From contig NJBN01000002.1 in NCBI GenBank assembly GCA_005223185.1, forward strand, positions 11,118 through 75,117: a stretch of DNA of 64,000 nucleotides, in the 5' to 3' direction. The notes under the pieces were generated by a model. That model had not been told where the DNA came from. It did no database searches and saw nothing but the letters and a program-made list of their open reading frames with translations. Source of the DNA: a candidate division LCP-89 bacterium B3_LCP. Its GTDB lineage: Bacteria; Electryoneota; B3-LCP. This document shows, in pieces, positions 1-64,000 of this stretch. Position 1 is the first letter of the stretch, and every line of letters starts with the position of its first letter. The position numbers and the translations under genes were made by a program.

Positions 1-100
1 GGCGCTGGAGTACTTGAGAGATCAAATAGGTACGGGTGAAAAGAGTAAGAGAAGCTAAAGTGAAGTGAATATAAATTCGTCGGTAAAAGGAGATCTTCAA

Positions 101-838
101 ATGAATGAAAGTAACGATACACCAGAAGTAACTATCACGCAGGAAGAGAAACCCCATCTATCACCGCTTCAACGCCTGATCGGTGTTTTCAGCGCACCGA
201 AGCAGACGCTGGAAGACATCGCCATTCGTCCATCATGGGTACTGCCTTTTATCCTGACAATTGTTATTACTATAGGGGCAACACACGTTCTGCGTGAAGC
301 CATAGTCGCCGATTTCAAGACGAGTCCCGCGTACGACAAGCTGATGGAGAACGACCAGCTCACTGTAGAGCAGGTGGAACGGGCACGCGACATGCAGATT
401 ACGGGAATGAGGAATTTCGCGGCAATTGGTGGGGGAATAGCTACCGTTCTGGCGATATTTGTGGTTGCGGCTATACTGCTTTTTGTCGGTAATGTCGTAT
501 TAGGAGGTACCGGCTACTTCAAGCAGACGCTGGCGATATTCTGCTGGAGCGGTCTTATCGGCACTTTAGGTTATATCCTCCAGGTCCCAATTTCACTGCA
601 GAAGCTGAGCATGAAGGTGTATTTCAGTCCGGCAGCGTTTATGTCAGCAGAAATGGAGGAAACGGCTCTATTTAAGATCGCCGCTGCACTGGACGTCTTC
701 GTGATATGGCGCATTATAGTGTTGGCAATGGGTTTCGCTGCTATCTATAAGTTCAGCATGAACAAGTCACTTGCTGCGCTGGGTGGTCTCTACGCGCTGT
801 TCGTCCTCATCGTAGTTGTTTCCGGGGGATTGTTTTAA
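101..838 (+). CDS. Yip1/YIP1-family membrane protein
   Basis: ATG at 101 after AGGAG. N-terminal 'GVFSAPKQTLEDIAIRPSW' and about five TM helices. First gene of the exporter operon. Confidence 0.75.
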   Translation: MNESNDTPEVTITQEEKPHLSPLQRLIGVFSAPKQTLEDIAIRPSWVLPFILTIVITIGATHVLREAIVADFKTSPAYDKLMENDQLTVEQVERARDMQITGMRNFAAIGGGIATVLAIFVVAAILLFVGNVVLGGTGYFKQTLAIFCWSGLIGTLGYILQVPISLQKLSMKVYFSPAAFMSAEMEETALFKIAAALDVFVIWRIIVLAMGFAAIYKFSMNKSLAALGGLYALFVLIVVVSGGLF

Positions 839-959
839 GCCGGTGCGTGGCATATCCTTTGCTTTAATTGCGCACCAGATGATCTGTCACGCACAGATGG
901 GATGATTTTCCAACCTAAAGAGTAGCAATACGATACAAAAACGATTTCTGGAGAAGGAA

Positions 960-2423
960 ATGAGTATAAAACAGGTTATTAACGCTTTTACAATCACGGT
1001 ACTACTGGTTTCAATATCAGTCGGCGGGGAACGCGAAAATTTGGAGACGCCGCTTATAAACTCAGCCGAACTTCTGACTCCAGACGATCTATTCGAGATG
1101 GCTCTGAAGTATAACCCCGATCATCAGATATTTATTCAGAATGCTTCTCTGTCAGGTGCGAATTTGAGAAGCGCCTGGGGAACGCTAATGCCTTCTTTAG
1201 ACGTAAATTTCCAGCTCAGCCGATCCGAATATTATAACCCCTCTTACGTCGAAGCGAATGGATCGGTGGCGGCTTACCCGATAACTGAGCAGGGTTACGC
1301 TATGACCATCGATACGCTGGCAAACGGGCATATAGTAGTCGGATTCGATCCCAATTCACCGACTGCGATAACCTATGGCGTTCCGCAAGGCAAATCATCA
1401 GCTTCATATGGGTGGGCAAACCTGAGGGAGACAATAAACTTAGGCGGTCAGCAGTATTATACTATCAAGAACGCCGGACTTCAAAATGATATGAACGAAC
1501 TCCAGGTGGCTGCATCCAAGCAGGGTCTGCAGTACAGTGTCAAACAGAACTATTACACCGTGTTGGCACAGAAGAAACTGTTCGATCTAACCCTGAAAGT
1601 CCTGCAGCAGAAACAGGAACAACTCCATTTAGCACAAGCTCGATATGAAGTCGGATCTGTCACAGAATTGGACGTCCTGCAAGCGGAAATAGACGTGGGG
1701 AATCAGGAGAATGCCGTTATCGAAGCGGAAAACAGCCTGAAGTTAGCGCGTGAAGAATTGAATCGAGTTCTGGGTATCGACCTGAATTCGGAATATTCGT
1801 TGGCAGAGGAATTCAGCATATTCAACCCTGACTTCGATCTGGTAACCCTCAGTGCACAAGCCGTTACCGCCCGACCTGATTTTTTAGTTTATCAGAAACA
1901 GGAGATTTACAGTAACAACAGTGTCAAAATCAACCGTGGCGAATTCCTCCCTGATTTGAGCGCCTCATTTTCGCACACAAGGTCGCAGAATTCCGGCAAG
2001 GACATGGATTTTACCTTGAATCCCCGCAATAAGAACACCTCACTTTCGTTGACATTATCATGGAATTTGTTTTCCGGTTTTGCGGATGAGGCTAATTACC
2101 AGGGCAGTAGAGTGGCTCTACGTAATGCTCAATTTGACCGCAAGAAGCAGGAACAACTGATCGATCAGGAAGTACGCCAGGCGTATTATAATCTAGTCCA
2201 AACTTATGAACAATCGCGTGTCACTGAGAAGAATCGGGAATTAGCTTCACGGCAACTGGCATTAGAACGGGAACGATACCGTTTGGGTGCTTCGTCTCAG
2301 TTGAACCTGCGCATTGCACAGATTACCTTTGAACAGGCTGAGGTGGACTACATTTCGAGTATTTTTAATTTCTGGTCCAATTTAGCAGCTTTAGAACGTG
2401 CAGTGGGAAGTAAACTCAATTGA
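960..2423 (+). CDS. TolC-family outer membrane efflux protein
   Basis: Signal peptide; two OEP-like repeats ('ARYEVGSVTELDVLQAE', 'ERYRLGASSQLNL'). Confidence 0.9.
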   Translation: MSIKQVINAFTITVLLVSISVGGERENLETPLINSAELLTPDDLFEMALKYNPDHQIFIQNASLSGANLRSAWGTLMPSLDVNFQLSRSEYYNPSYVEANGSVAAYPITEQGYAMTIDTLANGHIVVGFDPNSPTAITYGVPQGKSSASYGWANLRETINLGGQQYYTIKNAGLQNDMNELQVAASKQGLQYSVKQNYYTVLAQKKLFDLTLKVLQQKQEQLHLAQARYEVGSVTELDVLQAEIDVGNQENAVIEAENSLKLAREELNRVLGIDLNSEYSLAEEFSIFNPDFDLVTLSAQAVTARPDFLVYQKQEIYSNNSVKINRGEFLPDLSASFSHTRSQNSGKDMDFTLNPRNKNTSLSLTLSWNLFSGFADEANYQGSRVALRNAQFDRKKQEQLIDQEVRQAYYNLVQTYEQSRVTEKNRELASRQLALERERYRLGASSQLNLRIAQITFEQAEVDYISSIFNFWSNLAALERAVGSKLN

Positions 2424-2469
2424 GAAACATTTAAGAAGATAAAAATTAAGCTTAATCAGAGAGTATTAA

Positions 2470-3756
2470 ATGGCTAATAAGAAAAAAAGGCGCTGGTTGA
2501 AGATCCTCATTATTGTCGGTGTGATCTGTATAATCGGCGTATTTGTCGCTGTGAATATGTCTAAGAATAGGGACCGGTCAACAGAAGTGATGGTTAAGAA
2601 AACCAAGCGCGGCAGGTTGGTGGAGACCATCCCGGGAACGGGGCGAGTACAGCCTGAGGTTCAGGTGAATATCTCGGCTAACGTTTCCGGCAAAATAACC
2701 GGTCTTTTTGTAGAAGAAGGCGAATTCGCGCATAAGGGCGATCTGCTGATAACGCTGGATAAGGAACGCTACAGCGCCGTGGTGGAACAAGCGGAATCAG
2801 GATTGAAGTCCGCACAGGCAGCTCTGAAAAAGTCCCGCAGTGAACTGAAGAGGACGAGCCAGCTCTTCAAACAGGGAGGGGCGTCAGAGGCTGATCGTGA
2901 ATCAGCGGAAGCTGATTTACAATACAGAAACGCTGAAGTGGAAAGTAGCAAAGCTTACTTGAAACAGGCGAATGACGATTATAATAAGACGTCCATTTAT
3001 TCACCTATGGATGGGATCGTCTCCATAATTTACAAAGAGTTAGGTGAAATGGCTTTGGGCGCTCAGTATCAACAGGACATCATATTGATCGTCGCTGACT
3101 TGAGCAAAATGGAAGTGGAAGTTGAGGTTGATGAGAGCGACATAATCAACGTGAGTCTCTCAGATACGGCAAAAGTTGATATAGACGCTTATCCCGATAC
3201 AACCTTCCGAGGTGTTGTGCGAGAGATTGCTCATACAGCCACCACCCGCGGATTGGGCACGTCTGAAGAGATGACCAACTTTGAAGTCAACATAACGCTT
3301 TTAGATGTTCCCGCAAGCCTGCGTCCGGGGATGTCAGCAACAGCGGACATTATCACGGAAGTGCGTGAAGACGCACTTTACCTTCCTATTCAGTGCGTGG
3401 TATTGAAGTACCCCTTAAAGGAAGAGAAGTCTGGTGAAGAGGAAGCTGAAGAGTCTCAAGCGACGGAGAATACTACTTCCGAAGATGAGATGGACGAGGA
3501 CGAAACAGAAAAAGAGATGATCGAAGTTGTATTCCGCGTGGAAGAGGGGACGGCGAAGCAGGTAGCAGTCGCAACGGGCATTTCCAGCGATACGGATATT
3601 GAAATTATCTCTGGTTTGGAAGAGGGTGATAAGATCGTAAGTGGTCCTTTCAGAACTCTGAGCCAACGTTTGGAAGATGGTGACAGCGTCAAAGAGAAAA
3701 AGCGATCTGATAGAAAGAGAGATAGTAACAGCGAAGATACCTCCGATGATGAATAG
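2470..3756 (+). CDS. MacA-like efflux periplasmic adaptor subunit
   Basis: N-terminal TM anchor, '[11 protein letters not shown]', coiled hairpin, '[11 protein letters not shown]', '[10 protein letters not shown]'. Confidence 0.9.
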
Positions 3757-4477
3757 TAATATAGAAACAAGTAAACCAGGTGACGCCTCGTTAATTCACT
3801 TCAAGGACGTTGACAGGACTTATCAGGTGGGTCAGATAAAGGTACCTGCTTTACGCCAGATCAATATGGACATTGTCAGGGGTGAATACGTAGCTATCAT
3901 GGGTCCTTCGGGATCAGGCAAGAGCACGTTGATGAACCTGATTGGCTGCCTTGATACCCTAACCTCGGGGGAATACTGGCTAAGCGGTGATGACGTATCG
4001 AAATTGACAGATAATGAACTGGCTCACATACGCAACCGGCGTGTGGGATTCGTATTTCAGACGTTTAACCTGCTGCCGCGTGCCAATGCATTTCGTAACG
4101 TTGAGCTGCCGCTGATATACGCCGGGATTACTCCGCGGAAGCGTAAGGACATGGCGCTGAAAGCGTTGGAATCTGTGGGTCTATCTGACAGGATCAATCA
4201 CAAACCAACCGAACTTTCCGGTGGACAACGACAGCGGGTTGCCATAGCCAGAGCTTTAGTGAACAACCCATCCATAATCTTAGCTGATGAACCTACCGGT
4301 AACTTAGACAGCGCCACCGGTGAAGAGATATTACAGTTGTTCACTGATCTGCACGCTGCTGGAAATACCATGATAGTGGTGACTCATGAGGAATCGGTGG
4401 CAGCCCGAGCGGCGCGGGTGGTAAGATTGTTGGATGGCAGGATTGTGTCAGATACGTTGAACAGCCATTCTGATTGA
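3746..4477 (+). CDS. ABC transporter ATP-binding protein (MacB/LolD type)
   Basis: Walker [29 protein letters not shown]. The start at 3746 is inferred. Confidence 0.95.
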
Positions 4478-4515
4478 TATGTTCACGGAGCAGTACTATT
4501 CAGTTTTATGCGACA

Positions 4516-5739
4516 ATGAAAACCTTACTCTGGGATATAGTTGAAGCTGCCGGTATCGCTTTTGATGCTCTAAGGGCAAACAAGGTAAGGTCCGTACTGG
4601 CAACGTTGGGTATCGTCATCGGTGTGATGACGGTGGTCCTGATGGTTACGATCGTGGCTGGTTTGAACCAGTCATTTGAGCGTCAACTGCGCGTAATCGG
4701 ATCGGGCACCGTTTATATCCAGCGCTATCCCTGGATTGTGAATGACGATTACTACATTTACAGAAATCGCCCCCGCCTGAAACGCAAAGATTTCGAATTT
4801 GTTAAGGAATATTGTCAGAATGCCAGTGCGGTAGCTCCGAATGGGGAGACGATGCGATCTGTCGCTTATGGATCGGAGGTTCTAAAGCGTGTCTATATTT
4901 TGGGCACTAATGAAGATTACATTGAGACCTCAGATACCATGCCGGAGGTGGGCCGCTTCATTTCGGCAATCGATGCTTCAGCTAACCGGGATGTGGCTGT
5001 TATTGGAAAAACAGTGGCTGACAAGCTCTTGGAGAAACGTAATCCCATCGGACAACGAATTCGCATAGGACCGCACGGGTACAAAGTTATCGGGGTGTTG
5101 GAAGAGCAAGGCACTGTTTTCGGTTTCAGTCTGGATAATCAAATAATAATTCCATTGGGATCGATGCTGAAGCACTTCGGGCGGCGAAGGGATATCTCCA
5201 TCGTCGTAAAAGCCAAAGACCCTGCTGCAATTGACGAACTCAAGAATGAATTGATCGGTATAATGCGGAGATCCCGTGGACTAACGCCTGGTGAAAAGGA
5301 CGACTTTTCCATCAACGAGCAGGGGCAGTTGATGGATCTATACACTCAACTTACTTCGGGTATTTATGGGGCGGGTATAATCATCGGGGGGATCTCATTG
5401 TTAGTCGGCGGAATTGGTATTATGAACATCATGCTGGTTTCCGTAACTGAGAGGACGCATGAGATCGGAATTCGTAAGGCGTTGGGAGCCCGGAGAGGTC
5501 AGATTTTACGGCAATTTCTGATCGAATCAGCGCTGATATGTTCTGTTGGAGGGATTATCGGCATTGGGTTAGCCTGGGCTGGAGGACGCCTCATCGAACA
5601 ATGGCTTCCCGTATCCATGCCTCTCTCGGTGATAATCGGCGGTACGCTTTTCGCCGCTTTCATCGGAATCTTCTTCGGTCTTTTCCCCGCTGCAAAAGCC
5701 GCGAAATTGGATCCAATCATAGCCCTCCATAGAGAATAA
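4516..5739 (+). CDS. ABC transporter permease (MacB/FtsX type)
   Basis: 'RSVLATLGIVIGV', 'GGIGIMNIMLVSVTERTHEIGIRKALGA', 'PAAKAAKLDPI'. Confidence 0.95.
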   Translation: MKTLLWDIVEAAGIAFDALRANKVRSVLATLGIVIGVMTVVLMVTIVAGLNQSFERQLRVIGSGTVYIQRYPWIVNDDYYIYRNRPRLKRKDFEFVKEYCQNASAVAPNGETMRSVAYGSEVLKRVYILGTNEDYIETSDTMPEVGRFISAIDASANRDVAVIGKTVADKLLEKRNPIGQRIRIGPHGYKVIGVLEEQGTVFGFSLDNQIIIPLGSMLKHFGRRRDISIVVKAKDPAAIDELKNELIGIMRRSRGLTPGEKDDFSINEQGQLMDLYTQLTSGIYGAGIIIGGISLLVGGIGIMNIMLVSVTERTHEIGIRKALGARRGQILRQFLIESALICSVGGIIGIGLAWAGGRLIEQWLPVSMPLSVIIGGTLFAAFIGIFFGLFPAAKAAKLDPIIALHRE

Positions 5740-5931
5740 CCTTCTTAAAATCCTCCCAAAGAGTTGACCCAGCTCACTGAATATGGGATTCCTTATGATT
5801 ACCTTCCCTCCTGAAACCTGATTGCTCATTCTAAATAACATAAAAATATCTTGACTAAATCTTACTTTATCCTTACTTTAAGTTGATATTTAGATAAGCT
5901 AGATCACGAAATAACAGGTGGAGAACGTTCG

Positions 5932-6843
5932 ATGCTGACGCGTCGATTTAAACTGATATACCTCTCCGGAGGCACTTCAAAAAAATGCGAATTCGACTTC
6001 AGTAAGAGGTTATTCCTACTCTCGTTTGTCGCTTTCACCACAGCTTTTTTCCTGCTCAGTGTGGTCGTTGGTGGGCTGCTTTTCAACAGGCACAGCGCCG
6101 GGCAGATAGCCTCGCTGGAATTTAAGAATTCCGCTCTGGATGCGAAACTCAACCAGGCGGACGACCGCTTTGAGGAATTGCAGGGGAAAGTCGAACTGTT
6201 AGCCCAGAACGGCAATGATTTAAGGTTATATACCAACCTGCCCGTTCTTGATCCTGAAATTCAGCAGATGGGAATCGGCGGGTCGTTACCTTATCATGAA
6301 TCAATCAACACTGGCGCTGAGGGACTTTTAGCGAAGATCGAACAGCTTGACAGGCAGATAAATTTGCAGGAGAATTCACTTCAGCAGGTTAGAGAAGAGA
6401 TAGAAGAACAAGCAGAGTATTTACGGACTGTACCATCTATTAGACCTACCAACATCGGTGCTTTCAGTTCACTGTATGGACGGCGGCGTGATCCTTTTAC
6501 CGGTCAGTGGGAGCCTCACATGGGGGTAGATATTTGTGCACCTACCGGCACACCGGTTTACTGCACTGCTGACGGCACTGTCCTTCACACCAGCAGACAG
6601 CCTGGTTTTGGTAAGGTGCTGGTGGTGGATCACGGGAATGGATACCGTACCCTGTATGCTCACCTTCACCGCTTCCGCTCCGTCAAAGGACAGAAGGTGG
6701 AACGGGGAGAGCTGATCGCCGAATTGGGCAATACCGGAAGATCTACCGGACCGCATCTGCATTATGAAGTGCTCAAGGACAAACGTTATCAGAATCCTTT
6801 AGATTACATGTTCGATGGTTACGCTATGGCGCGTTTACCTTGA
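5932..6843 (+). CDS. M23-family metallopeptidase with N-terminal TM and coiled coil
   Basis: HMGVD (HxxxD), 'YAHL', 'GRSTGPHLHYEV'. Confidence 0.92.
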   Translation: MLTRRFKLIYLSGGTSKKCEFDFSKRLFLLSFVAFTTAFFLLSVVVGGLLFNRHSAGQIASLEFKNSALDAKLNQADDRFEELQGKVELLAQNGNDLRLYTNLPVLDPEIQQMGIGGSLPYHESINTGAEGLLAKIEQLDRQINLQENSLQQVREEIEEQAEYLRTVPSIRPTNIGAFSSLYGRRRDPFTGQWEPHMGVDICAPTGTPVYCTADGTVLHTSRQPGFGKVLVVDHGNGYRTLYAHLHRFRSVKGQKVERGELIAELGNTGRSTGPHLHYEVLKDKRYQNPLDYMFDGYAMARLP

Positions 6844-6865
6844 TAGACAGATAGATTTGTAACTC

Positions 6866-6892
6866 AAAACGCCGATTTTATCGGCGTTTTTT
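6866..6892 (+). terminator. Rho-independent terminator
   Basis: aaaacgccgat-ttt-atcggcgtttttt after the M23 gene. Confidence 0.85.
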
Positions 6893-6916
6893 GTTTTTAT
6901 ATCCCACTTGATCTAC

Positions 6917-7060
6917 GCACGAATGAATTCGTACGCCCAAATCTTAGGCAAAGTCGCTGAAGCGACTGAGTGAATAGAGCTTATTGAATTTATTCAATTG
7001 GATCTACAAATTGAGCACCGGAACTTTCCCGAAGGGATCCCTATGGGATAGTCCGGTGCA
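6917..7060. repeat. REP-like composite repeat (gcacgaatgaattcgt / aaagtcgctgaagcgact / gcaccggaactt..agtccggtgc)
   Basis: The same order of palindromes recurs at about 48427-48480 and 51170-51322. Confidence 0.75.
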
Positions 7061-7169
7061 TATAAACGGAATTTTTCAGCCATAAATTTCGACACTAAAA
7101 AGACCTTGCATCCGGCGCTATTTTTACGTATATTTTCAAGATAGATCAATATGATATAGGAAATTTAAC

Positions 7170-8465
7170 ATGACACAGTTAAGCCAGGCTAAAGAAGGGA
7201 TCATCACCGAAGAGATGCGTGAAGTAGCCGGGCAGGAAAATATGGATGCTGAAACTTTGCGGCAAAAAATCGCTGCAGGGCACGTGGTCATCCCCAAGAA
7301 TCATGCCCGGGATTTCTTCATTAAGGGGATCGGCTCAGGTCTGACTACCAAGGTTAACGCCAATATAGGGACTTCTCCGGAACACTACGATATAGACGAA
7401 GAGATCAAGAAACTGCAAGTTGCCATGGCTTCAGGCGTTGACAGCGTTATGGACTTATCAACTGGTGGAGATCTGGACGCTATCCGCAAGGCGATACTGG
7501 AGCATTCCTGCGTGATGGTCGGCACGGTGCCTATCTACGGTGCGGCGGCGCGCTTGCTGCAACAGGACAAAGAACTGGTGCAGATGAAAGCGGAAGGTCT
7601 TTTCGAGGAGATCGAAAGGCAGTGCGAACAGGGAATTGATTACATAACCGTACACTGTGGAGTTACCCAACGGGTGCTGGAAATGCTGGAAAACACGCCG
7701 CGTGTTGCTGGCATGGTCAGCAGAGGGGGATCTATTTTAGCCCTCTGGATGAAACATTACGGCAAGGAAAACCCTCTGTACGAACAGTATGACAGGCTAT
7801 TGGACATCGTCTTTAAGTATGACGTCACACTCTCGCTGGGTGACGGCTTGCGACCCGGCGCTATAGCAGACGCCGGTGACCGTCCTCAAATTGAAGAGTT
7901 AGTGGTGTTGGGTGATCTGGCGAGGCGCGCTCGTTCAAGGGGTGTTCAGGTGATGATCGAGGGTCCCGGACACGTTCCACTTCAGGATATAAAATCGCAC
8001 ATACAGATGGAGAAAACAGTCTGTGACGGCGCTCCTTTCTACGTCTTAGGACCGTTGACCACGGACATAGCGCCGGGATACGATCACATCACTTCAGCTA
8101 TAGGCGGCGCTATCGCAGCGGCTGAAGGCGCTGATTTTCTCTGCTACGTAACGCCTGCTGAACATCTGCGTCTGCCGACATTGCCTGAGGTTCGCGAAGG
8201 AGTTTATGCGGCTCGCATCGCGGCTCATTCTGGCGACATAGCCAAGGGCGTACCCGGGGCGACAAATAGAGACCTGCAGATGTCGCAGTACAGACGTGCG
8301 TTAAACTGGGAAGGCATGTACGAGCAAGCTTTAGATTCCGAATTAGCCAGATCGAAAAGGCGGGACAGCGAAGCTTATGACCAGATTATCTGCACCATGT
8401 GCGGAAAGCTCTGTTCGATAAATATGGGAAAAACGGACGACGAAAAGGAGGATGAGGAGGTCTAA
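7170..8465 (+). CDS. thiC: Phosphomethylpyrimidine synthase ThiC (short form)
   Basis: '[10 protein letters not shown]', 'MDLSTGG', 'SRGGS', '[10 protein letters not shown]', 'EGPGH', '[10 protein letters not shown]', C-terminal CTMCGKLC. Confidence 0.88.
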
Positions 8466-8508
8466 TGCAAACCGTCAAGAACTCAATTTCGCCGTATAGG
8501 TATAAAAT

Positions 8509-9066
8509 ATGACTGAAAATAACTCCATAAATTTTCAAAGAGAACCGTTGCTCACCGAGACAGAAATCAAAGTACGTATGGCGGAGATGGTTCTTGAAAT
8601 AGCACGTGATCTTCAACATGAAGAGCTGACTGTAATAGGCATTTTACGCGGCAGCTTCATGTTCATGGCGGATCTAGTTCGCCTTCTATACGTCAACGAT
8701 ATTCACCCCTTGATAGACTTCGTCTTCGTCACCAGCTACGAAGGCACCGAATCCACCGGACATTTGAATTTACTGCGAGATATGTCGTTAGACGTCAAAG
8801 ACCGAAAAGTGTTAATAGTCGATGACATATTGGATACCGGTAGAACGCTTAAGTTCACCAAGGAATATATTATCGAGCGAGAAGCGATGGAAGTAAGCAC
8901 CTGCGTACTGTTGGACAAACCATCGCGAAGAACCGTACCGATAAATGCTGATTATGTCGGTTTTTCGATCAATGACGTCTTTGTTGTTGGCTATGGATTG
9001 GACTATAACGGTAGGTACAGAGACTTGCCCTATTTAGGGGTTATCGATTGTGTAGAAGTTGAGTAA
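8509..9066 (+). CDS. hpt: Hypoxanthine phosphoribosyltransferase
   Basis: 'ILRGSFMFMADL', PRPP motif 'VLIVDDILDTGRTL', 'FVVGYGLDY..YRDLP'. Confidence 0.92.
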   Translation: MTENNSINFQREPLLTETEIKVRMAEMVLEIARDLQHEELTVIGILRGSFMFMADLVRLLYVNDIHPLIDFVFVTSYEGTESTGHLNLLRDMSLDVKDRKVLIVDDILDTGRTLKFTKEYIIEREAMEVSTCVLLDKPSRRTVPINADYVGFSINDVFVVGYGLDYNGRYRDLPYLGVIDCVEVE

Positions 9067-9083
9067 TCGTACCTCTGTCGAAA

Positions 9084-9152
9084 CCGGGACATCCCCGGAG
9101 GGGCTCTCCTTAGGAGTCCTACGGACCTATGGAGCAAGCTGTTCCAGCCACC
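9084..9152. repeat. ccgggacatc..agctgtcccggccacc palindrome family copy carrying a nested double-hairpin insert
   Basis: Homologous to 49108-49157 and to the insert-free copy at about 13976-14002 (minus strand). Confidence 0.7.
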
Positions 9153-9174
9153 TAACCAGTGCAAAAAATTTCGC

Positions 9175-9203
9175 TTGACTTTCTGCTTTTTATTTTTTAT
9201 ACT
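9175..9203 (+). promoter_or_regulatory. sigma70-type promoter
   Basis: TTGACT-17 nt-TATACT upstream of the gene at 9354. Confidence 0.65.
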
Positions 9204-9353
9204 CTGACCAATACACTCACTTGAACTTGCCCTGAAACACACCTGAATTAACCAGCTTTACAACCCCTCACTGCTCTTCTTTGATACGGGGATGAAACAG
9301 TATCAGTATCATTGACTGAACACTACATTATCCATTAAAGACGGAGGAGTAAA

Positions 9354-11468
9354 ATGAAAGAAGGAAAATTTATCTCAGTGCTTATCCCAACGTTTATGGT
9401 AGTCTTGTTCATCGCTCTGCTTTATCCTGTAGGTGTGGATGCGACAAAACTTGAATTGCCGCCGGTGACTATAGATCCAATAGTCAATCGGTCAGACGGG
9501 CAAGTAACATTTGCCACGGAATGGAGTGGCGCTCACTGGGTGGTTGATTACTCACCACTTGATGGAACATATTATGGTGAGAGTAAAGAGAATTGGAATG
9601 CGATATCTTCAATGGGGAATCAAGCAACCTACCCGCTCGTCACCGCTTTTGTACTCCATGACATCTGGGAACTTACTCAGCGAAATGATTATGATTACAA
9701 TACCTTCTGTATAGTAGGTATCGATGGCACGAAGATCACAACCTGGGTTTTTGATGACCTGGATTGCAGGAATGATAGGCGATGGCTGGGTGGTTCCGGT
9801 TTGACCGGACCTCAATACAGTGCTGGTGTGGATGACCGTGGCTACATCGTCCGTAAGAACGACGATCCTACCACTGACGTACATTGGTTTCCCGGTATGG
9901 CTGAACCTGGCGATCCTGGCTGGAGCTGGCCGCCCTGGTACGGCTTCTTTGGTACTTATGGGTTCAATAACACACCCTACACACAGGGTCTTGCTGGTTC
10001 ACAAACTGTCAGTGATCCTCGTGAGATTTACGAAGTAGCTTTTCGAGATCCGACGGAGACCGGGAGCGCCGGATTCCAACCTGGTGTGAGCCTGTATCTG
10101 GCTATATGTGACGTAGCAGGAGACGATCCAAGTTCACGAGCGAATGCGATGCGTATGAAAGGATCGAATACTGTACAGAATCCCGATCCATATAGGTATG
10201 TTCTTATGACTGCCGAAGAAATGGGGATGAATGTTACGTTTGGCGATACTTCAAATTTGCCCATTAATTTCAGAAACGTCACAGGGACTAGCCATACCAC
10301 GACCTATACAGCGTACGACAGCAAGAGTTGGGGCGTTTCTCCCCCATCCGGGAGTTTGGTGTTAGCAGGCGAAACGGATCAAACGATTAACTTCGAAATT
10401 GTGATTCCCGATGATTCTACGCAAGTAGGGGCGAGGGATACTCTCTGGGTAATATCTGATGAGGATACCTGCTATTCCTGGTTCGAGGTAGCTGATGAAT
10501 TAGCCACTGTACAGATAACCCCTGACTCGGCCTTGATACATCCCGATAGCATAGTTTTCTTCGGTGCAACGGGGTATGACTCCCAGGGTAGAATTCTGCA
10601 CATTGAATTAGAAACTGATTGGTATCTCGAACAGCTATTTGGCGACTACGAGGACTGGCCTTGGGATCATCTACCAACATATGTCCCCATAGTATCTCTT
10701 CACGCTCTCGCTCAAAGTCAAGGTTTCCTCATTGCTCAATTACCAGGATTAGTGTTTGGCGCGGCATACATCGTTATTTGTCCGGATGTTGCGACTAATT
10801 TAGTTCCATATAATCCGCCGATCACGATACCTGCTATGGGCGGCATGGCCGAATTCAACATATCCGTAATCAATGATGATCCAAATATGGCTACATTCGA
10901 TATTTGGACTGAAGTAGTACTACCTAATGGAATCGCCTTTGGTCCACTCATCGGTCCCATAACAATCACTGTTCCACCTGGTGTTATGATTGAACGTGAT
11001 CGTTTCCAGATGGTACCTGCCGGTGCTCCATCAGGTGCGTACACCTACTACAGTTATGTGGGTGTGTATCCAGACACAGTTTGGCACGAAGCCAGTTTTG
11101 ATTTCGAAAAACTGCCATTTGGTGATGGCCAACCGGTAGAAGAATGGACTTGCGGAGGAGAGTCGTTTGAAGCATATTTGGCTCAACCTGAGTCAATTGT
11201 TCCGGAAGAGTACAACTTCTCAGCAGCTTATCCTAATCCCTTTAATCCTGCAGCGATGTTAAGTTTTACTCTGCCTGAAGCTTCACAGGTTAAACTGTCG
11301 ATTTATGACATTCAGGGTCGCTTAGTAGCCATACTGGTAGATGAACTGCGTGATGCGGGTACCCACGAGATTACCTTCGATGCGACGAACCTGCCTTCAG
11401 GTGTCTATATCGCCAGGATGGAAGCCAACGATTTCCACCGTACACAGAAATTAGTCATGATTAAATAA
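9354..11468 (+). CDS. Secreted protein with Ig-like domain and Por/T9SS-type C-terminal sorting domain
   Basis: GGAGG RBS and signal peptide. C-terminal 'YPNPFNP..IYDIQGRLV..LPSGVYIARM..KLVMIK'. Confidence 0.85.
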   Translation: MKEGKFISVLIPTFMVVLFIALLYPVGVDATKLELPPVTIDPIVNRSDGQVTFATEWSGAHWVVDYSPLDGTYYGESKENWNAISSMGNQATYPLVTAFVLHDIWELTQRNDYDYNTFCIVGIDGTKITTWVFDDLDCRNDRRWLGGSGLTGPQYSAGVDDRGYIVRKNDDPTTDVHWFPGMAEPGDPGWSWPPWYGFFGTYGFNNTPYTQGLAGSQTVSDPREIYEVAFRDPTETGSAGFQPGVSLYLAICDVAGDDPSSRANAMRMKGSNTVQNPDPYRYVLMTAEEMGMNVTFGDTSNLPINFRNVTGTSHTTTYTAYDSKSWGVSPPSGSLVLAGETDQTINFEIVIPDDSTQVGARDTLWVISDEDTCYSWFEVADELATVQITPDSALIHPDSIVFFGATGYDSQGRILHIELETDWYLEQLFGDYEDWPWDHLPTYVPIVSLHALAQSQGFLIAQLPGLVFGAAYIVICPDVATNLVPYNPPITIPAMGGMAEFNISVINDDPNMATFDIWTEVVLPNGIAFGPLIGPITITVPPGVMIERDRFQMVPAGAPSGAYTYYSYVGVYPDTVWHEASFDFEKLPFGDGQPVEEWTCGGESFEAYLAQPESIVPEEYNFSAAYPNPFNPAAMLSFTLPEASQVKLSIYDIQGRLVAILVDELRDAGTHEITFDATNLPSGVYIARMEANDFHRTQKLVMIK

Positions 11469-11490
11469 GGATAACCAAAATCCAATTGAT

Positions 11491-11522
11491 AGCCGAGGTA
11501 TAATAGCCTCGGCTTTTTATTT
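11491..11522 (+). terminator. Rho-independent terminator
   Basis: agccgagg-tataatag-cctcggct followed by ttttattt. Confidence 0.85.
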
Positions 11523-11630
11523 GTGCGCCCTGCCGGACGTATTCACTTAAGTCTGTATGTCCCTTACAGACTCGGGTTGGGGGAACTGTTGGCTGGACGG
11601 CAAGGGTGTCGAGCGCGAGGTGGAATCTGC
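11523..11630 (+). mobile_element. Group IIC intron 5' fragment (domain I remnant)
   Basis: Starts GTGCGCCC directly after a terminator U-tract and contains 'ggcaagggtgtc...gcgaggtggaatctg', which I recall as typical of IIC domain I. No RT ORF and no domain V. Confidence 0.7.
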
Positions 11631-11700
11631 AGCGAATCTGAAGTCGCAGCATTGGTACCCTTTGATAGCTTTCTAAAAGGTAGCGCCTTACACTACCAAA

Positions 11701-13203
11701 CTACCTGATCCAAACCCGCCCTAAAGTAATCAAAAACAGAGCTAACAACATCCAGCCTATTAGACCCTCGCACATGGCAAGCGTCCTGAAACGTATCGGC
11801 AGAGTTATCTTAAACCTTCCCGGTCCTATCTTCAGTTTTTCCGCTGTTGGATACCAATCACCGTACCCGACCGTAGTAAACGTATTGACGCTGAAATACA
11901 ACGCATCTCGAAAGCGTGCCCAGCGGTTTCTTTCGTCTTTATTCACTCCTTCTTTCTTCGATTTTAAAGCCGGATCATCGAATTTGCGCTCCTGGATGGC
12001 TCCGTGCAAATAGTAGAACAACGCAAATAAAATAATCACAAAAAAAGATGTGAAAATAACCCGCCCCGGCTTGACGCCGTACCCACAGGAATAGTGCAGT
12101 AACGTCTTTAACAACCAGTCGCCTATGTTGGCATGTCTTCGCTCAATGGTCATGCGTTCATAATAGCACGCATCCTGATCCTCAAATTGCCCCAAGTTGG
12201 CAAAGTTATTTTCTAAGTGTATAAATACCTTGCGAAGCCTATTTATGTCATCGAATCTCTTCGCGGGTATTACACCCAAATTGCGGTCATAAAAATGTAG
12301 GTGCTCTTCCAACTGCAACCATGATAATTCGATATTTCTTACCTCGATATCCTCAAGTAAAATACGACAGTTCTGTAAAAAGCTAGTTGTTTTCAAATTT
12401 AGTGATTCTAAAAACTTCGCACCAGTGAGGTCTATTGTGGAAGTTGAATAAATTTCATGGAAGAAAACTACACCACTAAAGTTGGTATAACCTGAAAAAA
12501 ATCCCTTTTCAAAGGATACATTGCCATAGAAATCGGTATTCTCAAAATCGACATTGCCTGAGAATGTTGTTTCTCGAAAGTAAGCATCCCCAAAGAATTC
12601 GGCAATATAGAACCGAGTCTCTCCAGAAAAAATGGTCGAAATAAAAACTGAATTATCATGAAAAACTGCAGAATTATAATAAACATCACCAGAGAAAATC
12701 GCTTCTTCAAATCGTACTCCCTCTTTGAAAATAACACCCCTAAAATAAGCATTACAGTTGAAAGTTGCCTTACTGAAGTATGTACCATGGGAAAAAGTTG
12801 CATCGTCAAAATATGCATTGTCATGGAAAATCCCTTTACTGAAATTCACATTACCATGGAAAATCGTTCTCTCAAAATAAACACATGAAGAGAAATTAAC
12901 TTGGCCGCCTGTATTTTGCAGAGTGAAGTCATCAGAAAATTCCGAGTCTGAAAACCTTATAATACATTTAACGGTATCAATACCTGATCCTGAAATGTTT
13001 ATTTTACCTGAAATTATTAGGCTATCACACCTGAGCACATCAGACGTATCCTGCAATACCTTAATCGCCTCTATAATCTTATCTGCTGAGATGGTGTCCG
13101 TGGTGGTGCTGTCACGCAGGTCTATCACTCGCGCCTGTAATTCGGCTCCCGCTGGCAGTAAGCACAAAAGCACTAAGGCAAACAGAATAATCCGCTTGTT
13201 CAT
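11701..13203 (-). CDS. Pentapeptide-repeat protein fused to a 2-TM potassium channel pore domain
   Basis: Signal peptide, 11-aa F-x4-F pentapeptide-type repeats, TM helix, 'FSVNTFTTVGYGD' selectivity filter, TM helix. AT-rich. Confidence 0.85.
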   Translation of the reverse strand: MNKRIILFALVLLCLLPAGAELQARVIDLRDSTTTDTISADKIIEAIKVLQDTSDVLRCDSLIISGKINISGSGIDTVKCIIRFSDSEFSDDFTLQNTGGQVNFSSCVYFERTIFHGNVNFSKGIFHDNAYFDDATFSHGTYFSKATFNCNAYFRGVIFKEGVRFEEAIFSGDVYYNSAVFHDNSVFISTIFSGETRFYIAEFFGDAYFRETTFSGNVDFENTDFYGNVSFEKGFFSGYTNFSGVVFFHEIYSTSTIDLTGAKFLESLNLKTTSFLQNCRILLEDIEVRNIELSWLQLEEHLHFYDRNLGVIPAKRFDDINRLRKVFIHLENNFANLGQFEDQDACYYERMTIERRHANIGDWLLKTLLHYSCGYGVKPGRVIFTSFFVIILFALFYYLHGAIQERKFDDPALKSKKEGVNKDERNRWARFRDALYFSVNTFTTVGYGDWYPTAEKLKIGPGRFKITLPIRFRTLAMCEGLIGWMLLALFLITLGRVWIR

Positions 13204-13344
13204 TATGTCCTCATTCTTAAGAAAACGAAAGTTTGCCTGAATATATCCATCTCTGAGGTAAGTATCAAGTTCTATTTGGCGGGATTGGTTTCCAGTTGTT
13301 AGGTGGGCAGGCGCACTGGGTGGTGGCCCGATCCCTCAAAAAAC

Positions 13345-13384
13345 GTTGCGTCGGGTCTCCGTTGTACTAAGGACCTGACGCAAC
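13345..13384. repeat. ttgcgtcaggtc..gacctgacgc palindrome family
   Basis: Related copies at 18964-19008 and 53992-54037 with different loops. Confidence 0.7.
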
Positions 13385-13541
13385 AACTAAATACACATAT
13401 AGTTTCCTTGTTCCCTAATTAGGTGATCAAAATTTGGTAAAACTGTCTAATAAATTAGCAATTAAACGTATAATATGTGTAACGGTGGTAGGCTAAGGAC
13501 AATAAAGTAGTTATCACACAATAAAACTTAAGGAGATAACT

Positions 13542-13880
13542 ATGAAAAACGGATTAATATTTTTACTGGTAATCGCATTTCTGGGGGTCGGTGTCACCAT
13601 CACACCAAATGACGCGTTTGCTAAAAATCCCAAAGTGAAGTACAATAAAGCCAGTACTCTCAATTCAGAAGAGACTGTAAGATTGATTGCAGACATTGCG
13701 AATCCCCTGGTATCGACTACTGCCTTGATAACGAAGATCAACCGAGGTGAGGAAGTGACAGTTATCGATGTAGCTATGGTTGCAACAGATTTCGTTGTAC
13801 CTCTAGCTTTCATGAGGGTTGCCAAGAAAGCAAAGAAAGGTTACTGGCTCGCAAATGCCCTTGAAGCAGCATTTCGTTAA
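13542..13880 (+). CDS. Small hypothetical exported protein
   Basis: AAGGAG RBS, signal peptide ending in AFA, and its own terminator. Confidence 0.65.
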   Translation: MKNGLIFLLVIAFLGVGVTITPNDAFAKNPKVKYNKASTLNSEETVRLIADIANPLVSTTALITKINRGEEVTVIDVAMVATDFVVPLAFMRVAKKAKKGYWLANALEAAFR

Positions 13881-13908
13881 CTCATGTCTCATATCCATTC
13901 AATAGAAC

Positions 13909-13938
13909 ACTCTTCCCAGGTAATGGGAAGAGTTTTTT
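13909..13938 (+). terminator. Rho-independent terminator
   Basis: actcttccca-ggtaa-tgggaagagt followed by ttttt. Confidence 0.85.
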
Positions 13939-14012
13939 GTTTATACACTTGAGTATTATTCTTTATCTTCGGGCGGGTGGCCCGGACAGCTAGATATCCG
14001 GGTACAACTTCT

Positions 14013-14429
14013 CTAGGACTGCAAAACGTCCGGATAGATTCCGTTGATGATGGTGTTGAGGTCTTCTAAGTGGAAGGGTTTGCGCAGTAATCCCAAGGAT
14101 CTATCTATTAAGTACTGACGTGATCCTTCGAAGGAATAGCCTGTAATGAAGAGGAAGTTCTGATCTGGTTTCAACTTAAGGATTTTCTCATATACTTCAA
14201 AGCCGTCCATGCCCGGCATAGAAACGTCGCATATTATCAGCCCGAAAGCATCCTCCTTTAATGCTTTTATTCCATCAGATCCCGTCGCTGCCGTGTGGAC
14301 GTCCAATCCGATGATTCCGATATATTCCTTCAGCAGTGTTCGGATCGCTTCCTCATCATCGATGATGAGGACTTTGCGAGGTAGATCTATTTCAGTTTGC
14401 GCAGAAGCAGTGAGTTCGGGATTATTCAT
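14013..14429 (-). CDS. Single-domain response regulator (CheY-like receiver)
   Basis: 'VLIIDDE', 'IICDVSMPGMDG', 'FITGY', 'LRKPF'. Start shortened to the ATG at 14429. Confidence 0.88.
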   Translation of the reverse strand: MNNPELTASAQTEIDLPRKVLIIDDEEAIRTLLKEYIGIIGLDVHTAATGSDGIKALKEDAFGLIICDVSMPGMDGFEVYEKILKLKPDQNFLFITGYSFEGSRQYLIDRSLGLLRKPFHLEDLNTIINGIYPDVLQS

Positions 14430-14708
14430 AGCGTATTCTGGTATCCGTTTGATTCGAAGTCCGTCGATTATTTTAACAATCGCGAACAGTTCTCCGTGAT
14501 CGAATCTAATATGGGGTGCATAATGCGATTTTACAAAATTAATATAAAAGATTCGTGGGGTTGTGATGATCTGCATCACAATACGGCAAGTATTTCGCAC
14601 CGTTGGGTTGCGATCGATGGATAATCGTCCCCTTGCAACTTGACATCTTGCCAAATTTGACCTATATTGTTTAACTTTCTAAAGAATATAAGGCATCTTC
14701 AGCATACC

Positions 14709-16787
14709 ATGAGAATAGGAATTGACGTCGGTGGTACCTTCACCGATATAGTCGGATTCGACGATGACAGCGGTCAGATCCACTACGCTAAAACGCTGAC
14801 CACACCACATGACCTCACCCAGGGTGTCATACAGGGAATAAATGACCTGTTAAGCGAAGCTGGCATCGAAGGCAGTTCCCCAAATCGTGAAAACCCTTCG
14901 ATTCAGGGTGTGGTGCATGGAACCACCATTGGAACCAACGCCTTAATCGAGAAAAAAGGCGCTCTGACCGGTCTAATTACCACGGAAGGTTTCCGAGACG
15001 TATTGGAAATAGGTCGGGTGCAGCGCCCCCCCGAAGCGCTGTATGATTTTACCGTGGATAATCCACCACCGCTGGTGCCCAGATTCCTGCGTCTCGAAGT
15101 TAAAGAGAGGGTTGGCGCGGATGGCAGTGTGGTAGTGCCGCTTGATGGAGATTCAGTCCGGAAATCCGTACGCTTTTTAAAAGAACAAGGAGTGAAATCA
15201 ATAGCTGTCTGTCTGCTTTTCAGCTTCCTGAATGATAATCATGAAAAACGTGTAGCTGATATAATTACAGCTGAGATCCCTGATGCGTTTGTCACGCTTT
15301 CCAGCATTATCTCCCCCGAATTCAGAGAATATGAGAGAACTTCCACGACTGTGCTTAATGCCTATCTGTTGCCTATCATCAAGAAGTACTTAGATGACCT
15401 TTCCAGGCGACTTAAAGGTGAATATTTAGTAAACGATCTCCGCATTATGCAGGCATCCGGAGGGTCGATGACCGTTAAAGTGGCTCGCGAACGCGCGATC
15501 AATACGGTCAATTCCGGCCCCGCCGGTGGCGCTTTAGCCGGGGCTTTCATGGGGTCAATCGTTGGAGAGCCGAAACTTATCACCGTGGATATGGGCGGAA
15601 CGAGCTTTGATATAGGGTTGGTCGAAGACGGCAAACCGAAAGTTTCATCCGACGGAGTATTAGAGGACTATCCCGCCAAAATCCCCATGGTGAATATCTA
15701 TGCAATCGGTGCCGGTGGTGGTTCACTGGCACGCGTTGAACCGGGGGGAGTGCTGGAAGTTGGTCCTCAATCTGCCGGTGCGGATCCCGGTCCGGTCTGT
15801 TATGGGCATGGCGGTCAACAACCCACTGTAACTGACGCAAACCTGGTATTAGGTAGGTTGAATCCTGATTACTTCTTAGGAGGCCGAATTCATCTTGAAG
15901 TAGAAGCAGCTAAAGAGGCAATGCAGGATAAAATAGCTTCCCCGATGGGTTTGACATTAGAGGAAACTGCGGCCGGAATTCTCAGAGTTATAAACGCTAA
16001 GATGGCGAAAGGCATCACCACCAGGACTACTCAGAAAGGTCTGGACATCCGCGAATTCGCTCTGATGGCGTTCGGGGGTGCGGGAGCCCTTCATGCTGCC
16101 GAAATCGCGGAAGAACTGGGCATGACCCGGGTGGTGGTTCCGCCGTATGCAGGTAACCTCTCAGCCTTAGGTTTGTTAGTCGCCGATGCGCGGCATGATT
16201 ATACTAAGACAATAATGCTGAAAGATGACGACCTCAAGGTGGGGAATATAGCTGAAGTTCTTGAGGAGTTACAGCAGGAAGGCTACCGTCAGCTTCATGC
16301 TGAAGGGATCCCGGATGAAAGGGCATCGTTCATTCTATCTGCTGATTTAAGATTGGAAGGGCAGTCTTATGATTTGAACGTCGTCTTCCCTGACTTTAAA
16401 GGCAAGTGTACCCGCAAGGTACTGGACAGAATTGTTAAGGATTTTCACCGGCTTCACGAACAGGTTTATGCGTTTAAAGCTGTAGATGAAGTGACGGAAT
16501 GGGTGAATCTGCGCGTTACCGCGATAGGGCATGCCGCAGAATTGAATCTGCCGGAGTTAAAACCCGGCGCTGGCGAAAAACCCCGCCCCAAGAGAAGACA
16601 CCAGGTATATTTCTTCGGTAAAGGATTCAAAGAGGTGCCGGTTTACGAACGGAGCGAGTTTGCCCCTGGTGACGCTGTTAAAGGTCCCTGCCTCATCGAA
16701 GAAATTATTTCCACTACAGTTCTTCCCCCAGGCTGGGATTTGGCAGTTGACAAAAGCGGTTGTCTGTTGCTGAATAAAGTCGATTAA
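14709..16787 (+). CDS. Hydantoinase/5-oxoprolinase subunit A family protein
   Basis: 'IGIDVGGTFTD', 'HGTTIGTNAL', 'SGPAGG', 'DMGGTSFD', 'GADPGPVCYG', 'AFGGAG'. Confidence 0.92.
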   Translation: MRIGIDVGGTFTDIVGFDDDSGQIHYAKTLTTPHDLTQGVIQGINDLLSEAGIEGSSPNRENPSIQGVVHGTTIGTNALIEKKGALTGLITTEGFRDVLEIGRVQRPPEALYDFTVDNPPPLVPRFLRLEVKERVGADGSVVVPLDGDSVRKSVRFLKEQGVKSIAVCLLFSFLNDNHEKRVADIITAEIPDAFVTLSSIISPEFREYERTSTTVLNAYLLPIIKKYLDDLSRRLKGEYLVNDLRIMQASGGSMTVKVARERAINTVNSGPAGGALAGAFMGSIVGEPKLITVDMGGTSFDIGLVEDGKPKVSSDGVLEDYPAKIPMVNIYAIGAGGGSLARVEPGGVLEVGPQSAGADPGPVCYGHGGQQPTVTDANLVLGRLNPDYFLGGRIHLEVEAAKEAMQDKIASPMGLTLEETAAGILRVINAKMAKGITTRTTQKGLDIREFALMAFGGAGALHAAEIAEELGMTRVVVPPYAGNLSALGLLVADARHDYTKTIMLKDDDLKVGNIAEVLEELQQEGYRQLHAEGIPDERASFILSADLRLEGQSYDLNVVFPDFKGKCTRKVLDRIVKDFHRLHEQVYAFKAVDEVTEWVNLRVTAIGHAAELNLPELKPGAGEKPRPKRRHQVYFFGKGFKEVPVYERSEFAPGDAVKGPCLIEEIISTTVLPPGWDLAVDKSGCLLLNKVD

Positions 16788-16843
16788 CTATATTCATAGA
16801 TTAATCAACAATATAGGTAGCGCGGGGGCTTGCCCCCATTGAT

Positions 16844-16886
16844 GGGTGGCATGCTTCTGGATCGCCGTAGGCGAGACGAAGCATGT
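16844..16886. repeat. 43-bp palindromic repeat, copy 1
   Basis: 41/43 identical to 37973-38015; the copies differ only in the triloop (gta vs aaa). Confidence 0.85.
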
Positions 16887-16954
16887 TCCTAATAAGCGAC
16901 AGATGAACTGCCGCACTACCATCGAGTGTCAACACAATCAGCTAAATACCATAT

Positions 16955-17809
16955 ATGAATGATATAACTCAGGTAAAAATCTGCCGCCACCAGGACTGCC
17001 GCTATAAAGCGTTAGCTCTTGCTGAATACTGCTGGTTCCATCTGGAGAATAAGAGACATTATCGCGGAGACCTTGAACTGCGAGTGGAGATGGGAACGGA
17101 CCTAAGTGGAGCAAATTTAGCTGGCGCCGTTCTGGAAAAAATCCGCCTGCCCAATGCGAAGTTAGCACACGCTGATCTTTCCGGCGTTCGCTTCGCTTCT
17201 GTTGATCTATCCGGCGCTGATCTTTCCGGCGCGGAGTTGCATGGAAGTGATTTACGATCTGCACGTTTACTACGCTTGCAGGGGAGTGGGGCGCGTTTCG
17301 AAGGCGCTTTTCTAAGTGGCTGTAACTTTGAATACGCCCAATTGGCTGATACCAATTTCTCCCATGCTGACCTGAGAGGAGCACAATTTACAGGCGCTTC
17401 ACTGTACCAGGCACGAATGGATTTTGCGGTATTGGAAGGCGCTGATTTCAGTAACGCCGATCTTTCCTTTGCCATATTGGGTGGTGCTCACGCTTCTGAT
17501 GCCATCTTCCATGAAGCGGATCTTTCCCGTTCTAACTTAGTCGGAACGGATCTCGAACGAGCAAATTTAAGTGGCGCAAATCTTTTCTATGCGCGCCCCG
17601 GCAGAGCTAAACTTCGCAAGGCAAACCTGACCAATGCCAGGCTGGAAAGAACGATCTTCCGCGAAGCCGATCTCACGGAAGCAAAATTGGTGAAAGCTGA
17701 CTTGAGCGGCGCCGTGCTGGAACGTGCCATTTTAGAGGGTGCGGACCTTAGCGATTCTAACCTTGGCGCTGCTAATATCAACTGCGCGCTTCTGTCGGAT
17801 GAGGTATAA
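16955..17809 (+). CDS. Pentapeptide-repeat protein with N-terminal Cys/His motif
   Basis: Long A(D/N)Lxx repeat run; N-terminal C-x4-C-x10-C-x2-H. Confidence 0.9.
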   Translation: MNDITQVKICRHQDCRYKALALAEYCWFHLENKRHYRGDLELRVEMGTDLSGANLAGAVLEKIRLPNAKLAHADLSGVRFASVDLSGADLSGAELHGSDLRSARLLRLQGSGARFEGAFLSGCNFEYAQLADTNFSHADLRGAQFTGASLYQARMDFAVLEGADFSNADLSFAILGGAHASDAIFHEADLSRSNLVGTDLERANLSGANLFYARPGRAKLRKANLTNARLERTIFREADLTEAKLVKADLSGAVLERAILEGADLSDSNLGAANINCALLSDEV

Positions 17810-17810
17810 C

Positions 17811-18371
17811 ATGATCATCGAACATTTTCTCCTTTCAGTAAACGAAACCAATAGTTACATCGTTGCGTGCAGCGAAACGCGTAGTGCAGTAATTATCGAC
17901 CCCGGCGAATGGAGTCCGCAAATGGCTGAATTTGTCAATCAACAGGAACTGGAGGTTGAGTCAATATTGATCACGCACGCGCATTATGACCACACAGGCG
18001 GTGTTCAGGCTTTAAGAGAGCAATATGCTGGAGTACAGGTTTATAGCCATGCAAGCGACGATCTGAAGGATGGTAACGTATCAGATGGGGACGTTTTGGA
18101 GTTAGGCAAATTGAAAATCAGAGTGTTCGAAACGCCAGGTCATACCGATGATTCGATCACTTTCGTGGTGGGATGCGATGTATTCTGCGGTGACCTGCTC
18201 TTCGCCGGATCGGTGGGGGGGACGCCTGACGATGAACATTTTTATGAGGAAATTAAGTCTATTCGCGAAAAAATAATCCCTTTAGGTGATGACATGTTAG
18301 TCCATCCCGGTCATGGTCCCGCCACCACTATAGCCATTGAGCGTTTATATAATCCTTTCCTGATGACCTGA
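17811..18371 (+). CDS. MBL-fold metallo-hydrolase (glyoxalase II-like)
   Basis: THAHYDH (HxHxDH), TPGHT, GDLLF, PGHG. ATG 1 nt after the upstream stop, preceded by GAGG. Confidence 0.9.
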   Translation: MIIEHFLLSVNETNSYIVACSETRSAVIIDPGEWSPQMAEFVNQQELEVESILITHAHYDHTGGVQALREQYAGVQVYSHASDDLKDGNVSDGDVLELGKLKIRVFETPGHTDDSITFVVGCDVFCGDLLFAGSVGGTPDDEHFYEEIKSIREKIIPLGDDMLVHPGHGPATTIAIERLYNPFLMT

Positions 18372-18491
18372 TCAGAATTTGAAAGAGCAGCCCTATCGCT
18401 ATCTGGACAGATGTTTGTTGAAAGATGATCTGGATCACGATACCTTATTGGCTTTATAGATATATTATCTAAATTATCTTTGTGAAACCTG

Positions 18492-18926
18492 ATGAAATTG
18501 CCCAGCAGACTAACGGTAAAACTTTTCCTGAACTACATCTGGATAGGCGGGCTGGCGACAGTAGTGGATACTTTCGCGCTACTGGTGTTCCGTGTCAAAT
18601 TTGGAATGTACGTCTGGCTATCTGCGGCTTTGGCTTACGCCTGTGGTATGGCAACGAATTTTGTTCTGAATAAATACCTAAATTTCACTTCCAAGGAAAG
18701 GCACATCTTAAAACAAGCCCGCACCTTTTTCATCGTTGCATCCATTGGTTTATGTTTGAAGGCTCTACTGATGGAAGTTTTCGTCCAGGTAGTTCACATG
18801 CGTTTGCTCATAGCGCAAGCTTTCGGTGTTGCCATCGTTATGATCTGGAGCTTCTGGGGACACCATAAAATGACCTTTCGGGGCGGGATCAGATCATATC
18901 TTTCGGATAGATTGAATAAAGAATAA
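18492..18926 (+). CDS. GtrA-family flippase-like membrane protein
   Basis: Four TM helices; 'IGGLATVVD', 'NFVLNKYLNF', 'WSFWGHHKMTF'. Confidence 0.85.
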   Translation: MKLPSRLTVKLFLNYIWIGGLATVVDTFALLVFRVKFGMYVWLSAALAYACGMATNFVLNKYLNFTSKERHILKQARTFFIVASIGLCLKALLMEVFVQVVHMRLLIAQAFGVAIVMIWSFWGHHKMTFRGGIRSYLSDRLNKE

Positions 18927-19026
18927 GGGGTATTCCACCAGAGCGGAGTGTGCCCCGATTCTTGTTGCGTCAGGTCTTGTCCCGCGTTAGCAGGGTGTGA
19001 CCTGACGCTTTTTATCCTTTATCCTT

Positions 19027-21243
19027 TCACTTCAAGTGTTCCTCAAAGTAATCGGCTATCGATTTCATCACGTGCACGTCCGATTCATCGCGGGAAAAAC
19101 CGTGGTTTTCACGTGGATATAGAAGCAGATCGAACTGCTTACCCAACTTGATCAATTTGTCTATCAACAGAATCGTATCCTGGGAATGCACGTTGCTGTC
19201 CTTCATGCCGTGAATCAGCAGTAATTTGCCCTGCAATCCTTCTGCAAAGGTAATCGGTGAAGATTGGTCATAAGCTTCCGGGTTTTGGTCAGGATCCTTG
19301 AACCGCTGCATCGTGTATTCCAAATTATAATTACGCCAGTCATTCACTGCAGCCACTGAACAGCCCACCTTGAATATGTCCGGTCGTTTGAACATCGCCA
19401 TATTGGTCATAAAACCGCCGTACGACCACCCCCAGATACCCACATTATTCGGTTTGCCCCAGCCTTCTTCGATGCAATAGTTGGCGGCATCAACTGCATC
19501 GTCCAGATCCTTTCCGCCGGTATGTTGATATATCCCCACGCGCCAGTCCCTTCCGTATCCAGATGATCCCCGGTAATCGATATCCACTATAGCGAATCCT
19601 TCTTGTGCCAGATAACGGTGAAAACGATCTTCATAACCCCAGGCGGCTTTTTCAACGTTTTGATGATATCCAGCGCCGTGTATGTAAACTATCAAGGGCG
19701 CTGGTAGCCTGTCCGCACTGGGTAACCACAACTTTGCCGGGAAGGATAAACCATCGGATGTCGGTATGGCTACGTATTGCGGGCTGAACCAATTGTGTTG
19801 GCCGAAAGCCGCAGGTTGAGAAAAGATCAGTCGCTGTATGGTTTCATCAGAGCTAATGTCGCACCAGTACAGGTCGTAGGGATTTTCCAGGTCACCGTAT
19901 ATTAGGGCAGCTTTGGAGCCGTCCTCCGAAATCACAAATGATCTGATCCATCCTTTGGCGGTGGTGATGCGCTGCTTTTTTCCAGATGGCAAATCAGTCT
20001 TGTATAAGTGCCGTTCTGATGGATGGTCTTCACTGGAAATAAACACTAATGTTTTCCTATCTTCTGACAGGCGCCAATCGTTGCTGCCTCCCCATGATCC
20101 TGATGGTATCTCCCATTCTCCGGAAGTCAGAGCCTGCACTATCTGACTTTCAGAACCTGTTATGGGAATGGAATAGAGGTGACACCATCCGCTCATTTCC
20201 GATCCAAAAATCGCCCGTTTACCCTCCGGACCAAAACGGACGCGCGCCATGTTGCGAGGGATCCATTTGTCATCGCTCTCATGCCATATAGTGTCAACTT
20301 TCCCCGTAGCAACGTCTGCCAGAAGAATATAGCGATCCAGCATATCGCGAAGCATGACTTCGATCAAAAGTTTATCCGATTCCGGCGACCAGTCTATGGA
20401 TCGCAGATAGAACTGTTCATCTGATGGTAAATCCATCCATATTGGCACTTTATGCGCTGCTTCGGGGCTCACTATCCCAAGTCTTATGGCGGGTAATTTG
20501 CCACCGGCGATTTCTCTCTGCTGCTTGTGAACTTCGACCTTTTGGGTGGTATAATCAGGAATCAGCATCCTTTCAAAACCGGTGACGTCGTGTTGCACGA
20601 AGGCTAACTTGCGGCTATCCGGCGCCCAGAAAACCCCCCGTAAATAGGTATCGTACGCTCCCGTACCGTTACGTATATCACCACTTCCATCTCCGGTTAG
20701 CTGAACGATTCTGCCATCCGTTGTCGAAACCGCGAAGATATCGTTACCAGACGTGTAGGCGATCCAATCCCCGGCTTTATTGATGGAAAAGTTTCCCTCA
20801 CCGCCCTGGGTCTGGAAGTGCCTGCTCGTTTCTTCGCCAGCTTTCGCTTTAACGCTGTATAAATCCCCCCTGAATCCGAAATAAATCCTCTTCCCATCCT
20901 GTGACCAGAAAGGCTGCGACAATCCCCAATCGAGGACTCTCTCATCATCCTTTTCCTGCTCGGTGCGGTCATCATCCTCGATCTCCCATCTGGGTTGATC
21001 CTTGAAGTCGGTCAGCCGCTCAATCTTTCCGGAAGTGCTGGCAATGTACAGGTCCCTGAACCTGTTTCCATCCGCATTCCATAAAAACGCCAGTTTCTTT
21101 CCATCCGGCGACCAGGTTAATCCCGAGGGGGGGTAGCCGACGATAAGGGGATGTGTGTAAAGGTCTTTCACCTGGAATTTTTCTGTGGCAAAACAAGTGG
21201 TCGTCAGCAGCGATAGGAGGAAGAAGATCAGTTTCAAGCGCAT
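19027..21243 (-). CDS. S9-family (DPP IV-like) serine peptidase
   Basis: Signal peptide, propeller repeats (WSPDG), GWSYGG nucleophile, 'HGMKDSNV', 'ENHGF'. Confidence 0.92.
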   Translation of the reverse strand: MRLKLIFFLLSLLTTTCFATEKFQVKDLYTHPLIVGYPPSGLTWSPDGKKLAFLWNADGNRFRDLYIASTSGKIERLTDFKDQPRWEIEDDDRTEQEKDDERVLDWGLSQPFWSQDGKRIYFGFRGDLYSVKAKAGEETSRHFQTQGGEGNFSINKAGDWIAYTSGNDIFAVSTTDGRIVQLTGDGSGDIRNGTGAYDTYLRGVFWAPDSRKLAFVQHDVTGFERMLIPDYTTQKVEVHKQQREIAGGKLPAIRLGIVSPEAAHKVPIWMDLPSDEQFYLRSIDWSPESDKLLIEVMLRDMLDRYILLADVATGKVDTIWHESDDKWIPRNMARVRFGPEGKRAIFGSEMSGWCHLYSIPITGSESQIVQALTSGEWEIPSGSWGGSNDWRLSEDRKTLVFISSEDHPSERHLYKTDLPSGKKQRITTAKGWIRSFVISEDGSKAALIYGDLENPYDLYWCDISSDETIQRLIFSQPAAFGQHNWFSPQYVAIPTSDGLSFPAKLWLPSADRLPAPLIVYIHGAGYHQNVEKAAWGYEDRFHRYLAQEGFAIVDIDYRGSSGYGRDWRVGIYQHTGGKDLDDAVDAANYCIEEGWGKPNNVGIWGWSYGGFMTNMAMFKRPDIFKVGCSVAAVNDWRNYNLEYTMQRFKDPDQNPEAYDQSSPITFAEGLQGKLLLIHGMKDSNVHSQDTILLIDKLIKLGKQFDLLLYPRENHGFSRDESDVHVMKSIADYFEEHLK

Positions 21244-21729
21244 GATAGTAGTTTTCCTTTTATTTCGACATAATCCAGTTAGAACCATTCAACCAAGCTG
21301 ATAAGCACGGAATCATCATTCCATGTTGAAGTACTCCTTCAGATTTACCTGAATAAAACTGCACCAGTTCCATCAAAACGACTCAACGTACTATGGTTGC
21401 AGCCGTTCTGGTTTCAGGTAATTTAAATATCCCACTTTCTTAAGTGAAAATCAATAAATAAGTGTAAAATTTTCAATGGAATGAACGTGAGGATCCCCAT
21501 AATGTCACTCTGAGCGTAGCGCTCCAAAGGAGTCCCTATGGGAAAGAGTCTCATTCCTCTTTACCAAGCAGCTTCACCGGTGAATATTAAAGCAAAAACT
21601 TCAATAAAAATCCCAACTGAAAAACAGCCCCCTCGAACCATTAGTGAATAAATACGCTATTATGTTGTATTATAAAGAATTATGAATAAACTAATTGAGA
21701 GAAAAATCCCAAAAATAATAAAAAAGGTC

Positions 21730-21786
21730 TTGACATTAAGTGGGGAATTTGTTATACTAAAACCCACATAAAGGGTAATATGGGGT
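21730..21786 (+). promoter_or_regulatory. dcw promoter with probable MraZ-binding TGGG motifs
   Basis: TTGACA(21730)-17 nt-TATACT(21753); GTGGGG in the spacer and TGGGG before the start codon. Confidence 0.7.
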
Positions 21787-21787
21787 T

Positions 21788-22315
21788 ATGAGCAAAGAGC
21801 CAGAAAAGAAAACGGGTAAGGGCAAAAGCAATCCGTTTCCTAATTCCTTTACGGATGAGTTCCTCTATACGATAGACAATCGGGGACGCATAAATTTCCC
21901 CGCGCCCTTCCGCCGCATCCTCTCTGATGCATCAAAAGACCGGGTTGTTATCGCCAGAGGTCTGGATAACTGCCTGCTCATTTACCCCCGAGACGTCTGG
22001 GAAGTACGGCGCAAAGATTTTAATCCATCCCCATACGCATCCAGAAACCAGAGACGGCTTCAGCGGGAGTTGTTGCACGGCGCCAGGGAATCATCTTTCG
22101 ATTCGCAGGGGCGCATCTCCATCCCATCGCGCTTGATGAAATTGGCAAAACTCGAAAAGGAAGCGCTTATCATCGGTGTCGGAGACTGGGTAGAGGTTTG
22201 GAATCCATCCGTCTATGAACAGTACTTAGCGCAAACTGATCAACAGGTTGAGAGTATTCTGGAAGATTACGCCAACCGTTCCTCTTCGTCCACAAGCGAC
22301 TCCACCGATAAATAA
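21788..22315 (+). CDS. mraZ: Division/cell wall cluster transcriptional regulator MraZ
   Basis: Two D-x-x-GRI repeats ('IDNRGRINFP', 'DSQGRISIP'); first gene of the dcw cluster. Confidence 0.93.
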   Translation: MSKEPEKKTGKGKSNPFPNSFTDEFLYTIDNRGRINFPAPFRRILSDASKDRVVIARGLDNCLLIYPRDVWEVRRKDFNPSPYASRNQRRLQRELLHGARESSFDSQGRISIPSRLMKLAKLEKEALIIGVGDWVEVWNPSVYEQYLAQTDQQVESILEDYANRSSSSTSDSTDK

Positions 22316-22368
22316 AATAGATCGGATTATCATCCGCATATAACCGGAAACTGACAAACTGCTGTTTT

Positions 22369-23322
22369 ATGACACCAGAATCATGCATCACTCTCCATCG
22401 GCCGGTGATGGTCGATTCCGTCATGAAACTCCTTCTGACGTCAAATCCGGATGATGATATTTTAACGGGCACAATGGTCGATGGCACCGTGGGCGGGGGA
22501 GGGCATGCCGAGGCGATCCTCGAGAAACTCTCCCCCGCGGGGCGTATCTTCTGTTTCGACCGTGATCCCGCCGCCATTAGCATAACACGCCAAAGACTAA
22601 AAAGTGATCCTCGAATTCAGTTGGTGCATGACAGCTACTCTGAGATCGGCGAATATCTGGATTTGGGTTCTGCTGCGGGTGTCATCCTAGATCTGGGGCT
22701 TTCTTCCGATCAATTGGAAGCAGCTCGCGGGTTTTCTCACAGTCAGGATTCCATCCTCGATATGCGCTTTGATCCATCAGCCAGGATAAATGCGCATGAT
22801 GTGATCAATAGTTATTCAATCGAGAAATTACGAAATATTTTTTTCAGATATGGCGAAGAGCCACTCTCACCTCGAATTGCCAGGAATATCTCCAATGCGC
22901 GCCAAAAAGGAGCAATAAGAACCAGTGAACAATTAGCCGCAGTCATCAAGAACTCTGTTCCGGCGAGGTTTGAGATGAAAGCTGTATCGAGGATCTTTCA
23001 GGCGATTCGTATTGAGGTAAACAGTGAGATAGAGCTGTTGGAGGCAGGGTTGAAAGCATGCTGGGATATATTGAAGGATGGTGGTGTTCTCTGTGTGATA
23101 TCCTACCATTCCATCGAGGATCGGCGCATGAAGCGCTTCATAGCAGAAAAAGTAAAGGGCTGCGTCTGTCCACCTAAGCTCCCGGTATGTGCCTGCGGGC
23201 AAAAACCATCCGCGCAAGTTTTAACTTCTTCGGCTTTACGTCCTTCACCCAAAGAAATTCGACTGAACCCCCGTTCCCGAAGCGCCAGGCTGCGCGCCGC
23301 CAGGAAAATTCCCAGCAAATAG
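22369..23322 (+). CDS. rsmH: 16S rRNA m4C1402 methyltransferase
   Basis: 'DGTVGGGGH', 'DLGLSS', 'FQAIRIEVN', 'SYHSIEDR', 'NPRSRSARLR'. Confidence 0.95.
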   Translation: MTPESCITLHRPVMVDSVMKLLLTSNPDDDILTGTMVDGTVGGGGHAEAILEKLSPAGRIFCFDRDPAAISITRQRLKSDPRIQLVHDSYSEIGEYLDLGSAAGVILDLGLSSDQLEAARGFSHSQDSILDMRFDPSARINAHDVINSYSIEKLRNIFFRYGEEPLSPRIARNISNARQKGAIRTSEQLAAVIKNSVPARFEMKAVSRIFQAIRIEVNSEIELLEAGLKACWDILKDGGVLCVISYHSIEDRRMKRFIAEKVKGCVCPPKLPVCACGQKPSAQVLTSSALRPSPKEIRLNPRSRSARLRAARKIPSK

Positions 23323-23356
23323 ACGGGGTTTTAAGATACCACAAACCGGTCTTATC

Positions 23357-23803
23357 ATGCCCAAATCGAAGACTACAAAAAGCGTGAATTCGCGCCGGGG
23401 AACCGCGAATTCCCGGCAAAAGCGTGCGCGCAGTCAGGCTATAAGACCTCCAGGACCCTATCGCCCCAAGCGTAAACCACGTCCGAGCAAGGATTTCAGG
23501 CTTAGATTATACTGGTTTGCGATTGCACTGATTGTTCTGGCGTTCTGCTTGGGTGAAGTATGGAAATCTCATCAGGTTAATCGGCTATGTGCCCGACTGG
23601 ATAAACTCCGCAGTCAACAAGCGAAATTGGAAGAGGAATATTTAAACTTGCAGCTCAAGGCTGATGAAGTATTCTCTTATCATCACGTCGAGCCGCTGGT
23701 GAAAGAACGGTTGGGAATGATTCCATCAAAGAAATCACCAATAGTTATTACGCCCCTGGATGATGAATTTTTGGCTTACAGACAGAAGAGAGTAAAACTA
23801 TGA
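23357..23803 (+). CDS. ftsL: Cell division protein FtsL-like
   Basis: Basic N-terminus, one TM helix, coiled coil, 'LGM'; lies between rsmH and ftsI. Confidence 0.7.
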   Translation: MPKSKTTKSVNSRRGTANSRQKRARSQAIRPPGPYRPKRKPRPSKDFRLRLYWFAIALIVLAFCLGEVWKSHQVNRLCARLDKLRSQQAKLEEEYLNLQLKADEVFSYHHVEPLVKERLGMIPSKKSPIVITPLDDEFLAYRQKRVKL

Positions 23804-25866
23804 CAGCTCGCAAGAAGTCGAATGGAAGAAAGAGCCGCAGAAAGGTTCATAAGAACGTTTCCAAGCGCTATGTGTGGAGAATGCGCATTCTGGCTTTCAC
23901 CATCATAGTCCTCTTTTTTGTCTTAGGCGGTCGTCTGTTTCAGTTGCAGATAGTTGATGGTCAGAAATACGCACAGATAGCGCGCAGGCAGCACATTCGC
24001 AAGGTGAAATTAGAATCCCGCAGAGGCTCTATCGTCGATCGTGCTGGACAGGAAATTGCCTTAGACCATCCGCAGTATTTCACTTGCGGTGTCAGACCCG
24101 CTCAATTGAAAAGTGCGGGGACTCTCTGCACCGAACTGGCAGCTTTTACTTCCAGGCCAGCCAGCCATTACCAACGCAGGTTACAATCACATTCGCCTTT
24201 TGTGTATTTAGAATGGCGCTTGACTGCCTCACAGGCTGACAGGCTGCAGAGCCTCGGCATGAACGGGATGAACCTGAAGAAAACCTCAGGGAGATTCTAT
24301 CCATTCTACCGTGCGACTTCACAACTACTGGGTTATACCGATGTTGATGGCTCCGGTATTGCTGGTCTCGAGGTACAATGTGATGAAGCTCTGCAAGGAG
24401 AGAAAGGCTGGGAAATTCATCAGAGGGACGCCCGCGGCGTCAGCATTTGGGACCCGTTGCGTAGTTATGCTCAACCACGTGATGGTGGCACTGTAAGGCT
24501 ATCGATTGATATTCTCTCTCAAGAAATACTGCATGATGCGTTGATACAGGTGCAGGAGAAATATCAGGCTAATTGGGCAGGAGGCGTGCTGTTAAACCCC
24601 AAAACCGGCGAGATATTAGCAATTTCCAGTGTTCCCGATTTTGATCCTATAAGACCGGAAATTGGGCCTTTGGCCAATCACAAGCTGAAACCGATTACAG
24701 ATTTATTTGAACCAGGATCGGTATTCAAAGTTGTCGCAGCTACTGCCGCTTTGGAAAAGGGGATTGTCTGCCTGGATGATTCCATTTTTTGTGAAAACGG
24801 CAGTTACCGAATTGGCAGAAAACGGCTAAAAGACACTCACGAATACGGATGGCTGACATTCGAGGACGTCATAGTGTATTCGAGCAATATAGGTATGGCG
24901 AAAGTTGCCGAAAAACTGGGATCGAAAGAGATCTATCGCTTTGCAGCGCGATACGGTTTCGGTACACCAACTGGCATTGACTTCCCCGGTGAGAACTCCG
25001 GGAGATTACGTCCCTATGATAAATGGAAGGATATCGACCGCGCCAATATAGCTATGGGACAGGGGATCGCTGCCAATATGCTGCAGTTGGCTTTGGCATT
25101 TGGAGCCATAGCTAATGATGGAATACTGATGGAGCCCCGTCTGGTTCTCGATCGAACGGACATGAAGGGAAATCACCGGTCCTATCCGCCTCGGGAAGTG
25201 CGCAGGGTAATGGAACCCGAAACCGCCAGACAGCTAAGGCAGGTTCTAATCAAATGCGTTGATGAAGGCACCGGGAAGAACGCCGCACTTGATGGTTCCG
25301 CTGTCGCCGGTAAAACTGGTACGGCTCAGGTTCCTGATCTAATAAAGGGTGGGTATTATGACGATAGATTCGTCTCTTCTTTTGCTGGTTTCATTACCGA
25401 TGGCAAGGAAGACCGGCTGCTGGTTATAACCGTCTGTGAACCCCAAGAAGAACACTTCGCTTCGCAGGTAGCAGCGCCGGTATTCAAAAAGGTGATGCAG
25501 AGGCTTCAACCTGCTGACGTCATTAGAAAAACCTGGAAACCAAATCCCATCGAACTGGCGGACGTTTCTGGAGGAATCGGGAAAATGGTGAGTCTCCCCG
25601 ATAGGAACATCGATCTGAAATGGCTGCGCGGTCCAGCACTATCAGATATATCAGAGCTTGCCCGGGAAGATGAGTCTATCGAACAAACTGAAGTTCTTCT
25701 TCCCGATCTAAGAGGAATATCCATACGCGAAGCTACAAGAATTTTAACCAGTTACGGCATTACAGTGGAAATAGACGGCAGCGGCTGGATCGTAAAACAA
25801 TCCTTTAAGCCCGGGACGTCTCTGATTAAGTGCAGTACTTGCCGGCTTAAAGCTAAACCATTATAG
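23800..25866 (+). CDS. ftsI: Peptidoglycan transpeptidase FtsI (PBP3) with PASTA domain
   Basis: 'RGSIVDR', SxxK 'EPGSVFK', SSN, KTGTAQ, C-terminal PASTA. Confidence 0.93.
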   Translation: MTARKKSNGRKSRRKVHKNVSKRYVWRMRILAFTIIVLFFVLGGRLFQLQIVDGQKYAQIARRQHIRKVKLESRRGSIVDRAGQEIALDHPQYFTCGVRPAQLKSAGTLCTELAAFTSRPASHYQRRLQSHSPFVYLEWRLTASQADRLQSLGMNGMNLKKTSGRFYPFYRATSQLLGYTDVDGSGIAGLEVQCDEALQGEKGWEIHQRDARGVSIWDPLRSYAQPRDGGTVRLSIDILSQEILHDALIQVQEKYQANWAGGVLLNPKTGEILAISSVPDFDPIRPEIGPLANHKLKPITDLFEPGSVFKVVAATAALEKGIVCLDDSIFCENGSYRIGRKRLKDTHEYGWLTFEDVIVYSSNIGMAKVAEKLGSKEIYRFAARYGFGTPTGIDFPGENSGRLRPYDKWKDIDRANIAMGQGIAANMLQLALAFGAIANDGILMEPRLVLDRTDMKGNHRSYPPREVRRVMEPETARQLRQVLIKCVDEGTGKNAALDGSAVAGKTGTAQVPDLIKGGYYDDRFVSSFAGFITDGKEDRLLVITVCEPQEEHFASQVAAPVFKKVMQRLQPADVIRKTWKPNPIELADVSGGIGKMVSLPDRNIDLKWLRGPALSDISELAREDESIEQTEVLLPDLRGISIREATRILTSYGITVEIDGSGWIVKQSFKPGTSLIKCSTCRLKAKPL

Positions 25867-25872
25867 GTCTTC

Positions 25873-27324
25873 ATGAAACTTTCAGAAATAGCAGCGGGGA
25901 TTCCCGGATCAGCAATAAAAGGCGTTTCTGATCCTGAAATAGCTAAAGTTGATTATGATTCACGGCAGGTGAACGCGGGGAGTCTCTTTTTCGCCCTTCA
26001 GGGTGAGCGTGAGGATGGGCGCAAATTCATCCCTCAGGCTTTAGAACGAGGTGCGGCTGCTGTAGCTTTGTCCGCTGAACCGGACAGCCCGCTGGACGTG
26101 CCTTATATCATCGTTTCACAACCGCGTCAGGCATTGGCTTTGGCGGCGGGCATTGTAACCGGTTACCCGGATCAACATATCGATCTGGTGGCAGTGACCG
26201 GTACTAATGGAAAAACCACCATAATTTCGCTAGTTGGTGAAATTCTAAAATACGAAACCGGCAAATCGGGCGTAATTGGGACTTTAGGTGGGGTAATCGG
26301 TGATCGCACACATTCATTAGAACGAACCACACCGGAAGCGCCGGATATTTACGCTCTCTTAGCGGAGATGTACCGGGAAGGCATCCATCAAGCAGCCATG
26401 GAAGTTTCTTCACATGCGCTTTCATTGGAGCGTGTCTTCGGTATGAAATTCTCCGCCGCGGTTTTTACCAATCTAAGCCGTGATCACCTGGATTTCCATG
26501 AAACCATCGATGAATATTTTAACGCCAAAGCTAAACTATTCAGCGACTACAAAGTCGGAACGGCGATCATCAATGTCGATGATCAATATGGACAAAAACT
26601 GGTTTCGTTGACGGATAGCGACGTGCTGACCTTTGCCCTGGAATCGAGTGCAGATGTGCATCCTACCGATTTGCAGGTTACCGGAGATGGCATATTCATA
26701 AAGGCAGGCACACCGCGTGGTGAAGTCGAGTTCCAGTCGCCGCTTTTGGGTAGATTTAATGCCTATAACCTCCTCGGTGCTTTAGCTGTAAGTGAAGTTC
26801 TTAAAACCTCTCATGAAGCATTCGTCAGTGCGGTGAAAGAATTCAAGGGTGCGCCCGGCAGGTTGGAACAGATTATCCTAAAGGACCGCCGGGTGTTCAT
26901 TGATTACGCTCACACCCCGGAAGCTTTGAAACTCGTATTGACCGAGATAAAAAGAATAAGTGAAGGTCCCCTCGTCGTAGTCTTTGGATGCGGCGGCGAC
27001 CGAGATCAGGAAAAACGACCCATTATGGGTAGGATAGCAGAAGAGAATTCCGATACAGTCTATATCACGACCGATAATCCGCGCACGGAACGACCTGCGA
27101 GAATCATGTCCGAAATCTTATCCGGCCTCCAGCGTCCCCAGGATGTGATGACGATTCTGGACAGGCGGCACGCTATCTCGACTGCTCTGCACAAGCTTCC
27201 TGCAGGTGGCACCTTATTGATTGCCGGGAAGGGTCATGAAACATATCAGGAAATCAACGGCAAGAGATTTCCTTTTGATGATAGAGCAGAAGTTATTAAA
27301 TACCAACGTGAACTGGTGCGATGA
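25873..27324 (+). CDS. murE: UDP-MurNAc-tripeptide synthetase
   Basis: TGTNGKTT, TTPE, MEVSSH, DYAHTP, DNPR (mDAP-type), GKGHE. Confidence 0.95.
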   Translation: MKLSEIAAGIPGSAIKGVSDPEIAKVDYDSRQVNAGSLFFALQGEREDGRKFIPQALERGAAAVALSAEPDSPLDVPYIIVSQPRQALALAAGIVTGYPDQHIDLVAVTGTNGKTTIISLVGEILKYETGKSGVIGTLGGVIGDRTHSLERTTPEAPDIYALLAEMYREGIHQAAMEVSSHALSLERVFGMKFSAAVFTNLSRDHLDFHETIDEYFNAKAKLFSDYKVGTAIINVDDQYGQKLVSLTDSDVLTFALESSADVHPTDLQVTGDGIFIKAGTPRGEVEFQSPLLGRFNAYNLLGALAVSEVLKTSHEAFVSAVKEFKGAPGRLEQIILKDRRVFIDYAHTPEALKLVLTEIKRISEGPLVVVFGCGGDRDQEKRPIMGRIAEENSDTVYITTDNPRTERPARIMSEILSGLQRPQDVMTILDRRHAISTALHKLPAGGTLLIAGKGHETYQEINGKRFPFDDRAEVIKYQRELVR

Positions 27325-28718
27325 GTCTGTTTTTTGAGGAGCTTCCGGCTCTCATTCACTGCAGCTTGAAACCGGCAAATTTACGGGGGAAAATGGGACC
27401 TTCGTGTATCGATTCCCGGATTTTAAAGAAAGGAGAGGTCTTCTGGGCGCTCAAAGATGAAGCCGATGGTCATGATTTCGTTGCGGACGCTTTCAGGAAG
27501 GGAGCGCAAGCTGCAGTCGTTAGCAGGAATTGGTTGAAAAAGGCGCCCCCAATCCAAAAAGCGGCCTATATAGCAGTGTCTGATCCATTGAAAGCTCTGC
27601 ATAACCTGGCAAAATCTCACCGCAGACGGTTTCATATTCCCGTAATAGCCATAACCGGAAGCAACGGAAAAACCGCCACAAAAGAGCTGTTAGCCACAGC
27701 TTTGAGTCTTCGTTACAATCTATTAAAATCTCAAGGTAATTATAATAATCATATAGGATTACCGCTGACATTATTGCAATTGCATCCGGATATTGAAATG
27801 GTGCTCCTGGAAATGGGCGCTAATCAACCAGGGGACGTCGCTAAGTTGTGCGGCATTGCCAATCCCAATTATGGGCTGGTGATCAACGTCGGTCCAGCGC
27901 ATCTTGAAGGATTAGGAAGCCTCGAAGGTGTAGCCAGCGAGAAGAGTTCTCTGTTCAATTCCCTTCCATCCACCGGCACCGCTTTTATAAACTGCGATGA
28001 CGCCAAAGTCTGCGCTATGGATTCAACCGCAACTTCAATGGTATGTTACGGGTTCGATGCGGAAAGGGCAGGAGAGGAATGTGACCGCATGGTCTGCGCT
28101 GAGATGCTGGAACCCGCTGATGACAATAGAGCACGTTTCCGTATCAGAGACACGGTATTCACTTTAAGTTGGTCGGGACTTCATCAAGCCAGTAACGCTC
28201 TGGCAGCTATAACTGTTGCCGACCGGTTTGGCGTTCCCATGGATGAAATGGCGGAAGCTTTCGCATCATTGCCGCCTCTTGAAGGCAGGCTCCAGACCGA
28301 AGAGATTGCAGGTGTTACCATAATAAATGACGCCTATAACGCCAACTTAGGATCGACGAAATCTGCTTTAGAGTTTCTCCAGGCGCTGAAGACTTCCGGT
28401 AAGAAGTTCGTGGTGATAGGTGATCACCTGGAATTGGGAACAGCCAGCGATGAACAACATTGCCAGATCGGTCACCTGCTGGCTGATAGCGATATTGACG
28501 GTGCGTTCTTAGTGGGGCAAAAAATCCAGAGTATCTCAAGATTAGTCCCGGAGCTGGTACTTTTTTATGTAGCTAACGAACCTTACGATTCGCTTGTAAA
28601 GGAGATCTTAGCGACAATTCAGAACGGCGACGTTATCATGTTTAAGGCTTCCAGAGGTATGCAGTTGGAAAGAGTCATGGACTCTTTAAAGTTCAAGTTA
28701 ACGGAGAAAGGAGTCTGA
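27321..28718 (+). CDS. murF: UDP-MurNAc-pentapeptide synthetase
   Basis: TGSNGKT, NYNNHIGLP, NDAYNAN, KASRG. Confidence 0.95.
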   Translation: MSLFFEELPALIHCSLKPANLRGKMGPSCIDSRILKKGEVFWALKDEADGHDFVADAFRKGAQAAVVSRNWLKKAPPIQKAAYIAVSDPLKALHNLAKSHRRRFHIPVIAITGSNGKTATKELLATALSLRYNLLKSQGNYNNHIGLPLTLLQLHPDIEMVLLEMGANQPGDVAKLCGIANPNYGLVINVGPAHLEGLGSLEGVASEKSSLFNSLPSTGTAFINCDDAKVCAMDSTATSMVCYGFDAERAGEECDRMVCAEMLEPADDNRARFRIRDTVFTLSWSGLHQASNALAAITVADRFGVPMDEMAEAFASLPPLEGRLQTEEIAGVTIINDAYNANLGSTKSALEFLQALKTSGKKFVVIGDHLELGTASDEQHCQIGHLLADSDIDGAFLVGQKIQSISRLVPELVLFYVANEPYDSLVKEILATIQNGDVIMFKASRGMQLERVMDSLKFKLTEKGV

Positions 28719-29836
28719 TGTTTTACCATCTATTATACCCCTTTCATCAGGAAATTTCCTGGCTGAACCTCTTCAGATACATAACTTTCCGTTCTGCTGG
28801 AGCTGCGATTACTGCGCTTCTGATAAGTTTTTTAATCGGTCCATTTATCATTCGCAAGTTACAACAGCTTCAGATAAAAGAGGAGATTAGGTCGGACGGA
28901 CCTCAAACACATCTGACCAAGAGGGGTACGCCCACCATGGGAGGTTTGATAATTCTCTGTGCGGTGATAATTCCCACTTTTCTATGGGCCAGACTCGATA
29001 ACCTTTACGTGGGCATCATCCTGTTAGCGACCGTCTGGATGGGTTTCGTGGGTTTCTACGATGATTACCTAAAAGCCGTTAAGAAGAAAAAGAAAGGGTT
29101 AGTGGCTAAGTATAAGCTTGCGGGTCAAATATCGTTAGGTATTCTGATAGGCGTAATTCTTCTATCAGCGCCAAGAGCGTTGGGACTTAACTTTTCCCAT
29201 CATGTCACTGAAACCACCATTCCGTTCTTCAAAGATCTCTTGCTTAATTTTGGCGTTCTCTATATCCCCATGATAGTGATAGTGGTAACAGCCACTTCCA
29301 ACGGCGTCAACCTGACCGATGGTCTTGACGGTCTGGCTATCGGTATTGTCGGTATCGCCGCTGCTGCCTTTGGAATGATCTGTTACGTTTCCGGACACGT
29401 ACAATTCAGCGACTATCTCAATATAATATATTTAGATACTTGCGGGGAATTGACCGTATTCTGTGCAGCTTTGATGGGCGCATCTTTAGGTTTTCTCTGG
29501 TTTAATTCGCATCCTGCTGAAATCTTCATGGGCGATACCGGCAGTTTGGCGTTAGGAGGCGCCTTAGGAACTCTGGCGGTGCTGGTCAAGAAGGAATTCC
29601 TTTTAGTCATCATCGGTGGAATTTTCGTCATCGAAGCGGCATCTGTGATCTTGCAGACAACTTATTTTAAATACTCTCGCGCTCGTACTGGTACCGGTCG
29701 CAGGATATTTCGCATGGCGCCAATCCATCATCACTTCGAACAGTTAGGCTGGCCTGAGAACAAAGTGGTAGTGCGCTTCTGGATCATACAGATTTTATTA
29801 GTGCTCATCTCCCTGACGACATTTAAGATCAGGTGA
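28718..29836 (+). CDS. mraY: Phospho-MurNAc-pentapeptide transferase
   Basis: 'GTPTMGG', 'NLTDGLDGL', 'FMGDTGS', 'MAPIHHHFE'. Confidence 0.97.
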   Translation: MFYHLLYPFHQEISWLNLFRYITFRSAGAAITALLISFLIGPFIIRKLQQLQIKEEIRSDGPQTHLTKRGTPTMGGLIILCAVIIPTFLWARLDNLYVGIILLATVWMGFVGFYDDYLKAVKKKKKGLVAKYKLAGQISLGILIGVILLSAPRALGLNFSHHVTETTIPFFKDLLLNFGVLYIPMIVIVVTATSNGVNLTDGLDGLAIGIVGIAAAAFGMICYVSGHVQFSDYLNIIYLDTCGELTVFCAALMGASLGFLWFNSHPAEIFMGDTGSLALGGALGTLAVLVKKEFLLVIIGGIFVIEAASVILQTTYFKYSRARTGTGRRIFRMAPIHHHFEQLGWPENKVVVRFWIIQILLVLISLTTFKIR

Positions 29837-29842
29837 TGATTC

Positions 29843-31225
29843 ATGCTGCGATCTGAAGACGTTTATAACTGGGACAGATTACCGCCCGATCTAAAAGGCA
29901 TGAAGGCATCTGTTCTGGGAATGGCGCGCAGTGGAATGGCGGCAGCACAGTTGCTGAACGAATCCGGCTGTCATGTTTTAGTCAGCGATTCAGCCGATTC
30001 TGCCTCACTGAAAGAAAATGCGGCGGTGTTAGAGAACCTGGGCGTTGATGTCGAACTGAGCGGGCATTCAGATCGCGTTTTGCAGAGTGATTTCATCGTC
30101 CGTAGTCCGGGCATTCCCAGAGACATTCCCATTTTGTATGAAGCCCGCCGCCGGGGCATTTTGATAGTCTCTGAGTTAGAAGTTGCCTTCTGGTTCAACC
30201 GGGCCTCGGTTATCGCGGTTACCGGTTCTAACGGAAAGACCACAACGGTTGAATGGCTGGGTGATCTATTCAATAGAGCTGGCAAGAAAGCGTTCGTATG
30301 TGGAAATGTGGGAAGATCCTTCTCTTCAATCGCAGCGATAACCGCACCTGATGACATCGCCGTAGTTGAAGTCTCCAGCTTTCAATTAGAAGACATTGTC
30401 CTTTTCAATCCACATATTGCGCTTATCACCAATTTTTCTCCAGATCATTTAGACCGATACCAGTCATATGAAGAATATAAAAGAACCAAGTGCAGGATAT
30501 TCGCCAACCAGCATGCTGATGATTTATTGATCTACAACAGGAACGATGATGATCTGGCTACCTATGTCACGAAAGTCCCTGGACGCAAGTCCTCTTTCGG
30601 GCTGGACGAGCCGGAAACTCCGGGCATTGGTTTAAAGGACGAAGACGTCATAATCTCTGATGCTTCACGTCAAATAAATCTCTTAAACCGGAAAAATCTG
30701 TCACTTCCCGGCCGTCATAACCTGGAAAATGCGCTGGCTGTCGCTTATGCAGCCTGGAGTCTGGGAATTGCTAAAGAGATAATTGTCGAATCACTAAAAA
30801 TATTTCCCGGAGTACCGCACAGGCTGGAAAAAGTGGTGGAACGGGACGGTGTCCTCTGGATCAACGATTCCAAAGCAACCAACGTGGCATCAGGAAAGGT
30901 GGCTTTGGAAAGCATGCATCGTCCGGTGATCCTCTTAGCCGGTGGGCGTGATAAGGGCGGAGCATTTTCTGATATAATAGATACTTCTGCTGATAAGATC
31001 AAACAGGTCATAGCTTTTGGAGAAGCTGGCGGCACAATCGAGTCCGCCTGGAATGGACATTTACCTGTAATGCGTGTTGATTCGTTGGCTGAGGCTATCA
31101 CCAAGGCTGATGATATTGCCGAATCAGGCGATGTGGTGCTCTTATCTCCCATGTGCGCCTCTTTCGATGAATTTGAAAATTACGAACAGCGCGGTGATTA
31201 TTTTAGAAATAGAGTCATAGAATAA
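29843..31225 (+). CDS. murD: UDP-MurNAc-L-Ala-D-Glu ligase
   Basis: SPGIP, TGSNGKTT, EVSSFQL, DHLDRY, NDSKATN, LLSPMCASFD. Confidence 0.95.
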   Translation: MLRSEDVYNWDRLPPDLKGMKASVLGMARSGMAAAQLLNESGCHVLVSDSADSASLKENAAVLENLGVDVELSGHSDRVLQSDFIVRSPGIPRDIPILYEARRRGILIVSELEVAFWFNRASVIAVTGSNGKTTTVEWLGDLFNRAGKKAFVCGNVGRSFSSIAAITAPDDIAVVEVSSFQLEDIVLFNPHIALITNFSPDHLDRYQSYEEYKRTKCRIFANQHADDLLIYNRNDDDLATYVTKVPGRKSSFGLDEPETPGIGLKDEDVIISDASRQINLLNRKNLSLPGRHNLENALAVAYAAWSLGIAKEIIVESLKIFPGVPHRLEKVVERDGVLWINDSKATNVASGKVALESMHRPVILLAGGRDKGGAFSDIIDTSADKIKQVIAFGEAGGTIESAWNGHLPVMRVDSLAEAITKADDIAESGDVVLLSPMCASFDEFENYEQRGDYFRNRVIE

Positions 31226-32358
31226 TGCCAGGGAAAATCCAGAAAAACTCAATCTTAGGGTTCACATTCCCGCAATCCGAGTCTCTTCATGGTGACCGTT
31301 TGTTCATTCTCAGCATAGCGCTTCTATGCGCAGTTGGCATTCTCATGGTTTACAGCTCATCGTTCTACATGGCCTGGCAGGATTTCCGCAATCCGTATTA
31401 TTTCTTAAAGAGACATTCGCTACGATTATTGATCGGTTTTGTCGCTTTTATGGCGGCGTACAAGTTCAATTATCATCACCTGCGGCGTTGGAGTATCATA
31501 CCTCTTATCATATCGATAATACTGCTAATCTGGGTACTCATAACAGGCAGTAGATGGATTTCAGTTGGTGGGATAACCTTGCAGCCCTCAGAATTTGCCA
31601 GAATAGCGCTCTTAGTGTATCTTGCTGACTGGTGTTCGCGCAACGCCAACAAACTGCGCCAATCTCCGAAAGGATTTCTGTTTGTTCTAACGCTGGTGAT
31701 GATCACCACCGGGTTGGTGATGGCAGAACCCAGCTATTCAGCAGCTGTTATGATTCTAATCTCCGGAGTGGCATTACTGGTGATGTCTGGAGTCAAGTGG
31801 CGGTACTTGATTGCCGCAGCACTTCCGATCCTACCTGTAGCAGGCTATATGGCAGTAGCAGCGTCTTACCGCTTCAGACGCGTCTTCAGTTTCTTAAATC
31901 CTTTAGCTGATCCACAAGGCGCTGGTTATCACACTATTCAATCGAAGATTGCAGTTGGCAGCGGACAGATCTGGGGTTTCGGTTTCGGCATGAGCGGTCA
32001 GAAATTTCACTTTCTACCTGAATCTCACTGCGACTTTATCTTTTCCATACTCTGTGAAGAGAGAGGTTTCATCGGTGCGGCTCTGGTTCTGTTACTGTTC
32101 ATCCTGTTTTTCTGGCGCGGTATAAGAATAGCCGTCAAAGCACGAGATCATTTTGGCTTTCTATTAGCTGGTAGTCTAATTTTCTGTATTGCTTTTTTTG
32201 CCCTGGTCAACATCGGTGTTGCGTTAGGTTCACTGCCTGTAACAGGTCTTCCACTGCCTTTTATATCTTATGGTGGCAGTGCTTTAATAACCAATCTGCT
32301 GGCTTGTGGAATAGTGCTGAACGTTTCCAAGCATAATAATTCACCGGAGCTGACTTGA
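31225..32358 (+). CDS. ftsW: SEDS peptidoglycan glycosyltransferase FtsW
   Basis: 'QPSEF', 'LPESHCDFIF', 'LPFISYGGS'. Confidence 0.93.
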   Translation: MPGKIQKNSILGFTFPQSESLHGDRLFILSIALLCAVGILMVYSSSFYMAWQDFRNPYYFLKRHSLRLLIGFVAFMAAYKFNYHHLRRWSIIPLIISIILLIWVLITGSRWISVGGITLQPSEFARIALLVYLADWCSRNANKLRQSPKGFLFVLTLVMITTGLVMAEPSYSAAVMILISGVALLVMSGVKWRYLIAAALPILPVAGYMAVAASYRFRRVFSFLNPLADPQGAGYHTIQSKIAVGSGQIWGFGFGMSGQKFHFLPESHCDFIFSILCEERGFIGAALVLLLFILFFWRGIRIAVKARDHFGFLLAGSLIFCIAFFALVNIGVALGSLPVTGLPLPFISYGGSALITNLLACGIVLNVSKHNNSPELT

Positions 32359-33452
32359 GTTCCCCGCGCGTTCTCATCGTTGGGGGAGGTACCGGCGGAC
32401 ACTTATTTCCCGCGCTGGCGGTTGCGGACAAGCTGAGTGAAAAAGGCGCCCAGATCATCTTCGCAGGTACCAGAGCAGGCATTGAAGCTAAGTTAGTACC
32501 CGCCAGAGGTTACTCTTTGAAATTTTTGTGGCTTTCAGGTTTTAAGCGCAACCGTATTATTTCTAATCTGTTATTACCGCTGAAGGTTCTCATATCCCTG
32601 GTGCAGTCTCTGGCAATTATATGGAAGTTCCAGCCACAGGCTGCACTGGGAACGGGCGGATATACCTGCGGACCTCTGCTGTTAATAGCTTCATTATACA
32701 GGATTCCCGTATTCCTGCAGGAACAGAACAGCTTTCCCGGTGTGACCACCAGGATGTTGGCGCGCTTTGCCAGGCGGGTCTTTCTCAATTTTCCCGAAGC
32801 GTCAGAGTTCCTCCCTAAAAGAACCAGGTGGAGCCAATCAGGCAATCCAGTTCGGGCTGACATTGATCAAATCAGCAGAGAAGATGCGCTCTCAAAGTGG
32901 GGTCTTGATCCTTCACTGCCGATCCTGCTGGTATTTGGAGGTTCACAGGGCGCTGCCAGTATTAACCGGGCGGTTAATGAGTGTCTGGAAGAACTTTCGG
33001 CCATGTGCAACTTGATCTGGGGACATGGTAGCAGGGATCAGAAGGAAGTTGATAGTTGGACAGGTAAGGGTAAATTGATAGAGAAGTCGTTTATCGAAGA
33101 TATGCCTTCAGCTTATGCGGCAGCTGATTTAGCTATCTGCCGCAGCGGGGCTATGACCCTGTCCGAACTGCAAGTAGCAAACGTGCCAGCGCTGTTAATT
33201 CCCTATCCTTACGCTGCGGGAGATCATCAGATGCATAATGCTATAGCTTATTCGAAAAAGGGTGGCGCTGTGGTGATTCCTGATGCGGAGTTGAACGGGA
33301 CTAAGCTTATCGCGGAAGTAAAAAATCTTCTGAACAATCCTGAAGAGCTAAAGAATATGCGTAGCGCATTATCCGGGATTCAAAGTATAAACGCCAGCGA
33401 GATGATAGCCGAAGAGATCATTGATTCCATCAGCGAGAAGGTGAAGAGTTAA
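32355..33452 (+). CDS. murG: Lipid II GlcNAc transferase
   Basis: GGGTGGH, EQNSFPG, GNPVR, GGSQGA, RSGA. Confidence 0.96.
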   Translation: MSSPRVLIVGGGTGGHLFPALAVADKLSEKGAQIIFAGTRAGIEAKLVPARGYSLKFLWLSGFKRNRIISNLLLPLKVLISLVQSLAIIWKFQPQAALGTGGYTCGPLLLIASLYRIPVFLQEQNSFPGVTTRMLARFARRVFLNFPEASEFLPKRTRWSQSGNPVRADIDQISREDALSKWGLDPSLPILLVFGGSQGAASINRAVNECLEELSAMCNLIWGHGSRDQKEVDSWTGKGKLIEKSFIEDMPSAYAAADLAICRSGAMTLSELQVANVPALLIPYPYAAGDHQMHNAIAYSKKGGAVVIPDAELNGTKLIAEVKNLLNNPEELKNMRSALSGIQSINASEMIAEEIIDSISEKVKS

Positions 33453-33457
33453 TTCCT

Positions 33458-34834
33458 ATGTTCCTGCGTCTGAAAAATTTGCATTTTATCGGTATAGGCG
33501 GTATCGGTATGTCCGGGATAGCTGAAGTCCTGCTTAATCAAGGATTTAGTGTCAGCGGTTCCGATCTGATGGATTCAGAAACTATAGATCATCTCCGAAG
33601 GCTCGGCGCTGACGTACATATCGGTCATGCTAAGGCTAACGTCAGAAAGGCGCAGGTGGTTGTCTATTCGTCCGCAGTTAAACCGGACAACGTGGAATAT
33701 ATCGAAGCGAAGCGCCAGGGTGTGCCCATCATCGCGAGAGCGGAAATGCTCAGCGAACTTATGCGCATGAAATACGGTATAGCTGTAGCTGGAACTCATG
33801 GCAAGACCACCACCACGTCTATGGTTGCGGCTATAATGACTCAGGCGGACCTTGACCCCACATTTATAGTCGGTGGCAAAGTAAAATCATTGGCTACCAA
33901 CGCGCGCCTGGGTTCTGGTGAATTCTTAGTGGCGGAAGCGGATGAATATGACCGCTCATTCTTAAAACTGACACCGGCAATTGCTATAATCACTACGCTG
34001 GAAACAGAGCATTTAGATACCTACGGAAATCTGGCGGAAATCCGTCGGGCATTCGTAAGATTCACTGAACGGGTTCCTTTCTACGGATCAATTGTCCTTT
34101 GCCTTGATGAACCTGTGGTAGCGTCACTGATCTCTGACATTCGCCGACCCGTAATAACCTATGGAATCGATGCCGGCGCCGACATAAGCGCTGTAGATAT
34201 TTCATTTTCAGAAATGCAATCGACTTTCGATCTGATCGTCAGGGGTGATAGTAGAGGAAAGGTAACTATCAATCAGCCCGGGTTGCATAATGTCAAGAAC
34301 GCTCTGGCTGCCATCGGAGTAGCCGAAGAACTGGAGATAGCTTTTGATTCTATTCAGAAAGGGCTGTCGGGATTTCGTGGCGTAGAGAGGCGCTTTGAGA
34401 TAAAAGGTCAGGCTAAGGGCGTGATGGTAGTGGACGATTATGCACATCATCCCACCGAAGTAAGAGCGACCTTGGCGGCTGCCAGGAATGGATTCGACCG
34501 TCGCATTATAGCGGTCTTTCAGCCTCATCTATTCAGCCGAACCAAGGATTTCACTGAGGACTTCGGAAGGAGTTTCTCCGATGCTGACGTCTTAATTGTA
34601 ACGGACATTTACGCCGCGCGCGAAGAACCTATTCCTGGCGTTAATGGTGAATTGATCGCTGATGCGGCTAAAAATACCGGTCACGAAAATGTGCTTAACA
34701 TTCCCGAAATGGAAGACATTTCACCAGAATTATCGAAGATAGTGCAATCCGGAGACATGGTGATTACTCTGGGAGCAGGCAACATCTGGAAAGTTGCACG
34801 AGATTTCCTTAAATATCTTGAAGATGATGAGTAA
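33458..34834 (+). CDS. murC: UDP-MurNAc-L-alanine ligase
   Basis: GIGGIGMSG, GTHGKTTT, EADEYD, DDYAHHPTE, FQPH. Confidence 0.97.
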   Translation: MFLRLKNLHFIGIGGIGMSGIAEVLLNQGFSVSGSDLMDSETIDHLRRLGADVHIGHAKANVRKAQVVVYSSAVKPDNVEYIEAKRQGVPIIARAEMLSELMRMKYGIAVAGTHGKTTTTSMVAAIMTQADLDPTFIVGGKVKSLATNARLGSGEFLVAEADEYDRSFLKLTPAIAIITTLETEHLDTYGNLAEIRRAFVRFTERVPFYGSIVLCLDEPVVASLISDIRRPVITYGIDAGADISAVDISFSEMQSTFDLIVRGDSRGKVTINQPGLHNVKNALAAIGVAEELEIAFDSIQKGLSGFRGVERRFEIKGQAKGVMVVDDYAHHPTEVRATLAAARNGFDRRIIAVFQPHLFSRTKDFTEDFGRSFSDADVLIVTDIYAAREEPIPGVNGELIADAAKNTGHENVLNIPEMEDISPELSKIVQSGDMVITLGAGNIWKVARDFLKYLEDDE

Positions 34835-34836
34835 TC

Positions 34837-35739
34837 ATGCATCTGCCCGCGGAAATATCCGAAAATGTTTTAATGGGACCGATGACCTCCTATTCTATAG
34901 GCGGACCGGCGAAGTATTATGCAAAACCTGCTGAACAGGAAATACTTATTCGCATATTGCAGTGGGCTTTTGACAATGGGGTACAGACTTTCATCTTGGG
35001 CGGAGGAACCAACATACTGGTTTCCGACCGAGGATTTGAGGGGCTAGTCGTCCATTTGAAAGACCTTGATGTAAAGCCCGTTGAAATAAATGAGAACGGT
35101 GAATGCACAGTAGGGGCCGGTACTATGCTAACTCCCTTTGTCCGGCATTTAGCCGGTAGAGGTTTCAGCGGTATGGAGGATTTGATCGGGATACCCGGTA
35201 CCGTAGGTGGAGCGCTCATTATGAATGCCGGTGCTTATACTCAGGAGATAAACCAGTCTCTGATCTTCGTTGACGTACTGACTGAAAACATGCGAGTTAA
35301 GCGAGTAAAGAAAGAGGAGATAGGTTTTCAATACCGGTCAGCGCCGGGGCTAAAAGGTAAGATTGTGTTGTCCAGTAAATTTCGCTTTACACCTGGTGAT
35401 CCACAGAAGCTCATGACACGCGTGCGCGAAGTAACAGCAATGCGGCGGGATCGCCAACCGCTGAAATGGCATTCCTGCGGATCCGTATTCAAGCGACCAC
35501 CGGGTGACTATGCCGGTAGGTTGATCGAAGCAGCCGGATTGAAAGGAACTTCAGTCGGTGGCGCTGAAATTTCTGACAAACACGCCAACTTCATAATCAA
35601 TCGGGGTAACGCTTCCGCTTCTGATGTGATTGAATTGATAAGAATTGCCAAACGCCGCGTGGAAGAGGAGTTCAGTGTTTCTTTACAGAGAGAGGTATCG
35701 TTAATTGGCTTTAAGAAAAAGGAAATCCAGGACACATAA
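34837..35739 (+). CDS. murB: UDP-N-acetylenolpyruvoylglucosamine reductase
   Basis: GGGTN, IPGTVGG..MNAGAY, GSVFK, HANFIIN. Confidence 0.95.
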   Translation: MHLPAEISENVLMGPMTSYSIGGPAKYYAKPAEQEILIRILQWAFDNGVQTFILGGGTNILVSDRGFEGLVVHLKDLDVKPVEINENGECTVGAGTMLTPFVRHLAGRGFSGMEDLIGIPGTVGGALIMNAGAYTQEINQSLIFVDVLTENMRVKRVKKEEIGFQYRSAPGLKGKIVLSSKFRFTPGDPQKLMTRVREVTAMRRDRQPLKWHSCGSVFKRPPGDYAGRLIEAAGLKGTSVGGAEISDKHANFIINRGNASASDVIELIRIAKRRVEEEFSVSLQREVSLIGFKKKEIQDT

Positions 35740-36520
35740 AAAGGGCAAATCGCATTCATTGCGAATCCTCGTCAGCATATTGATTGCAACGTCAATGGTG
35801 TCGTTGGTGGTCATTGTCGGCTGGTTTTTAAGCCCCAACGTTCTACAATACCTTTCCCAACAGGAATGTTTCAAACTGGAGGAAGTCTGCTTTACGGGTA
35901 ACGAACACATTGAAGAGACGGATCTTCTGTCCCTTCTTCCTGAAGTGATCGGTATCAATCTCTTCTCTCTGGACTTAAATATCATAAAGCATGCGGTACT
36001 ACAGCATCCCTGGGTTTTGGAAGCGTCAGTGCACAGGCGCTTGCCGGATAGACTCTTGATTAGAGTAGAAGAGAAGCAACCAGTTGCCTTAGTAAAGCTA
36101 AAAACTCTTCAGGCAATATCAGCCAGTGGTGATCTTCTGCCTCTGGATAAATGGCATGGTGCCATAGACCTACCGCTAATTCAAGCGGCAAAATTTCAAA
36201 ATTCCCTGAAAGATGATAAAATAAATAACCGACGTTTAATGGATATAACCAGAAGTGTCGCTGCCCTGAAGAAGAGAATCCCCGATCTCTGGCTGTTAAT
36301 TTCGGAAATAACACTTGATAGAAAGGGACGCATAGTGATGTACCCTTCCTGTAGCCATACGTGTATTTTAGTAGGAGATGAACTTGGCTGGCAGCAGATG
36401 CGCGATTTTTATTCCTTTATCATCTTCCAGGGTTCACCAAACGGTATGGTTGATATCAGCTTTGTGGATTTGCGATTTCGGGGGAAGGTAATCGTTCGAA
36501 GAACCAGCAGCGACACCTGA
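35705..36520 (+). CDS. ftsQ: Cell division protein FtsQ/DivIB
   Basis: TM helix, POTRA-like 'PWV..ASVHRRLPDRLLIRVEE', C-terminal 'VDLRF'. Confidence 0.85.
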   Translation: MALRKRKSRTHKKGKSHSLRILVSILIATSMVSLVVIVGWFLSPNVLQYLSQQECFKLEEVCFTGNEHIEETDLLSLLPEVIGINLFSLDLNIIKHAVLQHPWVLEASVHRRLPDRLLIRVEEKQPVALVKLKTLQAISASGDLLPLDKWHGAIDLPLIQAAKFQNSLKDDKINNRRLMDITRSVAALKKRIPDLWLLISEITLDRKGRIVMYPSCSHTCILVGDELGWQQMRDFYSFIIFQGSPNGMVDISFVDLRFRGKVIVRRTSSDT

Positions 36521-36560
36521 TGATCAGCAGGTGCGATCTTTCACCTTTTGCGAGGTACTA

Positions 36561-37850
36561 ATGAACAACAGAAAGCGGAACCCCGGTGAAGGGGAACAGG
36601 ATGTGGTCGTAGGATTAGACCTGGGAACTTCCAGGACTACAGTTGTAATCGCCGAGCGAGATGGTCATTCCCTGAACGTAATCGGTCAGGGAACGAGTCC
36701 TTCCACAGGATTGAAGAACGGTGTGGTGGTCAATATCGAAGGGACGGTCGAAAGCATAATTAACGCTGTCGAAGCTGCTGAGAGGATGGCTAACACGACC
36801 GTCAATTCCGCCTATACGACTATTTCCGGTGATCATATCCGTTCGGTTAATTCCAAAGGTATGATCGCTGTGGGCAGGTCCGGCAACGGGATTGGCAGTA
36901 AGATTTCACGTGAGGATATTCACCGGGTGATAGATACGGCGAGGACAGTTACCTTCCCTGCTGATCGTGAAGTACTCCATGTCGTGCCGCAGGATTTCTT
37001 AGTTGACAATCGCATGGGTTTTAAGGATCCCGTGGGGATCGTGGGTTTAAGACTGGAAGCCAACGTCCATATTATCACAGCTGCGCAGGCGGCTGCTCAG
37101 ACGATTCTGTTCTGCCTGCAGGAAGCTAATATACAACCTGAAGACCTGGTCTTTCAGGCATTAGCAGCCAGTCAATCGGTTCTGACCGAAGACGAACGCG
37201 AATTGGGTATAGCTTTAATTGATATAGGTGCAGGAACGATGGACATAGCAGTCTATCATGAAGGCGCTATCAGGCATACGGCAGTTATCGGTTTAGGAGG
37301 CGAAAGCGTTACCCGTGACCTTGCGCATGGGCTGCGAATCCCCAGAAATGACGCAGAAAATCTGAAACTTGAATTCGGATGTGCGTTAGCTTCCTGCCTG
37401 GAAAATGATTCACCCATAGTCTTGAACGGCAATGAGGAGAGACCCGATCGCAGCGTTGCCCCTGATATCGTCTGTTCGGTCATTCAACCACGCATGGAAG
37501 AGATATATGATTTGGCCATAAAAGAACTCAGGCAGGCAGATTGTTTCGCTAAAATTACCGCAGGAATTGTGTTGACTGGTGGAGCTTCGATGATACCGGG
37601 AAGCGTGGAATTAGCAGAAGAGGTGTTCACCTTGCCCGCGAGGCTGGGAAAACCACGCGGTTTAGGTTGTCTCACCGAGGTTGCCAATGCTCCGGATCAC
37701 GCTACCGCAATTGGGCTCGTGAAATACGGTTTGATGCAGCAGGATTCTGAAATTCGCGGCATGCGGGTTTTACGCAGACGCCGCAGAGGCTATAGATCAA
37801 AGAACAACCGCATCGAAAACATCAAGCGCTGGTTTACGGATATATTTTAA
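36561..37850 (+). CDS. ftsA: Cell division protein FtsA
   Basis: 'GLDLGTS', 'DIGAGT', 'VLTGG', C-terminal amphipathic helix. Confidence 0.95.
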   Translation: MNNRKRNPGEGEQDVVVGLDLGTSRTTVVIAERDGHSLNVIGQGTSPSTGLKNGVVVNIEGTVESIINAVEAAERMANTTVNSAYTTISGDHIRSVNSKGMIAVGRSGNGIGSKISREDIHRVIDTARTVTFPADREVLHVVPQDFLVDNRMGFKDPVGIVGLRLEANVHIITAAQAAAQTILFCLQEANIQPEDLVFQALAASQSVLTEDERELGIALIDIGAGTMDIAVYHEGAIRHTAVIGLGGESVTRDLAHGLRIPRNDAENLKLEFGCALASCLENDSPIVLNGNEERPDRSVAPDIVCSVIQPRMEEIYDLAIKELRQADCFAKITAGIVLTGGASMIPGSVELAEEVFTLPARLGKPRGLGCLTEVANAPDHATAIGLVKYGLMQQDSEIRGMRVLRRRRRGYRSKNNRIENIKRWFTDIF

Positions 37851-37910
37851 GGCTTTCACAAATTGATCATTTGTAGTCATTACAGGTAATTGTATCAAAT
37901 AAAAGTAAAT

Positions 37911-38015
37911 GTCATTCTGAGCAAGCCGAAGGCGCAGCGAAGAATCTCTTGTTATCCGATAATCCCATAGTCGGGTGGCATGCTTCTGGATCGCCAAAGG
38001 CGAGACGAAGCATGT
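37911..38015. repeat. REP-like palindromes between ftsA and ftsZ
   Basis: gtcattctgagc..gcagcgaagaatctc (homolog of 21504-21552) plus copy 2 of the 43-bp repeat (37973-38015). Confidence 0.8.
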
Positions 38016-38069
38016 CTTACACGGCTATATAGACAGAAAAAACAAAACAATTAAATACAGGGAGCGGAA

Positions 38070-39272
38070 ATGGAGGAATTGAGAATAAGATTTGGTGATG
38101 AAGGAGTCAAGCAGGCTCGCATCAAAGTAATCGGCGTCGGGGGCGCTGGCGGAAATGCTTTGAACGGCATGATAGAAGCCAACCTTGCCGGCGTAGAATT
38201 TATCGCCATCAATACCGATGAGCAAGCGCTGGAGATGTCCAGAGCTTCAGTCTGTTTGCCCATAGGTCATACGGGTTTAGGTGCCGGGGCAGATCCCGAA
38301 GTCGGCAGACAGGCGATGGAAGAAGACCGTGAAAAACTCTTTGATCTGTTAATCGATACCGATTTGGTATTTATTACCGCCGGATTGGGAGGTGGAACCG
38401 GTACTGGAGCATCCCCGATCGTTGCCCAGGTTGCGCATGAAATGGGTGTGCTGACTGTCGCAGTGGTAACCAAGCCGTTCTTTTTCGAAGGGCGGCAGCG
38501 CATGGTGCGCGCCGAAGATGGTATCACCAGACTGAAGGATCATGTGGACACTTTGATATTGATACCCAACCAGCGGCTGGTAGCGATTATTGAAAGGGGT
38601 ACTCCACTGAAAGAAGCCTTCCGTAAAGCGGATGAAGTTTTGCTTCAAGCGACCAGAGGTATAAGCGACCTGGTTATGGTACCCGGTTTGATCAACCTTG
38701 ATTTCGCTGACGTCAAAACGGTGATGTCCGCTGGCGGGGATGCGCTTATGGGAGTCGGCGTTGCGCAGGGTGAAAATCGAGCCCTGGAAGCGGCTCAGCA
38801 AGCCATTGCTTCGCCATTTATGGAGGACGTCTGCATTCAGGGAGCTCGTGCGGTTCTAGCTAACATCACCGGCAACTTGAGCTTCGACGATTACAACGAA
38901 GCATCCAACGTCGTCCATGAAGCGGTCGGCGATGATGCCAATATCTTCGTTGGCGCAGTTGTCGATCCCAACATGAACGATGAAGTCAGGGTCACGGTTA
39001 TTGCCACCGGTTTTAATCATATCAGGGAACGCAAGCAAGTAGTACCGGAAAAAGAAGCTAAACCGGCTGGCGATTACCCACGTCAGGTTGCCTATCGTCC
39101 CCTGCGTAAGATCACTGAAAGACCGGCTATATTAACTCCTGGCTCCACCGAATCCGGACCTGTGCAGCCCACTGCCAGCGCTAAAAAACTGCCGCTGGAA
39201 CGCCCCACTGCCGGGATCATAAATCTGGATGACAGGAACATTCCCGCTTTCTTGAGAAAGCAGATGGACTGA
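38070..39272 (+). CDS. ftsZ: Cell division protein FtsZ
   Basis: GVGGAGGN, GGGTGTG, NLDFAD, C-terminal IPAFLRK. Confidence 0.98.
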   Translation: MEELRIRFGDEGVKQARIKVIGVGGAGGNALNGMIEANLAGVEFIAINTDEQALEMSRASVCLPIGHTGLGAGADPEVGRQAMEEDREKLFDLLIDTDLVFITAGLGGGTGTGASPIVAQVAHEMGVLTVAVVTKPFFFEGRQRMVRAEDGITRLKDHVDTLILIPNQRLVAIIERGTPLKEAFRKADEVLLQATRGISDLVMVPGLINLDFADVKTVMSAGGDALMGVGVAQGENRALEAAQQAIASPFMEDVCIQGARAVLANITGNLSFDDYNEASNVVHEAVGDDANIFVGAVVDPNMNDEVRVTVIATGFNHIRERKQVVPEKEAKPAGDYPRQVAYRPLRKITERPAILTPGSTESGPVQPTASAKKLPLERPTAGIINLDDRNIPAFLRKQMD

Positions 39273-39322
39273 AAGCATCGTCTAATGTTGTCTTATTCGG
39301 GAATCGTAAATCCGGTAAATCT

Positions 39323-40816
39323 GTGGTGAGCAAACCCAAACGCGGTCATCGGAAGCCTGAGAAGGGTCTTTTATCCGGCGAGAGGAGAGCCTTCACAATT
39401 CAGTTCCCCAGAAGACCGCAGGCGGTGATAGTTTTCCCCGCTCCCTATTCCGCCGCGATAGCTAACCTGGGCTATCTGACCATCTGGGAAAGGCTTAACA
39501 AGGTACCCGGATTTACCTGTGACCGAGCTGTCTGGAATCCCCGCTCGAAAGATATGCCGAGAGGCATGGAGAGCGGGCTTCCTCTCTCTGACTTTCCCCT
39601 GATTTTCATCTCTTCCAGTTTTGAACTGGACCTGATCCGCTTCCTCGATATGCTAATCACCGCCGGAATAGAACCTGAAATCGTAAAGCGAGGGGAATCC
39701 GATCCGATTGTCGTGGCAGGTGGTATCACGCCAACCTTGAATCCTCATCCCTGGGAACCAGTTGTCGATCTCACCATCCTGGGTGAAGGTGAAGATAGCG
39801 TTTTGGAATGGATTGATATTTATCAGGATTGGATACTAAGTGGAAAAGACAAAGAGAGGCTTCTGGAGGCGAGTTCCCGGCTGAAATATGTCTGGATGCC
39901 GGGAAAGTCAGAAGCTGATTGCCACCAGGCAGAATATAGTTACTACCGGAAAGATCCACCCTGTTCACCGGTTGTTCACCCTCAAGGGCACTTTGGTGAT
40001 TGCTTATTGATAGAGATTAACCGGGGCTGCCCGCATGGCTGTTCCTTCTGTGCTGTCTGCGGTGCGTTTCCAGCCCGGTTCGCAGACACAGAGGCGATCC
40101 TTCAGAAGATTGATGATGCTAAATCATTGAATTCGACCAAGATAGGTCTAGTTGGCGCGGCGGCGGGAGATCACCCTCACCTAAAGGAAATCGTCAGACA
40201 GATAATTGCTTCCGGCAAGGAGATAACCATATCCTCCCTGCGCATCGAACGTACCGATTCGGAACTGCTGCACCTGTTAGCTTCCGGCGGTTTTCGCACT
40301 GTAACGGTAGCTCCCGAGGTCGCTGATGAAGAGCTGCGGCGAAAGATAGGTAAGAGGGCTTCTGACGACGACTTGGTGCAATTGGCGAAGGACTCGGCAC
40401 AGGCAGGTCTGTATAAAATGAGGGCTTATATGCTGATCGGTTTGCCCGATCCAGAACCTCTGGAAAAAGTGGTCGCTTTCGTCAAAATGCTGCGCCGGGA
40501 AGCTCCCACCAGTTTGAAATTAGACTTTAGTTTCTCCAGTTTTATCCCCAAGCCCAGATCGGTATGGCAGGATGCTGTCTTTGCATCCACCAAGGAACTC
40601 AATCAAACCAAACGCTATCTTCGTTCGCACCTCGCGCGGATACCCGGTGTATCCGTAAAGATGGAGTCAACCCGCACCGAACGCCTGAGCGCCGTTCTAT
40701 CCCGCGGTGACTGCCATGTCGGCGAAGCCCTGATCCGTTCCCAACGATCCAGCCGTCCCCTCGAACAGGAACTGAAAGCAGCAGGGATTGAGCCGGAAAG
40801 GTACCTCGTCCCCTGA
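39323..40816 (+). CDS. Radical SAM protein with N-terminal B12-binding-like domain
   Basis: 'EINRGCPHGCSFC' (CxxxCxxC), 'TVAPE', 'YMLIGLP', 'FIPKP'. Confidence 0.85.
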   Translation: MVSKPKRGHRKPEKGLLSGERRAFTIQFPRRPQAVIVFPAPYSAAIANLGYLTIWERLNKVPGFTCDRAVWNPRSKDMPRGMESGLPLSDFPLIFISSSFELDLIRFLDMLITAGIEPEIVKRGESDPIVVAGGITPTLNPHPWEPVVDLTILGEGEDSVLEWIDIYQDWILSGKDKERLLEASSRLKYVWMPGKSEADCHQAEYSYYRKDPPCSPVVHPQGHFGDCLLIEINRGCPHGCSFCAVCGAFPARFADTEAILQKIDDAKSLNSTKIGLVGAAAGDHPHLKEIVRQIIASGKEITISSLRIERTDSELLHLLASGGFRTVTVAPEVADEELRRKIGKRASDDDLVQLAKDSAQAGLYKMRAYMLIGLPDPEPLEKVVAFVKMLRREAPTSLKLDFSFSSFIPKPRSVWQDAVFASTKELNQTKRYLRSHLARIPGVSVKMESTRTERLSAVLSRGDCHVGEALIRSQRSSRPLEQELKAAGIEPERYLVP

Positions 40817-41012
40817 TTGTTCTCTCACTAATTCTACCACCACACGGCACAAATTACCTATTATTTGCTGAATTCTGGTAATATTTCCCTCTTCACCCAA
40901 GTGCAATTCGCGAATATTATACTATTTAAGTAGTATTCCTTGTCTTTGAAACGTGGCACTGCCTTTGCGCTTGTATACCTGAATAATTCCCTATTACTCA
41001 AATGGTAGAAAG

Positions 41013-41957
41013 ATGAATTATCGTCCTGTTTTCATCGGTGGGCTACGCCGTAGTGGCACGACCTTAATGCGAGGCGCTCTTGGTCGCCATCCTGACTTGG
41101 GTATCTTCCTGAACGATCTTCCCTTCTTTGAAGTGGTATATGAAAAATACAAATTCCTGAATATGAACTCCTCTTTTATTTGCTCCAAGATGGTCGATGA
41201 TATATTGAACCATTACAGAATGGAAGAGGTCGAGGTGAAGTTCGATAGAAATGGCATCTTGAAGAATCTGGGATCGTACCCTAGCATAAATCCGGTCATC
41301 ATAATTGAGGAAATCCTGAAAAGTTACGCCTCTGCTGTGGGAAAGCCGCGTTGGGGTCTGAAAAATCCGGTTCTTGAATTCTATGCAGACGTCTTATTCG
41401 AACAATATCCGAATGCAATAATGGTTCATATGATCCGCGATCCCCGCGATCGCCTGGCTTCCATCAAAGCTATTAATTGGGAATATACTCTGGAAGGTAA
41501 TATTGACGAGTGGTCGAAATCGGTCGCCCTGGCGAAGGAAAACAGTATAAAATATGAAGGATCTTATTTCGTTGTTCGCTACGAAAGCTTCCTGGTTAAT
41601 CCTCAGCAGTATCTAAAAAAGATAATGGAGGCTGCAGAATTGCCACTTAGTGAAGAAGTACTGGATATGGAATCGGTGATGGGGGAGAGGTCATCTCACG
41701 ACAATTCGGGAGAGCCAATCAGAAAAGGTATATACAAATCCTCAATCGGAAAATACATTTTTCATCTACCTGCATTTGAAGTGTACGTTCAGCAACAAGT
41801 TTTAGGCGAAGAGATGATCAAATGGGGATATGAGCTATTGCCTCTGTCCCTGCCTACGAGCTTTAACGAAGGTGGTAGCAAGGTGCCTGAGTGGCGGGAT
41901 GAGATCAGTCACACCGGCATAGCTAATCCAGAAGAACAGCTAATGGGATTAAATTAG
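41013..41957 (+). CDS. Sulfotransferase family protein
   Basis: 5'-PSB 'GGLRRSGTTL', 'WGLKNP', 3'-PB 'IRDPRD..AS', 'VRYE'. Confidence 0.88.
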   Translation: MNYRPVFIGGLRRSGTTLMRGALGRHPDLGIFLNDLPFFEVVYEKYKFLNMNSSFICSKMVDDILNHYRMEEVEVKFDRNGILKNLGSYPSINPVIIIEEILKSYASAVGKPRWGLKNPVLEFYADVLFEQYPNAIMVHMIRDPRDRLASIKAINWEYTLEGNIDEWSKSVALAKENSIKYEGSYFVVRYESFLVNPQQYLKKIMEAAELPLSEEVLDMESVMGERSSHDNSGEPIRKGIYKSSIGKYIFHLPAFEVYVQQQVLGEEMIKWGYELLPLSLPTSFNEGGSKVPEWRDEISHTGIANPEEQLMGLN

Positions 41958-41989
41958 ATTCAAATGTAAATCCCAATTGTTTGAGGAGT

Positions 41990-42016
41990 AAAAAGCCCCG
42001 CACACCGCGGGGCTTT
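41990..42016. terminator. Bidirectional terminator
   Basis: aaaagccccgc-acacc-gcggggctttt between convergent genes. Confidence 0.85.
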
Positions 42017-42067
42017 TGTTATTAACTAACTACGAACAGCTAACAGCTAACTGCCAATAGCTAACTG

Positions 42068-44668
42068 CTATTTCATCAGTACCATCTTGGCGGTTGAAGT
42101 GAAGCTGCCAGCGGTCATCTTGTAGATGTACACGCCAGAGGCTAAGTCAGTGCCATTGAAGGTAACTTCGTAGGAACCGGCATCCTTCCAGCCGTCAACC
42201 AGCGTTCCAACCATACGTCCGCTGACGTCATAGACAGCGATGGTTACCTTACCAGCGTCAGCGATGCTGTAGCTGATAGAGGTGGTCGGGTTGAACGGGT
42301 TGGGGAAGTTGGTGTTCAGGCTGTATTCAGAAGCCATGCTCACCGTTACTTCGATCGGATCGGAGAAGGTTACCGCACCGCTGATGTCAGTTTCCTTCAG
42401 ACGGTAGGTGTAAGTACCTTCACCGACGTTGTCCAGGTAGCTGTAGGACTGCGGTTCGATGGTTGTTCCGTGACCAGGCAGCGTAGCAATGCTGACGTTG
42501 TCACGCAGTACTGTCCATTCGTAGCAATCTGTTTCACTGGCGGTATTCCAGGTCAACAGGACGCCTTCTTCAACGACGTTAGCGTTAAATGCAGACAGTT
42601 CAACAGGTGTTGGATATTGAGGAACCGGATAAATGCGGATACCCATGTACTGTGCTGGTTCCAGCGGACCAGAACCGTCAAAGGTACATTGGACACCCAT
42701 TGCTCCGAAACTATCCTCGACGCCAACTGTAGCTGAAAGAGCCGTACCTGGTGTCAGGTCGCAGTACATGTAATCGATGGTACCATCATCGTAGAGGATG
42801 AATTCGAACTTGTAGTTACCGCCAGTTGAATAGTGAGGTACGTTATACCATTCACCAATGAAGCGGCCGCCAGCTACGTCGGAATAGTACCATACAGAAC
42901 CACCCAATGAGGGGTTCATGTCATCCCAGTACGGACAGATAAGATCGTTTGGTGTAGCTGCTGTCGGGATGGCATAGTTGATGTACGACGTCAACGTAGA
43001 GGTGAACGACGCCCAACCGTTGGAGCAGAAGTAAATCTGCGTCTGATCCGTGTAGAATGGGAAGGTGAATCCCAGAGCGAACGGACCTTCGTTATCGTCG
43101 TCAAGGACGATGCCGGTGTTGGTACCGGGGAACATCGCATAAGGTTCAGCTGGGTTGATTTCGATCCAGTCATAAGCGATCTCTTCGAACTCGGGCGGAC
43201 CGACGAAGAAGGTGTTGCTGATGACTTCAGGACCGTTACCCGTAGAGTTGTAGGCTACCACACCATATTCGTAGAAACCGTTGAGGGTCATGGTGTTGTC
43301 GTAGTAGTAAGTAGCCAGACCGGTAACCGTGAAGGTTGCTGGATCAGGTCCGTAACGGTAGATGGTGTAGCCATCGATGCTGCCAGCGGGGAAGTAACCA
43401 CCGTTGGCGCCCGTTGTCGGATTGTCCCAGTTGAGTTCGGCTTCTAAGTTCGTTAAAATGCCTGCGCCAACTAAGTTATCTACACCTGCGGGAACGTCCA
43501 GACCAATGGCTGCGTTACCTGAAACGGGAATACCGTCACCGAGACTGTTTACGCACATAACACTGTAGCCATACACGCCAGCGGAGGAAACGATGTCATC
43601 ATAGGCCATGGCAGCACCAGGTGTGCTAACGCCTAAATTATCGATGACTATGCCGTCACGACTGATGACGATGTCTGTAATTTCTGTCAGAGGATCACCA
43701 CCGACGGTCAAAGTCGGGTTGTCCCAGGACAAAGAAGCTAACAGATCAGCTCCGTTGTTAGCGATTGCGAAGTTCTCAGGAGCACCAGGAGCACCAGGAT
43801 CGGCAACTATGGTCAGCTCCAGAACGAACAGCATGTCATCAGGAGTACCCTGAGTTATACCAACCAGGCAAGCCAGACCAGGTGCATATTGGTCGGTCAT
43901 GGACAGACCACCGGCGACCTGCGCAGTCGAACCGGGAACCAGAGGCACAACATAGGCGAAGCCCGTGAGCACGTGGTCAATCGGGTCGTACTGGTGAATG
44001 GTTGTCTGAGGAGTACCGGTCTGATCAAGGATCCACAGCCAGGGACCGTCTGCAGAGTACTCATCAAAGGCCATACCGTAGGCAGCAGTTACGCCGCTTG
44101 TGCCGGTGTACAAGACTGCACCGGAGCGGTCAAAGTTGTAGATCGGACCGCTGAATGACTGCGTCCAGAAAGTATCTGTGTCAGGATCGTAAGCCAGAGC
44201 ACGGTTCGGCAGACTTGGTCCGTTGATGTTCATGGCAGGAACCAGGTTACCAGCTAAGTCGAAGGCTTCCACTGTGGTGGTGACAGATCCATACATATAG
44301 GTCCCGTCATAAGCCAGATCACGCCAGCCCCAACCTGTTGAAGCCGCTGACTGGGTGAAAGAAAAGTTAAATGCACCAGTCGCGTCACATACATAAACGT
44401 AATTTGGATCGGCAGCATTACCGGCGCCGGTAATGTAGAAGTTGCCATCTGCGAAGTGAGGTCCCAACAACTGATTGTCAGCACAGACGACACCAGCGTT
44501 GAAGTAAAAGATCATGTCCCAGGGATCGTCAACAGGTGGATAGTTGACCGGTCCCGCTGTTGGTGATACATCGTTCAGCAACGTTACTTCTTTATCCGCC
44601 CAGGCGGAAGTTACCATAAGCAACGCTACAAACATACATAAAACTGTCATTGTTCGATTCATAACCAC
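42068..44668 (-). CDS. Large secreted protein: propeller-like N-terminus, two FN3-like domains, Ig-like domain and T9SS-type C-terminal domain
   Basis: Signal peptide, two 'WDNPT' modules, 'PVELSAF..LTWNTASE', 'FPNPFNP..YDVSGRMV..LASGVYIYKM..KMVLMK'. Confidence 0.85.
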   Translation of the reverse strand: MVMNRTMTVLCMFVALLMVTSAWADKEVTLLNDVSPTAGPVNYPPVDDPWDMIFYFNAGVVCADNQLLGPHFADGNFYITGAGNAADPNYVYVCDATGAFNFSFTQSAASTGWGWRDLAYDGTYMYGSVTTTVEAFDLAGNLVPAMNINGPSLPNRALAYDPDTDTFWTQSFSGPIYNFDRSGAVLYTGTSGVTAAYGMAFDEYSADGPWLWILDQTGTPQTTIHQYDPIDHVLTGFAYVVPLVPGSTAQVAGGLSMTDQYAPGLACLVGITQGTPDDMLFVLELTIVADPGAPGAPENFAIANNGADLLASLSWDNPTLTVGGDPLTEITDIVISRDGIVIDNLGVSTPGAAMAYDDIVSSAGVYGYSVMCVNSLGDGIPVSGNAAIGLDVPAGVDNLVGAGILTNLEAELNWDNPTTGANGGYFPAGSIDGYTIYRYGPDPATFTVTGLATYYYDNTMTLNGFYEYGVVAYNSTGNGPEVISNTFFVGPPEFEEIAYDWIEINPAEPYAMFPGTNTGIVLDDDNEGPFALGFTFPFYTDQTQIYFCSNGWASFTSTLTSYINYAIPTAATPNDLICPYWDDMNPSLGGSVWYYSDVAGGRFIGEWYNVPHYSTGGNYKFEFILYDDGTIDYMYCDLTPGTALSATVGVEDSFGAMGVQCTFDGSGPLEPAQYMGIRIYPVPQYPTPVELSAFNANVVEEGVLLTWNTASETDCYEWTVLRDNVSIATLPGHGTTIEPQSYSYLDNVGEGTYTYRLKETDISGAVTFSDPIEVTVSMASEYSLNTNFPNPFNPTTSISYSIADAGKVTIAVYDVSGRMVGTLVDGWKDAGSYEVTFNGTDLASGVYIYKMTAGSFTSTAKMVLMK

Positions 44669-44839
44669 TCCTTCATTTTGTTGAGCATTATTACAGTTGA
44701 TTTATTTTGAACTCATTTGTTAATGCAGCACATGAAGTTATGCGCATAAGTGCAACCATTAGGAGAAGCTACTCCTTAAGCTGCATATCTCACGCATATA
44801 AACCTAAAAATGTGAACTCCGGTAATTTCAACGTTATAT

Positions 44840-44868
44840 AATATAACATTTATTCAAAGCCCTGTCAA
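44840..44868 (-). promoter_or_regulatory. sigma70 promoter for the 44668 gene
   Basis: Minus strand TTGACA-17 nt-TATATT. Confidence 0.65.
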
Positions 44869-45218
44869 GCACTTTTTTTTAAATATACACTTATTTTATT
44901 CTTGAATATATCAATAAAAACAAGATGATAAGGTTTTTATTTGATTTTTTTGTGAAAAAAGAAACGCATGACTTTTTAGAAGATGCAAATTTTTACATCT
45001 TTTTTCCGTACCGAGATTAAGATTTCTTCAAGTTCCACTTCAAGTGGTGTGAACCATCTTTAATGCTGTTTAGCGGTAATGACCTCTAAAGAATGTGAAT
45101 TTATGCTTGACTTTTGGCGGTATTGCGTCTTACAATTAGTGGATGTTTTTTCTCAAGTGGATGTTAGCGCCAGGAAACAGTTCTGATAGTTATCAATTAC
45201 AAAGTGGGGATAAAATGT

Positions 45219-45247
45219 TTGACATGACGCATTTATTGTGCTATATT
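45219..45247 (+). promoter_or_regulatory. sigma70 promoter for the tRNA
   Basis: TTGACA-17 nt-TATATT with extended -10 TG, 12 nt before the tRNA. Confidence 0.75.
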
Positions 45248-45259
45248 ATCGGTTTCGAA

Positions 45260-45332
45260 GCCACCGTAACTCAGTTGGTAGAGTAGCTGATTCGTAATCA
45301 GTCTGTCGGAGGTTCGACTCCTCTCGGTGGCT
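45260..45332 (+). tRNA. tRNA-Thr(CGT)
   Basis: Acceptor stem GCCACCG/CGGTGGC, D-arm, anticodon arm gctga-ttCGTaa-tcagt, T-loop GGTTCGACTCC. CCA is not encoded. Confidence 0.95.
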
Positions 45333-45406
45333 CTATGAAGAGCCCCCCAAGGCTTAAAGGGGCTCTCATCTTTAAGTTGGAAATCGGAAATTGGAAGAAT
45401 AAGTAT

Positions 45407-46840
45407 ATGAAACCTGTTGTCATCATCGGAGCAGGCCCTTCCGGGTTAGCTGCTGCTTATGAATTAGCTATTAACAGCGTACCGGTCGTCTTAATAGAGA
45501 GACTTGGTCAAGTCGGAGGTCTCTCCCGCACCATTCGTAATAACGGCGCGCACTTTGACGTTGGGCCGCACCGTTTCTTCACCCAAAATGCGGAGATTCA
45601 TCAACTCTGGGAAGATATACTGAAGGAGAACCTGCTGTCCGTTCCGCGGTTAACACGCATCTTCTATAAAAACAAGTTCTTCTATTACCCATTAGCTCCC
45701 ATGAATGCCTTCTTCGGTGTTGGGCCGGTTTCCGCCGCTGCCATAGTTACCAGTTATTTGAGTACCCGCCTGAGCCAGCGTATTTCCCCCAATGAACCTA
45801 AAAATTTCGAGGAGTGGGTCGTTAACCAATTCGGTCGCAAACTATTCGAAACCTTCTTTAAAACTTACACTGAAAAAGTCTGGGGAATCCCCTGCACTCA
45901 GATTGGTGCTGACTGGGCTGGTCAGAGGATAAAAGGGCTATCGCTCTGGACCGCAGTAATGAACTCCATATTCAAATCCAAACAGAAGAACATCAAGACT
46001 CTTGTCGATGAGTTCGTCTTTCCCCGTGGGGGCGCTGGCTTTTTCTATGAAGGTCTGGCTTCTGTCGTGGAAGATAAAGGTGGCAAGATCCTGTTAAACA
46101 GGTATGCTGAAGGATTCAGGCATGAGGATTCCAGGATCAAATCTGTAATTCTAAGAAATGAATCTGGTGAGCGTGAAGAAATCGAGGGCGATGCATTTCT
46201 GGTAAGCTCTCCTCTATCGGACGGGATCTCAGGTTTAACTCCAGAACCGCCAACCGAAGTTACGGAGGCTGCTAAAGGGCTTCGCTATCGCTCTCACTTA
46301 GGAGTGGACATGCAGGTTGAAGGCAACCCCTTTCCGGATAACTGGATCTACGTCCATTCCAGCGATGTGAAATTGGCGCGTATTGCCAATTACCGCAACT
46401 TTTCCCAGGAGATGGCTGGTTCTGATTCCACCACGCCCATCACGGTAGAATATTTCTGTTTCCCTGGCGATTCTGTGTGGGAAAGGAAAGATGATGAACT
46501 TATCGATCTTGCCCGAACTGAATTAAAACACATGAAGATACTGCAGCCCGATCAGGTTCATTCATGGTTCATCGTCCGCAATGAAAAAGCTTACCCCGTA
46601 ATAGAAATCGGCTATGAAAGTAAGATTCAGATTCTAAAAAGTTACATCGCCCGTTTTAAAAATTTCCAGCCCATCGGTCGTTCAGGTATGTTCAAGTATA
46701 ATAACATGGATCATGCCATCATGACAGGATTATTAGCAGCACGTAATTATATGGGTAGTAAATTTGATATCTGGTCTGTGAATATCGATGCTGAATATCA
46801 TGAATCGGCGGAAGTCCCCCAAAAGAATCATTCCCAATGA
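45407..46840 (+). CDS. FAD-dependent oxidoreductase (protoporphyrinogen oxidase / UDP-galactopyranose mutase-like superfamily)
   Basis: 'IIGAGPSGLAAA', 'GGLSRT', 'FDVGPHRF', 'GRSGMFKYNNMDH'. Start moved to the ATG at 45407. Confidence 0.85.
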   Translation: MKPVVIIGAGPSGLAAAYELAINSVPVVLIERLGQVGGLSRTIRNNGAHFDVGPHRFFTQNAEIHQLWEDILKENLLSVPRLTRIFYKNKFFYYPLAPMNAFFGVGPVSAAAIVTSYLSTRLSQRISPNEPKNFEEWVVNQFGRKLFETFFKTYTEKVWGIPCTQIGADWAGQRIKGLSLWTAVMNSIFKSKQKNIKTLVDEFVFPRGGAGFFYEGLASVVEDKGGKILLNRYAEGFRHEDSRIKSVILRNESGEREEIEGDAFLVSSPLSDGISGLTPEPPTEVTEAAKGLRYRSHLGVDMQVEGNPFPDNWIYVHSSDVKLARIANYRNFSQEMAGSDSTTPITVEYFCFPGDSVWERKDDELIDLARTELKHMKILQPDQVHSWFIVRNEKAYPVIEIGYESKIQILKSYIARFKNFQPIGRSGMFKYNNMDHAIMTGLLAARNYMGSKFDIWSVNIDAEYHESAEVPQKNHSQ

Positions 46841-46864
46841 TGATAACTGACGGCATTACTCCTC

Positions 46865-48343
46865 ATGCAAGCCATCCACGGTAACGATTACTCCAAAAAA
46901 AGACAGTTAATTTTTTACCTTATCTTACTAGCTCTTGTCATCTGGGCTGTCGGCTGGCTCTTATGGTACGAACCTGAACAGGACGAAGTTGAACACTGGC
47001 ATGTAGCCTGGTTGATGCACCAGGGACAGCGTCCCTTCGATGATTTTTTCGAACATCATTCCCCACTGCTCTGGAACATACTCTCGCCGATTTACTCCAT
47101 AACAGGTACTTCCTTTGCTGTAATTCCGATCTCACGTAGCGCTATGATCCTGGTTTTTCTGCTTACCGTTCTGCTGATCAGGAACATTGCGGGACACTGG
47201 GTCAATCCGGAAGCTGCCTGGATAGCAGCCCTGGGTTTTCCCCTGTACAGTTTGAGCTTACTCACTGCGCATTTGTACGTCCGCGGCGATCCATTTATAC
47301 TCTTATGCCTGGTCTTTGCTCTTTGGATTGCTATCAGACTCCTTAAAGAGGACAACCGGGAGAAGCCTTACCTAAGCCGTCTTGTTTTAATTTTTATCAG
47401 TTTAGGTCTTGCTGTCGGATTTTCCCCGCGTGCGGGACTGCCCGCGCTAACTCTATTCCTCACCTTATTCATTCTAAGTCTGCGGCATTTGAAGCTTCTT
47501 CAAACTGTAGCGATATTCTTCGCAGGTGGTTTCATCATCTTGATCCCAACTCTAATACAAGCCTTAATTTACGGGTTCGATCAGTATTTTCTGTGGGTAT
47601 ATCGTTTTAGTGCAGGTCTTTATCCGTCATTTTCACCAGTAGGAAATCTGCAGCGAATACTCATCGCCGCCGCTCCCATCTGTCTGTTCTCAATCTATGG
47701 GTTGTACCGTTTTTTCCGGGATCGGGATCTTCGCCGCGACCGTCCGCTGATCTTGATGGTGACCATGACTGTGGTCAACTTCTTCGGTTTGTGGGCCAGT
47801 GCCAGACCTTACATGCAGCATTTCCTCATGACTATACCCTTCTTCGGTATAATGGCAGCTATCGGCTATTCCCAGATGAAGGAAAAGTTGATGGGAAGGT
47901 TTAAACCCGCCCGCTGGAATTGGGCTGCTGTGGTTTTAACTGCAGGAGTATTAGTCTTATACACCAAAACCTGGAAGATGCACAATAGCGGATTTCAGGA
48001 AAACCGGCAAGTCTGGACCGAGCGAGCGCAATGGCTCCTGGATCATACAGATGACGATGCGACTTTTGCTGCGGGAATGGCTTATTACCAGCCGATATTT
48101 TTGGATGATGCCTTTCATCACTGGTTTCCCGGTCGTTATGTTGTGCCCAGCATGAAACGGTTGAACCCCGGTTTTACACCGTATTCACTTAATGATCTGC
48201 AAACCGCCTCACCTGACGTTCTGCACGAATCCTTCGCCGAAGCCTGGGGTTTCATGTGCTCCGAAGATTATCTGAACTGGCTTGAAGATAACTACAAGCC
48301 CACCCCCTACAGGGGCTACTGGTTGAAGAAATCCCATCCGTAA
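46865..48343 (+). CDS. GT-C-fold (ArnT/PMT-like) membrane glycosyltransferase, putative
   Basis: Many TM helices; acidic 'DEVEH' after TM1, 'PFDDFFEHHSPL'. Confidence 0.65.
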   Translation: MQAIHGNDYSKKRQLIFYLILLALVIWAVGWLLWYEPEQDEVEHWHVAWLMHQGQRPFDDFFEHHSPLLWNILSPIYSITGTSFAVIPISRSAMILVFLLTVLLIRNIAGHWVNPEAAWIAALGFPLYSLSLLTAHLYVRGDPFILLCLVFALWIAIRLLKEDNREKPYLSRLVLIFISLGLAVGFSPRAGLPALTLFLTLFILSLRHLKLLQTVAIFFAGGFIILIPTLIQALIYGFDQYFLWVYRFSAGLYPSFSPVGNLQRILIAAAPICLFSIYGLYRFFRDRDLRRDRPLILMVTMTVVNFFGLWASARPYMQHFLMTIPFFGIMAAIGYSQMKEKLMGRFKPARWNWAAVVLTAGVLVLYTKTWKMHNSGFQENRQVWTERAQWLLDHTDDDATFAAGMAYYQPIFLDDAFHHWFPGRYVVPSMKRLNPGFTPYSLNDLQTASPDVLHESFAEAWGFMCSEDYLNWLEDNYKPTPYRGYWLKKSHP

Positions 48344-48359
48344 TCCTGCAATCATATAT

Positions 48360-49235
48360 GCTGCACAGCCGGGACATCCCCTTGATGGTAACCTTTCCAC
48401 AGCTTCGAAGGAGTGGCTTCGAAAAGCACACGAATAAATTCGTATGCCCAGATTTTGGGTAAAGTCGCTAAAGCGACTGATTAAGGCACAAGGTCGGGTG
48501 GACATATCATGTGACAGATGTGGCGGACACAATGAAGTGTCCGTCATTTTTTGCGTCTGTTTTGTGCTTAGGAAAAGGGGTAGGCGACAGTTATGTCTTT
48601 TATATTGGGATTTGGGATTGATGGATTCTGGGTTCAGTTTGCATCAGACAAGGGCGTCTGACGCCACACTATAACGTTGGCACACCACTTAAGGGTCCTT
48701 ACGGACGAGGGCGTGCGACAGCACTGTGCTGGAGGGGTTCTGTATATAATATACAACATTTGGCGGGAAAAAGCAAGGGAAATTTTGGGATTTTAAGGTG
48801 GGAGTGGAGTAATGAAAGGCATGAGATCGCTTCGTCATCCGTCGGCTGACGGATTTCTCGCGATGACGGTAGTGGAGGATTGCTTCTCAATTCTGAATAG
48901 AAAGATTTGTTTGACAGTTTGGACTTCTCTGGATTCCCGCGTACGCGGGAATGACAGTGTGGGGGACGGGGGATTGCTTTGTCCGGTTTCGCCGTCCTCG
49001 TCAAATAGTGATCAATGAGGGTGGCGTCTGATGCCATTTTGCGTTGGGTTGTCCCGTAGGGACGGCTACGCCGCGCTGTGCTTAACCCAACCTACTAGCT
49101 GATCCCCCCGGGACATCCCCAAAGGGGTGGCTTCGCCACAAGCTGTCCCGGCCACCCGCCAGGGATCAGTGAGTGAATGGGAAGATTTGGATGATACTTT
49201 GGACACCTCTGGATCCCTGCGTCCGCAGGGATGAC
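48360..49235. repeat. About 0.9 kb cluster of REP/RPE-like palindromes
   Basis: Includes ctggattcccgcgtacgcgggaatgac, ctggatccctgcgtccgcagggatgac, gagatcgcttcgtc..ctcgcgatgac, gttgggtt..aacccaacctac and ggcgtctgacgcc. No credible CDS. Confidence 0.8.
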
Positions 49236-49340
49236 TGCATCCATTTCCCCGCAAAAAATATCCCCTCTTGACTTTTGGTGATTTATTTTGTATATTGTTA
49301 TTTGGGTACTTGTATTTATCTTAATGTTCTGGCGGTAGCC

Positions 49341-50999
49341 ATGCGCGCTAAATTCATACTTCTACTACTTCCCACCCTTCTTCTGGCACTCCCCTACCCT
49401 CTCTCCGCCCAGTGGACACCTGACCCGTACGATGGTATGGTGACGGTTACCAATGAACCTGGAAATCAGAGTAACATCGAAATCTTAAGCTTATCAGGAA
49501 ATAACACAATTTTAGTTTGGCAAAGTACCAACAATTGGCCTCTGAAGTACTATTATCAGGTACTGGATCTGCGAGGTAGAGCTTTATTACCTGAAAACGG
49601 GGTTCCCCTTATAGATGGAAACTGGGAATATGGTTGGGGGTATGGAGGTTTGATGCCCGACGGCGAGGGCGGCTGCATTGCCGTTTTCGATGACTGGCGA
49701 GATGGATCGCGCCAGATTTACGGCCAGCGAATAGACGCCAGAGGAAGCCGCCTCTGGGGAGAAAACGGGCTTCCCCTGGCGATTTGGCCTGAATACGATC
49801 TGAATAGTTTAGATATAGCCTATGATTCCCTGGGCAATTTCTTTGTTTGTTTTACCTATGAGACGATTCAGAGTGATTATTATTTGTACGCACAGAAATT
49901 CGACAACAACGGAAATTGCCATTGGGGACCCTATGGCATTCCGATTTGCACATATGGTGGATATGCGATTTTTTCAGAAGCCGTACAGGATGAAGAAGGA
50001 GGCATCCTCATTGTCTGGGAGGATAGCAGGCAGAGTGGTAGTTATTATGAGCGTCTATTTTACTTTCAGCATCTGGATGCTGCAGGCAATCCCCTTCTGC
50101 TGGAGAATGGCATTCAGATTCGACTGGCTTCTGAGAGTCTTGATTGCTGCCATGATGGCGTTTCAGACGGCCAGGGTGGCGGCATCTGGTCCTGGCAGAA
50201 GAGCGGACCCGGTATCGATTCTGAACTTGCTGCTTTCCGGCTCTCAGGAGATGGACGTACCATATGGGAGTGGTATGGAGGCATCGTATGCACGCGTTCG
50301 TTTTTAGAAATGAAATCACATCCTGATGACGGCAATATATGGTTAAGTGATAATGAGGATAGAACCGGCCAATATGTAGGTTATATTTATTGCTTCACAG
50401 CTGACGGAACACCGTTGTTTGGTGATGAGGGTCTTCCTTATGGTGGATGGCTTGTACCAGCTCCCGGCGGTATCATTACGATATATTCCCCTTACTCCGA
50501 AGTTAGATCAGTTCTAAGTGCTCAATATGTGCACAATGATGGCAATCCTGGCTGGAAGACCACGATGGCGCAATGTGACACTTTGGGACAGGCTCTTACT
50601 GGACAGTGTGGTGCGCCCGACGGTTTTGGGGGTGCTGTGGTTGCAATCTATGACGACCGCATTCAGACAGCTGGTCATGACATAGCTGCCCAACGGGTTT
50701 GTTGGGATGGCCAGGTCGCCTGGACTAAATATAAACCACCAACAAAAATTACCATCATAGATGCTGTTCTAAACTACCATAACGGAATACTATCATACAA
50801 TCTTCCTCAAGCAGGTATAATAAAACTTGACCTATTTGACGTTTTAGGGCGTAGAATAGAGACCCTGGCAGAGAGCTATAAAGATGCAGGGCAATACAAT
50901 ATACACATAAACAACACACACTTACCTTCAGGAATTTACCTCACAAAACTGACTTCACCTGTAGGCAGCCATGTCGCCAAGATGGTTGTGGTGCGGTAA
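49341..50999 (+). CDS. Secreted repeat (propeller-like) protein with T9SS-type C-terminal domain
   Basis: Signal peptide; repeated 'DGxGG..W.D.R..YxQ..D..G' units; 'FDVLGRRI..LPSGIYL..KMVVVR'. Confidence 0.82.
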   Translation: MRAKFILLLLPTLLLALPYPLSAQWTPDPYDGMVTVTNEPGNQSNIEILSLSGNNTILVWQSTNNWPLKYYYQVLDLRGRALLPENGVPLIDGNWEYGWGYGGLMPDGEGGCIAVFDDWRDGSRQIYGQRIDARGSRLWGENGLPLAIWPEYDLNSLDIAYDSLGNFFVCFTYETIQSDYYLYAQKFDNNGNCHWGPYGIPICTYGGYAIFSEAVQDEEGGILIVWEDSRQSGSYYERLFYFQHLDAAGNPLLLENGIQIRLASESLDCCHDGVSDGQGGGIWSWQKSGPGIDSELAAFRLSGDGRTIWEWYGGIVCTRSFLEMKSHPDDGNIWLSDNEDRTGQYVGYIYCFTADGTPLFGDEGLPYGGWLVPAPGGIITIYSPYSEVRSVLSAQYVHNDGNPGWKTTMAQCDTLGQALTGQCGAPDGFGGAVVAIYDDRIQTAGHDIAAQRVCWDGQVAWTKYKPPTKITIIDAVLNYHNGILSYNLPQAGIIKLDLFDVLGRRIETLAESYKDAGQYNIHINNTHLPSGIYLTKLTSPVGSHVAKMVVVR

Positions 51000-51004
51000 A
51001 AGAA

Positions 51005-51390
51005 AAAATCTGAACCGCTGATTACACGGATTTCACAGATTAACAGGGATGACAGACTGGCTAGGGCATTTGTCATTCCGGGCGAAGACCCGATGCGTAG
51101 CACTCTCCATAGGAGTCCTATGGACCTACGGAGAATCCAGTGATTATTCCAAATTGTCACTCCGTTGTCGCACCAGAATGAATTTCTGGTGCTCAGTATC
51201 TTAACTACAAAGTCGTTGAAACGACTAAAATACTTCAGACTGCGGTATTGGCTTTCCCGTAGGGATTCTTATGGAACAGCCAATTTGTACTACAAAATTG
51301 AGCACCGGAACTTCAGTCCGGTATGGAACGGTAGCTGTTGGGTTGTCCCGTAGGGACGGCTACGCCGCGCTACGCTTAACCCAACCTACA
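51005..51390. repeat. Second cluster of REP-like palindromes
   Basis: 51337-51389 nearly duplicates 49043-49095; also gtcattccgggcgaagacccg..aatccag and the 6917-type composite. Confidence 0.8.
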
Positions 51391-51549
51391 ATTTACAAAC
51401 TCCCAATTTATCCTTCATCCTTATATCCTTTCATTTAAATTCCCCCTGAAAAAAAATGCACTTGACTTTCCGGTAAAACATCATTATATTATAAATTAGG
51501 TCTATCCGCAAAGTAGTTCGCTCGTCTGTAGTACCAATGTGGAGGAGTC

Positions 51550-53904
51550 ATGAGACGCCTGACATTCCTGGTGGCTTGCATTGCTCTGATCCCCTTCCTG
51601 CTTTTTGCCGCCCAATCAACTCACAAAATTCCGGTTGAAAACTATCCCGTAACAACCGGTGATGTAACTGTAATCGCACCCACCAGTTTTCCGCCCTACC
51701 CAATCCCCGACAATCTGGACACGGTCGGTATAGTCGAAACCATCGGCACCACCTGGTATGAAAACCAGTGCCTGGGCGCTGCCGGACGCCGGATCAACCG
51801 TACGGAAGACGGCTACACTCATTTCGTCTGGGCTAATGGGGAGAATTTCGGGTCGTCACATCGAGTTTACTATAATTATGTCGATCCCTCTGGAAACCAG
51901 GCTTGGCCCGGGACCGGTTATCCGCTTGTATCGGAACAATCAGGTTCACCGACTCTTGATGTAAGTGATGATGGTGGTTTGTTCGCCGCCATGAATTACT
52001 ACAGTCAGTTCTACGGAATGTATCACACTGCTGTTACCTATCCATCTCCATGGCAACCTATTCCCAGCCAACCACCTCTGGCAAATGGAGAGCCGGTACT
52101 CTGGCCCAAGATCAGGTTAGATCGAAATGGAGGTATACATTTGATTGCCAGTACCAATACCTCGATGCCCGGCGATCCTCATCACGATTATTACATTTCA
52201 GGGACTTATAATCCGGTCACATACACAATCAACTGGGATCCTTCCTGGACGCCGATGGATTGGACCATGACTGTAGCGTCCGATATTGCTGCATCCAGCG
52301 TTTCCGACCGGATGGCATACGGATGGACTTACTGCCGCGATCAGGGATTTCCTTTTTACGGCGATTTCAGCCAGCGCAACAATGACATTTACATATTGAT
52401 CGATGAAGACGGCAGTAATCCCGATTATAACGAAGCTTTCAATCTGACCAATTTCTTCTATCCGGATTATGGCTGGTTGCCGGATACGCTCTTAGCCAAC
52501 ATGGATACCCTGCGGGCTTACACGGACGTCTCCCTCTTCTTCGACCAGAATGATTTTCTCCATGTGGTTTTCACCACACCGGCGTATTTTCAGTTGCAGG
52601 GAACTACCTACTGGCACGCATCCATAATCTGGCACTGGTCAGAACAGACGGAGCAGTTTTCAACAATTCACAACGCCTTCGATGATTATTGGTGGAATTT
52701 CGTTGACTGCGGAGCCTGGAATGTCAAGGCGCAACGGGGTCAGTTAGGGCAGGATCCCAGCACCGGTTATCTTTACTGCGCTTATCAGGTGTACGACTGC
52801 GACCCGATGGCAATCAGCGCGGGTGGGTATCCTTCCGGCGAAATCTATATGTCCGTATCGACCGATGGTGGCAACAACTGGGCGGTGGGGACGAACGTAA
52901 CCGAAACAGTAACGCCCAATAATGCAGCTCCCGGTGCATGTTTATCAGAAATCTGTCCCACTATCGCTGAATTTATGGGTGATGGCCGACCGGGACAGTG
53001 CCATTTAATGTATATAATGGACTTCGACGCCGGGAATGTGGTCCAGGGTGAAGGCACCTGGACGTTGAACAACGTGAGTTATCATCAAGTACCTGTTGAT
53101 TCCATCCCGACGGTGCCTCTGTTGCCGCAATGGCCCTATCCGGGAGGGATTTCTTTACATGTGTTTGCCTGGCACAATTTTTACATCGAACTCGCCCCAT
53201 TGAGTATGACTTCTTTCCCCTCCACTGGAGGTATATTAGAATATAACATTGAAGGTGGAAATAACGGCTTTTTTCCGGACGTGGATATCAAAGTTGAGGT
53301 CATGATCCCTGGCGGTGAAATAATCCCGGTAATGGGTCCCATATATAATTTCCCCATGCATCCAGGCTGGTCAGTCAGTCGCAACAGAGAATTGCTCATA
53401 CCAGCAGGTGCGCCTGAAGGAAATTACGTTTTGTACGCCTGTATAGGTCAGGACAATACCATTTTCCCCTGGACCATTTACGCTGTCGATCATTTATACT
53501 TCAGCAAAGAGGGAGCTGAAGGGACATGGTCAAGTCCCTGGTTTGCAGATAGCGGGGAATCATTTGAGGAACTGCTGACCGCCGATCCGCCGGATTCTCC
53601 AGCCAGGTTCCAAGTATATCAAAACTATCCCAATCCTTTCAACCCGACGACAGTTATCAGTTTCAATCTGCCAGTTGCAAGTTTGGTGAAGTTGGAGGTG
53701 TTTGATATAAATGGGCGCAATGTAGGGGCGAGGCATGCCTCGCCCTCGGGTCGGCACAAGACCGACCCCTACGCGAATGGGTACTATCCCTCCGGTACCC
53801 ACCAGATTACCTTTGATGGATCGGGGTTGGCGTCGGGGATATATATCTACCGTTTGAACGCAGGAGATTTCACGACATCAGGTAAAATGATATTGGTGAA
53901 ATGA
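51550..53904 (+). CDS. Secreted Asp-box/propeller-like protein with Ig-like domain and T9SS-type C-terminal domain (REP inserted in frame)
   Basis: GGAGG RBS, signal peptide, 'SVSTDGGNNW', 'YPNPFNP..LASGIYIYRL..KMILVK'. Confidence 0.85.
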   Translation: MRRLTFLVACIALIPFLLFAAQSTHKIPVENYPVTTGDVTVIAPTSFPPYPIPDNLDTVGIVETIGTTWYENQCLGAAGRRINRTEDGYTHFVWANGENFGSSHRVYYNYVDPSGNQAWPGTGYPLVSEQSGSPTLDVSDDGGLFAAMNYYSQFYGMYHTAVTYPSPWQPIPSQPPLANGEPVLWPKIRLDRNGGIHLIASTNTSMPGDPHHDYYISGTYNPVTYTINWDPSWTPMDWTMTVASDIAASSVSDRMAYGWTYCRDQGFPFYGDFSQRNNDIYILIDEDGSNPDYNEAFNLTNFFYPDYGWLPDTLLANMDTLRAYTDVSLFFDQNDFLHVVFTTPAYFQLQGTTYWHASIIWHWSEQTEQFSTIHNAFDDYWWNFVDCGAWNVKAQRGQLGQDPSTGYLYCAYQVYDCDPMAISAGGYPSGEIYMSVSTDGGNNWAVGTNVTETVTPNNAAPGACLSEICPTIAEFMGDGRPGQCHLMYIMDFDAGNVVQGEGTWTLNNVSYHQVPVDSIPTVPLLPQWPYPGGISLHVFAWHNFYIELAPLSMTSFPSTGGILEYNIEGGNNGFFPDVDIKVEVMIPGGEIIPVMGPIYNFPMHPGWSVSRNRELLIPAGAPEGNYVLYACIGQDNTIFPWTIYAVDHLYFSKEGAEGTWSSPWFADSGESFEELLTADPPDSPARFQVYQNYPNPFNPTTVISFNLPVASLVKLEVFDINGRNVGARHASPSGRHKTDPYANGYYPSGTHQITFDGSGLASGIYIYRLNAGDFTTSGKMILVK
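53722..53772. repeat. Inverted GTAG-REP doublet inside a CDS
   Basis: GTAG-gggcgaggcatgcctcgccc, then tc, then gggtcggcacaagaccgaccc-CTAC; 51 nt, frame-preserving. Confidence 0.85.
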
Positions 53905-54058
53905 ACAGGGGAGGACAGACATTCTTGTCTGTCTGGTAATTATCGAATGGTGTCAGAGAGGAATGTCTAACCTCCCCCAAACGTGTTAAATGTTGCGTCA
54001 GGTCTTGGACGCCGAAGGCGGGTGTGACCTGACGCAAGTTAACAAAACAGGAGGAATC

Positions 54059-56371
54059 ATGAAACATCTGATTATTTCCTTAACCTTAATGACCCTGATC
54101 CCGGTATTCTCCTTCGCATCGACGAAACCACTAAAAACCCCGATGGTAAACTACCCGGTCATGACAGGAAATGAAGTGTACCCGGGATCACCGAAGTCCA
54201 CACCGCCTCTACTTTTAGATAATCTCGACGTCATTGGAGAGATCGATACAATCGGTACCACTTGGGTCAAAATTCAGCACAATGGTACCATAGGTCGAAT
54301 GATTGAGAGAAGCACCGACGGCTACACGGATTTCGTCTGGATGAACGGTTTGGACTATGGTGTCATCAACCGCCACATTTACTATAACTTCATCGACCCC
54401 CTTGGCGTCCAGGCTTGGCCCGGTGGTTATCCGGTGGAGTCTTCCCAACGTGCCGGTTATACTACCATGGATGTTGATTTTAATGGAATAGCCTTTCCTG
54501 CTTTCCATTGGACAAATACTCCGGGTGGTGATTTCTGGACAGCGGTAGCAACAGATTTCTTTGCGCATACAGGTACGTTCATCACCTATGAGACGCTACC
54601 ATATGCTGGAGTGGATAAAATCATCTGGCCAAAGGTTCAATTCGATAGAAACCAGGTACTGCAAATAGTGTCTACAGAAAATCCGGGAGGTTTTGAATCC
54701 TATAGACATTTCTATACGACTGGAACCTACAATCCCTTGACTTACAGCATAGTTTATGAACCTTGGGAAGAGATGACCTGGACCATGACCATAGCCGGCG
54801 ATGTGGCGGCTTCGGACATCTCAGACCGCGTCGCTTACGGATGGACCTACTGCCGAGATGACGGTTTCCCTGCGCCTGGCGGAGATTACAGCCAGTACAA
54901 TAACGATATCCACATTCTAATAGATGATGATGGATTGGATCCTGATTGGAGCCAGGCTGTTAACTTAACGGATTTCATTCCCCCCATACCTTTTTGGCCA
55001 CCCTTTACACAAAATGGGGACACATTACGAGCTTACACTGATATGTCCCTGTTCTTCGACCAGGATGATTACCTTCACGTTGCTTTCACCACGCCTTCCT
55101 ATTTCGAAATTCAGGGTATAATGTATTGGCACGCATCCATAATCTGGCACTGGACCGAACAATATCCCGATGAGTTCGTCATGATCCATAACGCATTCGA
55201 TGACTTCTGGTGGAATACAGTTGACTGCGGCACCTGGAATGTGAAGGCGCAGAGACCTTCATTGGCGCAGGATCCCAGTACGGGTTACCTCTATTGTTCC
55301 TATCAGGTCTTCGACTGCGATACTAATGCTATCAGCGCTGGAGATCTTCCCTCGGGAGAAGTTTTCGTTTCGGTTTCCACCGACGGTGGAATGAACTGGG
55401 CTCTGGGTACTAATATCACCCAAACTGTCACACCTGATAACGGAGCGCCTGGAAGCTGTTTCAACGAAATATGCCCCAATATGGCTAAGCTTGTAGACGG
55501 CACCTGTCACATCATGTATGTGATGGATCACGATGCCGCCGATCCATACCGTTGAGCTACTCCAACGATAGGTGAGATCATCTATCACAAAGTACCGGTT
55601 GACCTGATTCCCCAAACGCCTTTGGTTCAGCAGAATGTGCCCTTTCATGTGGATTATCCTCCCTTTGGGCCCTTTATAGCTGTTAATTCAATGGGAACCA
55701 CTATTTTTTCTAATGAAGACGATACGCTGCTTTACAACATAGTTGGTTGGAACGATCAGCCCCGCATGGTAACTGTGGACATATGGGCTGATGTGACGCT
55801 GCCTGATGGCAGTATCAGAGGTCCAATTTTCACTCCAGTTTATGATTTCGTGATGTATTCGTGCTATTTGGATACAAGCTGGTCCATTATCCGTAATCGC
55901 GATTTGTGCATCCCCGGATTCGCTCCTGAGGGTACATACCTTCTCAATGTCTATATAGGTGAATATGATCCGATAAATCCTACCATAGAGGCTCTGAACC
56001 ATCTCTATTTCTACAAAAATGAATCAACAGGAGGTGGTGGTGACCTATGGTTGGGCGGCGTTGACCTGTTGTCCGTTGAAGATAATTCATTGACCACACC
56101 TGTTTTATATTCAAACTACCCCAATCCTTTCAACCCAACGACAGTTATCAGTTTCGATTTGCCAGTTGCGAGTCTGGTGAAGTTGGAGGTGTTTGATGTA
56201 AATGGGCGTAATGTTAACATGTCGGGGTCAGGGACGACCCCGACTACGGAATTCGGCGTTGGCACCCACCAGATTACTTTTGATGGGTCGGGATTGGCGT
56301 CGGGGATATATATCTATCGTATAAGTGCTGGGGAGGTTTCGGTGACGGGTAAGATGGTGCTGATGAAATAA
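54059..56371 (+). pseudogene. Tandem paralog of 51550-53904 interrupted by one in-frame TGA (55553-55555): nonsense allele or recoded gene
   Basis: ORFs 53990-55555 and 55622-56371 share a frame. The sequence across the stop (MDHDAADPYR*ATPTIGEIIYHKVPVD) aligns to the paralog MDFDAGNVVQGEGTWTLNNVSYHQVPVD. Confidence 0.75.
56221..56247 (-). repeat. Single GTAG-REP inside a CDS
   Basis: gtcggggtc-agggac-gaccccgac-tac; reverse complement reads GTAGTCGGGGTC..GACCCCGAC. Confidence 0.75.
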
Positions 56372-56860
56372 CCTGGGGAGGATAGGCGCCACTAAAGGGG
56401 CTTACGCCTATTCTTGCCCGTCGGATAACAATACCACAGAGGTGTCGGACAGGAATGTCCAATCTCCCCCTACTATGTAGAGGAGACTAAGTTCATCAGC
56501 CGGTGGACACCGTCCACTAACTAATCTGCGTAATCAACGGTTCAGGTTCTTCCTTCCGCAATATCATAATTATCTCCCTAAATATCCCAAAGTAAATACT
56601 CCATTTTCGGGTTGACTTTTCCATGAATTATTTCGTATCTTATTTGTTCAAACTCAAATCCAACCATTTGGGCTTGAGTAGAAGATAAATGGTTTTATTG
56701 TCTAAATACGGTACAGATTTGTTTGATTTAATTGATCTTTAAGGGTGTTAAATGCAAGCTGCTTCAATCTTACGCTGGAAAAATTTGAAATTATCCTGGA
56801 ATCAAGTTAACATACAGTGCCTCTTAGTTTTGTCGATTCTCGAGGCGAAAGAGTTGTGAT

Positions 56861-56891
56861 AAGTGCACGATAGCAATCGGTGCACTTTTTT
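56861..56891 (+). terminator. Terminator-like hairpin just upstream of nif3
   Basis: aagtgcac-gatagcaatcg-gtgcactt followed by tttt. Confidence 0.7.
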
Positions 56892-56932
56892 AACGCCCAT
56901 TTTGATATCACTATGGTTCAAAAGGAAAGTCA

Positions 56933-58036
56933 TTGCGCATTCAGGACGTTATAGATTTTATCGAAAGATGGTGCCACCCGGGTGCAGCGCTGGAATATGA
57001 CAATCCCGGTCTGCAGGTCGGTGATGCCAGCGCTAACTTGAAGAATATCCTGGTTACTCTGGATGTAACCGACCGCATCATTGAAGAAGCCGTTGAAAAC
57101 CAGGTTAATCTCATACTCTCGCATCATCCTCTAATTTTTGAACCGTTGTCTCAACTGAACGTGAAAACGGGTCTGGGAAGACAGATCTCTGAATTGGTAA
57201 AAAACGATATCGCCGTTTACGCGGCTCATACCAATTTAGATGCCGCCAAGGACGGCGTTTCCATCATGTTGGCGAAACTCTTAGGAGTTGAAGACCCAAC
57301 TTTCCTGACTCCGCCCGAGGGTGCCTGGATGAAGAAACTGGCGGTTTTCGTCCCGCCGACTGATGTTGAGGCTGTCCGCAGCGCCATGGCTGAAGTGGGC
57401 GCCGGTATGATTGGCGATTACTCTCACTGTTCCTTTAATATCCCCGGTGAAGGTACTTTCCTGGGTGGAGATTCTTCTTCACCAGCGGTCGGGAAAAAAG
57501 GCGCTCTTCAAAGCGTAGAAGAGATAAGGTTGGAAATGCTCCTGCCGGGCTGGTGCACGGACAGAGTGATAGCCGCCATGAAGAAGGCACATCCCTATGA
57601 AGAGGTTGCCTACGATCTTTATTCTTTGGATAATCACGATGTGAATTTCGGTTTTGGTGCTATCGGGAACCTAACACAGCCCGTACCACTTAAAGAACTA
57701 CTGGAACAAATTCGGAAAAAACTCGGCGTAAAGATGTTGCGCGTGATGGAAGGTCCTGCTGAGAAGGTGACCCAACTGGCTGTTTGCGGTGGTTCCGGTG
57801 GACAATTAATTAAGAATGCCTGGTTGCGAGGTGCAGAAGTTTTCCTTACAGGCGAGATGAAGTACCATACGTTCTTAGAATATGAAGACCGGTTGACGGT
57901 TGTAGTCGCTGGACATTACGCTACCGAACGGATTATCCTGCCGATCTGGGTAGAAAAGCTGCAAAAATGGCTGGCAGATGAACCGGTTTCCGTAATAGAA
58001 ACAAAAATGTTGACGAATCCTGTTAAATATATCTAA
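56933..58036 (+). CDS. Nif3-like dinuclear metal centre protein (YqfO type, with PII-like insert)
   Basis: 'YDNPGLQVG', 'SHHPLIF', 'AHTNLD', 'AHPYEEVAYD', 'GHYATE'. TTG start. Confidence 0.93.
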   Translation: MRIQDVIDFIERWCHPGAALEYDNPGLQVGDASANLKNILVTLDVTDRIIEEAVENQVNLILSHHPLIFEPLSQLNVKTGLGRQISELVKNDIAVYAAHTNLDAAKDGVSIMLAKLLGVEDPTFLTPPEGAWMKKLAVFVPPTDVEAVRSAMAEVGAGMIGDYSHCSFNIPGEGTFLGGDSSSPAVGKKGALQSVEEIRLEMLLPGWCTDRVIAAMKKAHPYEEVAYDLYSLDNHDVNFGFGAIGNLTQPVPLKELLEQIRKKLGVKMLRVMEGPAEKVTQLAVCGGSGGQLIKNAWLRGAEVFLTGEMKYHTFLEYEDRLTVVVAGHYATERIILPIWVEKLQKWLADEPVSVIETKMLTNPVKYI

Positions 58037-58058
58037 ATAAAAGGTAAGGGAGGCGGAC

Positions 58059-58778
58059 TTGAGGACGCAGCTTGAACAATTAATTCAGTTGCAGGATATT
58101 GACAATGAGCTTTTGGAGCTGCAACAGGAACGCGGCAATCTACCGGAAACTGTTGAGCGTCTCAGGGCCGAAATAGAAGAGACCACTCACCTGCTGGATC
58201 TAAAACAAAAAGAGCAATTAAATGCAGGCAAGGAACGGCGGCGCATTGAAAACGAAGTCGAACTGGCTAAGGTTAGTTTGAAGAAATATCAGGATCAGCT
58301 TTTCAAGGTAACGAGTAACCGGGAATATGATGCCATCACCACCGAGATTGAATCGGCTAAGGCGGTAGTCAGTAATGGTGAATCCCGCATTATTGAACTC
58401 TTGGGTCAGGAAGAAGAACTGGTTCAGACATGCGAGGAACTTGAGAAGAATCTCGAAGAAATCAAGTCAGATTTCGATGTGAGGGATGCTGAACTGCAGG
58501 AGAAAATAGCAGAAACATCGGACACCGAAGCGACTCTTAAGAAGAATCGCGTCAAAATTGTGGAACAACTGGCAAAACCGGTCTATGCTCATTATGAAAG
58601 AATCCATGTCGCCAAAGAAGACGGTATGGGAGTTGCCAGAGTTTACAACGGCGCTTGCGGAGGGTGTTTTGCCGCTATTCCACCTCAGAAGCAGATGGAG
58701 GTAGCTTCCATGGAAGATTTCATTTTGTGTGAAACCTGTGGCCGCATCCTTGTCGATCCAAATAGCATGGAAATGTGA
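58059..58778 (+). CDS. Coiled-coil protein with C4 zinc ribbon (DUF164 / CT398-HP0958 family)
   Basis: 'LIQLQDID', long coiled coil, CGGC..CETCGRIL; follows nif3. Confidence 0.9.
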   Translation: MRTQLEQLIQLQDIDNELLELQQERGNLPETVERLRAEIEETTHLLDLKQKEQLNAGKERRRIENEVELAKVSLKKYQDQLFKVTSNREYDAITTEIESAKAVVSNGESRIIELLGQEEELVQTCEELEKNLEEIKSDFDVRDAELQEKIAETSDTEATLKKNRVKIVEQLAKPVYAHYERIHVAKEDGMGVARVYNGACGGCFAAIPPQKQMEVASMEDFILCETCGRILVDPNSMEM

Positions 58779-58786
58779 TAATATTA

Positions 58787-59125
58787 AGGAGGAGGCCAGG
58801 CGACCGCCTTCTGCTACATGCGGGGGGAGGAAAGTCCGAACACCACAGGACAGGACGCCCCTTTATGGGGGCGCCGCAAGGCGACGGAAAGTGCCACAGA
58901 AAATATACCGCTCCGGTTATCCGGAGTAAGGGTGAAATGGTGAGGTAAGAGCTCACCGCTCAGGTGGTAACATCTGAGGCAGGGTAAACCCCGTCCGGTG
59001 CAAGACCAAATAAGCGAAAAATTCCGCTTGAGCGGAAGTGAAGCGGTCCGTTTCATTCGATTCGCGGGTAGGTCGCGTAGATAAATGGTCGTCCATGACA
59101 GAATTCGGCTTATCGGCCCCCTCCT
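58787..59125 (+). ncRNA. rnpB: RNase P RNA, type A, lacking P18
   Basis: GAGGAAAGTCCG, AGTGCCACAGAAA, GGGTGAAA..GGTAAGAG, GGTAAACCCC, ACAGAATTCGGCTTAT; terminal aggagg/cctcct helix. Confidence 0.96.
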
Positions 59126-59157
59126 AAAAGGAAAGCTACTCTAAGGAGCAAAAATAA

Positions 59158-61329
59158 ATGGTCAACAAAGGCAGTGAGGATGCCTCTACTTTAGATCCTA
59201 TCTTTCGCCCGAGATCGATCGCTGTTATCGGCGCCTCTCGAAAAAAGGGATCCATAGGTAGAAATATACTCCACAACTTAATTGAATTTGAATTTAACGG
59301 TCCCGTATTTCCCATCAATCCACAAGCGAACGTTATACATTCCATAAAGTGTTATCCATCTTTGCAGGATGTACCTGATGAGGTGGATCTGGCGATCATC
59401 GTTGTTCCCAAAAGTCTCGCCAACAAAGCTGTTGAAGATTGTGGTAAGAAAGGCGTAAAAGGCATAATCATGATCACCGCTGGTTTCAAGGAAGTTGGTG
59501 GTGATGGTTTGGAGCGCGAAAGAGAAATAGGGAAGATTCTAAAAAAATACCAAATGCGCATGGTCGGGCCGAATTGTATGGGCGTGATCAATACTCACCC
59601 TGATTTCAATTTGGATGCGACTTTTGCACCTTCCTTTCCTGCCGTTGGTAATATAGGCTTCCTGTCTCAATCAGGTGCGCTGGGAGCAGCTATTTTAGAG
59701 CATGCGAATGAACTGAATCTGGGAATCTCTCAGTTCGTGTCCGTGGGGAATAAACTGGATATTTCCGGTAATGACATCGTTCACTACTGGGCTCAGGATG
59801 AACAAACCAAAGTTATACTACTCTACCTGGAGAGCTTTGGTAATCCTCGTGTTTTTACCCAGTTGGCAAGGGAGATCGTCAAGAAAAAGCCGATTATCTG
59901 CGTGAAGTCAGGCAGAACGCGGGCTGGAGCTAAAGCGGCTTCTTCTCACACCGGAGCACTTGCAGGAATGGATGTGGGGACCCACGCTCTATTCGAACAG
60001 TGCGGTGTGTTACGTGTCAATACCGTTGAAGAGTTGTTCGATCTGGCGCAAGCCTTTTCACGCCAGCCCATTCCGAAAGGAAAACGGGTGGCGATTTTAA
60101 CAAACGCCGGCGGTCCAGGCATCATGGCAACGGATGCCACTGTCAGTGTTGGGCTGGAGATGGCGAAATTCAGCAAAGATACCGTAAGCAAACTGCGTGA
60201 GTTTCTTTCCACCGAGGCGAGCTTTTCAAATCCGTTAGACATGATAGCCTCTGCCAACGAAGAAGGTTATTTCAAATCGCTGAAAATCCTGCTGGCAGAT
60301 GAAGGAGTGGATGCCGCTATAGTTATCTTTGTGCATCCCGTTTACATAGATGCCATCGGAATCGCCAGTTCCATAATAAAAGCCAGCAAGACTCAGAAGA
60401 AAAAGCCTGTGCTGTGCGTCTTTATGGGACGGAAGAATGAAGCTTCTGGTATTGAAGAGCTACAGAAAGCCGGGCTTCCTACCTATCTTTACCCGGAATC
60501 TGCTGCCATTGCCATTGCCGCCATGGAGAAATATCATAAAATTAAGACGCGGAAGAAGGGTAAAGTTGTTACCTTTAAAGACGTCAGCCCAGAAACTGCA
60601 GAAAAGATATTTAAGAAGGTACAGAGGGACGGGCGTGAAATGCTGACGGACCTGGAAGTCAACCGGGTGCTGGCAGCTTACAATATACCCATGCCGCCCT
60701 TCACACTGGTAAAGTCCTTGGAAGACGCAGTCCGCTTCACTGAACAGAAGAATTATCCTGTAGTTCTAAAAGTGATTTCACCTGATGTGGTTCACAAATC
60801 TGACGTCGGAGGGGTCATTGTCGATCTTCGTGATGAGGCTGAACTGGTGCGCGGCTACATGAAGTTACGGGAGAATTTAGCTAAACTCGACCCGCCATTA
60901 GAAGACTATGAAATATTAATCCAGGAAATGGTTAAAGGCGGTAAGGAGTTGATCCTGGGGATGACGTACGACCCATCCTTCGGACCGCTTATAATGTGCG
61001 GATTGGGTGGCATTTACGTAGAAATTCTGAAGGACGTCAATTTCCGCATCCACCCGATTACCGATCTCGATGCCAAAGAGATGCTTGAGAATTTGAAAGG
61101 CATCAAACTCCTAAAAGGTGTGCGCGGTGAAAAGGGTGTTGACTTAAAAGCGGTGATGGAAACTCTGCAGCGCCTATCGCAACTGATCGGTGATTTCCCC
61201 GTCATCAAGGAAATGGATATGAATCCCTTCATGGCCTTCGCAGATCGCAAGAAATGCATGGCGTTGGATGCACGTATGTCCATCCAGCCTGCTGAAATTG
61301 AAGAACTTACAGGTAAAGGGACGTCGTAA
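59158..61329 (+). CDS. Acetate/acyl-CoA ligase (ADP-forming), fused alpha-beta
   Basis: 'PRSIAVIGAS', 'GPNCMG', 'SQSG', 'SSHTGALAG' (phospho-His), 'NPLD', ATP-grasp 'HKSDVGGV'. Confidence 0.92.
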   Translation: MVNKGSEDASTLDPIFRPRSIAVIGASRKKGSIGRNILHNLIEFEFNGPVFPINPQANVIHSIKCYPSLQDVPDEVDLAIIVVPKSLANKAVEDCGKKGVKGIIMITAGFKEVGGDGLEREREIGKILKKYQMRMVGPNCMGVINTHPDFNLDATFAPSFPAVGNIGFLSQSGALGAAILEHANELNLGISQFVSVGNKLDISGNDIVHYWAQDEQTKVILLYLESFGNPRVFTQLAREIVKKKPIICVKSGRTRAGAKAASSHTGALAGMDVGTHALFEQCGVLRVNTVEELFDLAQAFSRQPIPKGKRVAILTNAGGPGIMATDATVSVGLEMAKFSKDTVSKLREFLSTEASFSNPLDMIASANEEGYFKSLKILLADEGVDAAIVIFVHPVYIDAIGIASSIIKASKTQKKKPVLCVFMGRKNEASGIEELQKAGLPTYLYPESAAIAIAAMEKYHKIKTRKKGKVVTFKDVSPETAEKIFKKVQRDGREMLTDLEVNRVLAAYNIPMPPFTLVKSLEDAVRFTEQKNYPVVLKVISPDVVHKSDVGGVIVDLRDEAELVRGYMKLRENLAKLDPPLEDYEILIQEMVKGGKELILGMTYDPSFGPLIMCGLGGIYVEILKDVNFRIHPITDLDAKEMLENLKGIKLLKGVRGEKGVDLKAVMETLQRLSQLIGDFPVIKEMDMNPFMAFADRKKCMALDARMSIQPAEIEELTGKGTS

Positions 61330-61387
61330 ACCGACTTAACGGGCGTCCTGATAACATGAAAGTTAATATTAAGATAAATAAAGCCAG

Positions 61388-63091
61388 ATGCAAACCAAAT
61401 GGGAAGTTGCGACTCCGGCCGATCAAAACTATGTTCAAAATCTTGCTGAGCAACTAAGTATTCCGGAACATATTGCGCAAGTTCTGATCAATCGGGATAT
61501 CGGTACCCCAGAAACAGCGCGTCTCTTCTTCGGAGGAAAGACTGAAGATCTATACGATCCTTTTCTTCTGGCAGATATGGATGCTGCAGTTGACCGAGTT
61601 GTCAAAGCTCTACAGAAACAGGAAAAGATCATCATCCACGGGGATTATGACGTCGATGGCATCACTTCTGTTTCCATGCTCTACTTATTTCTGCGGGATC
61701 TTGGTGGTCAGGTAAGTTACTACATTCCTGACCGTCAACAAGAGGGTTATGGTCTCTCCATGGGGGGAATCGAGGAATCGAAGCGCCGGGGCGTGAGCCT
61801 CATGATCTCGGTTGATTGCGGCATTACCTCGGTCTCAGAAGTTGAACTCGCCAAAAAGTTCGGCATTGACACCATAATATCCGATCACCACGAACCCGGT
61901 CCAAGCCTGCCAGAAGCTGTAGCCGTTTTAGATCCCAAGCGAGCAGATTGTTCTTACCCTTTCAGTGAACTTGCCGGCGTTGGTGTAGCCTATAAACTGG
62001 CTCAGGGTGTTCTGCGCCGGATGAACTTAGAAGGCACTTACTTAGAACGATATCTTGATCTGGTTGCCATAGGGTCGGCGGCAGATATCGTCCCCCTGGT
62101 TGATGAAAATCGCATACTGGTAAAAGAAGGGTTAGAGCGTCTCAACCGTAATGGTAATGAGGGTTTGAAGGCGTTAATAGACACCGCAAATTTCAAACGC
62201 GGCAACATTCAGGTCGGCAATATCGTTTTTGGACTGGCTCCGCGCATCAATGCAGTAGGTCGCCTTGGTTCCGCCGAAAGAGCGGTGCGGTTGCTGATCA
62301 CCCGTGATTATAACCGCGCCCTGAATATAGCTTCCGTGCTTGAAAAGGAAAACAGAAAGCGTAAGGAAATCGACAACCACACGCTAAACGAGGCGCTGGA
62401 GAAAATCGCCGAGGAATATAATCCAGATCGTGATAGCGTAATCGTCTTATCCAGAGAGGCATGGCATCCGGGAGTAATCGGTATTGTTGCTTCCCGCATC
62501 GTGGAAAAATATTATCGTCCCACAGTGATGATCACCATAGATGACGGGATCGGCAAAGGATCAGCACGGTCCATACCAGGGTTTGATCTTTTCAGCGCCA
62601 TCAGGGAATGTTCTGATCTTTTAGAACAGTATGGTGGACATAAATATGCGGCGGGACTGACCATTCGTGAAGATCGGATAGAGGAATTCAGGGAACGGTT
62701 CAACCGGGTTTCAGCAGAAATGATCTCTCCGGAAGATCTCATACCGAAATTAGGGATCGATGCAGAAATTGATCTCGATGAAATATCACCCGAAATAGTG
62801 AAGACTTTGAGGGATTTTGCTCCTTTTGGTCCCAAGAATATGAAGCCTAATTTCGCCAGCTATGATCTGGATATCGTTGGTGTTCCCAGAATCGTAGGTG
62901 CCAATCACCTGAAGTTCAAAGTTAAGCAACCCTCTTCCGGTGGGTTGGTCTTCGATGTGATAGGCTTTAACCTGGGGCACCTTCTTCCTGTTGCCCAACA
63001 TGGGCACGGTGTCGATATGGTTTACAATATCGAAGAGAACGAATGGATGAATCAGGTGAACCTGCAATTATGCGCGAAGGATATAAGATAG
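61388..63091 (+). CDS. recJ: Single-stranded DNA exonuclease RecJ
   Basis: GDYDVDG, VDCG, DHH, PRINAVGR, GSARS, GGHKYAAG. Confidence 0.96.
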   Translation: MQTKWEVATPADQNYVQNLAEQLSIPEHIAQVLINRDIGTPETARLFFGGKTEDLYDPFLLADMDAAVDRVVKALQKQEKIIIHGDYDVDGITSVSMLYLFLRDLGGQVSYYIPDRQQEGYGLSMGGIEESKRRGVSLMISVDCGITSVSEVELAKKFGIDTIISDHHEPGPSLPEAVAVLDPKRADCSYPFSELAGVGVAYKLAQGVLRRMNLEGTYLERYLDLVAIGSAADIVPLVDENRILVKEGLERLNRNGNEGLKALIDTANFKRGNIQVGNIVFGLAPRINAVGRLGSAERAVRLLITRDYNRALNIASVLEKENRKRKEIDNHTLNEALEKIAEEYNPDRDSVIVLSREAWHPGVIGIVASRIVEKYYRPTVMITIDDGIGKGSARSIPGFDLFSAIRECSDLLEQYGGHKYAAGLTIREDRIEEFRERFNRVSAEMISPEDLIPKLGIDAEIDLDEISPEIVKTLRDFAPFGPKNMKPNFASYDLDIVGVPRIVGANHLKFKVKQPSSGGLVFDVIGFNLGHLLPVAQHGHGVDMVYNIEENEWMNQVNLQLCAKDIR

Positions 63092-63150
63092 TCTGAAAAG
63101 TAAATAATCGACAATACAACAATCAGCACAACTAACAATTGGAGGAGTCC

Positions 63151-64000
63151 ATGCGGGATGTTTTTGTAGTTTCTGGTGGCGTGTCAAAGTTCGCCAAAGC
63201 CAGACCCGATCGAACTTTTCAACCAATGGTCAAAGAGGCTTACGACTATGTACTCCAGGATATCGGTTTGGAGTTCAAGCAGGCTGCGGAATTGATTGAA
63301 GGATCAACAGCCTCTTATTTCTCAGATCACTTTGGCAGGCAGTTGATGGGTGGCGCTATGACCACCGATTATCTGGGTCTGTGTCCCAAGCACAACAAAC
63401 GCATCGAAGGCGGAGGCGCTACCGGTGGTTTGAACTTCCAGGCAGGTTGGGAATCCGTTGCCTCCGGGCGTTTCGACATTGTCCTTACCTACGGCTGGGA
63501 GACCATGTCACACGTGAATACCTGGAAAGGTAATGAATTCATCGCCTTAGCTTCAGATGTAAGCTTCGACTATCCGGTCGGTGGTTTCTATTCCGGATAT
63601 TATGCCATGATGGTTACACGGCATATGAAGGAGTACGGCACCACTGTAGAACAACTGGGGTTGGTTTCCGTCAAGAACCATAACAACGCCTTCTATAATC
63701 CTTATGCTCAGAAGCGCATGAAGATCAACATCGAAGACGTCAGGAATTCCGAAATGGTAGCCTGGCCCCTGACGATGCTCGATATCTGTACCATGAGTGA
63801 CGGAGCGGCAGCGGTACTTTTTGCCAGTGAAGAAGGCATGAAAAAGCTGGAAAAAGCCACGGGTAACACCATAAAACCGACCAAGGTTGTCGGAGTTGGC
63901 GGTGGTATGGACGCCATGCGTATGGCAGATCGGCCGCACGGTAAGGTTCCACTGCTGCCTCATGAGAATGCCGAGGATTACAAAAATCTGAAGTATCCCG
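63151..64000 (+). CDS. Thiolase-like protein (archaeal/SCP2 type), runs off the window end
   Basis: Not in the ORF track; translated by hand from the ATG after GGAGG: MRDVFVVSGGVSKFAKA..IEGGGATGG..GWETMS..SVKNHNNA..NPYAQ..DICTMSDGAAAV. Confidence 0.85.
   Translation, partial: MRDVFVVSGGVSKFAKARPDRTFQPMVKEAYDYVLQDIGLEFKQAAELIEGSTASYFSDHFGRQLMGGAMTTDYLGLCPKHNKRIEGGGATGGLNFQAGWESVASGRFDIVLTYGWETMSHVNTWKGNEFIALASDVSFDYPVGGFYSGYYAMMVTRHMKEYGTTVEQLGLVSVKNHNNAFYNPYAQKRMKINIEDVRNSEMVAWPLTMLDICTMSDGAAAVLFASEEGMKKLEKATGNTIKPTKVVGVGGGMDAMRMADRPHGKVPLLPHENAEDYKNLKYP

Follow-up and report, generated by a model that had tools for sequence, protein, structure and literature searches.

Dual-hairpin modules of 20-24 nt as probable insertion elements of REP-like palindromes and of each other

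The genome of candidate division LCP-89 bacterium B3_LCP carries a family of 20-24-nt modules, probably very small insertion elements comparable to the small dispersed repeats (SDRs) of cyanobacteria. Each module is made of two abutting GC-rich mini-hairpins, each with a 3-nt loop, and contains no ORF. About 100 copies have been validated. Comparison of filled and empty host sequences supports the view that these are fixed-size modules whose insertion targets were host palindromes and other modules. On this view they rank among the smallest insertion elements known, and a REP/RAYT system can itself be the target of a far smaller parasite.

The original prediction was built on eight intergenic sites in the window, which is the whole 64,000-nt stretch of DNA analysed. 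All eight read as described, apart from small shifts in the limits of the nested pairs and a 1-nt ambiguity in one boundary. They are given here with the empty host copies of the window, a vertical bar marking the junction.

6952..6967, empty copy of the REP AGTCGCT|GAAGCGACT
7027..7048, 22-nt element TCCC-GAA-GGGA + TCCC-TAT-GGGA in the apical loop of the REP-like host 7013-7059
9093..9134, nested pair of 42 nt in a family A host (CCGGGACAT...AGCTGTYCC): outer 22-nt element CCCC-GGA-GGGG + CT|CC-TAT-GGAG, inner 20-nt element CTCC-TTA-GGAG + TCC-TAC-GGA at 9106-9125
13976..14002, (-) strand, empty, diverged relative of the family A host
21522..21543, 22-nt element CTCC-AAA-GGAG + TCCC-TAT-GGGA in host CTCTGAGCGTAGCG|AAGAGTCTCATTCC
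49051..49072, 22-nt element GTCCC-GTA-GGGAC + GGC-TAC-GCC in host ..GTTGGGTT|GCGCT..GCTTAACCCAAC
49117..49138, 22-nt element CCCC-AAA-GGGG + TGGC-TTC-GCCA in the family A host 49104-49152, boundary ambiguous by 1 nt (alternative 49118-49139)
51093..51132, nested pair: outer 20-nt element (A)TGC-GTA-GCA(C) + T|CC-TAC-GGA, split by the inner 20-nt element CTCC-ATA-GGAG + TCC-TAT-GGA at 51105-51124
51255..51276, 22-nt element TCCC-GTA-GGGA + TTCT-TAT-GGAA, with one T.G pair, in the palindrome ATTGGCT..AGCCAAT
51300..51322, empty copy of the host filled at 7013-7059, junction between 51313 and 51314
51345..51366, 22-nt element GTCCC-GTA-GGGAC + GGC-TAC-GCC, the same element and host as 49051..49072
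53741..53772, empty copy of host GGGTCGGC|CAAGACCGACCC, junction between 53756 and 53757

Two of these empty copies had been proposed as uninterrupted homologues of filled hosts, and both hold: 51300-51322 matches the filled 7013-7059, and the sequence near 13976-14002(-) is related to the 49104-49152 host, empty and diverged. Over the whole genome, flank clustering gives 22 empty and 6 filled copies for the host family of 7013-7059, 8 empty and 3 filled for the cluster of 51345..51366, and 16 empty copies for the cluster of 21522..21543, in which the window site is the sole filled one. The outer element of 51093..51132 occurs uninterrupted elsewhere in the genome, with 4 copies that lack the inner element. 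The sole filled copy of the GGGTCGGC|CAAGACCGACCC host family lies on another contig, 168 nt from a RAYT gene, and in the related genome G001 one of the two copies of the REP AGTCGCT|GAAGCGACT holds a 22-nt element at that exact point.

The predicted enrichment of the element is borne out over the whole genome. Its original descriptor yields 110 matches, against 39, 34, 38, 36 and 31 in five dinucleotide shuffles, and when both stems must be at least 60% GC the counts are 64 against 5, 7, 1, 2 and 1. Chance palindromes or assembly artefacts would be compatible with the looser descriptor of any abutting pair of triloop hairpins, which is only about 1.4-fold enriched (353 vs 226-259). However, the probability of this explanation is negligible: it is refuted by the shuffles and by backwards-pattern controls (24/25 matches for the pattern search, 0/0 for the control). 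Covariation of the stems also speaks against it, as does the occurrence of the element, with the filled/empty pattern, in the complete genome of a cultured Pedobacter isolate.

The distances between 10-nt flanks are bimodal. A gap of 0 is seen at 283 sites and gaps of 1-19 at 48 together, while gaps of 20, 21, 22, 23 and 24 nt are found at 69, 18, 72, 16 and 39 sites, respectively; these counts include the seeds, and some sites are counted twice owing to shifted boundaries. In 70 of 79 unique filled/empty pairs the insert forms a dual hairpin in which no more than one base pair departs from Watson-Crick, and some of the filled/empty pairs show 0 mismatches across 28 nt of flank. A search blind to structure recovered 15 inserts of 20-22 nt, of which almost every one is a dual hairpin; an exact 12+12 flank search, which is too strict, returned 2 inserts of 20 nt among 262 repeated 24-mers. 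The predicted narrow size thus holds, but the range is 20-24 nt rather than 20-22 nt, with a common 24-nt type. Removal of the element restores the host, as had been claimed, with a junction ambiguity of 0-1 nt and no longer target duplication.

The hosts are for the most part REP-like repeats beside Y1 genes (RAYT or IS200-like), at distances of 18-314 nt. One could suppose that the segment is an intrinsic variable apex of REP/REPIN families, in which old filled and empty subfamilies were amplified separately by RAYTs and the segment is immobile alone. Consistent with this reading, hosts lie next to Y1 genes, the family A host is mostly filled, with 17 copies having one insert type in common, and three host clusters (65, 61, 37) lack empty copies. 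True empty sites are nevertheless well represented, since at least 20 unrelated host palindromes are found both empty and filled, exactly 20-24 nt apart and with near-identical flanks. One element is found in unrelated hosts, different elements occupy the same point of one host family, and in one such family four different inserts share a point while their flanks differ at 0-2 of 28 nt. The same 20-22-mer also recurs in other phyla, where it is often outside palindromes. Separately amplified apices are for these reasons a very improbable explanation. The mutual insertion that had been proposed is also seen: in all three nested cases the inner element interrupts the second hairpin of the outer one at T|CC, and the nested copies differ from the outer ones.

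All filled/empty pairs are paralogous. In the nearest genomes, with ~66% coding DNA identity, the orthologous spacers lack the whole host repeat, and these genomes are too diverged, so that parsimony underlies the reading of present-day activity and of insertion, as opposed to precise deletion, as the change that took place. Upstream of thiC the whole host repeat is absent in five relatives, so this comparison says nothing on the small element. The gene at 49275-50999, next to the sites, has no orthologue in the two element-bearing relatives, and genomes G002 and G008 are too diverged from each other for comparison of orthologous sites.

The preferred target is T-N|N-A. Of 140 symmetrised positions in this genome, 102 have T at -2 and A at +2; in other genomes T at -1 is found in 75 and A at +1 in 77 of 124 sites. 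Most sites of this genome fall within the loop of a REP-like palindrome; not every site is at an apex. Only 5 of 97 filled sites fall in ORFs of at least 150 aa, though such ORFs make up 84% of the genome.

The hairpin structure is maintained by covariation. At stem positions unconstrained by the search pattern, 91 of 92 pairs are Watson-Crick where 46 are expected, which supports two mini-hairpins over one long hairpin; the dual-hairpin model likewise fits 71 of 72 pairs and the single long hairpin 21. Compensatory stem changes occur within one host family, and the 23 type II copies of one genome comprise 18 distinct sequences with covarying stems. Nearest-neighbour DNA folding often favours a single long hairpin where the two stems of an element are alike, and it predicts a three-way junction at 49117..49138. 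The loop-loop complementarity that goes with the long-hairpin model is not above chance (8/76 vs 11.6 expected; 32/125 vs 41 expected). Solo mini-hairpins are at the level of shuffles (1840 vs 1884-1937), so no larger parent element was found.

DNA mini-hairpins of the type d(C-GNA-G) are unusually stable, and the element resembles them in having one R-N-A loop per strand, closed by C-G. This stability is a physical property and not a genetic element, and AAA and ATA loops are also frequent. The loops have a polarity: among 76 host-validated elements, R-N-A followed by T-N-Y is found in 46 and the opposite order in 0. Whichever strand is read, the hairpin at the 5' side has the purine-N-A loop and the one at the 3' side the T-N-pyrimidine loop. 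The predicted loop rule holds to this extent, but both loops are R-N-A in 12 of the 76. The stems are not free in sequence, as first supposed, because most have a YCC/GGR core in common. The description as a structure-defined family stands for the hairpins, which covariation maintains, and must be amended for the sequence core conserved across phyla and for the site preference.

The host, which comes from a small phylum and has type IX secretion-sorted proteins, is not a cyanobacterium. The distribution is patchy. Elements are present in 5 of 9 genomes of its family, and the 21-nt type is present in only 2 of 79 species genomes of the phylum. The same 21-mer is found in at least 120 stretches from Bacteroidota, Ignavibacteria, Calditrichaceae and Balneolaceae, where simple arithmetic predicts ~17, and the sequence core is nearly identical across phyla. 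Pedobacter sp. R-06, a cultured isolate with a complete genome, has 23-24 copies of the 21-mer and more than 40 elements, and one of its host repeats is present in 12 empty copies and 3 filled by exactly 20 nt. Viral contigs contribute 3 stretches only, and BLAST of a 35-nt stretch against plasmids gave no match. Rfam searches of the window (gathering score) and of 48900-51500 (E <= 1) were negative. A search of article texts by phrase and sequence string returned no description of these elements among the papers covered.

Strong conservation of the core across phyla, together with symmetric loop polarity and intergenic location, would also suit a selected cis-acting site, for instance one bound by a dimeric protein or one acting as a structural signal in RNA or DNA, which would spread through its usefulness and be gained by recombination instead of dedicated mobility. 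Against such a site, close relatives carry anything from 0 to more than 40 copies, the elements nest in each other, Rfam holds no match, and the stems covary, which a reader of double-stranded sequence does not require. We regard a selected site as improbable.

The closest analogy to the probable insertion elements is with the SDRs. SDR4, SDR5 and SDR6 of Nostocaceae, which Elhai et al. described in 2008 (Genome Res 18:1484), are reportedly ORF-less dispersed repeats of 21-27 nt. They are said to share a secondary structure backed by compensatory changes and to nest mutually and in small transposons, and SDR5 reportedly sits between bases 3 and 4 of HIP1, a short palindrome. The elements here are likewise small (20-24 nt), ORF-less and dispersed, nest in each other and in other small repeats, and have a precise insertion point within a short palindrome; their own stems show compensatory changes. 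SDRs reportedly also differ in presence between homologous regions of closely related genomes, while the filled/empty pairs seen here are paralogous. This likeness, which the original prediction had drawn, is apt as an analogy taken from the description of SDRs and not from their sequence. The present host is not one of the Nostocaceae, HIP1 is rare in it (25 copies), and the Nostoc punctiforme plasmid pNPUN01 has no core pattern in its 354 kb and no dual hairpins in its first 50 kb. SDRs are treated in passages of PMC4390886, PMC5861425, PMC2884548 and PMC3116915, and a passage of PMC5861425 reports no SDR-like repeat outside Nostocaceae among HIP1-rich cyanobacteria.

The hosts connect the elements with REP/REPIN-RAYT systems, being REP-like palindromes that flank Y1 genes. 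Unlike a REP or REPIN, whose inverted copies flank a cognate RAYT gene, the 20-24-nt module is gene-less, does not itself flank RAYTs, and is found in many REP families and outside them. Insertion sequences that target REP palindromes enter at the loop. Entry of mobile DNA into such palindromes is on record for full insertion sequences, with IS1397 (J Bacteriol 181:6929) and Tobes & Pareja 2006 among the titles cited by PMC3116915. IS200/IS605 elements have subterminal hairpins of 20-25 nt and guide tetranucleotides, according to PMC6006769. The present elements share with them hairpins at both ends, a specific target (T-N|N-A) and the absence of target duplication (0-1 nt ambiguity), and the single-stranded circular intermediate of IS200/IS605 may have a counterpart here. 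Unlike IS200/IS605 and their derivatives, the elements are 10-50 times smaller, with no room for guide sequences, and their target preference is symmetric.

A Y1 HUH enzyme is the leading candidate for the mobilising activity, albeit a doubtful one that co-occurrence does not support. Y1_Tnp is found in 38 of 41 relatives, most of them without elements, so the co-occurrence check that had been proposed does not discriminate. Of the phylum's 79 genomes, 17 have IS200-like homologues, among them G003 and G005, which carry no elements. Conversely, Pedobacter sp. R-06 has no IS200-like homologue at E <= 1e-8 and only weak Y1 matches. Dependence of the elements on an IS200-type TnpA (Y1) is not borne out on this basis, and the subclass 1.2 IS200-like enzymes outlined in PMC6006769 are weakened as mobilisers by the same Pedobacter genome.

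The lack of Y1 co-occurrence would suit a templated filler. In this scenario, DNA broken or nicked in a hairpin loop (T-N|N-A) is mended by an enzyme working from a short conserved template, such as a polymerase or reverse transcriptase that has its own RNA or DNA template, and each repair leaves the same 20-24-nt module. The fixed size, the absence of duplication, the core conserved across phyla, and the finding of neither a parent element nor solo hairpins also fit. However, the 18 distinct sequences with covarying stems mean that such a filler needs many templates, and the elements propagate with their variants, nested copies differing from outer ones. A templated origin is unlikely.

On the preferred reading, that of insertion elements, copies were inserted precisely at T-N|N-A sites, also into earlier copies of themselves, and an element inside a REP is copied together with its host. 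Both stems are kept paired by selection or by hairpin-templated correction. The element may move as single-stranded DNA, as a circle of 20-24 nt that is expected to fold as a dumbbell of 7-10 bp with a triloop at each end, with a trans-acting enzyme encoded elsewhere probably cutting and joining. Given the strict loop order, the circle would always be opened at one same junction. In its most specific form, which we offer as a speculative proposal that is rather unlikely to hold in full, these would be dumbbell-forming ssDNA transposons of 20-24 nt, spread horizontally through Bacteroidota and allied phyla, akin in mechanism to the SDRs, and moved in trans by a host-encoded single-strand nuclease-ligase (Y1 HUH or other) that recognises the pair of triloop hairpins and always opens the circle at the same place.

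The finding bears on how ~20-nt DNA is inserted precisely and repeatedly in many lineages, a question since the description of SDRs in 2008. It supplies a defined anatomy (two triloop hairpins, a fixed loop order and a T-N|N-A target) and dozens of exact filled/empty pairs. It also supplies a distribution over several phyla, with copies in the cultured, completely sequenced Pedobacter that are open to bench tests of the mechanism.

Two abutting triloop mini-hairpins were reported at eight sites in the window, and on re-reading of the sequence all eight match that description, either to the base or within a boundary ambiguity of at most 1 nt. The window belongs to contig C12, in a genome of 3.79 Mb (18 contigs, 46.6% GC). 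A descriptor of two abutting perfect triloop hairpins, with a total length of 20-22 nt and N-N-A and T-N-Y loops on either strand, gives 110 matches genome-wide compared with 31-39 in five dinucleotide shuffles, the source-genome counts being based on a single metagenome-type assembly with a completeness of 95.8%. When both stems are required to be 60% GC or more, there are 64 matches compared with 1-7 in shuffles, so the predicted excess over shuffled sequence is borne out. Since hairpin pairs without loop or composition limits are enriched only ~1.4-fold, the signal is due to a particular subset of pairs, whose stems are mostly TCCC, CTCC, GTCC, TCC, and CCCC, and less often CTGAC, GTGGC, and GGC.

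The modules are found within repeats that also exist without them. Flanks of 10 nt were taken from 183 GC-rich seeds, and the distance at which they recur in the same genome was recorded with one mismatch allowed per flank. The distribution is bimodal, with 283 sites at gap 0 and 69, 18, 72, 16, and 39 sites at gaps of 20, 21, 22, 23, and 24 nt, compared with 48 for all gaps of 1-19 nt combined and 77 for 25-69 nt; these counts take in the seeds, and some sites are doubled through a 1-base boundary shift. Merging leaves 97 filled sites (19-25 nt), all from host families that have two or more empty copies. Among 79 unique filled/empty pairs, all between copies within the source genome, 70 form dual hairpins in which no more than one pair departs from Watson-Crick, and several pairs have zero mismatches across 28 nt of flank. 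Both states occur in ~26 flank clusters, some of which are related, and the count is therefore given as at least 20 host families. A structure-blind search with exact 9+9 flanks occurring at least four times yields 15 inserts, 20-22 nt long, which with few exceptions are dual hairpins. Hosts with both states include the following (slash, insertion point).

Host CCCGGAAAT/GAATTTCCGGG: 37 empty, 11 filled
Host GAGCACCGGAACTT/YAGTCCGGTGC: 22 empty, 6 filled
Host of window site 21522: 16 empty, 1 filled

The junction is unambiguous in 29 pairs, can shift by 1 nt in another 40, and by 2 nt in a single pair, which leaves no room in 69 pairs for a target duplication of more than one base and agrees with the earlier remark that none is obvious. 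Insertion of elements into each other is likewise confirmed by three nested cases (the window has two, contig C16 the third), each with the inner element at T/CC in the 5' arm of the second hairpin of the outer copy. The direction, insertion and not deletion, is argued from parsimony.

Single triloop hairpins turn up in two other repeat families. Some copies of a REP family outside the window, GTCGGGGTC...GACCCCGAC, contain a 15-nt segment (GCCTGCGCCTATGGT and variants; e.g., C6:55069-55083 and C12:284782-284796), and others lack it. The segment, with two bases contributed by the host, makes one triloop hairpin and might be related to the elements as a single-hairpin form. The second family, GGGTGGCAT-22 nt-GACGAAGCATGT, has 25 filled copies and 0 empty. 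Its two window copies carry one TCGCC-RNA-GGCGA hairpin at the apex.

Window 16853-16874: GGGTGGCAT-22 nt-GACGAAGCATGT repeat
Window 37982-38003: GGGTGGCAT-22 nt-GACGAAGCATGT repeat

Filled sites largely avoid genes: 5 of the 97 lie within ORFs of at least 150 aa, three of these being chance matches, and such ORFs cover 84% of the genome. The window encodes some proteins that carry type IX secretion sorting domains, and its other features are as follows.

Window 23800-37850, + strand: compact cell-division and cell-wall gene cluster of uninterrupted ORFs; of the first and last ORFs, which were scanned, the first matches models of FtsI-type penicillin-binding proteins, the last FtsA
Window 58788-59128: bacterial RNase P RNA class A (269 bits)
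Window 45260-45332: tRNA gene

The hosts are REP-like. Host palindromes lie 18-314 nt from 7 of the 10 Y1_Tnp matches in the genome, several on both sides. Eight Y1 ORFs were scanned; four pass the NCBI RAYT model and the other four the IS200/IS605 model. These latter four are diverged IS200-like Y1 genes with a Y---Q--HH signature (Y---Q--YH in one), located as follows.

L001, C15:70807-71148
L002, C16:80813-81154
L003, C12:418317-418652
L004, C7:60031-60375

REP-like palindromes flank each of these genes, like a REPtron. In the available text of PMC6006769, the Y---Q--HH signature is assigned to subclass 1.2, which is described as confined to Cyanobacteria and Bacteroidetes and without known associated hairpins. 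At symmetrised empty sites, T at -2 and A at +2 occupy 102 of 140 positions; of 124 copies in other genomes, 75 have a T immediately before the element and 77 an A immediately after. Together these biases define a preferred site, T-N/N-A, which is frequent in REP loops and also present outside them. Palindromy of the immediate flanks in other genomes is hardly above chance.

Nearest-neighbour DNA folding prefers a single extended hairpin for elements with two similar stems. At the level of sequence comparison, covariation, not nearest-neighbour folding, settles the fold as two hairpins. In the pattern YYCC-RNA-GGRR-YYCC-TNY-GGRR, pairing at the Y/R positions is left unrequired; its 23 matches are Watson-Crick at 91 of 92 such pairs, against 46 expected, and with these positions fully freed 25 of 28 matches retain 4/4 Watson-Crick pairs. 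Over 18 distinct sequences, 71/72 positions pair under the two-hairpin model versus 21/72 under the long-hairpin model. One host family has compensated double changes (e.g., CTGAC/GTCAG to CTAAC/GTTAG) and a few G.T pairs, and its copies probably derive from a single insertion. Loop-loop complementarity, a feature of the long-hairpin model, is not above chance (8/76 versus 11.6 expected here; 32/125 versus 41 elsewhere). Of 76 validated elements, 46 have a purine-N-A loop followed by a T-N-pyrimidine loop, and 0 show the opposite order. One NNA triloop per strand, as first noted at the window sites, stands as to order, which is strictly polar, and fails as a rule for all elements. This loop class is self-reverse-complementary, so both strands present an identical 5'-to-3' arrangement.

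Elements also occur well beyond the source genome. Across 79 species genomes of the phylum, the 21-nt type (S-TCC-RNA-GGA-S-TCC-TNY-GGA-S) is present in two, the source genome (23 copies) and a genome of another genus (27 copies), and the backwards control pattern has 0 matches throughout. A 22-nt type is present in 5 of 9 family genomes (23, 13, 11, 1, and 1 copies); in one relative (G001), the sole 22-nt element lies in one of two REP copies flanking a Y1 gene, the other copy being empty. One 21-mer pattern searched across 185,579 species genomes occurs in at least 120 stretches, against ~17 expected by our own arithmetic. Among the 80 matches listed are Bacteroidota of many orders, ~18 Ignavibacteria/Ignavibacteriota, one Calditrichaceae, and two Balneolaceae. 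In Pedobacter sp. R-06, whose genome is complete, the first type is present in 23-24 copies and a 22-nt type in 17. Its repeat GTCATCCT/GAGCG.AGTCGAA (slash, insertion point) is empty in 12 copies and filled by exactly 20 nt in 3, with no further spacing in the searched range of 0-24. In five Bacteroidota and other MAG loci (L093, L068, L040, L036, and L027), the 21-mer sits inside longer mini-hairpin runs, ...CCCGAAG(element)GATYCCTTCGG..., which suggests arrays or repeated nesting. A Bacteroidetes MAG locus (L049, 2580-2627) has two identical 21-nt elements in tandem with 6 nt between.

The closest known systems, judged from their descriptions, are the small dispersed repeats (SDR) of Nostocaceae. 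According to the available text of PMC5861425, SDR-like repeats were not found outside Nostocaceae among HIP1-rich cyanobacteria. The source organism is not a cyanobacterium, its genome has only 25 HIP1 octamers, and the core pattern is absent from one Nostoc plasmid. On those descriptions, the elements are filed as a variant of the SDR kind, not as an SDR member. They match no Rfam family, and no description of them was found in the literature searched by phrase and sequence string.

As portrayed in the available text of PMC6006769, Y1 HUH enzymes fit the elements in three respects, namely hairpin ends, a specific target, and the lack of duplication. The proposed check of co-occurrence gives this idea no support. 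Y1_Tnp is present in 38 of 41 relatives. IS200-like homologues occur in 17 of the 79 phylum genomes, two of which have intact copies of 50-53% identity yet no elements. Another related genome (G002) has 40 elements and a broken closest IS200-like copy, and in Pedobacter sp. R-06 the homologue is absent at E <= 1e-8, with only weak Y1 matches. A Y1 HUH mobiliser is therefore considered rather unlikely.

The element is a fixed-size, sequence-related, structure-constrained module whose precise insertion at a favoured short target has recurred across numerous hosts and lineages. Modules also spread along with their hosts, and both stems are kept paired. In transit, the element would travel as single-stranded DNA, of which a 20-24-nt circle would form a dumbbell of 7-10 bp capped by the two triloops. 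Such a circle would always open at the same one of two equivalent-looking junctions, and the loop polarity of 46:0, which would follow from a single fixed opening junction, suggests that the loops are read by an enzyme.

Follow-up and report, generated by a model that had tools for sequence, protein, structure and literature searches.

Why do two adjacent genes carry palindromic REPs inside the very domain that marks their products for secretion? The genes lie in tandem in the 64,000-nucleotide stretch of DNA analysed here, hereafter the window, and each ends in a predicted C-terminal sorting domain (CTD) of the T9SS. REPs are extragenic by definition and typically sit just 3' of genes. The first-pass annotation claimed that GTAG/CTAC palindromes lie in frame in the CTDs of both tandem paralogs. 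This is confirmed, and across the genome the same is true of 56 of 295 CTDs. We call the T9SS type A subfamily carried by both window genes the REP-slot CTD. The features concerned are as follows.

51550..53904, + strand: paralog 1, open reading frame of a predicted T9SS cargo protein of 784 aa with a REP-slot CTD at its C-terminus
53620..53721, + strand: N-terminal half of the paralog 1 CTD (QNYPNPFNP...FDINGRN), seed of the N-half HMM
53722..53745, + strand: REP kind hpA, a perfect palindrome of 10+10 bp (53726-53745) preceded by GTAG, read in frame as V-G-A-R-H-A-S-P
53748..53772, + strand: REP kind hpB, a 7 bp stem (53748-53768) with a 7 nt loop, followed by CTAC, read in frame as G-R-H-K-T-D-P-Y
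53794..53901, + strand: C-terminal half of the paralog 1 CTD (GTHQITFDG...GKMILVK), seed of the C-half HMM
53908..54037, no strand: two intergenic inverted repeats directly 3' of paralog 1, with arms of 24 nt (53908-53977) and 12 nt (53993-54037)
53990..56371, + strand: paralog 2, one open reading frame with an in-frame TGA
56108-56368, + strand: C-terminal REP-slot CTD of paralog 2
56221..56247, + strand: REP kind hpC, a 9 bp stem (56221-56244) with a 6 nt loop, followed by TAC, read in frame as S-G-S-G-T-T-P-T-T
11220..11465, + strand: REP-free CTD with the canonical 12-aa segment LVAILVDELRDA
42071..42316, - strand: REP-free CTD with segment MVGTLVDGWKDA, the structural control
49275..50999, + strand: gene with a REP-free CTD, segment RIETLAESYKDA (locus L011, 36-nt segment)

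The paralogs are 53% identical, and both score above the curated cut-offs for type A sorting domains. Paralog 1 reaches 30.6 bits with PF18962 (cut-off 27) and 34.5 bits with TIGR04183 (cut-off 23); paralog 2 reaches 38.6 bits (on 55622 to 56371) and 40.3 bits, respectively. In each, the type A match stops three residues short of the stop codon. The segment that follows the GR of the conserved G-R-x-V is 25 aa long in paralog 1 (GRNVGARHASPSGRHKTDPYANGYYPSGTH) and 17 aa in paralog 2 (GRNVNMSGSGTTPTTEFGVGTH), while all three REP-free CTDs in the window have the 12-aa segments that the annotation had quoted. The paralog 1 insert (53722-53772) had been read as an inverted REP doublet. It does comprise two hairpins with GTAG and CTAC tags, running from GTAGGGG to CCCCTAC, but these are two different perfect hairpins, hpA and hpB, and the GTA of hpA serves as the conserved Val codon. 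Nor do the REPs of the two genes start at exactly the same codon position, although the positions are close: that of paralog 2 begins (after GTT AAC AT) 6 nt downstream of where that of paralog 1 does. The stems are 7-10 bp long, with GTAG or (C)TAC immediately beside them.

Since the TGA at 55553-55555 interrupts the frame of paralog 2, its CTD may, from sequence, go untranslated. Selenocysteine insertion or other recoding at this codon was considered and rejected: a further paralog has its TGA at another column of the alignment, and ordinary residues stand at this place in other homologues.

We took a census of CTDs with custom HMMs for the N-half and C-half, run in six frames, pairing halves regardless of frame; by chance, one third of segments would be expected to keep it. 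The 302 N-half and 319 C-half matches gave 295 paired CTDs. The segment between the halves measured 36 nt in 231 of these. Non-canonical segments of 27-87 nt accounted for the other 64, and every one was a multiple of three, so that none breaks the frame. REPs occupy 56 CTDs (about one in five) and are absent from 239. They belong to at least 14 sequence kinds, assigned by kind-specific patterns in 55 cases and by eye in one, and an occupied slot holds one to three units. Between adjacent genes, the slots differ in an hpA unit of 24 nt or in a nested hairpin of 15 nt, and conserved CTD residues are all present in the REP-bearing domains. The suspected REP hot spot is also genuine. Among 192 GTAG- or CTAC-flanked perfect GC-rich hairpins in the genome, 42 fall within CTD-segment windows that make up 19,793 of 3,794,239 bp (0.52%), a concentration far above chance.

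Did REPs enter this site once or many times? Trees built from the CTD flanks (177-201 nt, insert excluded) gave a two-part answer to this question. The presence of a REP changes only three times, against a minimum of 47 in 200 shuffles, and a clade of 57 CTDs (support 94) includes 55 of the 56 REP-bearing ones; a pure REP clade within the trees holds 54 (SH-aLRT 94). This single-clade outcome could partly reflect conversion tracts that carried the flanks along. REP kind, on the other hand, needs 31-33 changes where the shuffles average 39, and appears almost scrambled within the REP-bearing clade, with the caveat that this count may be inflated because such short flanks resolve poorly. Slot CTDs occur on 22 cargo families, 10 of which have REP-free members too. 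Because one clade of 57 contains nearly all of them and yet spans so many cargo families, the REP-bearing CTDs behave as one cassette-like subfamily, in line with the annotation's suggestion of a REP-linked cassette. Turnover in an already filled slot seems to be the rule, and repeated independent insertion into ordinary CTDs the exception, represented by about three CTDs with a canonical tail.

Where do the slot REPs come from? REP/REPIN-RAYT systems and BIME clusters consist of short GC-rich GTAG-tagged hairpins, with several families per genome. In such families a cognate Y1 transposase gene lies between inverted copies, units cluster, and copies stay near a master sequence. The systems were reportedly described by Nunvar (2010), Bertels and Rainey (2011) and Ton-Hoang (2012). 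Slot REPs resemble them in their tags and GC content, their several kinds, their clustered units, and in copies that flank RAYT-type genes. The genome has 10 Y1_Tnp matches. One RAYT gene, C18:282954-283436 (NF047646, 97 bits, cut-off 80), has inverted hpB copies on both sides, and a RAYT-like gene at C18:285047-285490, which at 78.4 bits is just below that cut-off of 80, is flanked by hpC copies. The RAYT genes with matching REPs that the annotation proposed to look for are thus present for hpB, and nearly so for hpC. Unlike extragenic REPs and REPINs, however, 69 of the 192 tagged hairpins (36%) lie in CTD-coding DNA or within about 60 nt of it, and 42 are translated.

Extragenic copies of the palindromes, another expectation of the first-pass annotation, are likewise present. 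By intergenic and genic calls that rest on crude gene calling (longest ORFs), 11 of 32 genomic hpB copies are intergenic, as are 23 of 43 hpC copies; 8 hpC copies sit in the C-half of CTDs and 6 at CTD site 1. CTD site 1 holds nine of the 10 hpA copies (up to 3 mismatches). Kinds b, h and the nested hairpin, like hpB and hpC, have counterparts outside CTDs. Almost all genomic copies of hpA, c, i, j, k and l are inside CTDs, and we found no flanked RAYT for these kinds in the genome, so that carriage with the CTD and transposition are equally likely routes of spread for them. Copies within CTDs lie nearer the family consensus than those outside, with 1.19 versus 2.21 mismatches for hpB and 1.00 versus 1.71 for hpC.

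The arrangement recurs beyond this genome. The site pattern appears in six of eight family relatives, and in a seventh by sequenced loci, and in none of 70 genomes from other families of the phylum. In loci of five other genera, all 28 non-canonical segments are in frame and contain GTAG palindromes. In a contig scan of genomes, 17 of 56 loci were chance matches and not CTDs. An assembly artefact can be dismissed, as the same arrangement occurs in at least seven other genome assemblies. Within one genus (G002 versus G008), we found no clear orthologues of slot-CTD genes; gene DNA is about 70% identical, and only short REP pieces match, at 94-100%. Homologues of the window protein paralog 1 in six relatives carry a canonical CTD.

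What does the insert do to the domain? AlphaFold predicts the beta-sandwich fold of a T9SS type A CTD for paralog 1 (mean pLDDT 81.4), with five long strands, E11-18 and E22-30 in the N-half and E60-67, E74-82 and E85-93 in the C-half, plus remnants of strand 3. The REP-free control (42071..42316) is modelled with six strands at a mean pLDDT of 90.0. The insert had been imagined as a surface loop. That idea does not hold in the models: the segment of the REP-free CTD forms beta-strand 3 (E35-44), so the insertion site is predicted to be a strand. Nor do the data support the annotation's idea that the REPs diversify the secretion signal. As the insert replaces this strand and reaches a pLDDT of only about 59, the models leave fold competence of the REP-bearing CTD not assured.

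The secretion machinery is encoded in the genome. PorU (C12:468303-471527) scores 743.9 bits with NF033707 (cut-off 420), and the adjoining PorV-like gene covers model positions 18-365 of 367 at 168.6 bits, below its cut-off of 250. A type A CTD is a mere export tag, cut off by the PorU sortase after export, and tolerance of inserts is for this reason plausible.

We propose, as the probable reading, a lineage-specific REP-slot CTD subfamily in which REPs turn over, the cassette spreads among genes, and selection keeps the frame. Occupancy, frame retention, REP diversity and the single CTD clade are the observations behind it, along with the mix of cargo families, cross-genus conservation, and the RAYT and PorU genes; from them we infer how insertion, cassette transfer and tolerance would come about. 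An in-frame landing pad for GTAG/CTAC REPs just past G-R-x-V would replace the first part of beta-strand 3. Its occupants would be drawn from the genome's RAYT-serviced REP populations, and a new unit could settle beside a resident, nest in its loop or take its place. All out-of-frame products would be purged by selection to keep the CTD intact and exportable, and recombination or gene conversion at the 3' ends of genes would carry the slot CTD from one cargo gene to another. A bolder version, which we think unlikely, makes the REP slot a functional module rather than just a parasite that the host puts up with: nicks made by RAYT at the in-frame palindromes would trigger 3'-end gene conversion that moves or exchanges CTD cassettes. 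If it were true, a domesticated HUH transposase and its REPs would shape the set of proteins that an entire bacterial family secretes, with CTD cassettes reaching new cargo genes and being exchanged among some 300 secreted proteins.

Could each REP-bearing CTD instead be its own event, with REPs (via RAYT or host processes) targeting a sequence or structure of ordinary CTDs, for example the GTAG of Val-Ala codons? GTAG already stands exactly at the Val codon in 26 of 231 canonical CTDs, and the REP's own GTA forms that codon in 40 of the 56 REP-bearing ones. Three of the latter (C7_12857, C7_14809 and C15_82233) still end the segment with L-[VI]-N-[GS]-W-R-D-A, the canonical tail, as expected of a fresh insertion, one REP-bearing CTD sits outside the main clade, and two unrelated MAG loci (L105 and L128) have comparable inserts at the slot position of CTD-like domains. 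But GTAG is too frequent in the genome to account for the specificity, and with most inserts 12-24 nt of the segment has been replaced, not simply added to. Moreover, no CTD match was found in REP-rich genomes of other families that have many CTDs. Given these facts and the near-confinement of REPs to one clade, we allow recurrent site-specific insertion only a small chance as the general explanation.

The palindromes might be kept for a function of their own in mRNA or DNA: they could pause translation and thereby aid export, act in the stability or processing of the mRNA, or promote the exchange of CTDs as sites where RAYT nicks. As RNA, the REP regions form very stable hairpins (-34.4 kcal/mol, z -4.6 in paralog 1; -18.8 kcal/mol, z -3.4 in paralog 2), compared with a z of -0.4 for the same region of a REP-free CTD. 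Stems of in-CTD copies are intact in 20 of 21 cases for hpB and 10 of 14 for hpC. The position is fixed, the feature persists in seven of eight family relatives, and REP cores are much better conserved between genera (53/54 identical, about 98%) than nearby synonymous sites, with 34-52% agreement at third codon positions of the flanks. Yet the hairpins differ widely in sequence, strength and unit number, and 239 of the 295 paired CTDs have none. Steady replacement from a RAYT-constrained REP pool explains the conservation equally well, and we regard an independent function as improbable.

A single ancient insertion inherited by duplication and then divergence, or decay of non-functional CTDs, would fit the single clade, the frequent tandem gene arrays of REP-bearing CTDs, a few decayed stems (C4_16877, C7_17186 and C13_90435) and three orphan CTD fragments with REPs, but is hardly credible, as the 14 unrelated palindrome kinds are not interconvertible by point change, in-CTD copies match extragenic and RAYT-flanking ones, counterparts outside CTDs exist for hpB, hpC, b and h as well as for the nested hairpin, and frame and conserved residues are retained where chance would keep the frame in one third.

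The subfamily we favour has partial precedents. Ogata et al. reportedly found Rickettsia palindromic elements (RPEs) in frame in coding genes whose proteins are still expressed. Slot REPs share this in-frame placement of palindromes, whereas RPEs are longer, lie in many genes at varied places, and are not known to have a tie to a secretion tag or an associated RAYT. Closer still are intragenic GTAG/CGTC REPs, single or dimer palindromes that, in the available text of Di Nocera et al. (2013, PMC3733652), add 20-30 residues in frame to otherwise functional-looking genes and are proposed to be mobilised by RAYTs. These are GTAG-tagged and in frame like the slot REPs, but as that text describes them they are few per genome and are spread across proteins and sites that have nothing in common, with many falling in genes for DNA repair (PMC3733652). 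It reports no domain-specific site (PMC3733652), in contrast to one position here that is filled in 56 of 295 copies, by 14 kinds, in several genera. As sorting domains, REP-slot CTDs resemble type A CTDs (TIGR04183 / PF18962) in being C-terminal, above cut-off, predicted six-strand beta-sandwiches in a genome with PorU and PorV-like genes, and depart from that norm in the 14-29 residues from mobile palindromes that replace the first part of strand 3. Our literature search found no published REP-bearing variant of a sorting domain.

Known in-frame REPs look like scattered accidents; here dozens of genes have them at a fixed position of one domain, every case examined is in frame, the kinds differ between adjacent genes, and the REPs persist across genera. 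The slot is thus a natural system for asking how far a T9SS sorting signal can change and still function, whether a cleaved export tag is a safe harbour for intragenic mobile DNA, and whether the shuffling of domains is driven by RAYT/REP systems. REP-encoded peptides will turn up in many metagenome proteins, where gene callers and domain models need to recognise them. Within the CTD itself, a second in-frame REP site lies in the beta5-beta6 turn, the last hairpin turn, and is filled in 13 CTDs.

Two tandem paralogs in the window end in type A C-terminal sorting domains (CTDs) of the type IX secretion system (T9SS), both of which exceed the curated PF18962 and TIGR04183 cut-offs. The segment after a conserved Gly-Arg spans 25 residues in paralog 1, 17 in paralog 2 and 12 in the window's three other CTDs, and in both paralogs the added DNA is palindromic. 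The palindromes are REPs, short GC-rich elements tagged by GTAG or CTAC, of the kinds labelled hpA, hpB and hpC:

51550-53904, paralog 1, ending in a T9SS type A CTD
53722-53772, hpA + hpB in paralog 1, GTAGGGG ... CCCCTAC enclosing two different perfect hairpins
53990-56371, paralog 2, one frame interrupted by an in-frame TGA (55553-55555), ending in a T9SS type A CTD
56221-56247, hpC in paralog 2, a 9 bp stem then TAC

RNA folding gave -34.4 kcal/mol (z -4.6) for the paralog 1 region and -18.8 kcal/mol (z -3.4) for that of paralog 2; the corresponding region of a REP-free CTD was unremarkable (z -0.4). The first-pass annotation had described REPs inserted in frame at one codon position of both domains, and its account of the sequence is correct apart from three small points. 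The doublet in paralog 1 is real, and joins two different REP kinds rather than repeating one. The insertion sites nearly coincide, the REP of paralog 2 starting 6 nt further downstream. Paralog 2 does carry its REP in frame within the CTD, in a gene whose frame is interrupted upstream of that domain. One other member of the same cargo family, outside the window (contig C12:2198-4525, minus strand), also has a single in-frame TGA. The two TGAs occupy different alignment columns at which homologues have ordinary residues, and they resemble recent nonsense mutations or errors of sequencing rather than recoding.

Across the 3.79 Mb genome (18 contigs), one HMM per CTD half (N-terminal and C-terminal) was run over all six frames, and halves were paired on distance alone, whatever their frame. 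The 302 N-half and 319 C-half matches yielded 295 pairs, of which 231 have an inter-half segment of 36 nt. The other 64 segments range from 27 to 87 nt, and every one of them has a length divisible by three. The pattern suspected from the window genes recurs here: GTAG/CTAC-tagged palindromes, of 14 sequence kinds, occupy the place after the conserved G-R-x-V (site 1) in 56 of the 295 paired CTDs, the remaining 8 non-canonical segments having no recognisable REP. A segment may contain a lone REP, two REPs of unlike kind, or a unit whose loop encloses a 15-nt mini-hairpin; the GTAG of the REP itself supplies the conserved valine codon (GTA) in 40 of the 56. Thirteen CTDs, of which 7 also have a site 1 REP, are filled at a second in-frame site in the turn that precedes the last strand (YRLE-[SGSGTTPTT..]-GKMVLMK); hpC is the usual occupant. 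No REP-bearing CTD with a broken frame was found among the halves left unpaired (7 N-terminal, 24 C-terminal), which are mostly divergent CTDs of normal spacing. Three of the unpaired halves are orphan C-terminal fragments that keep their REPs and have no intact N-half or cargo; they could be rearrangement remnants or conversion donors:

C2:34690 region, orphan CTD 3' fragment with REPs
C16:115155 region, orphan CTD 3' fragment with REPs
C7:600163 region, orphan CTD 3' fragment with REPs

At C7:20100, C7:555916, C4:49015 and C13:78069, CTD-like tails that are nearly identical (…GTHTHIWDAA…YIIQLETPQQT…) form a small family with stops or frameshifts upstream; its members resemble pseudogenes or pieces of a repeated element.

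Trees of the CTD flanks left out the insert and the second site and covered 294 of 295 rows, one contig-end row being dropped. REP presence requires three changes on the flank tree, against a minimum of 47 and a mean of 51.8 in 200 label shuffles. A single clade of 57 contains 55 of the 56 REP-bearing CTDs (FastTree support 94), and a pure clade of an IQ-TREE quick tree contains 54 (SH-aLRT 94). Over the 56, REP kind switches 31-33 times, an upper estimate because the short alignment limits resolution (shuffled labels: minimum 35, mean 39). The REP-bearing CTDs are therefore a single subfamily whose REP content is nearly scrambled. On contig 7, five adjacent genes have four different REP contents, two of these differing by exactly one 24-nt hpA unit; the window paralogs are a further neighbouring pair with differing REP contents.

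The subfamily is also scattered over proteins. Among the 281 of 295 cargo parts long enough to cluster, it occurs on 22 of 113 cargo families, 10 of which have REP-free members too. In the window protein's own family, three paralogs have REP-bearing CTDs with three different contents, a fourth has a canonical CTD, and the full-length homologues fetched from six relatives are all canonical. With a single CTD clade attached to many cargo families, the CTD seems to move between genes.

The same arrangement is found in related genomes. Thirty loci from five other genera of the family, chosen as best matches to the paralog 1 CTD and thus a REP-enriched set rather than a prevalence estimate, contain 28 non-canonical segments among 36; all 28 are multiples of three with GTAG palindromes, some of kinds common to B3_LCP and others specific to their own genome. 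A site pattern, F-D-x-x-G-x-x then GTAGGGG, has 35 matches in B3_LCP (34 in REP-bearing CTDs) and 1 to 33 apiece in six of eight family relatives, and none in 70 genomes from the phylum's other eight families; the reversed pattern matched once across all 79 genomes. A seventh relative has the feature with a variant junction. GTAGGGG...CCCCTAC palindromes themselves occur in 46 of the 79 genomes and are common in other families as well. A looser CTD-plus-REP pattern gave 43 matches in one family member and two, neither of them a CTD, in four REP-rich genomes of other families. Over ~185,000 species genomes, a stricter pattern returned 56 loci, judged by eye to be 39 CTDs and 17 chance matches, and 37 of the 39 come from four uncultured-bacterium assemblies that look like members of B3_LCP's family. 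The other two are a CTD in a Bacteroidota MAG (L128:150-420), in which a 28-residue insert including a 9 bp palindrome directly follows G-R-N-V, and a CTD-like tail in an unclassified MAG (L105:150-420) with GTAG and a 10 bp palindrome at the corresponding place. Inserts at this position may be tolerated in further lineages as well.

The idea that the insert forms a surface loop was not borne out. AlphaFold, run with an alignment of 95 CTDs, gave a six-stranded REP-free model (mean pLDDT 90.0) in which the 12-residue segment makes up most of strand 3 (E35-44). In the paralog 1 model (mean pLDDT 81.4) the other five strands are as in the REP-free CTD, residues 36-54 are mostly coil (pLDDT ~59), and strand 3 is reduced to its end (E55-57). 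The insert is therefore predicted to replace part of a beta-strand rather than to add a loop. Most inserts likewise substitute for DNA instead of merely adding it (reverse hpB gives a 42-nt segment, 6 nt above canonical), and the invariant CTD residues are all kept in REP-bearing members.

Where might the REPs come from? A genome-wide count of perfect, GC-rich hairpins with a flanking GTAG or CTAC came to 192: 102 intergenic, 42 in site 1 windows (0.52% of the genome), 27 elsewhere inside CTDs or within ~60 nt downstream of them, and 21 in other crude ORFs. A search for REP-associated tyrosine transposase (RAYT) genes with matching REPs succeeded for hpB and, with a below-threshold gene, for hpC; the genome has 10 Y1_Tnp (PF01797) matches, and further genes of this type have other palindromes at their flanks:

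C18:282954-283436, RAYT gene, 97 bits (cut-off 80), flanked by inverted hpB copies
C18:285047-285490, RAYT-like gene, 78.4 bits (cut-off 80), flanked by hpC copies

At least one third of the copies of hpB, hpC, b, h and the nested hairpin lie outside CTD coding sequence. Kinds hpA, c, i, j, k and l are almost confined to CTDs in this genome, which weakens the picture of an extragenic pool for them. Eleven of 16 copies of kind h (GGGCGCACACACAGGTGCGCCCCTAC and variants; for example C4:17057-17078, C7:474439-474460 and C6:21760-21781) lie within ~100 nt downstream of a CTD-gene stop codon; REPs are therefore linked to CTD gene ends outside the coding sequence too. The 15-nt mini-hairpin (GCCCC-TTCG-GGGGC type) nests in hpB and hpC loops (for example at C10:3540-3596, C7:474246-474302, C1:173105-173170 and in the C15:3056 region) both within CTDs and between genes, with 12 of 19 copies intergenic.

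We favour, with somewhat better than even confidence, a CTD subfamily with an in-frame REP landing pad at the start of strand 3. In an early event, a REP would have replaced the start of the strand; the occupied site would then draw in further REP units, the CTD cassette would spread by recombination among the ~300 CTD-coding gene ends, and selection for export would remove all out-of-frame products. The type A CTD is an export tag cut off by PorU, as established for Porphyromonas, and B3_LCP encodes PorU (743.9 bits) with a PorV-like neighbour. Tolerance of the inserts is plausible because the tag would later be removed. A rival holds that REPs were independently targeted to ordinary CTDs: three REP-bearing CTDs with the canonical tail kept look like such insertions, and GTAG stands at the site in 26 of 231 canonical CTDs, against which stands the single clade.

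A second rival is that the hairpins are kept for a function of their own. B3_LCP and another genus share 55-76% identity in their CTD flanks, with only 34-52% agreement at third codon positions, and their hpA+hpB cores match at 53 of 54 positions; in a comparison of two species with ~70% gene identity, short pieces of REP agreed at 94-100%. In-CTD copies have fewer mismatches to the family consensus than outside copies (hpB 1.19 vs 2.21; hpC 1.00 vs 1.71), a consensus partly defined by the in-CTD copies themselves, and their stems are mostly intact. These REPs are not relics in decay: either a RAYT-constrained pool keeps renewing them, or selection acts on the REPs themselves. The last rival, one ancient insertion or a set of dead CTDs, conflicts with both the variety of REP kinds (14) and the retention of frame.

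In-frame intragenic palindromes are known from the RPEs of Rickettsia. Full-text literature searches found no account of REPs in T9SS sorting domains. In-frame intragenic GTAG REPs are known in Opitutus and others; unlike those of B3_LCP, which converge on one site of one domain family, the ones described in the parts of that report consulted are spread over unrelated proteins (PMC3733652).

Long imperfect inverted repeats lie directly 3' of both window paralogs (53908-54037 and 56379-56475) and may be terminators or further palindromic elements.
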